Virus record (IMG/VR): IMGVR_UViG_3300010163_000004
Span: 136,935-185,001 of that record
From: a virus
Taxonomy: Duplodnaviria > Heunggongvirae > Uroviricota > Caudoviricetes
Length of the DNA: 48,067 nucleotides
Reading direction: 5' to 3' (one strand)
The translations under genes were made by a program, and so were the position numbers. Positions 1 to 48,067 of the stretch are shown here, in pieces; position 1 is the first letter of the stretch, and every line of letters begins with the position of its first letter. The notes beneath the pieces are model-generated. The model was given only the letters and a program-made list of their open reading frames with translations, ran no database searches and was not told where the DNA came from.

Positions 1-1167
1 AATTACTATCTGTTTCCAGACGACTGGGCTTATAAAGAAGATGGTGAAATCCCATCTGTCTTAGACGGAACTGATGGAACAGTAAGAGTTAATACTCCTA
101 AATTTTATGGAAAATCTGGCAGCAACGGAAACAAAAGATGGGTTAGAACTTCTACTGTCAAAATTGATGATTCATGGGTAGAAATCCCTGAACTATTAAT
201 AGATGCATACAGAAGTACAGTTGACACCACAGTCTCTGCAACTCCAAAAGCTGTATCAGTAGTTAATACTACTACTGCATTTAGAGGTGGAGGAAATAGA
301 GCTAACTACGATGATTATCTAACTACAGAATTAGAAACTAAGGATATATTCAGAAGTGATTTAGGAAAGCCTAGAACTAATATTTCTAGAGCTACTATGA
401 GAACATATGCAACAAATGCTGGTTCGGAATTGCTATGCTATGAATATTACAAATGGATATTCTACTGGAATTATGTTATCGAATATGCTAATTTTAATTC
501 TTAGGCTGCATATAATGCAGAGTTAACTGCGGATGGGTATCATCAAGGGGGTTTGGGACCTGGAGTTACAGATTGGGCTAACGCAGCTACAAGTTGGTCA
601 GGGTATAATGCAACATATCCACTTACACCTTGTGGTTACTGCAATGAATTTGGTAACTTCACTGGAGTAAAAGATTTAGTTATTCCAGAATGTACAGCTC
701 AAGATGGCACAAATACAGTAGCAACTCATACATTTAAAGTACCTCGCTGGAGAGGATTCGATAATCCGTTTGGAGATATTTGGACTAACTTAGACGGAGT
801 AGTTATAGTAAGAGCAGCTGCTAATGAGATTAGCACTGTCTATACAACTACTAACGTATCGGAATTTACAGACGTAGTTGGAGAAAAAACCGTTGCAGGA
901 TACGAAGTAGCATCTGATGGTTATACTAAGGCATTTGATTTAGGTGAAACCGCTGAAATAATTCCGTCCGCTGTTGGAGGAAGTGCTACTACTTATATTT
1001 GCGATTACCATTACTGCAACGCAAGCAGCACAGCGCTTCGCACGCTGCGGGTGGGCGGCAACGCGGGGCATGGCGGCAATGCGGGTCTCGGCTGTTTCAG
1101 TTCTGACTGTGACGTCGGTATTGCCTATTCCTCTGTCGGGTTCAGGACTCTGAATAGAGTATCTTAA
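1..1167 (+). CDS. DGR target protein (5'-truncated by the window); tail-fibre/Mtd-like protein with C-terminal C-type-lectin-fold variable domain
   Basis: Frame 1 is open from base 1 except for one TAG (502-504, NFNS-Q-AAY) and ends at TAA 1165-1167. The C-terminus LRVGGNAGHGGNAGLGCFSSDCDVGIAYSSVGFR matches the CLec-fold pattern of DGR targets and contains the VR. Confidence 0.9.
1045..1143 (+). repeat. DGR variable repeat (VR)
   Basis: Ungapped 99-bp alignment to 1246-1344 with 24 mismatches, 21 of them at TR adenines. Confidence 0.95.
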
Positions 1168-1185
1168 GATATACAATATAAAAAT

Positions 1186-1204
1186 CGATTTAGATGATAA
1201 ATCG
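1186..1204 (+). other. Small hairpin downstream of VR (candidate DGR homing hairpin)
   Basis: CGATTTA-GATGA-TAAATCG: perfect 7-bp stem with a 5-nt loop, about 20 nt after the target stop codon. Confidence 0.5.
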
Positions 1205-1245
1205 TAGGATATTACTTCTAAAAACCGTTGATTGGCAAAAAAGTA

Positions 1246-1344
1246 CTGCTAGTAGGCAGCAACGCGAATAATGGCAGCAATGCAGGTCTCAGCTATTTCA
1301 ATTCTAACAATGACGTCAGCAATGCCAATTCCAATGTCGAGTTA
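1246..1344 (+). repeat. DGR template repeat (TR), non-coding
   Basis: AAT/AAC-rich copy of the VR (ctg cta gta ggc agc aac gcg aat aat ... aat gtc gag tta), located between the target and the RT. Confidence 0.95.
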
Positions 1345-1485
1345 TTATATATTTAGAAAACATTTTATTATTTTTTTTTAGTTTGCTAAGTAATATCCTT
1401 GCCTCTAGGCAAAAGATAACGTAGTGTTGAATGAAGGGTGTTAGTAGGTTAATTCTCGAACGCTTCCGATGAAATATATAAAAAA

Positions 1486-2760
1486 TTGAAACGTGTAGGA
1501 TATTTGCACGAGAAAGTATACGCTGAAGATAACATCGAGCTAGCTGACAATAAAGCTAGAAGAAATAAGTCTATTAGATGTGAAATCAAGCAGCATGATA
1601 AGAATAGATTAAAAGAAAATAAGGAATTATCCAATAAGTTAAGAGATTTGATTTATCAAACCTCTGAATACAGTACCTTTATAATATATGAACCTAAAGA
1701 AAGATTAATCTTTAGACTTCCATACTATCCAGATAGAATAACTCACCATGCTATAATGAATATTATGGAGCCTATTTGGACTAGTATATTTATAGACCAA
1801 ACATATTCCTCTATACGAAATAGAGGTATTCATAAAGTAGAGTATGATTTGTTTAAGGTGTTATAGAAACATCCAGAAGAAACAAAGTATTGCTTGAAAA
1901 TGGATATAAAAAAATTCTATCCTTCTATAACTCATGACATTCTATACAAAATGTTGTAGAGAAAGATAAAGGATAAAAAACTATTAAAACTGTTAAAAGA
2001 AATAATCTATTCAGCGAAGGGAGTTCCTATTGGAAATTATCTATCACAATTCTTTGCAAATTTATATCTGACATATTTTGACCACTGGGTAAAAGAGGAG
2101 TTAAAATGTAAGTACTACTTTCGATATGCTGACGATATTGTGATTCTTGGTAATGACAAGAATTATTTGAGAAATGTATTAGTATCTATAAAACTATATT
2201 TGAAACAGGTTCTTAACCTAGAGTTGAAGCCTAATTATCAAATATTCCCTGTAGAAAGCAGAGGTATTGATTTCGTAGGCTATAAATTCTACCATACTTA
2301 TATTCTATTGAGAAAATCTATAAAAATGAGAATGTTTAGGCTTATAAATCTATATAAATAGAATAAGATTGATAAAGATGAATTGAATAGAAGAATGAGG
2401 TCTTATTTTGGATGGATGAAATTTTGTAACTCTAAGAACTTGCTGAGAAAGGTAGAGGAGTTAACTGGATTGAAATTCTCTAACTGGAATGGAAAAGAAG
2501 TTAACATATCTAAGTTTTATAATAAATATATTCACATTGTAGAGGTTGTTGATTATGACAATCATTTTCGAGTGCATTTCATGTATAACAATAAACCCTA
2601 CTATTTTAAAAGTAAGAATAGGAGATTGCACTATTCTTTGCTTAGATACAAATTTCCTATAAATTTTAAAATAACACCTTATGTTGGAGCCGAATAGAAT
2701 ACAAATGGACGTTTATCCTTAGACGATCCAAAAACTTGGGAATGGTACTTATTACTATAA
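1486..2760 (+). CDS. DGR reverse transcriptase with C-terminal extension (424 aa with TAG=Gln)
   Basis: TTG start, MKRVGYLHEK N-terminus, IYEPKERLI..LPYYPDRITHHA, LKMDIKKFYPSI, GVPIGNYLSQFFAN, YFRYADD (YADD at 2125-2136), GIDFVGY, SYFGW. In-frame TAG at 1864, 1957, 2359 and 2695; first TAA at 2758. Confidence 0.93.
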
Positions 2761-3058
2761 CTATGATATAAAAGAAATTAGTGTTAAAGTATCTGATTTA
2801 GATAATACCGTAAAAGAAAAAACTTACTATAGTTTTATATAGGTATTAATAAACGGATAGCCTAATTACAAAGATTGTGTAAAAGCTATAGTTAGAAGAT
2901 TCCTTACGGTTGATGAAGAATTTGATTTAATCAATTCATATAATAGTTATTCAGAAAATCTTATTTCTGACTCTGAAGTTATTAACGAATACAAAGAATA
3001 TCTTAACATATTAAAATAGATAAAAGCTAAAGTCAAAGAAGATTTTGCTAAAATATGA
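2681..3058 (+). CDS. Hypothetical protein, 125 aa (MLEPNRIQMDVYPQTIQKLGNGTYYYNYDI...)
   Basis: Open with 4 TAG read-throughs, ends TGA; the ATGA overlap couples it to the next gene. Confidence 0.75.
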
Positions 3059-3276
3059 TATATAGAAATGGTAAGTTAATATTACAGGTCCAAAAAGATA
3101 TTCTAGAACTTGTAGAACAAGTTTAGCAAAGAGTACAAAAGAACATTGGAGCTATATATAAAGGGTCGTAGTTAGTCTGGCTTACCGTATACGATGCTGT
3201 TAGAAGCTGTTTTGGTAGCGGAACTTGGCTACAAGACAGACCTTGGTTAAAAGATGATTCATGGAAAAATAATTGA
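3055..3276 (+). CDS. Small hypothetical protein, 73 aa (C-terminal SCFGSGTWLQDRPW motif)
   Basis: ATG overlaps the upstream TGA; two TAG; ends TGA. Fills the gap before the giant gene. Confidence 0.7.
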
Positions 3277-3286
3277 TTTGTAAAAA

Positions 3287-6200
3287 ATGGCAAAATTTGA
3301 AAATTTACCTAATCAGATTACAGATTTAGCAACAGAATGGGATGGACATTCTGGAATGGAGGTTGAGGATTTCATAAGCCGAAAAATAGAGAAGACAGAG
3401 GGATAGGACATAGTAGATGCGTCATATAATTCTTCTACTAGCATCCTTACTCTTCTTAAGAGTAATGGAGATAAGGTAGAAACTGAAGTATCAGTTATTC
3501 CTCCTACGTACTCTTACGGTATTATGGTATACGGAGTAATGTTAGACAATAAGACTGACAAAATCTACACCGAAGCTAATAGTTCTCTTTTAATGCAATA
3601 CAACTCTGATAGAAATGTTAAGGTTGGTATTGCAATGTATGCCGTTGCTACTACTTCTGTAACAACAGATAGAATTGGACCTTTCAATGTTAAGATTAGT
3701 TATGGAACTCAATCTGGAACATTTAGAGTAAACAATATTAAATACAACTAGTGTATTATTGATCCTTCTACTGGAGCAATTACTGGAGTTAATGTATCAT
3801 CAGAGGAATTAATTGATACTCTAGCTTGGATAGATATTACTGAGTTATTTACTAAAACTTAGTCTGCTAAGAAAATTACTGCCCAGGTAATAGATGACCC
3901 TAAGGTAGAAGATACTTTAGACCTTCCAATTACTACTGAAGTAATTACTCTTAATTACAATGGAGAAGTTGTCTTGAGTAACAACTTAGTTAATTTCTCT
4001 CTAACTGGAGGGACAACCAGTAATTATCACTTAGAAGGATTTAATAACGGCTCTGCATTTTCTACAAGTGGAGGAGTATTGAACTATTCTAGTTTAGCAT
4101 CAGGACTTAATCAATTAGCTGTAAAGGCAGTTCACAATACTGAGAGTTCTATTTATACAGACTATATTTATGTAGATATTATTTACACATATAATTGTGA
4201 AGAAACAGTCGTTGCTATTAATGGAGTAAGCAATGGTATTGCGAATAATGGTGTGGCTACCCTGTATGAGTTAACAGTATTTAGTCCCGATAATAGTTCT
4301 ATGGCTATAACTACTTATCTAGAGAATGAAATGCCAGACTCTGAAAGTATGAACCCTACTGAAATCATGAAATATGAAGTTATTAGCGCTTCATCTTACA
4401 ATGAATAGGGAGTCTACGATACTTCGTATAAAAAGTATATAGAGATAAATAGTAGCGATTCTGAAAAATATTTAGTAATTAAAGTGGACGAAACTTACTA
4501 TAAGTTCTATACTGTATTTACTAATAGCTTAGGATAGACTACCGCCTATACAAGCAACTTCAAGACTATGAGAGTAGAGGCAGTGAATCCAGAATTTATA
4601 TATTCGTAGGATATAGCTCCTTCTAAGAACTTTGACTAGATTGAAGGCTACTTAAATGATATTTTTGTTACTGACGAATATGCTACTGGTTCAAATCCAG
4701 CTACAGTAATATCAGACTTAGAATCGTCAGACGGATGGTAGGAAGAAGATGGACGTACTATATTTAAAGTATCTGCGCAGGATAATCCTATACTAAAATC
4801 ACCTCTAAGTTTAGGATTAGGAAATAACTTTACTATTGAATTAGGATTTAAAACTTATAATATTAGTGATGAAAGCAAACCAATAGCTACGATAGGAAAC
4901 TTCTAGTTAAGACCTACTCAATTCTGTTGGAATACCGAGGATAACGACTTATTTAGTGCCAGAAATGCTCAATTCCAAGAAGGAGTGGAGACTCATGTAT
5001 TGGTAACTGTATAGAAAGGTTTTATTATCTCTAAGAGTGATATTTACTATCCGAACTTCCTAGCTAGCTTCTAGAATGCTTTTGATTAGGCAGCTCCTAC
5101 TACTAGCATTAACTTAGTTAGAATATATGTGAATGGAGTAATTGATAGAGAAATTTCTTTAACAGATTCTGAACTTAATACGTTTGCTTCTGCAGCATTG
5201 TAGATTAATCCTACAACTGCTGATATTGATTTTTATCTATTCAGAGTATATAATAGTACTGCTCTTACCTTCAATCAGGTTTAGAAAAATTATCTCTCTT
5301 TCTTGAAAGAAAAGACCTCTAAAGAAGAGTTCTTTGACAAGAACGATATTCTTGGAACTAATGGAGAAATCTCTTTTAGTAGAGCTAATAGTAAATATAA
5401 TACTTTGGTATATGTATTCCCAACTGGAGCTAAATTCCCACATAGGGCTTGGGGAGGTGAAGATAATGAAACTCCTCCGCAAGAAACAGCATAGAAAAAA
5501 TCTCCGGTAACTTTATTTGTTAATTATGCTAACTCTTCTGTTAATAACTTATACGGAGGTAGATTAACTCATGGCCAAGTAAAGGGACAAGGTTCCTCTG
5601 CAATGAGATACTTAATTTGGAATGTTACCTATGCTTTAAATAAATTAAAGGATTAGGAAGGATAGAAAATAAAGAGTCAGTTTACTCCATACTCTTAGTT
5701 AGATACAGAGACTAATACGTTTAGAGAAGATGCTTCTTCTACAAGGGGCTACTACGTAATGCCCCCTTATGATGGACAGCAAGATACTACTGCATATAAG
5801 ATAACTAAATTAGTAGGTAAAGTGAACTTTGCTTCTTCTATGTAGTCTCATAAGATTGGCTCTTGCAAATTATTTGATGATGCCTATAAAGAATCTAGAG
5901 GAAATTTAATTTCAGGAGGATAGAAAGCCGTGCATGAAGAACCATTCCTATACTTCTACTGGGAAACTGATTTAGAAGATGTTTCTACTATAGAACTAGC
6001 AGATTTGTTAGATAATGATGAATCTATCAAATTTATGGGATTCCAAACTTGGGGAGCAGGTAAGGGAGACGATGCTTCCAGCGGATATGACAAAGATATA
6101 ACTCCTGAATATCTAATGCTAGAAGGTGGTGAAAACACTGACCCATCTGTAAACTTTAGACGTCCTTGGTAGGCTCTTCAAAGAGCCTCCGGTGTACTTG

Positions 6201-9200
6201 GAGAAGATACTTATGGACTAACTAATCAACCAACTATAACCTATGCTAATTCTTTACTTCGTCCTTGGGATAATCTTCTAATCGAAGATGAATCTGTTGT
6301 ATATGATTAGAGAGGAGCTTGGGATATTGACTATGGTTGTGAAGAAGTAGAAAGTGATAGTGGAAAGACATACTTCCAATTTGCTGAATCAGTACATGAA
6401 TCTTTAAAGAAATTTAGAGAGTTCTATGACTTCGTTTATACACATGATTACAACATGGTTCAGACAAGTGCTACTAGTCCTTCTGGATGGGATGTAACTA
6501 AAAAGTACATTGTAACAGCTAGTACTTGTACACTGAATCCGACTAGTCATAAGTCTGGAGATATTTATCGTTATGATGATATTAATGGAACTTGGGTATG
6601 CGCGGGAGTAAGTTATGAATCTGCTACTGGATGGGCTAGAGCTAACATCTACGAGTTAGCTGGAACAAGTAGTGCTTTAGGCATTCCTGCTGCATTAGAT
6701 GCAATGAAAGCTAATTTCATTACAGGAATTAAAAACTATATAGAGGTAAACGATATTGCTTTCCATTAGGCTTTCATTAAGTTTGTATCCGGAACTGACA
6801 ATAGAGCTAAAAATACATATTTCTAGATTATTGGAAAACTAAGAGAAGCAAACGCAGAAGGAGAATTTGTTGAGAGTGATAAGGGAGATTATCTAGTTAG
6901 ACTTATTGGAGACGACTTAGATACTATCTTAGTAACTGATAATAACGGTCTTCAGTCTAAACCATATAATCTGTTAGAGACTTCCTATAGAGAGGCCGAC
7001 TCAGCATATTGGGGAGATGCTAACAATGTATTCTTCTATATGTTTGACCAATGTTTCGAATCTGAAATAAAAACATATTTAGCAAGTGTTATAAATACTG
7101 CATTTAAGAACAGTAATAGTATGGAAGATAAATCAAATTACTTCTACAAAGTGTTCTTTAATGTTCAAGAAACGTTCCCAGCAGTAGCATATAACCATAC
7201 AGCTAAGATATACTATGAAAATGCTTAGGCTATTAAAAATTCTAAGGTACTTTCATATTATAGTAACAACGAGATTGAACCTATTGAACAAAGCCACGGC
7301 TCTTGCCTAGCTTGTGAGAAATAGTTCATGACTAAGAGATTTGCATTCCTTTCTACTTATGCATAGACTTCCTTAGGAGCTATTGCATTGAGAACTGCAA
7401 GTTCTGCAGGTAGTGGTGATACTCTAAGATTAAGAATGGAGTTTGAGCCATATTAGGATTGCTATCCTGTATACCATTACAATGGTAAAAACCTTTATCT
7501 ATCTAATTTCTAGATATCTAACTTCGATGCAATTAAGAATTTAGCATAGACAGGAAATAGTTATATAGCCGAAATCAATCAAGGAGATCCTGCAATTAAC
7601 CAAGGTATATACTTAACTACTTTATATAAGAAGTTAAATATTCTAGGTTTAAAGATGTCTACTATTGACGCGGATTTTGCTAGAGCTACTGAGTTCCAAA
7701 TTGATAATGCTGAGTTAGACAATTATACTAGTCTATTCCCAAGCAATTATCCGGACTTAGCTATCAGCTTATTTACTCCTTCATTCCCAGTGTTAGAGAG
7801 CTTAACTCTTAGAAATATGACACTTCCTACAGAAATGGATTTGTCTAAGTTCTTAAAGTTAGAGACTATAGACTTATCTAAGACTACTACTAAGAGTGTA
7901 GTATTCCCACAAACTGGTAGATTAAAGAATGTAATTCTTCCTGATACTATAGAAACATTTAGAATCTATGATAATTCAGGGTTAACCGATATTACATTTG
8001 AAGGATTGAATAATTTATCAACGGTATATATTGACTGCGATAATGTAGGAGGTTTTGATGTAGCTAATTTCTGCGAATAGTTGATTAACTGCAATGCTCT
8101 TCAGTCAGTAACTATTAGAAATGCTAATCTGTATATAACAGAAGATGCACTAAGAAAGATGATTCTTACTAATACTTGTAACTTAACTGGAGATATTTAC
8201 ATTGTAAATACTGCAGGAAGTACTTAGTTGAAGGCTATTAGCTTTGCTACAAAGCAGTTATTAGTTAATACATTTGGAGACATTTCTAGTTCTTCTTCTA
8301 AGATTAGAATCCATTTCCAAAGTGCTGAAATTATTGATTTTAATTGTGCTGGAGAAGTATCAGTATATTATCAAGCAGGAGAGTCCGGAACTATTGTTCG
8401 TCAAAATCTATTTGATATTACAGTAGATTCTGGTAATGATGTTGAAATAAAATCTGGAACCAACCCTTATAATCCGTCAGTAAATGGATACTTAGATATT
8501 ACCTACTCTATGTCAGGAGTATCAACTGATATTGCTACTATTGATTAGACTGGTGCTATTACCTTGAAGAAGGAATCTAGTAGTACTGCTACGGTAACTA
8601 TCAGTATGAAGGTTGCTAATAGTGGAACTCCTATTAGAAAAACTGTTAAAGTAAGCTTCGCTTGGAAAGCTCCTTAGCTTGGAGACTTTGCATATGCAGA
8701 TGGTACGTTTACTAGCTCCTTTGATGCTACCAAGACTTTAGTTGGTCTAGTATACGCAAAGGATGAAAGTGATGATACGTCTGGAGTAGTTTATATCATT
8801 GGTAAAGAATATACTGATGAAGAAAAGTCTTACTACTTAGGATATAGTAACGAAGGAGATGCTGGAAGTTCTGATGAGATGTTGAAACAATTATATTAGG
8901 TACAAGCATATTTAAATAATGTTTCAATATCTAATTATGATGTAATATAGGGTACTGCTTCCCAGACTTTAATAAATGAGATTAACGTAAATACATATGA
9001 CATATAGGTAAATACATCATTTGCTGGGGAATCAGATACTGATAAATATATTGAAAGTGTAGATAGTAAATTATTGCCAGTTCTATATAATAATTCAGCT
9101 TGTAAACCTTACATAAGTAGAAGACAGGTTTCTTCTGATGGAGCTACATATTGGAAGTACTTTATTGAAACTCTTGAAGATTTAAATAACCTCTGTGAAG

Positions 9201-9796
9201 CTATTAGAACAGCATGGTCTAATGCATCTAGTACAGATATAATGAGTTGTTTATTATATCCTTATTTCTATAGCATGAGGTTATATGAACCTAAAGTTAA
9301 TGATGGTGAAACGTTAAATCCAGCTTACCAAAGAGGAAAATGGTATGCTCCATCTGTTGCAGAATTATCTAGAATTATTTACTATAGAGGTTATAGTGTT
9401 TCTGGAAATAATTTTAATACAGGCGATATGGTAAGATAGCCGATTAGTACTTCTGTTTCTAATGGAGGTGGGGTATTAACTACTCCTATTTTCTCAATCG
9501 CTTATTCTAGAGCGACAAATCAATTCCCAGCAGTTTGGAGTACTATTGTAGGTTCTGGAGATAACTCTGGAGCAAACAATATTACTACATCTATTAATGC
9601 TTCTTCTACTAATAATTACTCTTATTAGAGAACTACTACATGGAATTATCCAGATATAACATATAAAAATGAATGGATTGTAGGAGCCAAAAATGATTTA
9701 ACTGGTTGGGGAGATTCTGCTTATTAGAATGCTTGGAGATTAACTAAACATTAGGGAGTACCGTTTACTAAATTTAATTATTCTAAGAATGGCTGA
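3287..9796 (+). CDS. Giant putative virion/tail protein, 2169 aa: LamG-like, CotH-kinase-like, leucine-rich repeat, Ig-like and C-terminal lectin-like regions
   Basis: Nine track ORFs (3524, 3974, 5303, 5930, 6455, 7040, 7655, 8228, 9074) share one frame and end in TAG. Motifs: FTIELGFKT/VRIYVNGVID (LamG-like); KGQGSSAMRY, KVNFASS, DNRAKN, GDDLDT (CotH-like); LESLTLRNM..LETIDLSKT (LRR); WYAPSVAEL. Ends TGA overlapping the next ATG. Confidence 0.8.
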
Positions 9797-10304
9797 TAAT
9801 TTCATGCAAATAAGTCACGATAATCGTTATTATGTAATTAATAAGGATGACTCTTTGAAATCCTTACTCACTCACGAGGAGCTGTTAAGGCTCCCCCTGA
9901 GTGTTTGGAAGGAGTTATTTGAGCGAAAAGATGGAGTATGTTATTTTAAATTAATGCTTCTAGTTTTAGAAGCAACTATTAAAGCATATGATAAATCATC
10001 TAACGTTAATTCGTTCTATTATAACGACAAAGAGTATTGGTTAGATAAAGCTACTAGAGTCGGGCTACAAAATTTAGCTAATTGTAGTACTGGTAATATG
10101 TCTTTAGTTCTTGGTAGTGAAATAATCGAATTACCAGTAGACAAGGTAAAAGAATTTCTGGCTTAGCTGGAGGTGTACGCTGGGAAATGTTATGTAAACA
10201 CAACTCAACATCTATTAGCTATAAAAGAGCTTAAGACAGTTGAAGATGTTATAAAATATAATTATACTTCTGGGTATCCAGATAAGATTACGTTAAATGA
10301 ATGA
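9789..10304 (+). CDS. DUF4376-like protein (tail-fibre associated), 171 aa
   Basis: WLDKATRVGLQNL..., then after the TAG at 10164: LEVYAGKCYVNTTQH...YNYTSGYPDKI; ends TGA. Confidence 0.75.
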
Positions 10305-10890
10305 AAATTTAGAAAAGGATAAAATATAGCTAGGGAATGAAAAGCCCTAGCTACTTCCTTCTAAATCATTACTTAATACTATAAAGCTTGGCTATGATAC
10401 TAAGCCAGTCCCTCCACCTCCTAAAAATCATATTGATTTTATAGAAGGGGATTCTGTGATGACTACCATAAGTACAGGATTTGAGCATAATGACAAGCCA
10501 GTCCCTCCACCTCCTGAAATCAACCTTAGCTGTAAAACTCCGAAACATAAAAATCCAGATTCAGTTATAGGAAGTGTAGATACAGGATTTGGATGTGATA
10601 ATTAGCTTATTAGAGAATGTCCAAAACCAAAATATAAAACTCATTTATGTAAAGAAAATTATTTAGGCGAGTTTAAAACAGAATCTGAGAAGACGCTAGC
10701 TAGAACTAATCTAGGAGTTTATAGTAAAGAAGAAATAGATAGAATTGTAGGTCAAATTGTGGAAAACAATAACAACAATTTTATCACTAAAAAGGAAGTT
10801 CAGAATATGATAGCTGACTTAGATTTTGTAGATTCTACACTAAAATCTTATGTAGACTACCAAATACCTAATAATTTATTTAAATTATGA
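10297..10890 (+). CDS. Hypothetical tail-associated protein, 197 aa, with duplicated KPVPPPP motif
   Basis: Open with 3 TAG, ends TGA overlapping the next ATG. Exact 21-bp repeat at 10402-10422 and 10495-10515. LGEFKTESEKTLARTNLG resembles a tail-fibre motif. Confidence 0.75.
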
Positions 10891-11573
10891 GTACAACACA
10901 AATAAAAAGATTATTTCAATCAAAAACTGAATTTGTCCCTATTACCTTAGCGGAGGCAGTAGTAGTAAATACCTCTAATATTCTAGGACTTTCATCATTA
11001 GGAATAACAACTCTTGACAAGGTATTAAGAACTACAATGGGAGTTGTAGGAACTAATGCTAAAGATATTTCCGTGTTGAAAAATACAGTTCAACAAATTA
11101 ATACGGCCTTAGAGGGTAAATAGGACAAGCTTACTGCTGGTGTAGGTATTACCATTTCTCCAGAAGGGGTTATTAGTACTACTAATAGCATAGAACTATA
11201 TAAGATAGTTACTTAGCTACCAACAGCGTCGAAAGACTGTTTAAATTCTATATATTTAGTTCCTGCACCATCCGGTACTGCAGGAAATATTTTTACCGAA
11301 TATATTTGTGTATACGAAAATACGTTGGCGAGATATATTTGGGAAAAAATTGGAGAAGTCCAGACAGATGTAGATTTATCTGGTTATGTAACTAATGAAA
11401 CCTTTAATTAGACTATTAATATTATTAATGGCTAGTTAGCAAACACTATCACTGCTCAAGATGTTACTACATCCGATGGTGCTTCTAAGGTAGTAGTTAA
11501 TTATACTATTCCATCAGATTTATATGACAGTATGGTCAATACAGATAGCACAGACCAAGTAATAGGAGGATAA
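10887..11573 (+). CDS. Putative tail-fibre-related protein, 228 aa
   Basis: Track ORF 10887-11123 extends through TAG (KQDKLTAGVGITI; SIYLVP..EYI...WEKIG..VDLSGY) to TAA. Confidence 0.75.
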
Positions 11574-11575
11574 TC

Positions 11576-11998
11576 ATGGAATTAACTATTAAGCAACTTA
11601 AGCAACATGGTTAGATATTTGTTCCTTAGACTACTGCTGAAGCTGTTTTAGTTAAAGATGGCGGAGAAGTAATTACTCTTGATAATATGCTAGAAAGGAA
11701 GATTGAGTAGATTGTTACACCTGCTGGATCTGGACTATAGGCATTTAAGCAAGAAAAGAATATAATTCTTACTCACTCCAACTCCATAACTGCAAATAAA
11801 TCTCCTTCTTCAGTAAAGGTAAAATACGATAATCGGGGACATATAGTAGAAGTCGCTCCTACTAGTAATGTGACGGTAATAGTGGACCAAGAAGGTTATC
11901 TTTAGTATAACGGGTCAGAAGACCGGAATCTGCTTCTAGGGAATGATTTTGGAATAGATGAAGATAATAAAATTATACTAAAATGGAATCATTTATAA
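11576..11998 (+). CDS. Hypothetical tail-associated protein, 140 aa
   Basis: MELTIKQLKQHGQIFVPQTTAEAV, similar to the start of 10887 (FVPITLAEAV). AGGAGG lies 6 nt upstream; ends TAA. Confidence 0.72.
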
Positions 11999-11999
11999 T

Positions 12000-13175
12000 A
12001 TGGCACTATTAAATTTTGCCAATACCTATGCTGAAATATCAGGCAATCTTACTTTGCCGGAATCTACTTCTGGGGATTACGTAAAGCTATTCTTTTCTAA
12101 AGACGGCCACATTATATCTCATGGAAAGGATTTTACTCCTACATTTACTTCTACAGTAAGAGGTTTAGTTCCTATTTCTAGTGGTAAAGCTACTGAAATA
12201 TTTAGGGGAAATGCTACCTGGGCTGAGATAACAACTACAGACTTACCAATAGCTGAAAATACCTCTGTAAATAATACAACAACTCTATTTACTACCTAGT
12301 AGGTTCATTAGATAATCAATGCTAGCTTTGCTGCTAACGATGCAATGAGGTACAAGGGTACTATTACTTATAGTAATGGAAGTTATACGACACATACTGT
12401 TGCTGGGGTAGAAGTTTAGGGATTCCCTACCAAATGCGAAGTCGGAGATACCTATAGAGTAACTTCTCAGGGAATTTACGCTGGATAGACGTGTTCAGCT
12501 GGGGACTTACTAATATGTATACAAGACGGAACAGGAAGTGGATTAAACACTGCAGCTTATTGGACGGCTGTAGAATCAAATATTAACGGATAGGTTAAAC
12601 ACACTGTCAACGGTACTTCTATATATGTTTATAGTAATAGTACTAATACATTTACTATTTATGCTCCAACAACTGGTGGTACTTAGGGTCAGATACTACT
12701 TAGTAACGGTAGTGCTGCTCCTACTTGGGCTGCACAATCTACTTTAGTAGTAGGAGAAGCCAAGAAAGTTAGTAATGCATTGTCACTTGGTGCAGGTTTA
12801 ACTTTTGAAACTGCTGGAGTTACTTACAATGGTAGTGTAGCTAGAACAATAGCTCTAGTGGCCGCAACTACTACTACTATGGGAGGGGTAATTGTAGATA
12901 AAGACTCTACGAATAAAACGATTTCTGTTACTAGCGCTGGAAGTATTTATTTAACTAAACAGAATGTTATTAATGCTTTAGGTTACTACCCAGCGTCAGA
13001 AGATTCATGGAGACCTATTACTATTGGAGGTGTATCAATAGGAGACAAGACATTAAACTTCGTACCGTCTGGGGATGTTTATTTAAAAGCAGACTCTAAC
13101 GGAGACGACATACAAGATATTAGTTTTGGAATAAGCTGGTATAATATTAGTACTAACAAATACGAAACAGCATAA
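12000..13175 (+). CDS. Putative tail-fibre protein, 391 aa
   Basis: Track ORFs 12000 and 12780 are in frame and join through TAGs (including TAG TAG at 12297). Thr/Gly/Ser-rich; ends TAA. Confidence 0.78.
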
Positions 13176-13178
13176 TCT

Positions 13179-16100
13179 ATGAAGATAGCATACAATCCTA
13201 CTACAGCAGCAGCTTTAATAACTGCTCCTAATAATAATGATATAACCTTTGATTTAAAAGGCTTAAATATCTTTACTAGAGGGATAAAGTTTAAAGGGAC
13301 AGATACTACTTACTCGGTATTTAAAAAACATACTTCTAGTGGAAGTGGAGGTTATAACGGATTGGTACCTGTCCCTTCATATACTGCAACAAATATTAGA
13401 TTCTTAAGGGAAGATGGCACCTGGTCCATACCTGCGATTTCGACTGTGGCATTCATTTATACCCAATTAACTGATCAAGATCTAGATGAGTACTTAGATG
13501 AGGGAAGGTGGTACTATGCTGCCGGAGATAACACCACAATAAACAAACCTAGTGGAGTAGATTCATACGAATTATATGTTGGTCGAAGTGCTAGTGGTTA
13601 TCGCTATTAGAAATTAATTACTTCTAATGGTCTGGTATGGTTTAGATACTATGATTCTTCTGCTTGGAAACCTTGGGTTAGATGGTATACAGACATGAAT
13701 ACTGATTAGAAAGTATTGTAGTCTGCTACCACTACTTCAAATTATAGACCTCTTGCTCTAGGTTATACTGATACAAGTACCACTGCTGATTTAGGTGCTA
13801 GTGTTACTTAGCAAGTTTATGTGACTACAACAATATATGCTCAGCCTAGTACGGGCAGCCTATGGGCTAATAAATTGTACTCAGGTGGAAAACCAGTTCT
13901 TACAGAACATCAATCATTAGCTAATTACGTTACATTAAATACTGCACAAACCATAACTGGTGCTAAGACTTTTTCTACTAGTGTTAGATTTGCTAATAAT
14001 GCTAGTATTATATAGAACTAGAATGATACTAATAACTATACCACTATATTGAAATGGTTTAAAAATGGCGTATCTAGAAATACTTATGACCCTTCTATAG
14101 GATAGCATAATACTGGGGGAGATGGAAATGGTTCTATTTGCATACTTCCGTATCCTACGGCAACTAGTCCTTGGGATGGAACGGTAGGTTTATTTATAAG
14201 TAAAGGAGTTTTAAGATTAGATGGTAAGCCAGTTGCATTAGCTGAGAATTACTATACTAAAACTGAATCCGATGAGAGATATGTGAATGTAACTGGAGAT
14301 ACTATGACTGGACCTCTTATAGTAAAATCTACTATAACAGGAACTCAATTAATATCTACTATTGCTACAGGCACCTCTCCATTAAAGGTAACTAGTACAA
14401 CTGTAGTTGCTAACCTTAATGCAGATCTATTAGATGGATTACATGAAACTTCATTCTTTAGAGCTAGAGGAGATTAGTCTATAGCAAGTTCTATACCTAC
14501 GGCTGAAGAATTGGCAACTGATAATAGTCTATGTGGCAGTTGGAGGGTAGCCTATACTGGAGGTTCAGGACATTTGGTGTAGTTTAACGCTGGGAGTGGA
14601 AGTACTAAATATATATAGCTTTATTCTAGATTTTCTTCTAACTTATATTGGAGAAATAGTACAGATTCTACTTTAAAGGCAAACCCATGGAAAACTATTG
14701 TAGATAGTGCTAACTATACTGGAATAGTATTAAAGATTGGAACATCTACTGTAGGAGGAACAAATAAACCTATTTATCTGAATGCAGGTACCCCTACAGC
14801 ATTATCAGCAACTTAGGGTAGTTCTTCTCTGCCAGTATATTTAGCTGCAGGAGCTATTGTACCTTGTACTGCATCCTCTGTATTTAGTAATTTAAGTAAT
14901 TCTGGTAATGATATTTCTATAACTGTAGCAGGTTAGAATAGAACATTAACCCCTGCATACGCGATCACCTCTTCAAAAGTATTTACAGGCTCAGTTTCTG
15001 GATCTACCCACGCTTAGGCCCTAAAAACATATTTTGATAATAATAAATTATCTATCCCGAGAGATGCATTATTAAGTTTATACTCAAGTGCTTATTCTAA
15101 CGGATCTTAGTGTTTTGGATATTTCTTAAATGGGTATCATGACCGCCCTTATGGAGGGTTTTTTGTTGCTCATTATGAAACTCCTCGCTATGTAGGAATT
15201 TCTGGTGGTTCATATTAGGAGTCTATATTATTATCCACCTCTAATTATACTGCCTATATTAATCCTGCCAATTTCGTTACTGCTTTAGGTACAAGTGGAA
15301 ATTACGTAACCTGGACTAAGAATGGGGTAGTTAACAACCTAACAGTTCCATACGCTACTGCGTCTTTAAGAATTAACTCATCCTCTTCAGTTTAGAATAC
15401 TGGGTTAACTTATTGCTCCTCTGAACATGGCTTTATAGTAGGAGGAACTTCTGCTGGAGGATAGTGGGGGATGCCATCTGATAGTTAGGATGCACCCTAT
15501 AAAAATGGTCAGTGCTTAAGGATGTATTGGAATTCTACATTCTATACAGATATTCTATCTGGGCCTAATAATATGGGAGCTACTCATGGCTTATATATGA
15601 GATAGATTGTCAATGGGGCGGTAGCTACAGGAACATTTGCAGGAGGTTGGAGATTAATTCTAGATAGTTATAATTATCATAGGTATGGAGACACTAGATA
15701 TGTTACATCTCTGGGGACAAATGGTACATATGTGACTTGGGTTAAAAACGGAACAACTAATAATTTAACTGTCCCATACTCATCTTATTCTGGATATGTA
15801 CAATCTCATGATACTAGAGATGTTAATAATACTCCAGCATAGTTTTCTAGTGGAGCTAGATTTGAATTTAAGTCTAATAGTACGGACGGATTAAGCAACG
15901 GAGGAAAATATCATGGAATCCTACACTTTAAACCCTATGGAGGAATTACGGATTTCTCAGGAGGTTAGACACATCAGCTAGGATTTACAGATGGCGGAAA
16001 CTTATATATGAGAACATCTACAAGCTCTTCTGCTTGGGGAAGCTGGAAGTTGATACTAAATTAGAGTGTTGCGGACGGAAGGTACGTAACTTTAGCTACT

Positions 16101-18749
16101 ACACAAACCATAACTGGAGCAAAAACATTTACTTAGTAGATAGTTGCACCTAGATATATAGCCAATGTTAACACAGGTCCTCATTATACTGCTACATCGT
16201 CTAATGGTAGTTGGTGCTATAGTAGGTATAATAATGGAAATATATTATGGGATATTGCTACTATTAACAATGCATCCGCTTCATCTACTCCCAATACTTT
16301 AGAATTTAGATATAATGGTTCAGATACAGTAAAGGCTGGAGTAACTACATAGGGGGTACTATTTAGTAATTCTTATGGCAAATCTTCTACTTTTGGATCT
16401 TTGAATGCAAGTTATTGCCATTTTCAAACTTCTGCTCCTTCATTCTATTTTAATAGATAGGTAGATGTTAATGGGGTCTTGCAGCCTTATACTAATAAGA
16501 CCTCTGATTTAGGACAGGATGCACGTAGATGGAAATACACCTATTCTAATTATTTTAATAGCGATTCTGCGAACAATGAGAATCCTCCTATTTCGTAGTT
16601 TATAGTTACTAATAGTAGTGATAATTTTTATAGAAAGGCTAGCTTATAGCATGTAAGTGATAGTTTGCTTATTACAAAACTAAGATTAGTTAACTGTTAT
16701 AATGGAACTACGAATAATGATTTATGGAGTACTATTAAAGTTACCAATTCTTCATATATAGGAACTGCAACAATTTATGATGTTTATAATGACGGTGGTC
16801 CTACTACTTATGGAGATGTACTAGATATAGTTTCAATCCATACAAATCATTGGCAACCTTAGTTGTGGTTCGATTCCGGAAAAACTGGAAGTATAAGACA
16901 TAGAAATAAAGACTATAATAATAATACTTGGGGAAGTTGGTATATCTTATTAGATAATAACAATTATGCCGGAACATTAGACTCTAGATATGTAACTTTG
17001 ACTACTAATCAAACTGTTAGTGGAATTAAAACCTTTAGCACTTAGCAGAAATTTACTGTAGCAACTGGAACATCACCGTTTACTGTTACATCAACTACTG
17101 TTGTAACTAATTTAAACTCTGATTTGCTAGATGGAAGGCATCTAGGCAATGCTACTGGAAGAATACCATATATAGTTAGTTTTCCAGCATATTCTAGTTT
17201 TGGTAGCAGTACGTCTACTCTTGATTATGAGAAAAATATACTTAAGTGGATATGGACTAATCAGAATCATGGTGGAGATACTCTATTGATAGGAGTTGGT
17301 AGGCCGAATTCTATAGGAAATCTTTAGATTTAGTTATATGGAACCAGCGGTGTAAATAGTAGTACTGGATATCCAAAATATTCATCAGCAATATATTATC
17401 CACTAGGTGGCAGACCAATATGTTTCGGAACTACTAACTATAACTTTTATAGTCATAGTTTAGCGTTTTCTGATGACATAAAAGATCCCGCGAATTATTA
17501 TTGGGCTAATATAGCGGTATCAACATCTTCTAGTACAGGAACCTCACCTACGTTTAGTGCTGCCTATGCTTCAAACTGGTTCAGAAGTACTGGAAGCACT
17601 GGATGGTGTAGCCAGACATACGGAGGTGGTATTTATATGACTGATTCGACTTATGTTAGAGTATATAATAGCAAAATATTCTACGCTTCTGCAGGATATT
17701 TGGCCCCTTATTCCGGCTCTAGCTGGATTTCTATGGCTACAAGATCTAATTGTATAGTCGCAGATTAGAATAATTCTACCTCTTCTGCACATTGTTTATT
17801 TAGAGCTAAGTACAATAATGGAAATGCTCTTTGTTTTGGTGGATTAGGAAATGATTTAGGATTTTATGGATTTTCTGCAACCAATATTAGTAATGGAACT
17901 AATTCATATGCTTGGATTGCTAAATGGAATAGTGGAGGATCATTCTTTAATACAGGTAGTATAACTGCTGCAGGAGGATTTTATCATAATTCAGTTAATA
18001 GTAATTCCTATGTATTACTTGCTGGAGGTTCATATAAAGCCATATCAGACTTTACTATAAATAATGCAGGTTCAGCTACTAAAGGCGTGTACACTTCTGG
18101 AGGAAAAGCAGTAGCTATGACTTACTCATTAAATGCTAATTTAAATGCGGGTACGGCCAGCAAGTTGGCATACTATAGTGGCGCTAACACAGTTGCAGCT
18201 TACAGTTCTACCGTTGGGGCTAGCAATAGAGGAATATATATAAGTGCAGGAGTTCCTACGGCTATGAGTTATTACTTAAATGCTACCGTGAATTCTGGTA
18301 CTAGTGGTAAGTTAGCTTATTATAGTGATGCTAACTATATTAATAATTATACTAGTACTATTGGTTCGTCTACTACTCCTATGTATCTTTCCAGCGGAGT
18401 TCCAACCACTTGCAGTGGGGTGCTAGTAAGATACTATGCTAGTTATAATATATGGTGTACAAGTTCTTCAGCTTCGTTTTCCAAAAACTCTGGAAATTTC
18501 TCTCCTATTTCTAGTGTGTCTAGATTAGGTACTGGTAGAATAAAGATAAACTTTGCATCTGGATACTCATGGTATTAGTGGTTTGTAATGGCTGTGGGAA
18601 AGATGCGAGATGGTAATAACAGTATAGATGATTATCTTCCCTGCTATGTATCTCTTTAGTCGCAATACTCAACTTATTTGATAGCAAGTATTCAAGATGA
18701 CTCATCTAGAAATGACGGACATTTTTATTTCTATATTTTAGTATTTTAA
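13179..18749 (+). CDS. Long modular tail-fibre / receptor-binding protein, 1856 aa
   Basis: Seven track ORFs share one frame; read manually across 14460-16140 with no TAA/TGA. Recurrent shaft motifs: YVTL.T.QT..G.KTF, ATGTSP..VTSTTVV.NLN.DLLDG, LGT.G.YVTW.KNG..NNLTVPY, W..I.D..NY. Confidence 0.85.
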
Positions 18750-18813
18750 CATAATATATTTTGGAAGTTAAAAAATAATATTTATATTGGTTAGAACCAA
18801 AAATTAATGATTT

Positions 18814-19269
18814 ATGACTTTAAATGACGTATTGACAAAACAAAATGCAATCACCAAAATTATTCTTAAAGATGGTGATAAGGAACTCTCGAAGGAGTTA
18901 AAAGTGAAGATTATGCGTATCAGAATGGCTTATAATAAAATCAAAAAGCAGTTTGATGATGATACGAAAGAATTTACAGACCAGATTATATCTGACGAAC
19001 TTAGAGAGTTGGCCAATAAGCCTGATAGAACTTCTGAAGAGGAAACAAGATTCAATGAGCTTAATGATAAAACTAATTCTGAGTACCAGGAATATCTTGT
19101 TCAAAAAGGTTTAGAAGAAGTTAAAGATACTCCAGAGGATATAATTACTATGGAAGAATATTCAGATATCCTAGATGTTAATTCCGGGAATGATATAGAA
19201 ATTAACGGAAATGCAATCAAAGCAGCAGATTTTATGGAGATTATATTTGACTTATTTGTTAAGGAATAA
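18814..19269 (+). CDS. Hypothetical acidic coiled-coil protein, 151 aa (possible fibre chaperone)
   Basis: Track ORF with ATG and TAA; contains no TAG. Confidence 0.8.
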   Translation: MTLNDVLTKQNAITKIILKDGDKELSKELKVKIMRIRMAYNKIKKQFDDDTKEFTDQIISDELRELANKPDRTSEEETRFNELNDKTNSEYQEYLVQKGLEEVKDTPEDIITMEEYSDILDVNSGNDIEINGNAIKAADFMEIIFDLFVKE

Positions 19270-19271
19270 TT

Positions 19272-19565
19272 ATGGAAATAGTAAAACAAAACGAAACTTT
19301 CCAAATTTCAGAAAAAGCTGAAAATGGTTGGGAAATGGTAGGAACAGCTAATAAAGATGTTAACGGTTCTCTTAGCATAAACTTTAACGTAACTAAGCCA
19401 GGAGGATTATCAGAACAAATAGGGGATTGTAATTATTACAAGCCTCAAGATTCTGATAGAGTGTCAGTAAGCTACAATGTTGAGGAATCAGGAAGAGATG
19501 CGTTTGCAGCATATCTGGATAAAGTAGTTGATACTGTACTAGCTCACTTTAATTCTCCTGAATAA
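19272..19565 (+). CDS. Hypothetical protein, 97 aa
   Basis: Track ORF starting 2 nt after the upstream stop; contains no TAG. Confidence 0.78.
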   Translation: MEIVKQNETFQISEKAENGWEMVGTANKDVNGSLSINFNVTKPGGLSEQIGDCNYYKPQDSDRVSVSYNVEESGRDAFAAYLDKVVDTVLAHFNSPE

Positions 19566-19566
19566 T

Positions 19567-19643
19567 ATGAGAAGAAAGAAACCTAATGTACCAAGAGCAG
19601 AGTTAAACGTGGAGGAAAAATTAAGAAATCTTGTAAAAGATAA
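19567..19643 (+). pseudogene. Basic micro-ORF with apparent 1-nt deletion (restored: MRRKKPNVPRAGVKRGGKIKKSCKR)
   Basis: GCAGAGTTAAA here versus GCAGGAGTAAAA in the adjacent paralog; the -1 frame reads VKRGGKIKKSCKR-TAA. Confidence 0.5.
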
Positions 19644-19648
19644 TAGAT

Positions 19649-19732
19649 ATGGGAAGAGTTAAAATGAATAGCCCTCGTGCAGGAGTAAAAAATGGAGGAA
19701 AAGTCAAACGCCCAAAATCAAAGTCTAAATAA
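19649..19732 (+). CDS. Basic micro-protein, 27 aa (MGRVKMNSPRAGVKNGGKVKRPKSKSK)
   Basis: ATG to TAA; shares the PRAGVKxGGKxK motif with the upstream micro-ORF. Its NGGK codons contain the ATG of the next gene. Confidence 0.55.
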   Translation: MGRVKMNSPRAGVKNGGKVKRPKSKSK

Positions 19733-20087
19733 AAGACTTTATAAGCTATTAATAGTAATATTAAAGTATACGCCTATAGCATTATCACTGGATAATATTC
19801 TATATTCATTGTTATCATATTATGAATATAAGTGCTATTTCCTAAGTTATCTAGGAGGAGTATCTATATTATTTTTAATAATTTTATACATTATCTCTTA
19901 TGTATTTAGATTCTGTTATTTATATCGTATACCATTATATTACATTACTATAACAAGTGCTATAGCCTTGTATGATGAATACATCGGAATTGATTTAACA
20001 GATTTGCAAATGATAAGAGTTTATGTATCAGCGTTCGGCTTAGGAATCATAGCCCTCATCTATTGCAAAATTAAAAATAAATGTTGA
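19692..20087 (+). CDS. Multi-pass membrane protein, 131 aa (holin-like candidate)
   Basis: Track ORF with several hydrophobic segments (LLIVILKYTPIALSL; FLSYLGGVSILFLIILYIISYVF; VYVSAFGLGIIALIY). Confidence 0.7.
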   Translation: MEEKSNAQNQSLNKRLYKLLIVILKYTPIALSLDNILYSLLSYYEYKCYFLSYLGGVSILFLIILYIISYVFRFCYLYRIPLYYITITSAIALYDEYIGIDLTDLQMIRVYVSAFGLGIIALIYCKIKNKC

Positions 20088-20378
20088 AATCATTGATAAG
20101 AACTTTGTTATAGAAATTCATAGATGACATTGACTCTGATAATTGTAATATTACAATGGAACAGCAGAGTAAGATTATTTCTGTATTGTCGAATATCGCT
20201 AATCCCAGATTAGAGAATGAGTAAAATTTAGGCTTGTGATTATCTTGGTGTTAGTAGAGCTACGTTTGACAATTATGTTAGAGATGGATTCATTCCGAAA
20301 GGAATCAAATAGGAAGGTTTTAAAGAGCTAAGCTGGCAAAAGTCTGATTTAGATATATTTTTGTCCAGTAAGAATTAA
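20081..20378 (+). pseudogene. Helix-turn-helix (excisionase/HTH_17-like) protein split by an apparent +1 frameshift at 20204-20206
   Basis: Frame A, MLKSLIRTLLQKFIDDIDSDNCN...ANP, stops at 20224. Frame B continues DQRMSKIQACDYLGVSRATFDNYVRDGFIPKG..GFKELSW to TAA 20378. Removing one C from AATCCCAGAT fuses the two. Confidence 0.65.
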
Positions 20379-20394
20379 CTCAGCAACGAGTTAG

Positions 20395-20459
20395 AAATCG
20401 GGAGTCTTGAATAGTTTATATTATGATAGCATAATGTAACTGTTTAAGATTCCCGATTT
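20395..20459 (+). terminator. Long imperfect hairpin (about 30-bp stem) followed by a T-rich tract
   Basis: The arms AAATCGGGAGTCTTGAATAGTTTATATTATG and CATAATGTAACTGTTTAAGATTCCCGATTT pair with four G-U wobbles and one bulge; loop ATAG. Confidence 0.65.
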
Positions 20460-20556
20460 TGTTTTTAGTATTGTCCAATATCACTCTTAGAAATGTATAT
20501 TATAGCATAGTTCTAGAACAAAATAAACATAATTATTAACATTTAAATTGTAAACT

Positions 20557-21588
20557 ATGAGTGATACAAGAACTTATATCGTACCTGATGGTTAGGAAAA
20601 TAGTACTAACCAGATGCTGCCTTGGATGGCTATGATGAACGGTGGTATGGGAGGATTCGGCGGAAACGGAATGTGGAACAACCCGTTTATGTACTTAGTT
20701 TGGATGTGGATGATGCGTTGGATGAACAGAGGTGAGTTTGGTGAAGGCAACAACTGTCAGAACCTACAATCCGCTGAAATTCAAGGACAGTTAGCTGGTC
20801 TACGTGAGTAGATGAACACTAACTAGAATACTCAGTTGTTAATGGACGCAATCAAAGGTAATTCCGCTGCTCTTGGTCAACTTGCTACTAACTTAAATTG
20901 CGACTTTGGAGTATTGAAAGACTGCTGCTGCAATATCCAAAATGCAATTGCTACTGTAGGTGGACAAGTAGGATACACTTCTGAAAGAGTTATCAATGCC
21001 GTAGAAAGAGGTAATTGCGATGTTATCCAAGCAATCAACAACTGCTGCTGCAACACACAAAAAGCTATTATAGAACAGGGCTACCAAAATCAACTAGCAA
21101 ATGAAAGACAGACTTATCAGATTACTAATAGTGTAGATTCAGTAGGACGTGCAGTAGAAAGAGGATTCTGCGATACTGCTTATGCAACTCAAACTCAGAC
21201 TTGCTCTCTTCAAAATACTATTAGAGACACAGGTACTGCGAACACTAATCAAATTATAGCTAAGCTTGATGCTATGTAGAATCAGGCTCTATTAGATAAG
21301 ATTGATGCTTTACGTGAAAAGAATAGTCAATAGGCTGTTGTTATCAATAATGCTCAATAGACTGCTGCATTTGGACAAATGATAGGTCAAGCTACCTCTC
21401 CTATTGTTGCTGCTGTTAATGCTCTACAAAGTGATGTTAACGGAATTAAATGTAAACTTCCTGAAACTGTAACATTACCATATAGCTGTGCTACTGCTGT
21501 ACCTACTTAGGCTGTATTCAACGGATACACTTTAGGAACTTACGCAGGATGGAATGGCTGTGGATGTAATAACTCTCTTTGGGGTTAA
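20557..21588 (+). CDS. Cys/Asn/Gln-rich coiled-coil protein with Met/Gly-rich hydrophobic N-terminus, 343 aa
   Basis: Starts MSDTRTYIVPDG-Q. Track ORFs 20614 and 20836 are in frame. Contains DCCCNIQ and NCCCNTQ; ends TAA. Confidence 0.8.
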
Positions 21589-21602
21589 GAAAGGAGGTAA
21601 CT

Positions 21603-21947
21603 ATGTTATTACCTACTTATATTAATGTCAATAGAGGAGGAATACCAGCTATTAGTAGTTTATCTGTAAATGTTACAACTACAGAAGTGTAGTTTGATTT
21701 TAACAATCATCGTAATATTGGTGCACCATTTAGAGGATTACTAATCGTAAGACTTAATTAGGCTATACCTACAGGTACTACAACTACTCTACCGATTGTC
21801 TTCACTTCTGGTGGAGGCAATCCTTAGAGATTAACTGGATTTAACGGAGCAGATATAACAGTTGCTCAAATATCTGGAACAGGAATTTACCTATGCTGGT
21901 TTGAGCATACTACTAATACATTACAATTATTAACAGGAATTGCATAA
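21603..21947 (+). CDS. Hypothetical beta-rich protein, 114 aa
   Basis: Preceded by AAGGAGGT. MLLPTYINVNRGGIPAISS...; 3 TAG; its TAA overlaps the next ATG. Confidence 0.72.
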
Positions 21948-22453
21948 TGGCATTTTAGAATTTAAGGAATAGTAATTAGCTATTTATCTTGCATAAAGAT
22001 TCTGTCCCTACTTTGGAAATTGGTAAGGTTACTAACGTATCCATACCAGTTCCTAAGTATGGAAACCCAGGAATGTATAATCAGGAAATGATAGTAGATA
22101 TTACGGCTGATATAAACGGCACATCTGCTAATTTCTAGAAATTACCTGCAATGGGAGACATTGCAGATTTCGGAAATAATATTGTGGTTTCCTGCAACAA
22201 AGAAGCAATGAATAGTGAAGTTTCTTCGATGAAGCAAAGAAGCCTGGATATAATTAATAGTATTGAAACACATTAGAGTATTATTAAAGGATGTGACGAA
22301 ATTCTATAGCAATTAAATCCAGAAATAATTGAGAAACAGAGACAAGAGCGAGAGAATAAGGCTTTGAGGGAAGAAATTAACTCTCTTAAAGAAATGTTCA
22401 AAGAATTTATTAACACATCTTTAAAATAGGAAAAATATGGCAACAATAATTGA
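21947..22453 (+). CDS. Hypothetical protein with C-terminal coiled coil, 168 aa
   Basis: MAFQNLRNSNQLFILHKD...; 6 TAG; ends TGA within the next gene's 5' end. Confidence 0.72.
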
Positions 22454-22649
22454 AATTCAGGAGTCAAAATTTGAACATCTTTCTGATTGTGCTGAACAAA
22501 TTGTTAAACACGGAAAGAAATTGATGCATTGTTTATCAGAACTAGAAAGTAAATCTGGTGAGCATTACATGGAAAGATACGGAAAACGTAAACGTGGTGG
22601 AATGAGAGATTCTGATTACGACGACGAGGACTACCCAAGATACTATTGA
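22437..22649 (+). CDS. Small hypothetical protein, 70 aa
   Basis: Track ORF, no TAG; charged tail ending DYDDEDYPRYY. Confidence 0.72.
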   Translation: MATIIEIQESKFEHLSDCAEQIVKHGKKLMHCLSELESKSGEHYMERYGKRKRGGMRDSDYDDEDYPRYY

Positions 22650-22650
22650 T

Positions 22651-23052
22651 ATGAGAGCAGCTTTGGATATGTATGACGATATGCCAAAGTATATGCGTAA
22701 GTACTTACAAAACTATGGTTGGCATTTCAATAAGGCTTTGTGTTCATACGCTATTTCTTTTATGAAAAAGGGAGGGAAATCCCTAGAGCCAGTATCCAAA
22801 GAATACATTGATAAGGTATTAACTCAGAACAACATTAAATTAGAAAATAATGTTGGATATGATTATGTATTTGTTGGCAATATGTGTAAGGCTGACTACT
22901 ATGGAAGTAGTATAACAGATGAAAGACATTTTGCTCTATACATTAAGGATACCATAGACGATGAAGATGCTGGAGATGGTACTACTATGAGGAGATGGTA
23001 TGCTACTATGGTAGCTAACGGAACTATGGTAGACTGGGAGGATGTGATATGA
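22651..23052 (+). CDS. Hypothetical helical protein, 133 aa
   Basis: Track ORF, no TAG; tightly coupled to both neighbours. Confidence 0.78.
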   Translation: MRAALDMYDDMPKYMRKYLQNYGWHFNKALCSYAISFMKKGGKSLEPVSKEYIDKVLTQNNIKLENNVGYDYVFVGNMCKADYYGSSITDERHFALYIKDTIDDEDAGDGTTMRRWYATMVANGTMVDWEDVI

Positions 23053-23441
23053 CACATTATAGAGTATTGTTTGAGAGATATGATTGGGATATAGAAGTTT
23101 GCATAATTGTGGAAAATCCCAATGTTCAATACATTTTAAGTAGATTAAAGGATTTGGGATGTCCAGACGATATTTTACATAGAGCAGCTTCTAGGATAGA
23201 AAATTACGAAAATTCAGGTTTTACGTTTACTAACCAAGAAGAACACAAAAGCATCATAGTTATAAATAGACCAGATTCCGCAGAGGAATTTATAGATACT
23301 TATAACCATGAGAAGAACCATGTTGAAATGCATATATGTAAAGAGTTTGGTATTGACCCATATTCTGAAAAAGCTGCTTATCTAAGTGGTTAGTTGGCAA
23401 AAAAGTTATTTAAGGCTCAGCTGAAAAACTGGATAAAATAA
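23049..23441 (+). CDS. Small HExxH (zincin-like) protein, 130 aa
   Basis: DTYNHEKNHVEMHI...E..AY; one TAG at 23391, then TAA at 23439. Confidence 0.7.
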
Positions 23442-23453
23442 CTCTATATAATT

Positions 23454-23499
23454 AATAGGAGAATTTTCCGAGGTTGGGAAGTTCTCCTATTTTTGTTTT
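23454..23499 (+). terminator. Intrinsic terminator
   Basis: AATAGGAGAATTTTCC ... GGGAAGTTCTCCTATT followed by TTTGTTTT. Confidence 0.75.
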
Positions 23500-23554
23500 G
23501 ATAAATTTGTAATTATGATTATACATTACTGTAAATACATAAACATATAATCTT

Positions 23555-23959
23555 ATGAAATTTTTTACTTTATCAGAATTAACGAAAAGCGCTACTGCTT
23601 AGTAGAAGGGAATCAAGAATGTTCCTTCTAAAGAGGAAGAGCAAAATTTGATAGCTCTTATTGAAAATGTTTTAGACCCTCTTAGAGAGGCATATGGCAA
23701 GCCGATTATTGTTACTAGTGGTTATAGATGCCCAGCTCTGAATAAGGCTGTAGGAGGAGCTAATACTAGCCAACACATGACTGGATAGGCTGCCGATATA
23801 CGTACAGTTTTAGATACTAAATTGGAAAATAAAAAGTTATTTGATTTAGCTCAAAAATTGAAATTACCATTCGATTAGTTAATAGATGAACATAACTTAG
23901 ATTGGATTCACATAAGTTATTCTAATAGAAACAGAAGACAAGTACTGACTATAAAATAA
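23555..23959 (+). CDS. Peptidase M15A-family endolysin (Peptidase_M15_3-like), 134 aa; absent from the ORF track
   Basis: MKFFTLSELTKS, LDPLREAYGKPIIVTSGYRC..LNKAVGG..SQHMTG-Q-AADI, F-D-Q-LIDE, WIHISY. TAG at 23600, 23603, 23786 and 23876. Confidence 0.9.
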
Positions 23960-23960
23960 T

Positions 23961-26258
23961 ATGGGAGAAGGTAAAACCAATATGTTCGGTAAAACCTATA
24001 ATACTATTGGTTCTACCGATTCTAATTTTATTATAAAAACAAAAGGAGATTTAAAAGTTTAGTGGGGTGGCAAATTTATTGATATTATAAAGAATGGTAA
24101 AATTGCCTCTGCTAATTCTAATATACTAAAGACTGCATCTAGTTCCGATGATATTTCAGATAATGGAATATATTTAGTGCCTACTGAAAGTGGAAATGAA
24201 ATATGGGTATCTATAGACAATACTAAAGTTAATTTAATTGGAGAAGTCGGTACAACCTATGTTTCGTTTTTAACAGAACAAAAAGAAATAACTCCTAACC
24301 AGAAATATACTGCTTTAACCAATATAGGCTTATATTATGAAACCTTGGGGGATGCTCAATAGGCCGGAATAAAAGCAGGAATAATATTTATAGCCGGAGA
24401 AAACAAGCTTTATATAGCTAATAATGGGTAGTTGTAGGAATATACAACTTCTCAGAACTCTTTAACTAGTGAGCAATTTGAGAAGCTTATAGTTAAAGAC
24501 TTGAAAATATATAGCGATGGAACTGATATGATTATTTCTAGTCCTATTCTTCAATTTAGAATAAATGATAAGTTAGCTATTTTATTAGATCAATAGATTA
24601 AACCTTACTTAAACATAGCTATGTAGTAGGGCACTTATATTTAGTCAGATAATGCTAATTCCACTAGTGGATATAGATTGTACGTGAAGGATGGAAAATC
24701 TGTACTTGAAATAGATTCTATAATCTGGAGAGATAAAACATAGGAAGTGTCTAGCGGTTCTGTTAAATTAGATGATACCGCAGTTTATAGCATACATGGA
24801 AATATTATAAAGTCTGCATAGCTGAACGGCAATAACATTGTTTGTAATCTAAAATACGTAAACTCATTTCCTTCCACAGGTAGCGTATATATACTAATTT
24901 CTTTAAGTACTTAGATTGATGTGGGATTTAATCAAGAGGATGAGTTTAATACTGAGATATATGTTAATACTAATAATGTAGTATTTGCCCAAAATGTGGT
25001 AATACAAGTAGACTACACTGCAGACAGTATTAAAAATTCTATCCAATTAACTATTCCAGCGGGAAGTACCTCAGCAGTTTATCCCTTATCTAACGTACTA
25101 GACCTTACAATAAATGGATATACTGTTATATCTGGACCTTCAAATGTTGCTGATTATGGAGTTGATTCTAAAAGAGAGTTAATAGAATGTAGTATAGTCA
25201 ACAAAGAAAAATAGGAAATAACTATCTCTGTAGACCCTCTTATCCGGGATTTATTTATTGCTAACTGTGCAGACTCTTTTATATGTCTATCAAATGTTCC
25301 CTTAATAAGGGTAGTCTAGAATAATATCTCTGTTTTAGATAGGTCTAAGATAATTGCTGAACCTTAGGAAGATGGAACAACTAAGCAACATTATGACGAG
25401 ACAATACATACCAAGATAGGAGTAGTAAAAGAGGAGGATTTTGAATCTCTTAAAAAATGTCCTGAAAAATAGGAAAAGGTAGAAGTAGGTATATATTCTG
25501 ATAATTTTATTGGTTTAAATTCTAAATTATACGATGTAATATTTAAGAAACGATGTAACTATCCTAGATATGATGAAAATATTGAAATACCAGAGGATTT
25601 TTAGGATGAAAAGTATAATTAGATGGTTCCTAACATAGATTGGATTAAATAGCTACTAAAGCTAGCAGTTCCTAGTGGGACTATTGCTATGTTTAACGGA
25701 CAATCTGAAATTCCAGAAGGCTGGTCAGTGTGCGATGGAACTAACGGGACTCCCAATTTAGTAGGAAAATTTATTAAAGCAGTTGCCTCAGCAGATGAGG
25801 TTGGAGATAATGACTCTATACTTGATGAAAATAATGAATTAATTCTTTCGCAGGATTACTTACCAAAACATAGTCATCCTCATAAAGCCCATACCCATAG
25901 CTTAAGCGAAGATTTATCTGGAACTACTAGAAGTTCTGGAGATTTATCCGCATCTTTAGAATATTCTGATTATAATTAGAATATAGAATCAGTTTCCAAG
26001 ACTTTTGTTACTTCTGTAACTGGAGAAAGTGTTACTGCCGAAACTGGAACAGTAGATGGAGTATCTAATATAAATACACAGGAAGGTACTGTTACGGGCG
26101 GAAGTTATGCCAATTCTATATCTTTAGAAACAGATGGAGGAACTTCATTATCATCTACTATTAGCGAAGAGTAGACTTTGTCAGATTCTGAATGGCCTAA
26201 TAAACCCTTGAAAATAGAACCACGTTCTTATTCTTTGGTATTTATTATGAAACTATAA
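23961..26258 (+). CDS. Tail protein with C-terminal phage tail-collar domain, 765 aa
   Basis: Track ORFs 24177, 24921 and 25689 are in frame. VPSGTIAMFNG..IPEGWSVCDGTNGTPNLVGKF ... EPRSYSLVFIMK; ends TAA. Confidence 0.8.
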
Positions 26259-26345
26259 TTTTTTATTATTAAAATTTAACAATTAGTTAGGTTTTAATTG
26301 CTGTATAACTAATCAATGCTTATATATTGTATGATTAACTAAAAA

Positions 26346-27359
26346 ATGAATATGAATATGGAAAATTTTGATGATGTAATTTTTGAAGACGACGAGTTTG
26401 GGGACATTGACCTTGGACAGCAAAAACCAGAAGGTAATGAAGGTGATTAGCTTACAGGCTAGCAAAAGCCTTCTGCATAGCCAGATGAAGATTTAACAAC
26501 TGAAGTACTACGTCTTAAAGGTATTACTGACCCAGGAAAAATTAAATTCGAAGATGAAACTGGTGCTATTGTAGAAAGAGCTTGGGACTCTCTAAGCAGA
26601 GAAGAATAGATTAATATCTTGATTGACCAAGAAGTAGAACAGTAGGACTTTGACGACTCCGAATTGTAGCTTATTAATACAATTAGAGAGAGTGGAATGA
26701 CTCCCGACGAGTATATTCAATCTCTATTGCCAGAAACAGAACCAACTAAACGATATAAAGTCGACGATCTTTCTGACGACGAAGTTTATGCATTGGATTT
26801 ATTACATAAAGTCGGGTCGGATATTTCTGATGAGGAAATTAATCAAGCACTTGAATTAGCCAAGCAAAATGAGGGTCTATTCAAGAAAACAGTAGAAGGA
26901 CTCCGTAAAGAGTACATAAGACTTCAGGAAGATGAAGAGGCTCAGATAGCTAACGAGAAAGCCGCAAGAGAGGAGGCTGCTTATAATAGATTTGCTGACT
27001 CTATTAAGGGACAAATTAAAGAACTTGATTCCTTTGCAGGACAACCGCTGCAACTATCTGACGACGATATAGAAGATTTATCCTCATTTATGCTAGAAAT
27101 AGATGACCAAGGATTAAGTGCATTTGGTAGAGCTATGAATGACCCTGCTCTATTTACTAAAGCTGCATTCTGGATTCTCAATGAGGATAAAATAGTAGAA
27201 GAATTAAATAAATAGATTCAGGATAACTATAGAAGAGGTTATGAGCAAGCCAAATTAGATTTACAGGGAAAACCTAAAGCTAAATTGGTGTTCAATAAAC
27301 CCGCTTCACAAAAGAAAACCACAGACGATGTGTTTATAGATGATGAAGATTGGTATTAA
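26346..27359 (+). CDS. Acidic protein upstream of MCP (crAss gene-75-like, putative scaffold), about 337 aa
   Basis: Asp/Glu-rich, immediately upstream of the MCP. The start could be 26346, 26352 or 26358; ends TAA. Confidence 0.75.
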
Positions 27360-27387
27360 GATTTATTAACATTTAAAAAGAATAATT

Positions 27388-28809
27388 ATGCTTGTAGCAA
27401 GTTTTGTAACTAATCGCCCAACGATGGGTGACACTAGAACTTATGAAGATTTTAGTAAATTCCTTGGCGAACGGCCTCACCGTTTAGGCGTTGTATCTCG
27501 TCTTTATCCGGAACTTACTGCAACTTTCTTGACAGAAGCTCTAAGAAATATTTTCTACGGAGATACCAAGAAAGCTACTGGATTCCAGAATATTGATTCT
27601 ACTTATTTCGAATGGGAAGTAGAAACTAATTATATTAAGAGAATTCCCTTCGCAGCAGTGCCTGTTGAAGATGGAGCGGATGGCTCAGAAATTGAAATGA
27701 TTTTCCCAGAAAACTATTATCAATTACACGAAATTTTCAAAATTGAAAAAACTGGATAGCAATGTTTTGTTGTATCTCGTCCTACTAGAAAAGCAGACAA
27801 TATGTGGTCTGTAATGGTAAGACTTATTGATGATGACTACTCGTCAATCCTGGATAAGGATGGATGTCAAATTGGTGATACAACTCGTTTCATTGGTAAC
27901 GCTAAGCCAGAATTGCATGATACTGGTTTTGTTAAGTATCAATCTAACGTTGAAAAGATGAGAAACTATATGACAACTATTCGTGTTGACGATAGCTACT
28001 CTTCTAAATATGCATTAATGGAAGATACTTTCATTAAGGTTGGTAAAGGCGAAAATCAAGGATGCTTAACTGAAAAGATTTACAAACTTGAGCCTATGAA
28101 GAAGAACTTAATTGAAAACTTCTTATATGCTCGTGAAAATATGATTCTATTGGCTAAAGGAAACATCGGAGTAGACGGTAAAGCTACTATCTCTGATAGA
28201 GGTACTGGACGTCCAATTCCTATTGGTGACGGTATGATTCCTCAAATCGAAAGATTTGCTTCTAAGTATGCTGCTAATAGAGTAACTATTAACACATTCC
28301 ACACAATCATCTCTACTATGGTAGAAAAGGCTGAGAAACCTACTGGTAATCACTTTGTATTCATGGTAAACGAAAGAATGTGGGGAATTGTACAGAGAGT
28401 TCTTGGAGACTATCTATCTACTCGTAAGACTGACGGTGCTTACTTGTGGTCTAGAGGTGGAGAAGGAAAATACATCAAAGTAGGTGCTACATTTGATGCT
28501 TACGAATGGGGTGGAAATGTTGTATCATTTAAAGTTGATAGAACATTGAGTAGAGAGTTCTTAGAACCATATGCTCTATGTATTGACCTTACAACTGGTA
28601 AGACTTCTACTCAACCTCCTGTAGCTATGTATTCTCTGAAAGGAAAAGACTACATCTTTAACGAAGTACTTGGTGTAGGTGGTCGTTCAGGTGGTGACAG
28701 TGGTGTTGTTTCAACTCCTGTTGCTGGAGGTATGATGACTATCCATGGATATGCTGGTATTGCAGTATTTAATCCCTACAGAAGTTTTATATTACGTTGC
28801 AAGGAGTGA
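27388..28809 (+). CDS. Major capsid protein (crAss-like, HK97 fold), 473 aa
   Basis: Track ORFs 27388 and 27802 join through a single TAG (27757). Sequence style (GDTRTYEDF..LG.RPHRLG; EWEV.TN.IKRI; GATFDAYEWGGN..FKVDR) and gene context match Crassvirales MCPs. Confidence 0.85.
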
Positions 28810-28879
28810 TATAAAAAACCTTACAAGGGCTATCTAAAAATAACAAATATAGAAAGATAAATAAAAATAAAATAGATAC

Positions 28880-28912
28880 GGTGGGGAACGAGGTGCTTCC
28901 CCACCTAATTCT
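28880..28912 (+). terminator. Hairpin after MCP (terminator/attenuator)
   Basis: GGTGGGGAA-N8-TTCCCCACC, perfect 9-bp stem, with only a weak T tract (TAATTCTTT). Confidence 0.6.
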
Positions 28913-28926
28913 TTAAAATATGAATT

Positions 28927-29787
28927 ATGGCAAAAAAGGTTAATGAAGTACAAGATGGAGATTTAAAAAGTAACATCGTTGTATTGAGAAGCGTATTTGG
29001 TAAAGTCGGACAAAAATATTACATACAACCACAAAAGGATGCTCGTGGTAGATATGCAGATTGTGTAAAGAGAGTAAACTCCCAAGGAGATATTATTCTC
29101 ACCCCAGAAGAAATTGAAAATGAATCAAAAGGACTAGCTGCATATATTCCAGAGACTGAATTATTTGTAATAGAAGACGGTAAGACTTTCAATCTAGATG
29201 ATGTCTATGATAGAGCTGTTTGGGAGGCAATTAAAAATTGCGACTTAATCGCTCCTGACAGATTTGCGAAAAATGAGAAGGGTGATTATCTAATCGATGG
29301 AACAGTAGACCCAAGGTCAAAAAGACCTAGATACGGCACTGCTGAGCTTTATGTAGATAGACCTGGATTTGAAGCCCAACGTAGAGTTACTAGACGTAAA
29401 CTTATTGTAGAAGCTTCTAATTATATTATGAATGACGAACGCGGATATGAAGGAAGATTACTCGTAGCTAAAGTTTTAGGTAGAGATATGAAAAATCAGC
29501 CAAATGCTGATATTGAAGATTACCTATTATCTATAGCTGAGAAAACTCCAGAAAAGATTATCAACTGCTATACTGGTGGGGATATTCAACTTCGTATGTT
29601 ATTTATAGAAGCTCGTGAAAAAGGAGTTATCGTTAAAAAAGACGGACTCTTCGTTTATGGAGAAGATGGTAAAGTTGCATTAGGTGCTACTGATAATGCA
29701 GTAATTGAATGGATGAAATTATCTAGAAATAGTAAAACCCTAGCCTTAATCAGAAAAGACACATATCAAGACGTGTTTGAAGATTGA
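28927..29787 (+). CDS. Conserved hypothetical protein downstream of MCP, 286 aa
   Basis: Track ORF, complete in the standard code (no TAG). Confidence 0.82.
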   Translation: MAKKVNEVQDGDLKSNIVVLRSVFGKVGQKYYIQPQKDARGRYADCVKRVNSQGDIILTPEEIENESKGLAAYIPETELFVIEDGKTFNLDDVYDRAVWEAIKNCDLIAPDRFAKNEKGDYLIDGTVDPRSKRPRYGTAELYVDRPGFEAQRRVTRRKLIVEASNYIMNDERGYEGRLLVAKVLGRDMKNQPNADIEDYLLSIAEKTPEKIINCYTGGDIQLRMLFIEAREKGVIVKKDGLFVYGEDGKVALGATDNAVIEWMKLSRNSKTLALIRKDTYQDVFED

Positions 29788-29813
29788 TTATCAATAAATA
29801 AACTTAGCTAAAA

Positions 29814-30971
29814 ATGACAGCTAGATAGGTTTTTGAAGCTACACTAATAGAACTTAGTAAAATTCAAGCACCTTCACTTAAGCTTTATGAATTTAACTAT
29901 TTATTTAATAAAGCTATAAACTAGTATATTAATAAGGTATACAACGTGTACGATATTAACTAGCAAACTACTGATGATTTGAGAGTCTTGAAGTCTACGA
30001 CTTTCTTGACTCCTCACAAGGTAGAACTTGCAGGAAGAGCATCTGGAGCTGCAAAAGATAGTGCTATTTAGAACACAAAAGCAGTTACTGGTAACTAGGA
30101 TTCTCCAGAAGGAGGATACACTGGTTAGGCTTCATCTTATTTAAGTAAAGCCCATCGCTCGATTCAATCTCTGCATGGTGCTACGTATGAAGTGTATATG
30201 CCTATTGACTACTTACATATGTTGAACTGTGTTTGCATTTATTATGTTGCTAAACAAAAAGATTGCTGGGATGCAGGCTCATATATTGAAATCCCTGCAA
30301 CAAGATTAACTGCTGATTCTTGGAGTCAAATCATTACAGACATTTATAATAGACCTTCGCCTATGCGTCCGTACTATTATGTCCACAATCTTAATCAATA
30401 GTAGGTATTACCTACTGACCCTAGAACTTCCGTGAAGACAGGAACTGGATTAGAAGAAGTTGGTATTGATATGAATGGTATTTATCAGGTTACTTCAGCT
30501 TCTGGAGGAGAGTGGGAAGATAATAATATTGATGCAGGAACTGCTGGAGGGACTTCTCCTGAAAGTCAAAACTCTAACTTCCAAAGAACATTTAAACTTA
30601 ATGTAAATGGAAAAGATACTCAAGTATCTCTAGTTGAAAAACCCATTGCATTGAGAGCTGGAAATACTTCTAATGTTCGTTGTGAAATTAGATATGGTAA
30701 GGATGATAGTTTATTCCAATTAGTAGAAGTGCAGATTGATTATGTTAAGTGTCCTTAGTTTATTCGCTTAACTCAAGAGCAAATAGATTTAACAGAAGAC
30801 ACTTCTCAAATCATGGAGTTCCCAGATTATGTAAACCAAGAGATTATAAACGAGTTGGTACACTTAGTAATGGAACGTGTAAACGATCCAAGACTAGGTA
30901 ACAATATTTAGATGACTCAATCTATTGCTAGACCAACTGGGCAATAGCAACCAGCCCCTCAACAAGGCTAA
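29814..30971 (+). CDS. Putative head-tail adaptor/ring protein, 385 aa
   Basis: MTARQVFEATLIELSK...YDIN-Q-QTTDDLRVL resembles crAss-like ring proteins. The C-terminal GQQQPAPQQG has TAG between two CAA codons. Confidence 0.7.
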
Positions 30972-30988
30972 TTAAACTTTAATTAATT

Positions 30989-31993
30989 ATGGCAACAGGT
31001 TTAAATTTTCAAACTTAGACAATTATCAATTCGAATCTGGATCCAGATTCAAGTAAATTGAACGGAAAAGGTACTGATAATACCTATCTTTTCAAGAGTG
31101 GCAAAACAAACATCGACGGAGAAGAAGTTGATGCTCTAAAGATTAAAAGAGATTTTGTGTTCGTTAAGGGATGCGTAAAAGCTATTAGAAAAAGAGCTGG
31201 ATATGAGGCAGTGCCTTGTAAAGCTACTATTGATTTCGGTGATGCTACTCTTTTAGCTGCTTTAAAAGCAGGAGGAGCAAAAACATATTGTAGACTCGAT
31301 ATTTATTTGGGTGTTGAAGGAGCAGAACCTTACATTTATTCAACTCCCTGGGTTCAAAAAGGTATGCCATTCTGGATTGAATTTACCGTTAAAGAAGCCG
31401 ATGACGCTGCTACTATTGCCAAAAATGTAGCAGATATGCTTAAAAAGAATCACGTATTCTTATGTGATAAAGACCTAATTAATGTTTCTGTAACTGGTAG
31501 CAAACTTGTTCTTGAAGGAGCTACTGAATATCAGAGATTCCGCAAAATCGAAATTAGCACATTCGATGCTTATGATGATTATGCAGAAAAAGTTGCAGAG
31601 TTAGACCCAACGAAAACTTCTGCTACTGACATTAAGCTAGATGAAAGAGGAAAGAATAGCTTCGGTACTTATTCTCAAATCATTAAAGACTTGAGACTTC
31701 CGACTGCTGCAAACTACCAATGGACTCATATCCGTCAGGCAGAAACTCCTATCGTTGGAGCTATTTACAATCAATATATTGTAGAATACGAAGCTCCAGC
31801 TACTAATGATGGTCTACACGCTGTAGGACAGAGAATGACTTCGCATACTACTCACGTATTCTGGGTAAAAAATGATTCCGAGTTAATCACTGCTTGGGAA
31901 GCAGCATTAGCTACTATTGGAACAGTAGTAGATGTTGACACTGAATCCATATCTTCTATAAGTGAAGATGAAGAAGATGAATTAGGTGCTTAA
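30989..31993 (+). CDS. Virion protein, 334 aa (candidate auxiliary capsid/decoration protein)
   Basis: ATG at 30989, one TAG at codon 10, then track ORF 31058. Followed by a terminator like the MCP. The functional call is inferred only from size, position and low TAG use. Confidence 0.55.
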
Positions 31994-32000
31994 ATAAACT

Positions 32001-32034
32001 AAAGGCGGGACTACCCTGTTCCGCCTTTTCTTTT
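32001..32034 (+). terminator. Intrinsic terminator
   Basis: AAAGGCGGGA-ctaccctg-TTCCGCCTTTTCTTTT. Confidence 0.8.
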
Positions 32035-32043
32035 AATTAAGGT

Positions 32044-32469
32044 ATGGAACAGTCAATTTTAGAATGGGCCTTAGCAGTAATAGGCAGTGGTGGTATAGGC
32101 GCAGTTATTACTTATATTTGTACTTTTAAGAGCAGAAAGAAACAAGTAGAAGCTGAAGCCGAATCTTCAATGGTCGAGGTTGAGTAGAAAAAAACAGATC
32201 TCAAACAAGACTAGTATGATTATTTGTAGAAGACGTGTGATAAGTACATAAAGGATTACCATGAGCTTGAAGGCGATTTTAGAAAGTAGATATCGGAATT
32301 GAGAGAGCAAATGGACAAAATTATGTTAGAGAAATCCCAAGCAATATCTGCAAAATGTAATGAAATTGCCACTCTAAAATCTAAAGTCACTTATTTAAAA
32401 GGAATAAGATGTTATAACTTTACTTGCAAACATAGGATAATGACTAATCCTGATAAAACAGAAGAATAA
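32044..32469 (+). CDS. Single-TM coiled-coil protein, 141 aa (holin/lysis-associated candidate)
   Basis: N-terminal hydrophobic ILEWALAVIGSGGIGAVITYI, then a coiled coil and C-terminal RCYNFTCKHR; 4 TAG. Confidence 0.7.
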
Positions 32470-33167
32470 TGTATATAGAGAAACTTGCATCCCAAATTCG
32501 TAATGATGTTGTATCTGGACTAAGAGGTTATCATTAGAATTTATCTATGAATATGGACTAGCTATAGGATGAAATAGTAGCCTGTAGATTATCCATATTA
32601 CATTAGTATTTTCTCAGAGGAATATTTCCTATCAAAGACCTGTTAATAGCGATTAACTGCATTGACGTAGACTGTGAGTCTCTTGAGAGATGTAAATGTG
32701 GAGTGAGAAGTGCGGATGATACTGTAACAGCTCATTTCGAAATACCACAAGTTATTTCATAGTACGGAAAGCAAGCTATTGAGTATATAGGTTCTACTGA
32801 TAGGCAAAATAAGTTTACGATAGTAACATCGTTATCTGAATTTAATAACAGAAAGTATAGAAAAAGAAGCTAGAACAAACCCTACGTTTGGATTGATTTC
32901 GCACCAAATGCAAACGGAATGTTAGATTGTTTTCTATTTAATGCACCATTCCTGTAGCAGGTTTCCGTAGTTGCAGTATTCAAAGACCCAAGATAGCTAA
33001 AGTAGTACAGTTGCTGTAATACTGACGAACTTAATGGGCCTGATGTAAATACTAGCTTTATTGATTAGCTAGTTAAGGAAAAACTAACTAAGGAAAAATT
33101 ATACTATTATAGATAGGTTGCAGCTTAGCCTCTGCCTAATGACTAGTAGTATGTAACAGGAGGATGA
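32469..33167 (+). CDS. Putative tail ring/tubular protein, 232 aa
   Basis: ATG overlaps the upstream TAA; open with 14 TAG; ends TGA. Not in the ORF track. Confidence 0.7.
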
Positions 33168-33168
33168 T

Positions 33169-33870
33169 ATGAGTAGACTTAATAATTTTCATTACGCTAT
33201 AAGTTTAGCTTAGATGCTATACGATATTGAGGGAGATAATGATGATTTAGAGGAAATCGGTTTAGTGGCATACAATTTTATTGGAAATAAAAACACTAGA
33301 CTGTATAGAGCACTATTAGATATAAATTGTTAGGATGGGTCAGTCGAATTACCTTGTAATGTAGACATTATAGAGGCTGTAACCTATTGTGGTCCAGAGG
33401 ATTGGGGCTACACTAGTAATACGAAAGAGTTTGGAGACATATAGTCTTTGTACACTGAGAATTACATTGAAAGTAGAAAAGCTTTCCTAGATCCCTTTTA
33501 TGTTAGCGGTAAGTTCGTTAAATATAAAAGAGTAGGAGATAAACTTTATGTTAATAAAGGTGCAGGAAAAGTAAATATTCTATATCATGGAATACTACTT
33601 GACGAGGAAGGTCTTCCCGAAATAAACGATAAAGAAGCTATCGCAATAGCTGAATATATTGCCTATGTATAGAAATACAAGGAAGCAATACGTACTAACA
33701 ATTAGAATGTGTTGAAAATGGCTTAGGACTTGAAGCGCTAGTGGCTACAGCATTGCTTAGCGGCTAGAGTTCCAGAATATGTATCTCAAGAAGAGATGGA
33801 TAAAATACTTAATGTATAGGCTTCTTGGGGACGTAAGTTTCATAACAGGAGCTATAAACCAACTATGTAA
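33169..33870 (+). CDS. Putative tail ring/tubular protein, 233 aa
   Basis: Includes track ORF 33448. ELPCNVDIIEAV and NILYHGILLDEEGLPEIND..AIA.YIAY resemble crAss tail tubular proteins; ends TAA. Confidence 0.7.
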
Positions 33871-33877
33871 AATATAC

Positions 33878-33905
33878 AGGGAGGCAATTTGTCTCCCTAT
33901 TTTTG
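33878..33905 (+). terminator. Intrinsic terminator
   Basis: AGGGAGGC-aattt-GTCTCCCT followed by ATTTTTG. Confidence 0.7.
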
Positions 33906-33908
33906 TTT

Positions 33909-34367
33909 ATGATTATGAGTAATAAGAATTATGCAATGGGTCATGCTTTTTCCTTGCATGACATTTTTATGAATTTCCCAGTAGAGAAACTGAAAATGAC
34001 TTCAGACTAGTGTAAAGAAACATACTCTGATGGAAATAAAAGAGATTTGGCGGCATCTATATTTGCCAAAAGTGTTCAGATGGTAGTAGATGATATTATA
34101 GATAACAATGTCCACTTTAAATTACCTGGAATGGCTAGGACATAGGCATATATGTATATGAAAAGAACAGAAGGTAAAAAATTTAAGAAGGCATTTAAGA
34201 ATGGAAAATGGAATGATATAGACTTTGTAATGTCTAACTTTAGCGGATATTAGCTTACTCTAGAGATGTAGAGTGAAAAGAGGCTTCCAAGAGAGAAACC
34301 TATATACTTATCAGCAAAAGATAAGTAGAGAATCGTAGATAATACTAACAGAGGTAAATAGTATTAA
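33909..34367 (+). CDS. Putative divergent HU/IHF-like protein, about 152 aa
   Basis: Open with TAG read-through, ends TAA. SIFAKSVQMVVDDIIDNNVHFKLPG and the position before the stabilisation genes fit the crAss IHF-like genes. Confidence 0.5.
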
Positions 34368-34372
34368 TTGTT

Positions 34373-34993
34373 ATGGTACTAAAAACTATATAGGATTACT
34401 ACGACCAAATTTGTGCAGAATATCCAAATATTCCTAAGTCGGATATTAAAAGAATTTTGCAATACGGATGGAAATCGTTATACTTACATAATAGTTATGG
34501 AGGAGATGCTCTAATTAATAGAAATGGATTTTGGTTTTATTGTGGATAGTTAATGAATGATTCTCTAAAGTATTTTGAGTACTATAAAAATAAAATGAGA
34601 ATTAAATTACGAATAATGTATAAACGCAAGCACATCCCTTGGGATGGATACTATTACTTTGCATTAACTTAGAATTAGTATAACGAATATTTGAGTTAGA
34701 AAAATAAAAGAGGACGACCAAAGAAAAGATTTACCTTTTCTAAGATCATCCTCTACAAAATATATGATGAGTGTAATATATCAGAAAGTAACCGAGTAGC
34801 AATATTCAGATTACCTATGCCAGTTGATTTCGGAATTAGTTTATATAAGAAAGAATTAACTACAGATAAAGCAGAACTAATCTTAGTTAGAGAACCTTTA
34901 AAATTTTAGGATATATTATTAACTAATTATAATTATCAATTTATTTCAGATAATTTAAGAAAATATAACAAAAACAAGAGAAACGATGACTAA
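34373..34993 (+). CDS. Basic protein with HU/IHF-like N-terminus, 206 aa
   Basis: IQDYYDQICAEYPNIPKSDIKRILQYGW...GGDALINRNGFWF; Lys/Arg-rich; ends TAA overlapping the next gene. Confidence 0.55.
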
Positions 34994-37900
34994 TACAATT
35001 ATGACTGCGAAAAATACATTCGCAGAAGGATTAGTAATGGATTTCGCTCCAGATAATACATAGGCTACAACTCTTACATCTGCACTTAATGCTACCTTGT
35101 TAACATTTAATGGGAACGAGATGTCTCTTTAGAATGATATGGGTAATGGAAGAGTGGAGACAGCATATCTTCCGGAGGGGTATATTCCAGTGGGAACTTG
35201 TGAATTTGGGGATATTATCTACATAGTATCTTATAATCCCATAATTAACAAATCCTAGATAGGATGTTTCCCCAGTCCAGAAAGAAACATTTCTTCTGAT
35301 GAAATTGGAGGAATGGACTAGAGCCTATCTTGGAAGGACTTTCAATAGTCTACAGATGGAGTGAATCCAAATGGAAAGTTAAAATCTACCTCTGTTAAAA
35401 AGGTACTATATGGAAATAAAAACATGAATCCAGGAGATAAATATATAATATACTCAGAGGATTTACCAAGAAATAGCCAGTACTTATCTGATTATGGAAG
35501 TAAATCTCATCAGCATAATAGCTTTCCAAAATTAATTAAGATACATGTAGTAAGTATTGAAGACTCCGGAAAAATAGTATATCTTGATTCTACAACTAAA
35601 TGGTATAAGAATAATGATTATTATTTAAGTTCTGATTCAAGAACAAACACAGAAGGCGAAGAGGATATAGATACACATAGGGCTAGAATGAACTCAGCTT
35701 ATTCTATATTTTCTTCAAAAGTGTCTGGAAACTTAGCTCTACTAGTAGAGTTAGAAAAAATAACAGGATTTAGCTGTAGTTGGATTCCATATATCGAAAG
35801 TACTACTGGGGGAAGTACCAAGAACACTACGTATAGAATTTACTGGAGTTTTAACTGGACTACTAACGATAATAATATAAATCCTAAAGGAATAATATTA
35901 ACAAAATCAGAATGGTCTGGAGTAGAAGCATAGCATAAGGGTCAGTATCAATTGTGGAGGAAGAATAGCAAGGGAGATATTATCTTAGGTAAGGAAAACC
36001 CAGAAGACACCTAGGATGGTTGGGTATTAGAATAGCCATCTATTCCAACTATTTATGAGAAAGAAGTAACTAGAAAATATAAACCAGAGGAAGTTTCAAT
36101 GACTTTTGAGAGCTTCATGAGGGAATATGAGTACAATAAGTATTTGGAAACAACGTTAACCTCTATTACTGAAAGTAATGAAGAAAAAGTATCTACTCCT
36201 TATAAGTTAAATATCGTTAGAAACGAGGGCCTTCCTCAAGAAGGCCAATATTTAGTTAACTGTACTCATATTGCTGACGGAGAATATTATACTACTAACC
36301 TTAAGGGGGAATTAAATAAAATTAATGCGATTTAGATCAATGATGATTTAGTAAATAACTATTTTCACTATCCTATCGTAAAATATTTTGCTAACTTTAC
36401 AATTCCTACTAAGCAAGTCTTTGATTCAATTGAAAAGATTCCAAACATAAGTAATCTTATATATCATTACAATATAGCTCCAGCTATGCCTTATGGTATA
36501 TTAGAAGAATTTACACAAGAAGGGTATATAGATTTTAGTAAAATAGGTACTGATAATATAAAAGTAACCTCTTGGAAATATTACAATTATGAGAATACTT
36601 CAACATTGACTTGGGGTATGGATGCTTATGTGGAGCCAGGAAAGGGTATATCAGAAGTAGTATTTGAATTTTATGATAACAATGGATTTGCTGCTGCATA
36701 TCATAATAAAGGAAAATTATCTTATAGCGGAACTTTTACTGAATATATAACATTAAATGAAGCAGGTTCTAATTATAAATTAAATAATGTTCCAGCAGAT
36801 ACATCTAAAGGTTAGTTACCTCATAAAGGATTGGAGGCCACTAAAGAAGATATGAAAGCTAACCCTAATATCACATATCTAGATGAAGCGGGAAAAGTAG
36901 TTAGCCTAAATAAGAATGGAGAGGTAATTGTTAGTGGAGATACATCAGGAACACCTTATACAGGGAAAATATATCAAGATGACTCTGGAACTTTATATTC
37001 TAATTACTTATACTTAGTTAAAATAACTATAAAATATTCTGTAAAGGGGGCATTAGACGAGTATATTGATAATCCGTCGGATTACAGGACTGAGTACAGA
37101 TGGTACTGGACCAATTCTATGTTTAATGAATATTACTATTCAGTGTCTGATTTTAAAGAGTTATAGTTTAATTTGAATCTTGATTTTAACGCTCTATATA
37201 AGCAAAAATCTAATACTATATTCAGTTAGAATGTTAATTATGCAGTTCCAAGTAATGAGGTTACAGAGTTAAACAAAAATGAACACACTTAGTTAAAGGC
37301 TAATGTAACTTATGTAAATTAGAACGGATAGGCTGATTCAAATGGGAATATTGAATGTAAGTTATAGTCCGGATTAAGAAATGACTATAATATGTTTAAT
37401 CTTGATAGTGATACATTAAATAATATTGAAACTGCCGTATTTCTAGGAAAATCCTATATAGAATCGCCAGATTAGCCCAAAACAGTAAGTTCAGAAGATT
37501 TGGCTTACACATTCCAGGGTATTTATCCTACTAATGAAGAAAATCTTAATGAAGATAACTATACTGCTAAAGTAAATCTTTCTAAGATTGGGCCTACCTT
37601 AAGTTAGTTATTAGGTTTTGAGTAGGAGGGCACTGGAGAAGAAATAAATGCTGATTCTGAGTCATATAAGGAATATAAAAATGCATTTTCTTTAAGGTTT
37701 CCTACAAAATATGAAGTTTAGGCTTAGGACAAATATGAATACTTGAATTATAGAGGTGAGGCAACTGAGATTAGTTCTGCTAAGTATATGTCATTTACTA
37801 ATGTTGACTACAAGTATGGTGAAAATTCTATAGATCTTACTTTCACTGGAATTCTATACAATAAGTACTATGAATTAAAAAACTATACTACTGCCAATGT

Positions 37901-39290
37901 TACTTTAGTAAGACCCCTATTATATAATAATGAAGACTTAGATACATATAGTATGTCTTTTAGTAATGGGCATTTTTACTTTGATAGATTAGGAGGCTTC
38001 TCTATTGGAGATGATGGTGATCATAGTACTAGAACTAGAATAAGATATTTTAGAGGTTCTGCAGATGCTATGGATCATTATACTAGGTCTTTCGAATAGA
38101 TAGGTGGTGCAAATTTTGGTGACGGTGCTCCCCCATATCTTAATTCTGAGGTATAGCATACTGATTACGGACAATTAAATGAAGTTTTTTCTGGAATCAC
38201 ACCGTTTATGTTAATGAGAGAAAGTGATTATGGTAAGCGCTATAAAATAAATAATGGATTTGATGATTCTCATAATTCCTTAGTAAGCAAATCAAACTTA
38301 GAACAATATTTCCAATTTGAATGTGATATTGATGGAGGTATTTATAAAGATTTAAGAAGTCTTAAAAGAAATAATTCTTTTGTATTCTTAGCTTTAAAAG
38401 ATAAAGAAAATTAGCTTCATTTTTTAAATACTTTTATTCCAGTAGACTTTAGCTCATACGGACCCTATATAACTCAAAATATTAAATATAAAGATACTGG
38501 CTTAGATACTACATTATACAGACCCAAAACGATAGGGGATGCTGTTGCTTCTGTATTAATGAATTTGTACTATACCACTGGAGAGACAAGCTAGGAGAAG
38601 GTATTCCGCACTTGTAATTTTGTGCAGCTGGAAAATCATAGTTATATTTTTACTAAAGATATTATTTTTAGATTTAGAGTTAAAGAACACTTGGATACGG
38701 GCAAAGAGGTAGACCAAAATGAAATGATTTTATTACATGGGGTAAAATATCCAGTATATATAAATGATGTTATTTAGAAATCAGGAATGGGAAACGAAGT
38801 CAAGAATGACCCGAATGTATCTTTAGACCTAAAAGGAATAGAAAAAAATTGTCCCCTGTAGTTCAGATTTAATTATATAGTTCCTCTGCCAGAAGTTGAA
38901 ACTGATGCTAAATATGTTGTAAAATGTTCTGATGGTACTCCTTAGTTTGTAAATAGTTCTTTTGCAACAAATGTTTTATATTACTAGAGTACTGAAGATA
39001 AACGCATATTCAATTAGTTAGGAAACGGAACTTTAACCTATAGAGGGTTTAAAAACTTCGAATACAGCGCTGATTCCTAGTATATAGGAGAACTACACGA
39101 CAAAAAGATATTTAACTATACTATAGGAAATGCATTTTTATTATACAATAATCAATTAATGTGTAAAAATACTACTGGGTCTATTGCAGAATCAAAGGGC
39201 TTTTCCATAAATGGTCTGGAAGAGATGTGGTCTGGAATATACCCAATTCATAGAGATGAAGTTTTAGTGTCCATGGGAAAATTAGGTTAA
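34986..39290 (+). CDS. Tail stabilisation/muzzle-like protein, part 1, 1434 aa
   Basis: NTFAEGLVMDFAP..LTSALNATL.TFNGNEMSL-Q-NDMGN..LPEGYIPVG.CEFGDIIYIVSYNP..-Q-IGCFPSP. Six track ORFs share this frame; ends TAA. Confidence 0.78.
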
Positions 39291-39293
39291 TAT

Positions 39294-42200
39294 ATGGAAT
39301 GGGTTAAATTACTAAATAACATAAGACTAGAAGCTTAGACTAAAGTTATACCAACTAAAGGAAATCTTGTATATGAATACAATCCCTTTAGAAATTATAG
39401 AATTACATAGAATATGTATGAATATAAGGGATAGCTTTATTCATTAGGAGATTTATGGAAGATATTTGGAGTTAGCATCAACTGCACTGCCTATCGTTAC
39501 AAGAAGAATAATGTATATATTTATAAGATAGGAAATTCTCCAAGTTATATTTGGAAACCTGGTAAAGATGATCCTGTAGAAACTAGTTCTGATGCTAATT
39601 AGTTTGGAAAATGGATAGAAGAAGCATATTCTGAAAATCATAATGCAGATAAACGAAATTTAGAGCAGGCATTAAAAGATACTACAGACTAGCTTACTTG
39701 GTATAATGTACCAGATATAGAAACAGACCCATATCTTAGAGAATCAGGAGAATTAGTAGATTTTACTACTGATGAATTAAGTTTTTCTTTGGATCATCCA
39801 GTACATATTATCCCTCAATATAGTTATGATGGTTCTGTAAACCTTATTATTAATGATGGCATCAATATTCCTAGATTAATAAATAGTAGATTCAGTGCTA
39901 CAGGAAAAAATACTTATGAAGTAGTAGACAGAAAAGGGAATAATGATACTAATATATATGATTAGGGAGATTAGTTTGATATTGATACCTCTCTGTATAA
40001 AAGAGTAGTTAAAATTCCTAAAATAGACTTTAAGGGAGTTTCTGCAGGAGGTAATTTAAAAGTTGGAAACTATCATTTCTATTTTAAATTATCTGATGCA
40101 GATGGAAATGAAACTGATTTTGTTGGAGAATCTGGTTTAGTTAGTGTATTTATAGGGTTTAATGACTATTTTTCAGTTACTACTGGATAGAAAAATGAAA
40201 ATAGCTTTAAATAGGTTTAGTTTTAGGTATCAAATGTTGATAGTTCCTATGATTATGTAACTGTTTATTATTCTAGAAGTACAGCAGAGGCTAACGAAAA
40301 CTCAATAACTGAATACATTAAAATAGATAAAAAATATTAGGTTAATAATGCTTCTGTTGCTAATGTTATAATAACTGGTTTCGAAAATGAGGTTACTATA
40401 GACGCTTCTGCCATTAATTTAAATTATAATATAGTAGATAGTGTTACTACTTCTGCAGTATGTTAGAATATGCTATTTTTAGCCAATGTACATAAACAAG
40501 ACGTCCCTTATTTTGAATTATAGGATCTATCTCTAAGATTCCTTCCTTATCTTAAGCAAGAGGAATATGCTGTTGATATAGATTAGAGTTACTCTATAAC
40601 TACTGCAAATAGAGGGTATCTAGATCCCAAATTTATATATGATAAAACTGGATACTGGGGGAATGAAATATATCGTTTCGGAATTGTTTATATTCTAAAT
40701 AACGGGGAGTTATCTTCTGTTTTTAATATTCGAGGTAATTATAATATTAAAGAATTTTCTTCAGAAAACAAGGATAGTTATATAGATGGTTAGTATGCCA
40801 ATATTCCAGTATGGGATGAAAATAATGAGCGTCGTCATATAACTTATAATGAGGAAACCTTTACTCTATTAGAAGATGAAAGAACCTCTTAGTATGAGAA
40901 TGTAAAGGGGGTAGTGTCTTTTAATCCAGATAGAGATACTAATACTATATATTCTGTTGATATAAGAGTAGATGATTAGACTATTTAGGAATTAAAGAAA
41001 CATGTAAAAGGATATTTCTTTGTTCGTTAGACTAGAATACCTACTATACTTGCGCAAGGCATTACTGTTGGTATAGATAAAGAATCTAGAACTCCTACAA
41101 TACCAACAGCTGATGGATTTTTAACTGATTTGTCGGATTCTCTAAGTAAAACTCATGTTACTACTGAAGATATTAATGATGTTAATTTTATCTCAGAAGG
41201 GTTTTTAAGCAGATATTCTTTTAAGTTTAAAAAGAAATCATCTGGTTTATGGGGAAGCCTAGGTACTGCATTATTAGTTGGAGTTGGTATAGCAGCTGTA
41301 GCTGCAGCTTGTGTTTTCGCTGGACCAGCTATCGCTGCGGCAGCAGGTACTATTGCTGGAGCAGCTGCTGCAGGAGGTACAGCTACTACTGCGGCAATTG
41401 CAACCGCTGCCGTATCCGCTGGAGCTGCTGCAGTATCTTCTAGTGCTGTTATTATAGGGGCCGCCGCAGCGTCAGTAGTTGTAGGTACAGCTTTGGCAGC
41501 AGGAATACAAGAAGTTCGATATGGAGTAGGACGTAGTTTCGCTAAAAAGAAATTAGATGGGCGCAATACAATAGCTCCTTCTGGATATAAAATAGTAGAA
41601 ACGGACGAATCTCGTAAACTTGATCAGGATTTTCTTAAAAGATTCATTCCTAAGGATGCTGATAGTAATATAGTTGCTGGCATAATATGTCCAGATTATG
41701 AAATAAACCAACCTTATTATAATTAGATATTTACAGGAAATAATCATTTAATAGAATTAGCTAACTCTCAGAATATTAACTGCCTAAATGGTCATTCTAC
41801 AAATTATTTCACTAATAATGAGCGGCATTTTTATGTTCCCTCTTATTATGATCGAAATATAAGAACAGCTCACACGTTTAAAATAATTCCTGTTCAAGAT
41901 AATATGAAATGTGTAGGAATTGATGATATGATGTTCAGAAGTAGAGCTGGAGAAGCTGAGGAAGTTTGGAGATATGAATGTATCTCCGAGGATTTTAAGT
42001 CAGATACAACTAAATCTGCTGGAGAAGAGGATTCAGAAACTTCGAGCAATAAGAAGATAAATACAGACATTATCAGAGGTAGTTTTGGAGCCTATTTAGC
42101 GTTTAACGATACTAACAACAGCTTTCAACCTGCTGAAACTGTTAATATCTACATACCTGAATACTCTACTAGCAATATGCAAAATTATTTCTATTTGCGT

Positions 42201-45200
42201 ATGATAGATAGTTCCTCATTCTTTGCTATTACTGATCGTTACAGTATTCAGGATACTGACAGTTATTTAATAAAGAAACTAAGTAATATAGTAGGATAGG
42301 AAGACAGAACATGTGGTTACCAATATAATGCTTACAGAGGGGACTGTTATATTTGTCAATTTACTCATAGAGTAAATAGAAACTTCAATGATCCATCTGC
42401 CCCATATAACGACGAAATAGTGGATAATGCTACTTGGAAAGAAAACTATGATCCAGAAAACAGTGAGAAGTATGAACAAATAAATTTGGGAGACGTTAAT
42501 GCTGTTCAATTAGGGATGTGGGTTACCTTTAAAGTTAGGTCTTCTAACAATTTAAATATTAGAACTTTAGATGGTTCCTATGTAGATGAAACGGCTATGT
42601 GTGGACATCCGAGAGGGTACTATCCATACCTTCCTATGAGTACTGAGGGAACGTATAAACACCCAGAATCATAGGTATATAACAAGGGTTTTACTAAATC
42701 TTTAAGTGAAAGATGGAACTTTGAACTTCCTGATGTTCCCCATATAAAAAACTGGTTTGGGACTCGTATCATGTATTCTGATATTCACGTTAATGATGCC
42801 TATAAGAACGGATTTAGAGTTTTCCAAGGAACTCATTATAGAGATTATACTCGCGAATACGGGGAAATAGTAAAGTTAATTTCTCTTGAGTCTAATCTTT
42901 TATGTGTATTTGAACATGGTATAGCATTGATACCTGTCAATGAAAGAGCAGTCGCAGGTGAGGGAACAGGCGGAAATGTCTATATAAACACATCTAACGT
43001 GCTTCCAGAGAACCCAAAAATTATCTCTGATATGTTTGGTAGTCAGTGGCCCGAAAGTGTCCTCAAAGTCCCAGGAAAGACTGGAGATTCTGCATAGTAT
43101 GTCTATGGAGTTGATACAGTTGCTAAGAAGATTTGGCGTACTGATGGAAACACTCTTACTTGTATTTCAGACTTTAGAGTTCAAGAATTTCTAAATCAAA
43201 GTATTACTTTGGGCGAAAGAGAACTTACTCCTAAAATAGGTATTAGAAATGTAAAGACAGTATATAACGCCTTCAAGCGAGACGTATTATTTACTTTCTA
43301 TGACAATACTTATGGCTTTGAAGAAAAGGTTTGGAATCTATGCTGGAATGAGTTATTATAGAAGTTTATAACATTCTATAGTTGGGTTCCTAGCTATATG
43401 GAAAATATAAATAATATTCCATTCTCATTCGATAGAAATACTTCTAAGTGGATTGCTAAACTAGGAACAAGTCATACTGAAAGTTCTTTTGCTGACGGTA
43501 TTACACTATCTAATGTAATTATAGAAAACTCAGAGAATGAATAGGGAGAAGTAGTAACTAACTTTAAAGTTCCAGTTTCTTATGTGAATAAGAAAGGTGA
43601 ATGGGTGACTCAAAACTATACTGTAGCGAATGATGGAATTAGTAGAAAAAAATACATTGGAATATTATCCTTAAGTAATAGAATACTTCCAGATGCTTAG
43701 CTTCACTATTAGATTTCCTATTCCTTGTAGAGAGATTAGTATGGAAACTATAAGAAGTTTGACATAGTCCCCCTAAATTGTGGAGAAACTAATGGAGGTA
43801 TATATCTTCCAGATGATGCTATGTTCGCAGGAGCTTTCATGCCTCTATATTGTCTAAAATTCAAGGAAGGAAAAGATGAATATAGTCCGGTCTATTATAA
43901 AGATGGACAGGAGATGACTGAAGTATCCGATGGAGCTAGCGATACATTCTACACTTATCAAGCTCTATATACCGCAAAATCCCTATTATCTGAATTATAT
44001 TATAGGAATAGTGCAGGACATTAGTATGCAGACTACGAAGTTAATAAAGTTAAGGTAGGAGACTCTATCGAAGGGAATACATTAGAAATAACTGATGTGT
44101 TAGATTATCCTACATTCAAAGACATTACTGGAAAGCGTCCTACTCTTCCTAGAGAAGAAATGATAAATCCTGATAAAATAGTAACCTTACTTAATATTAA
44201 GGCTACAATATCTATTGTTGATAGTGATAATTAGTCTAAACTAAGTGATTCCTATTACAATATGAAAGCAGGATTTTAGTCAGGAACATCTCTAGTAGAT
44301 GCTGGATATTATGAATCTGTTGTAGGAATAGCTCCTAGATGGAACTTATAGTTCTTATCTACAGATTTTTGGAAGCACGGCTAGGCTGGACTGATTGACA
44401 TAGCAGATGATATATATCCTACTTATTGGTATGGAAGACAGCATCCATTCGAATTTGAATGTGTAGTAGTGAACGATCCTTCTATACATAAGATATTTAC
44501 TAATCTTGAAATTGTTGCTAATAAGGCAAAACCTGAATCTTTCCACTATGAAATAATTGGAGAGACATACGACTTTGCAAAAGATAAGGTAAATATGTAT
44601 TTTAGACAGGAAGCTATGAAAGCATTGTGGCAATACAATGGAGCTGATATTTCTTATGATAGGAACTTCTTAAAAGTTCAACCTAGATAGTAGCCAAAGT
44701 CTGCTGACTTCCCGCATAAGTACTATACTAGACAAGATACTATCAATGAAATAGAAGATTATTATATTCATGTAACTTATCCAGACTCACATGATTATCG
44801 TCATTTATCTGGAGCGGAAGTAGTTTACTATCCAAATAGACAAGAATATCGAATCTGGAATCATGCTATGGCTGTAGATATAGACGATTTGAGTTAGGAT
44901 GATTCAAGGTCAATTATCTCTGCTAATTGTTAGTATTTAGAGGACAGATGGAAAGTTACAATTAATCCTATTTTAGTATGCTATAAGAATGAGTATCAAA
45001 AGAAATTCTCTGGTTCCTTAATATAGCCTCAGAACTCTACTTGGGCAAGAGCCGAGAATAGTTCACAAAGCTTACCAACTCTTCCTATTTATAATTCTCC
45101 TATACCGGATCAGGTTTTATCAGCTGGTGGTATAGATTTCCCAGGAAATGACCCAGTACATCCCGAGTGGGGAGAAGATAACGCTCTTTACAATTTATAT

Positions 45201-45419
45201 GATTTATCTGGGTACAATTCCGAAGGAGGTTGGAAACCGTTGGATTTAACTAATTGGTTAGACGATGTTAATATTTACAGATATAACTTTGGGGAAGCAT
45301 AGAATAGAAAAGAGTTAGATGTTAAGGATAAATTCTTAAAGATAAGAATTAGATATTCTGGAGAAGAATTAGCTGTTATAGATTTCTTAAATACTGTATA
45401 TAGAATTAGCTATAGTTAA
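39294..45419 (+). CDS. Tail stabilisation/muzzle-like protein, part 2, 2041 aa
   Basis: SYDGSVNLIINDG.NIPRLINSRF, GGNLKVGNYHFYFK, YRFGIVY, YTREYGEIVKL, WNE..F.TFYSW. Six track ORFs share this frame; ends TAA. Confidence 0.8.
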
Positions 45420-45423
45420 AAAT

Positions 45424-47313
45424 ATGTTTAATAGAAATATAAATAAAGTCAGAAGAATAGCGAAAGCCTATTATGGGCTTTCCATTCCTTCTGGAAATCC
45501 ATATATGACTACGAATGGACTAGCCATCCCTGGTAATGCTATTACTTAGTAGAATTTGCTAGGAACTGATTATAGCGCTGATTTCAGAAACAGAGCTGAA
45601 TAGATAATGGCTCCTACTAATAGTCTTATAGATTTTAATGCTAGAATGGGAGACTTATTTAGCTTAAAGCTAAAGAATGATAGAGATTCCGCTAAAGCTA
45701 TTACATAGATAAAGAGTATGTCTGGAGCACCTTAGAAATCATAGGGAACTTTCTAGAAACTAGGAGGGTGGAATACAGTAGGACAAGCCTCAGACTTCCT
45801 AAGCGGACTAATTGGAGGTGATAAAGATGGATACCTTGGTAAATATGGTTCATTATAGCAAGCAGGAGACTAGGCGTTCGACTAGGCTTCAAATGTAGTA
45901 ATGGGAATAAATCCTCTGGTCGGAGGGATAATGAAGGCAGGAGGTTTAGTTAGTGATGTATTAACTAAATGGGGTGGAATGGGCACAGATTCCATGACTA
46001 AAACCGATGCTGTACTAGGTAGTAAGTTATTATCTCTTACTCCAGTTGGTATGGTTAATGGTTTCTTTGGTAAGAAAACTAGGGATTTTTCTGCTAATAG
46101 AGATACTATAGAATAGGTAGGAGGTTCTTACGGTGGAACTGTTAGGAATATAGCATCAGCAGAAGAAAAAGCTGGAAAGAAATATGGATTATTTAGTGGA
46201 GGAGCAAGAAGGTCAGCTAACAGATTCATAAATAGAACAGAGTCTCAATAGGCGACTATGACTAATATAGCTAATGAGGCTTCCGATTTATCTTCTATAG
46301 CTACTAATATGTCAGATTTAAATCATATTTAGTACGGCTTCAACCTAAATGGCGGATATGATTAGAGATATATGAGAGCTGCTAGACTTGGAACTAAATT
46401 ACAGAGAATTAAAAAACTTAATATATAGTCTCATAAATTAGGAGGTTAGATATAGGGAGCAATAGACTTGAATGAATGGCAGCCTGTTATAACTGAAGCT
46501 GTAGAGTAGTTTGAGTCTGGAGGAGAATTAGAATGGACTCCTATTATAACCCTGTAGGAAGGAGGAAAAACTGAAAAGGTAGATGGAATAACAGGAGCAG
46601 CCCCAAAGATTACTTTCTGGTCTTGGTATAATACTGTTCCAAAAGATAGGCTGTCGAATAATTATGACCTTAAGAAAGCTTTTGAAGTACTGCCATTTGA
46701 GGAGTTAGAGGCGTGGAGAAAATCTTCTAACGAAGATTTAAGAATTGGAAAAAATCACTTACGAAGCATTTATTAGCTTCCCAATGGAGATTATGAATTT
46801 TTAAAGCTAGGAAATGAATAGAGTAATCCAGAGGTTCATTTCGAAACTGATACTTATCATTCTGGAGAAAATGGATTAAAAGATTCTCATGACTTAGTCT
46901 TTGAGAAGGATAGATACTTCTATAGAAAGAAGCCTAAACAATTTAAAAATGGTGGTAAACCAGAACCTATAGATGCTCCAGAAATAGAAGAAACTAATTA
47001 GAAAAATATAATTCCAGAAGGTGCTCTTCATGCTCGCAAGCATAACATGGAAAATGCTGATAACTTGACTAAGAAAGGTATCCCAGTTATAGATAATGAA
47101 GGGGAGCAATAGGCAGAAATAGAAAAAAATGAAATAATATTTACACTAGAAGTTACTAAAAAGCTGGAGGAGTTATACTCTAAATATACAGACTATGAAT
47201 ATTCTTAGAAAGAAAAGGATGAAGTAGCAATAGAAGCTGGAAAACTGTTAGTAAAAGAAATATTATTTAACACAGATGATAGAACTTCTTTAATATAGAC
47301 AGTACAAGTATGA
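45424..47313 (+). CDS. Putative cargo/ejection protein with Gly-rich hydrophobic segments and repeated xxxGG motifs, 629 aa
   Basis: Includes track ORF 45901. Motifs HKLGGQ, FESGGE, LQEGGK, FKNGGK; EGALHARKH..KGIPVIDNEGEQQAEIE; ends TGA overlapping the next ATG. Confidence 0.72.
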
Positions 47314-48067
47314 TGGCTTTAAATGATTTGTTAGTATCTTACAAGCGTATTGAAGCTCCTTCTAGAATCATCCCAGAATTTAAATTCCCTGAATCTTATC
47401 AACTAGTTACTCCTAACATTCCATAGAGTGAGCCTGATTAGGAAAATGTATAGACTCCTAAATATTATACTTCCACTATTTAGAGACCTAGGTTTAGCCA
47501 AACCAAAAGATGGAGTAGTCCATATAAAAACAGAAATACTTGGGTAACCGACTTAGCGGCTGCTTATAGAAAAGCTGGAGTAACTAATGATAATGCAATA
47601 AAGATGTTAATTGCCCAAGATGCTCAAGAAAGCGGTTGGGGACGTTCAGCACAAGGTAAATTCAACTTTGGGAACTTAACCACTGGAGCTAAATGGAAAG
47701 GTGATTATGTTAGAGGAAACGACCATGACGCTAAAGGTAATCCCATCAAATAGAAATTCCGCTCTTATAATTCTATGGATGAGTATGCAGCTGATAAACT
47801 GTAGTTCTTGAAACACTTATATGATTTTGATGAAAATGATGATATTAATACGTTTACTGCCAAACTTACTGGTAAGAACAAAGGCAAGAGGAGGTATGCA
47901 GAAGCTACTGATTATGCTGATAGAGTGGCAGCGGTATTTAGAAGTTTCAAGAATGGAGGAGTTATCAAGGCATAGGCAGGAACTATAGTAGCTGATAATA
48001 CTAGAGTAGTTAAACCTACTATATAGGAGAAGATTTAGAGAATTTATCCTACTAGATAGTAGCCTTA
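47310..48067 (+). CDS. Virion-associated GH73 (glucosaminidase/FlgJ-like) peptidoglycan hydrolase cargo protein, 3'-truncated by the window
   Basis: LIAQDAQESGWGRSAQGKFNFGNL, KFRSYNSMDEY, YAEATDYADRV, then FKNGGVIKAQAGT. Absent from the ORF track because of TAG codons. Confidence 0.8.

Follow-up and report, generated by a model that had tools for sequence, protein, structure and literature searches.

Recoded late genes in crAss-like phages and the identity of the present phage

The use of TAG as a glutamine codon in late genes (genetic code 15) is an already known trait of crAss-like phages. A role for stop-codon recoding in regulating late and lysis genes has been described (Borges et al., bioRxiv 10.1101/2021.08.26.457843), and Peters et al. 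(2022, PMC9523058) report that metaproteomics validates code 15 for phages of this kind. The crAss-like family with the largest genomes, the Zeta group, spans 145–192 kb (Yutin et al. 2021, PMC7886860). The DNA stretch analysed here (48,067 nt; hereafter the window) represents positions 136935–185001 of a 185,001-bp phage record in IMG/VR. A preliminary description had proposed a window-wide reassignment of TAG to glutamine and considered it not new, in agreement with the papers by Yutin et al., Borges et al. and Peters et al.; the last deals with the same code in the same kind of phage, its proteomic data coming from other crAss-like genomes. With a probability of roughly 95%, we interpret the window as the late module of a large crAss-like phage; UAG would specify glutamine in its virion and lysis genes, with only UAA and UGA serving as terminators.

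The affiliation of the phage is indicated by three crAss signature proteins detected above the respective cut-offs, namely the major capsid protein (PF23898), the muzzle protein (PF25731) and tail ring protein 1 (PF24228). The terminase and portal proteins match annotated Crassvirales genes at 21–27% identity, and the best GenBank match of the terminase reaches 44%. The phage resembles the Zeta group (PMC7886860) in its genome size of 185 kb, which lies inside the range of that group, in the crAss-type capsid, muzzle and ring proteins, in numerous phage tRNAs including a suppressor, in recoding mostly restricted to late genes, in the existence of near branches with the standard code, and in intein-type domains in the terminase (here found in the orthologue P0003 from a relative). 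No substantive difference was apparent, and a putative place within the Zeta clade fits both the 185-kb genome and the mixture of codes among the relatives.

The genome is organized into two differently behaving blocks. The minus-strand block (approximately 35–118 kb) is open under table 11, contains the genes for replication as well as all but one of the 22 tRNA genes, and makes almost no use of TAG, its 116 early genes ending in TAA (69), TGA (42) or TAG (5). The plus-strand block (approximately 124–185 kb plus 1–35 kb) opens solely with TAG read-through. The genes in the window include those for capsid, tail and endolysin, so the late structural and lysis set is recoded and the early, replication-related set is compatible with the standard code. 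The strand rule is imperfect, as two minus-strand ORFs (genome positions 119739–122053) carry four and 15 TAGs.

This arrangement has much in common with the model of Borges et al. (bioRxiv 10.1101/2021.08.26.457843), including replication genes that keep the standard code alongside recoded structural and lysis genes, a suppressor tRNA encoded by the phage, a low GC content (34% here) accompanied by the scarcity of TAG as a stop in standard-code genes, and a gene-specific TAG bias that is high in tail genes. There are two differences. No ‘code-change module’ of release-factor or aminoacyl-tRNA synthetase genes was detected in the present phage, and the TAG bias of the lysis cassette is confined to the endolysin itself. 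This peptidase M15 protein (23555..23959, plus strand; 134 aa) has four TAGs, two of them in tandem at codons 16–17, whereas the three small genes directly upstream have none, none and one.

Reading frames of the late block

The share of the window occupied by ORFs of 100 aa or more is 29% under table 11 and increases three-fold, to 93%, when TAG is read through, as expected from the proposed reassignment. Reading TGA as tryptophan or TAA as glutamine instead gives a coverage of 31% and 48%, respectively, and both alternative codes were rejected on this ground. In a first-order Markov null, coverage averages 7.7% and peaks at 12.5%, and no ORF exceeds 240 aa, compared with 2169 aa for the longest ORF of the actual sequence. 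When TAG is taken for glutamine, the late-gene block (1..48067, plus strand) resolves into 37 plus-strand genes that make up 97.4% of the sequence, are separated by a median gap of 2.5 nt and contain 317 in-frame TAGs among 15,627 codons; the block is open only if TAG is a sense codon. The 36 complete genes end in TAA (23 cases) or TGA (13 cases) and never in TAG, and the coding frame is devoid of TAA and TGA, as against 2,391 such triplets in the other two frames. The preliminary description was thus right about the tight packing of the genes and their exclusive termination by TAA and TGA, but its count of about 40 has to be corrected to 37.

Could the in-frame TAGs not be decoded at all, the block consisting of pseudogenes or of short true genes ending in TAG, or reflecting an assembly or sequencing artefact? 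Table 11 does split the block into TAG-terminated ORFs (47 of the 57 plus-strand ORFs of at least 60 aa), and it was the succession of such ORFs in the same frame that had been noticed originally. However, the frames extend for up to 2169 codons without a TAA or TGA, and the read-through products are recognizable capsid, muzzle, ring, portal, terminase, endolysin and reverse transcriptase proteins. The recoded pattern is, moreover, common to 39 of 39 full-length muzzle orthologues, each with 36–49 in-frame TAGs and zero TAA or TGA, and to 58 of 77 portal orthologues, all from independent assemblies. The long open frames, the recognizable products and the recurrence in orthologues together refute this explanation, to which we assign a practically negligible probability.

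The TAGs are unevenly distributed among the genes. Six genes have none and four others, including that for the Crassvirus major capsid protein (27388..28809, plus strand; 473 aa; PF23898), have a single one. At the other extreme, the gene for the Crassvirus muzzle protein (39294..45419, plus strand; 2041 aa; PF25731) carries 41, and that for crAss tail ring protein 1 (33169..33870, plus strand; PF24228) employs eight TAGs and only two CAA plus CAG codons. Eleven TAGs occur in a gene truncated at its 3′ end by the end of the record (47310..48065, plus strand), whose product contains a glucosaminidase domain (PF01832), matches phrog endolysin families and is likely a second peptidoglycan hydrolase. 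Tandem TAG–TAG sites are located at positions 12297, 16134, 23600 and 33144, all four listed in the preliminary description, and additionally at 24624, 30399, 44688, 45547 and 48057; the other positions given there, i.e. the in-frame TAGs at 23786 and 23876 and the CAA-TAG-CAA stretch at 30942–30950, are likewise correct. Clustering of TAGs near gene starts, which might have constituted a 5′ ‘gate’, was not supported for the genes of the window (KS p = 0.23).

The amino acid specified by TAG

To identify the residue encoded by TAG, the aligned partners in a standard-code sister genome, in TAG-free portal orthologues and in endolysin homologues were read at the codon level from DNA, the sources being viral-contig loci and GenBank phage records. 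Homologues of the terminase (73–99% identity among the 120 matches listed) were left out, because glutamine at their TAG positions may stem from gene calling under code 15, which would make the argument circular. In a comparison with the standard-code sister genome G001, 101 TAGs could be aligned, of which 30 are matched by glutamine codons (CAA 21, CAG 9) and 11 each by lysine and glutamic acid codons. The window’s own CAA and CAG codons are matched by glutamine in 30% and 43% of cases, respectively, TAG thus behaving about the same as CAA, and all 50 testable sense codons were decoded correctly.

The portal protein was compared at several depths of divergence. For 18 distinct TAG-free orthologues (57–65% identity), the 28 TAG columns comprise 504 cells, of which 262 are occupied by glutamine codons, and 15 of these columns have a glutamine majority. 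Against 107 representatives with 24–53% identity, the log-odds for glutamine are +22 to +30 bits, with glutamic acid next at −2.7 to +2.2, and 34–35 of 36–37 control codons are decoded correctly. Six GenBank Crassvirales portals without an in-frame stop (three of them from cultured phages), at an identity of about 22%, proved too distant and give a weak signal that counts rather against the assignment: glutamine is found in 25 of 161 cells, 2.5-fold over its background of 6.1%, but is tied with lysine and close to glutamic acid. For the muzzle protein, glutamine shows the strongest enrichment opposite TAG across the 39 recoded orthologues (7.6-fold), followed by glutamic acid and lysine much as for CAA and CAG, and the control decoded 57 of 57 codons correctly.

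At the level of individual sites, TAG 502 in the gene for a tail protein (phrog_5302; 1..1167, plus strand; truncated at the 5′ end by the window, with a single TAG and a DGR variable repeat at its 3′ end) aligns with a glutamine codon in G001, as do the TAGs at 1864 and 1957, two of the four in the gene for a DGR-type reverse transcriptase (RVT_1, phrog_1423; 1486..2760, plus strand), and the TAG at 27757 in the capsid gene. A virion protein of 1434 aa (34986–39290), termed the stabilisation protein in the preliminary description, contains the conserved motif L-Q-NDMGNG, encoded as L-TAG-NDMGN at 35127–35147, and its TAG (35130..35132, plus strand) aligns with CAA in the corresponding LQNDMGNG of G001, just as had been claimed. 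The two endolysin sites at which glutamine had been expected fared differently. The TAG in FD-Q-LI (23876..23878, plus strand) corresponds to an invariant glutamine of the family, encoded by CAG in 17 and CAA in 16 of 33 TAG-free homologues, whereas the one in G-Q-AAD (23786) faces glutamine in a mere plurality of the 33 distinct TAG-free homologues (Gln 14, Met 8, Cys 5, Glu 5). The same position is occupied by histidine in 1lbu, the one relative found in PDB, and is not diagnostic for the identity of TAG. The tandem TAGs of the endolysin (23600 and 23603) fall in variable, non-glutamine columns.

It may be asked whether TAG is a sense codon for a different residue (Glu, Lys, Tyr, Trp, Leu, Ser or pyrrolysine). 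Glutamic acid and lysine rank second and third among the partners of TAG, tyrosine is second in a four-sequence comparison of the muzzle protein, and several TAGs sit at non-glutamine columns. Nevertheless, glutamine comes out far ahead in all the decoding tests, with the sense-codon controls read correctly, the secondary profile of glutamic acid and lysine is near that of true CAA and CAG codons, the commonest partner codon is CAA, which is two mutations away from TAG, and the closest kin of the suppressor tRNA are tRNA-Gln genes. A non-glutamine meaning is therefore highly improbable, and the gain in coding density together with the glutamine codons in homologues supports TAG = Gln across the window, bearing out the proposal of the preliminary description as far as sequence comparison can. 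Glutamine makes up 2.1% of late-gene codons if TAG is left out and 4.7% if it is included, compared with 3.6% in the plus-strand genes of the standard-code sister; the recoding has inflated the glutamine content of the late proteins accordingly.

The probable suppressor tRNA and the uneven use of TAG

No tRNA gene was found in the window, as had been stated before, but the wider genome does contain the anticipated tRNA with a CTA anticodon. It is encoded at genome positions 118647–118719 on the plus strand, 18 kb upstream of the window, at the junction of the divergent early (minus-strand) and late (plus-strand) blocks. ARAGORN labels it ‘Pyl’ purely because of the CTA anticodon. Its sequence is 75% identical to the phage’s own tRNA-Gln(TTG), from which it differs at position 3:70 and base 36, the next best tRNA showing 67%; its best match in G001 is also a tRNA-Gln (78%). 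The tRNA-CTA resembles a duplicate of the phage tRNA-Gln(UUG) that has since diverged. In E. coli, the amber suppressor supE (glnV), a tRNA-Gln bearing the anticodon CUA, inserts glutamine at UAG. Both tRNAs combine a tRNA-Gln body with this anticodon, and by analogy the phage molecule would insert glutamine, too; the first pair U1–A72 and G10 are kept in both. They differ in that the phage tRNA is a diverged paralogue and no point mutant, and in that its targets amount to about 2% of late-gene codons, those of supE being rare nonsense alleles.

The phage tRNA with its CUA anticodon most likely decodes UAG as an amber suppressor, and its kinship suggests that it would be charged with glutamine by the GlnRS of the host; the differences from the phage tRNA-Gln at position 3:70 and base 36 speak against such charging. 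The early block needs no recoding to be open and TAG is nearly unused there, so the early genes should be translatable on arrival of the phage. Full-length late products would probably appear only when enough of the suppressor tRNA is present to outcompete the host RF1.

An alternative to be considered is that read-through is provided by the host, owing to an amber suppressor of its own or to an absent or weak RF1, the phage tRNA-CTA being dispensable. Yutin et al. (2021, PMC7886860) noted recoded crAss-like genomes in which no suppressor tRNA could be detected, and the divergent recoded genome G009 gave merely a 22-base partial match to the tRNA-CTA in the part of the genome scanned. Furthermore, the search for RF2 and aminoacyl-tRNA synthetase genes suggested in the preliminary description detected no release-factor (including RF2), anti-RF1, GlnRS or GluRS gene in the phage genome. 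On the other hand, the presence of the tRNA follows that of the recoding. It is 100% identical in the close recoded relatives G006–G008, and a tRNA-CTA of 85% identity occurs in the more distant recoded G010. Of four standard-code sisters checked, none yielded it: the fully examined G001 (25 tRNAs, 85% coding under table 11, 18 TAG stops) has no tRNA-CTA, and no close match turned up in the three others. The avoidance of TAG stops by early genes also fits a cell that terminates at UAG when the phage arrives. We thus regard host-supplied read-through as very unlikely and favour decoding by the phage tRNA.

The late genes differ in the extent to which they exploit TAG. In the gene for the major capsid protein and two adjacent genes (presumably head genes), TAG represents two of 28 glutamine codons, the average for the window being 50% (binomial p = 3e-6), whereas its share is 67–80% in the tail genes at 32469–34993. 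Across 42 distinct relatives, TAG accounts for 12% of glutamine codons in the capsid gene and for 36% in flanking genes. Protein conservation was considered as a neutral cause of the TAG-poor capsid genes and found insufficient, since the TAG-rich tail genes are equally diverged from the sister genome (54–55% identity). As the contrast is left unexplained by conservation, the phage may use the UAG share of glutamine codons as a translational dial, on which competition of the suppressor tRNA with host RF1 would adjust how much of each virion protein is made, or when, beyond an on/off late switch; we offer this as a tentative idea that is rather less probable than its negation.

For the phage itself, these results mean that gene calls made under table 11 are wrong throughout the window and about 95 kb of the genome, and that other findings on the window need to be read under TAG = Gln, given how many of its standard-code ORFs are TAG-ended fragments. 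For crAss-like phages at large, the locus adds one more well-resolved case of amber recoding of late genes. The standard-code sisters at 57–65% portal identity constitute a natural control, and such a pair of recoded and standard-code phages could help to trace the spread of a changed code within a genome.

TAG as a sense codon in a crAss-like phage genome

The preliminary description, all coordinates of which proved correct when re-checked, held that TAG encodes glutamine throughout the window (code 15, with only TAA and TGA as stops), and coding density bears this out: the share of the window contained in ORFs of at least 100 aa rises from 29% under the standard code (table 11) to 93% when TAG is read through, as compared with 31% when TGA is read as tryptophan and 48% when TAA is read as glutamine. 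In Markov-shuffled controls (n=20) cover averages 7.7% and no ORF exceeds 240 aa, while the longest in the real sequence reaches 2169 aa. With table 11 the + strand contains 57 ORFs of 60 aa or more, and 47 of these end in TAG. The gene model with TAG as glutamine comprises 37 genes, all on the + strand (97.4% coding, median spacing 2.5 nt), with 317 in-frame TAGs, amounting to about 2.0% of codons, and each of the 36 complete genes terminates with TAA (23) or TGA (13). The recoding is real, was correctly interpreted and is needed for annotation, and such TAG recoding has already been described for phages of this kind.

The window (genome 136935-185001, + strand) represents the final 48 kb of an IMG/VR phage record of 185,001 bp, rated 99% complete. 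Its genes, when translated with TAG as sense, include those for crAss-type virion proteins (major capsid protein, PF23898; muzzle protein, PF25731; tail ring protein 1, PF24228), along with genes for a tail protein, a reverse transcriptase and a peptidase M15 endolysin. The terminase (788 aa) and portal (723 aa), encoded outside the window, have 21-27% identity to annotated genes of Crassvirales. In its genome size, its numerous tRNAs and the mixture of codes among its relatives, the phage is in keeping with the large-genome crAss-like group described by Yutin et al. 2021 (PMC7886860). The terminase (genome positions 126292-128658) lacks the insertion with Hom_end/LAGLIDADG intein-type domains carried by the 1131 aa orthologue of one relative (P0003). 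Besides the M15 endolysin (23555-23959), a glucosaminidase-domain protein running past the record end (47310-48065) is likely a second peptidoglycan hydrolase, probably virion-associated. The window also contains a diversity-generating retroelement, consisting of a 98-nt variable repeat at the 3' end of the tail protein gene (1045-1142), a template repeat 201 nt downstream (1246-1343) and, after it, the reverse transcriptase gene (1486-2760). The two repeats disagree at 23 positions, of which 20 are template adenines; out of 30 adenines in the template, 20 are thus altered.

The residue encoded by TAG

Decoding was read from DNA codons rather than from database proteins, whose Gln at TAG positions could stem from code-15 gene calling. 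Window proteins, with TAG masked as X, were aligned to those of a standard-code sister phage, G001, whose 183,433-bp genome has direct terminal repeats, is 85% coding with table 11 and employs TAG as a stop 18 times. The 101 TAGs placed in this way meet CAA or CAG 30 times, and Lys and Glu codons 11 times each; by comparison, genuine CAA and CAG codons of the window meet Gln in 30% and 43% of cases, respectively. In this control the top partner residue was the true one for 50/50 testable sense codons. Portal orthologues from viral contigs include 19 (of 77) without an in-frame TAG, 18 of them distinct and 57-65% identical; across the 28 columns with a TAG, 262 of the 504 cells of these 18 are CAA or CAG, with a Gln majority in 15 columns. 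Codetta-like log-odds for the portal (107 representatives, 24-53% identity) give Gln +22 to +30 bits, with Glu next at -2.7 to +2.2; sense-codon controls were decoded correctly in 34-35 of 36-37 cases. All 39 full-length muzzle orthologues have 36-49 in-frame TAGs and no in-frame TAA or TGA; Gln is the residue most enriched at their TAG columns (7.6-fold), followed by Glu and Lys, in a profile resembling those of CAA and CAG (57/57 control codons correct).

As for individual sites proposed as Gln, the endolysin TAG at 23876 corresponds to Gln in all 33 TAG-free homologues, and the stabilisation-protein TAG at 35130, inside the motif LQNDMGNG, lies opposite CAA in G001. The endolysin TAG at 23786 is less clear-cut, with Gln in only 14 of the 33 homologues, and the columns of the tandem TAGs at 23600 and 23603 are variable. 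The sole capsid TAG (27757) is opposite a Gln codon in G001.

A putative suppressor tRNA between the early and late blocks

A tRNA scan found none in the window, as previously stated, and the suggested search of the remaining genome revealed one tRNA with the anticodon CTA (genome 118647-118719, + strand), a putative amber suppressor located at the junction of the divergent early and late blocks; the remaining 21 of the 22 tRNA genes are all on the - strand, at 88-115 kb. The identity of this tRNA-CTA to the tRNA-Gln(TTG) of the same phage is 75%, as against 67% for the runner-up tRNA, and the two have the U1-A72 pair and the D arm in common, along with most of the T arm. Its top match in G001 is likewise a tRNA-Gln (78%), and no tRNA-CTA was found in that genome. 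Three recoded relatives (G006-G008) carry an identical copy, and the more distant recoded G010 one that is 85% identical. In the tRNA array of G001, ARAGORN also lists a tRNA whose anticodon has four bases (gcgt; 94788-94862, - strand).

Table 11 leaves the - strand early block (genome ~35-118 kb) open; of its 116 genes, 69 end with TAA, 42 with TGA and 5 with TAG, and reading through four of these five TAGs would extend the products by just 1-6 residues. Two recoded - strand ORFs (within genome 119739-122053; L047:2739-5053) lie in the interval from the tRNA-CTA gene to the first + strand genes with heavy recoding, one of 135 aa with four TAGs and a match to protease family phrog_15610, the other of 552 aa with 15 TAGs and no family match. 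No release-factor or GlnRS/GluRS gene was found in the genome. From the kinship and distribution of the tRNA-CTA, the open early block and the lack of these genes we infer that early genes would be translated in the host's code, after which the suppressor tRNA would accumulate. Host GlnRS would presumably charge it, by analogy with supE, whose suppressor tRNA is charged by the host GlnRS, and the charged tRNA could then outcompete RF1, allowing late proteins to be completed. Such an early/late switch in decoding is the model of Yutin et al. (PMC7886860) and Borges et al. (bioRxiv 10.1101/2021.08.26.457843). According to PMC9523058, code 15 has been confirmed by metaproteomics in other crAss-like phages.

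Uneven use of TAG among late genes

Recoding is not uniform, with six window genes free of TAG. In the capsid gene and two neighbours (27388-31993) TAG represents 2 of 28 Gln codons, as against 50% overall (p = 3e-6), and the capsid depletion is conserved among 42 distinct relatives (12% of capsid Gln codons versus 36% in flanking genes). Slow evolution alone is insufficient as a cause, because the tail/ring-protein genes at 32469-34993, where TAG makes up 67-80% of Gln codons, and the TAG-free gene at 28927 are equally conserved (54-55% identity to G001); the capsid group and the tail/ring-protein group also resemble each other in their conservation relative to G001. Along genes, TAG positions are evenly distributed. 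Clusters of small TAG-free genes occur inside the recoded block at 18814-20087 (three genes) and 22437-23052 (two genes, including one for a DUF7841 protein, 22651-23052); they may be recent imports or may be expressed before the code switch.

Counting TAG raises the Gln share of late genes, taken over the whole genome, from 2.1% to 4.7%, compared with 3.6% in + strand genes of G001, and relatives show other residues at about half of the TAGs. The elevated Gln share and the many TAGs at non-Gln sites suggest that recoding has permitted the accumulation of new Gln codons.

Follow-up and report, generated by a model that had tools for sequence, protein, structure and literature searches.

What does a short peptide built around two glycines do when it recurs, copy after copy, between the domains of putative phage cargo proteins? 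No viruses are more abundant in the human gut than crassviruses, whose protein cargo runs to megadaltons. A conserved joint peptide in such proteins provides a simple rule for dividing unannotated cargo into modules, and the joints themselves offer a natural series of module swaps for study. The question framed by such a joint is a sharp one: is the chain cut there, or does the joint act as a hinge and handle? Existing mass-spectrometry data on crAss001 virions could answer it. Here we analyse a window of 48,067 nucleotides, the final 48 kb of a 185,001-bp IMG/VR virus record; coordinates refer to this window unless they are given as genome positions, which refer to the whole record.

Genomic setting of the two genes

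Translation with table 11 yielded only short ORF fragments in the region and was rejected, and reading TAG as glutamine gives about 35 abutting plus-strand genes over the whole window. Recoding of TAG to Gln (code 15) is indicated by in-frame TAG codons within conserved coding sequence and by genes that stop at TAA or TGA, and the full-length alignment of the recoded protein with database homologues fits the same reading. Under this code, gene A (P0001; 45424-47313, plus strand; 629 aa, 25 TAG codons) abuts gene B (P0002; 47310-48065, plus strand; 252 aa), which is still open at the end of the 185,001-bp record. Gene A has more than 6,400 homologues, and a profile search over 1.8 billion cluster representatives retrieved 1,657 clusters at 50% identity. 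Relatives in the phage collection came from two uncultured records only, none of them cultured.

Directly 5' of gene A lies the gene for the muzzle protein (39294-45419, plus strand; 2041 aa; Pfam crAss_MUZ, E 4.9e-27), and the window has the Crassvirales structural operon order of a muzzle gene upstream of cargo genes. The cargo genes of crAss001, gp45 and gp46, come after its muzzle gene gp44; gene A therefore occupies the cargo slot. Judged from gene position alone, the products of genes A and B are probably carried in the phage particle.

The closest known system to gene A is cargo protein C1 of crAss001 (gp45; PF25725, crAss_CARG1), whose gene is likewise the next one after that for the muzzle protein. 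The two proteins are alike in general build: the N-terminus is basic, one hydrophobic stretch is rich in Gly, and a long thread is unstructured. In the virion, C1 has separate segments that bind inside the tail barrel and at the portal, and it was modelled as a single chain from the tail barrel to the capsid (Bayfield et al. 2023, PMC10172136); that paper describes no junction motif. The gp45 sequence contains 21 Gly-Gly pairs against 13.2 expected. The pattern hydrophobic-x-x-Gly-Gly is not enriched in it (4 versus 3.1), its copies reading A-[F/Y]-G-G. The resolved segments of gp45 lie between Gly-Gly pairs, which is compatible with the idea of joints, but not beyond chance. Homology of gene A to gp45 or gp46 was rejected after blastp, HMM, hhalign and PF25725 had all proved negative. 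PF25725 found no match in the genome at E values up to 10 and none in 55 homologues of gene A, and the hhalign probability was 0.3. Every sequence retrieved with gp45 as query was at least 96% identical, so no profile could be built. The sole link between gene A and C1 is a language-model match of 0.91 for a database homologue, which we treat as a lead only. Elsewhere in the genome, a 552-aa ORF (genome 120395-122053, minus strand; L043) and gp45 (residues 369-423) have a 59-residue module in common (44% identity in pairwise blastp), and a Gly-Gly-type joint precedes the module in both proteins.

A conserved Gly-Gly joint peptide in the gene A family

All motifs listed in the initial annotation, which was made from the sequence alone, were recovered at their given positions, each on the plus strand. 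Gene A begins with a basic header ending in Gly, the related motif AKAYYG (45460-45477; G18 at least 90% conserved), and carries a second related motif, AARLGT (46378-46395), whose G323 is invariant in 55 homologues. The joint motif HKLGGQ (46432-46449) is followed by two tandem short units (46474-46569), EWQPVIT..FESGG and EWTPIIT-LQEGG, with FESGG at 46510 and LQEGG at 46552, and FKNGGK (46942-46959) closes the domain downstream. Gene B adds FKNGGV-IKAQAGT (47946-47984). The tandem duplication claimed for the EWxPxIT unit is also visible as a DNA repeat (46474-46493 versus 46531-46550; 80% identity, spacing 57 nt), and the copy number of the short unit differs among relatives. In an alignment of 55 non-redundant homologues, the Gly-Gly pairs 340/341 (in HKLGGQ), 380/381 and 510/511 (in FKNGGK) are at least 90% conserved.

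In diverse relatives, the motif reads [F/Y/L/H]-[K/Q/E]-polar-G-G-[K/E/S]-[I/L/T/V], and the individual copies give the same consensus with [K/E/Q] after Gly-Gly; in this stretch of seven residues, six positions are constrained and not the Gly-Gly pair alone. Enrichment was measured on 146 of the best 150 among the 1,657 clusters, as representatives at 50% identity or less; the motif model gave 310 matches in these proteins versus 3.8 in shuffles. Spacing between successive copies is bimodal: distances fall at about 15-50 aa or at about 100-175 aa, and hardly any lie between 50 and 100 aa. A Gly-Gly pair stands within 30 residues upstream of the C-terminal module in 103 of the 109 relatives that hold this module, and among these 103 proteins position -3 is F, Y, L or H in 98 and position -2 is K, Q or E in 97. 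In about one third of diverse relatives, the motif is three residues from the invariant C-terminal module. Further copies lie 4-6 residues from the C-terminus in most relatives, at the end of each of the tandem 19-20-aa units, and, like leaders, 7-20 residues from N-termini. The Gly-Gly joint peptide is genuine and conserved across the gene A family. No published description of it was found in the literature searched.

If chance or composition were the explanation, the Gly-Gly pairs would merely reflect a Gly-rich protein. Gene A is 9.9% Gly and contains 13 Gly-Gly pairs where 6.1 are expected, several pairs in its N-terminal half lack the flanking pattern, and the loose pattern hydrophobic-x-x-Gly-Gly is weakly enriched genome-wide (90 versus 70.5 expected), all of which speaks for such an origin. 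Yet composition does not account for the roughly 80-fold enrichment of the full motif, the conservation of alignment columns or the bimodal spacing. For the copies in the C-terminal half of gene A the chance reading is ruled out, and we give it next to no credence as a general explanation. A DNA-level recombination signal was rejected as well. Since the Gly codons and the flanking codons differ from copy to copy, what is conserved is the protein sequence, and the motif does not represent a site of DNA recombination.

Within this phage the scope of the motif is narrower. A PSSM search of the genome gave five matches outside gene A versus about one expected, and strict copies lie in gene A (four), in gene B, in the 1453-aa protein that comes next in circular order and in three genes elsewhere. 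The same search found no strong copy in the four largest proteins of the window (2169, 2041 [the muzzle protein], 1856 and 1434 aa). Together with the weak genome-wide enrichment of the loose pattern, this indicates that the motif is not a universal cargo tag in this phage. Nor is it general to all the cargo-sized proteins of the phage. Joint-like motifs were also seen near both ends of a conserved 96-aa protein (genome 5210-5500; L003 7877-8167): K-F-Q-A-G-G spans residues 6-11, and Y-R-R-G-G lies eight residues before the C-terminus. The middle of this protein is rich in Pro, Ala and Gln.

Two tandem Lys/Arg-rich micro-ORFs of uncertain coding status (19567-19732, plus strand; peptides of 21-31 aa, relatives included) had been described as little more than this motif. 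The description fits the 27-aa ORF at 19649-19732, which carries the motif in frame, but not the ORF at 19567-19662, where the motif is present in another frame only. In the relatives L047 and L048 (about 1095-1260), where the flanking gene is about 63-65% identical to that of the window, a 21-aa ORF has the motif in frame; the second ORF is retained in L047, with 24 aa. Compared with these relatives, the first micro-ORF of the window looks frameshifted. The micro-ORF region had no blastn match in the phage collection. The second micro-ORF overlaps the start of the next gene (19692).

Modules between the joints

Gene A has a variable slot, bounded by the short units on one side and by the conserved C-terminal module on the other. 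In the window it is filled by cassette A (46606-46941, plus strand), a domain of about 110 aa that is predicted to be self-contained. AlphaFold with the family alignment models a confident globular domain at residues of about 395-506 (pLDDT 86-97), and confidence is low at 292-394, which covers joints and short units, and at 507-567. When cassette A was folded alone, its core reached pLDDT 89-97 and both joints lay outside it. The claim that LQEGG and FKNGG enclose a self-contained domain agrees well with this model, which places both motifs in the low-confidence flanks. Cassette A alone matched no PDB fold (Foldseek E above 1, best Z 4.4), and a PDB profile search found nothing. Two further candidates were set aside: the fold match of the whole model was a generic helical hairpin only, and apparent stand-alone versions of cassette A among shorter proteins were only gene-call fragments.

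The C-terminal module (IIPEGALH..; 47008-47310, plus strand; invariant columns 528-623) is the most invariant part of the gene A family. AlphaFold assigns low pLDDT to its first part, followed by a helical hairpin at 556-621. At its very end (47287-47313), gene A is without the C-terminal joint tail, L-K-Q-G-G plus 4-6 residues, that is common to most relatives; it stops eight residues earlier than they do, and the same is true of P0005, P0011, P0042 and P0078. The Gly-rich N-terminal part of the 922-aa homologue P0105 is interrupted by an intein that contains a LAGLIDADG endonuclease (Pfam E 1.6e-14 and 6.3e-11).

Relatives differ in the content of the slot, which is empty with a single joint or holds cassette A, B, C or A+C; in every state the motif flanks each cassette on both sides. 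The three cassettes are unrelated to one another. Cassette A occurs in several diverged versions, and cassette C contains HExxH; Pfam had no match for cassettes B and C. In P0076, cassettes A and C stand in tandem with a third joint between them. P0060 and P0068 are 94-96% identical to the window protein over the aligning part and have the cassette cleanly deleted, and their deletion junction is a hybrid of the left and the right joint, L-KNGGKP, in which the full motif is restored. Sequence comparison thus supports the proposal that the motifs bracket discrete domains and may serve as insertion points for new ones, and gain or loss between motifs in relatives, the check suggested along with that proposal, was indeed found.

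A motif without a reader could leave part of this picture, either as a tolerated flexible linker or as a DNA remnant of module exchange. Gly-rich linkers between domains are common, the indels map to the linkers, and the deletion in P0082 has its breakpoints beside the motif and not in it, and the left copy that remains is degenerate. However, a passive linker would hardly be constrained at six positions across a family of 1,657 clusters, with codons that differ between copies and a full motif restored at the hybrid junction. The two copies that flank cassette A share short DNA identity only, too little for homologous exchange. We consider a passive linker or scar quite improbable.

Gene B repeats the arrangement with a recognisable enzyme. 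It encodes a GH73 glucosaminidase domain (47562-47951, plus strand; Pfam PF01832, E 2e-10, residues 85-214) that scores 41.8 bits against a cut-off of 30.2, compared with 38.9-46.2 bits in relatives, and it matches PHROG endolysin families. FKNGG occupies residues 213-217 and so closes the GH73 domain, as had been claimed, and similarity to the C-terminal parts of relatives stops at the joint FKNGGV-IKAQAGT. Among 36 loci compared, three alternative C-terminal parts follow the GH73 joint. Parts 1 and 2 are phage-tail-lysozyme-like domains of two types, and part 3, found in the window and in L037, is a different, hydrophobic tail; the full-length relative of the same type in L037 has 347 aa.

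In the window, this alternative C-terminal module begins with VADNTRVV.. (47988-48026, plus strand), which also opens a stand-alone ORF at genome 2342-3466. The surrounding DNA (47983-48047) has an 88% identical copy at genome 2373-2437, 2.4 kb into the record, and this repeat is probably where the assembly broke. Joining the last two bases of the record to its first base would give TAA. Two paralogous ORFs (genome 927-1751 and 2342-3466; L002), absent from relatives, lie between gene B and a DUF192 gene. By eye they resemble protein kinases, with a Gly-rich loop and a Lys; Pfam found a glycine zipper in one and nothing else. Both have a [K/R]-F-G-G motif near the C-terminus, and the ORF at 2342-3466 runs 24 residues further. 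In one relative, L027 (7088-7885), the DUF192 gene that lies 3' of the GH73 gene breaks off after its first 41 residues and continues into what appears by eye to be a GIY-YIG homing endonuclease; an intact second DUF192 copy follows.

A proposed hinge and handle or a possible cut site

It is tempting to propose that the joint is an uncut hinge or docking handle. We hold this reading tentatively, at a little less than an even chance, and favour it over a processing site. Genes A and B, next to the muzzle gene and with cell-wall hydrolase domains in gene B, would encode beads-on-a-string proteins that are stored in the particle and ejected, with the motif as the standard joint of the family, set in flexible linkers and heading each module. 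With Gly-Gly as a hinge, the modules could each unfold independently and travel through the portal and the tail channel separately. The flanking aromatic residue and Lys could serve as a small handle for binding a partner in the virion, such as the lumen of the portal or of the tail barrel, and this contact would serve loading and ordered ejection. Modules would be added or lost only where the joint is kept or restored, and for that reason indels would map to the joints. What we infer is that the proteins are packaged in the virion, that the joint acts as a hinge or handle and that it stays uncut.

The copies at C-termini, the tandem 19-20-aa units, the module-adjacent copies and the motif-only micro-ORFs appear to suit a handle better than a cut site. 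Low AlphaFold confidence at the joints would be equally compatible with a handle, a passive linker or a cut site. Acidic versions of the motif exist (FESGGE, FEDGGE) and argue against a simple charge-based contact. The leader-like copies near N-termini resemble removable leaders and count against an uncut joint, as may, by analogy, the cuts beside Gly-Gly in P22 gp7 and T5 pb2.

Alternatively, the joint could be a processing site. The enzyme might be a peptidase of the host, a phage protease that has escaped recognition or an embedded peptidase, and it could act while particles assemble or once the proteins have been ejected. We regard processing as possible, though doubtful. Cutting would free the GH73 domain, the lysozyme-like domain, the HExxH cassette and cassette A, and would require no head protease. 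In the structural models the motif lies in exposed, probably disordered linkers, and the copies 7-20 residues from N-termini are placed as leaders would be. P22, a short-tailed phage, provides a precedent in its ejection protein gp7, which loses 20 residues to the host oligopeptidase A (OpdA) and is cut beside K-G-G-K; the new N-terminus is KGGKG and the preceding residues are Y-P-E, a context similar to the motif. Unlike the joints, gp7 has a single N-terminal site that is cut one residue before Gly-Gly, and removal of its leader is dispensable. Because the substrates of M3 oligopeptidases, OpdA among them, are short peptides, such enzymes could explain the terminal copies at most. A second precedent is T5 pb2, a tail-expelled protein in which Gly-Gly marks the border between a hydrophobic stretch and the muralytic domain; mass spectrometry has located its maturation cut (Linares et al. 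2023, PMC10038345). It differs in that T5 is a long-tailed phage and that the cut follows Arg (R1127), two residues upstream of Gly-Gly. Both precedents are thus cut upstream of Gly-Gly and not after it. A candidate peptidase is encoded elsewhere in the genome (53465-53791, minus strand; L042), a 108-aa HExxH protein with the joint motif at its N-terminus (residues 3-10) and weak matches to Pfam DUF6782 (E 1.3e-3) and to SprT-like proteins.

The initial annotation envisaged a polyprotein system with a head protease that cuts at the motif or a scaffold that binds it. Its domain bracketing and insertion points stand, but the prohead protease that it expected elsewhere in the genome was not found: models for S78, S77, S49, ClpP, C39, C48 and C5 peptidases, seven Pfam models in all, had no match in the 185-kb genome, although a divergent enzyme or one of the host may act instead. 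The crAss001 literature that we examined reports no processing of cargo proteins. A cut 4-6 residues from the C-terminus or between 19-aa units would be without obvious use, and copies that sit directly at the conserved C-terminal module fit a cut site poorly. Weighing the C-terminal copies, the 19-aa units, the module-adjacent copies and the lack of a protease match against exposure, leader-like copies and precedents, we rank the hinge or handle above processing.

Two other viral systems offer comparisons. In T4, a capsid targeting sequence with gp21 sites (L/I-x-E) labels proteins destined for the head and for later injection. The motif described here is internal, tandem and C-terminal, and the genome has no match to the gp21-type protease model (PF03420). 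The adenovirus protease consensus, (M/I/L)-x-G-G|x, likewise places a hydrophobic residue before Gly-Gly in virion core proteins, but in our motif the hydrophobic residue is one position further off, and no C5 peptidase was found. A broader proposal, which we think unlikely, has crAss-like phages in general use the joint as an address-and-release code. Its dedicated reader would be a procapsid loader or an as yet unrecognised Gly-Gly-specific protease that packs modular effectors and frees them in the host, and tiny motif-only ORFs would compete with this reader or regulate it.

Virion-delivered proteins of modular build have been described before in phages and conjugative elements as polyvalent proteins (Iyer et al. 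2017, PMC5512222), which likewise carry interchangeable enzymatic modules. These include peptidoglycan hydrolases and zincin-like peptidases, and release by the embedded peptidases is predicted (PMC5512222). This parallel would favour processing, given that the slot of some gene A relatives holds the HExxH cassette. In contrast to polyvalent proteins, however, the proteins here are small, have one variable slot and are mostly without a peptidase module. The word 'linker' is absent from Iyer et al. 2017, and we saw no conserved junction peptide there. The variation seen here consists of a slot with A, B, C or A+C and a GH73 domain with alternative partners, with only one or two recognisable enzymes per protein.
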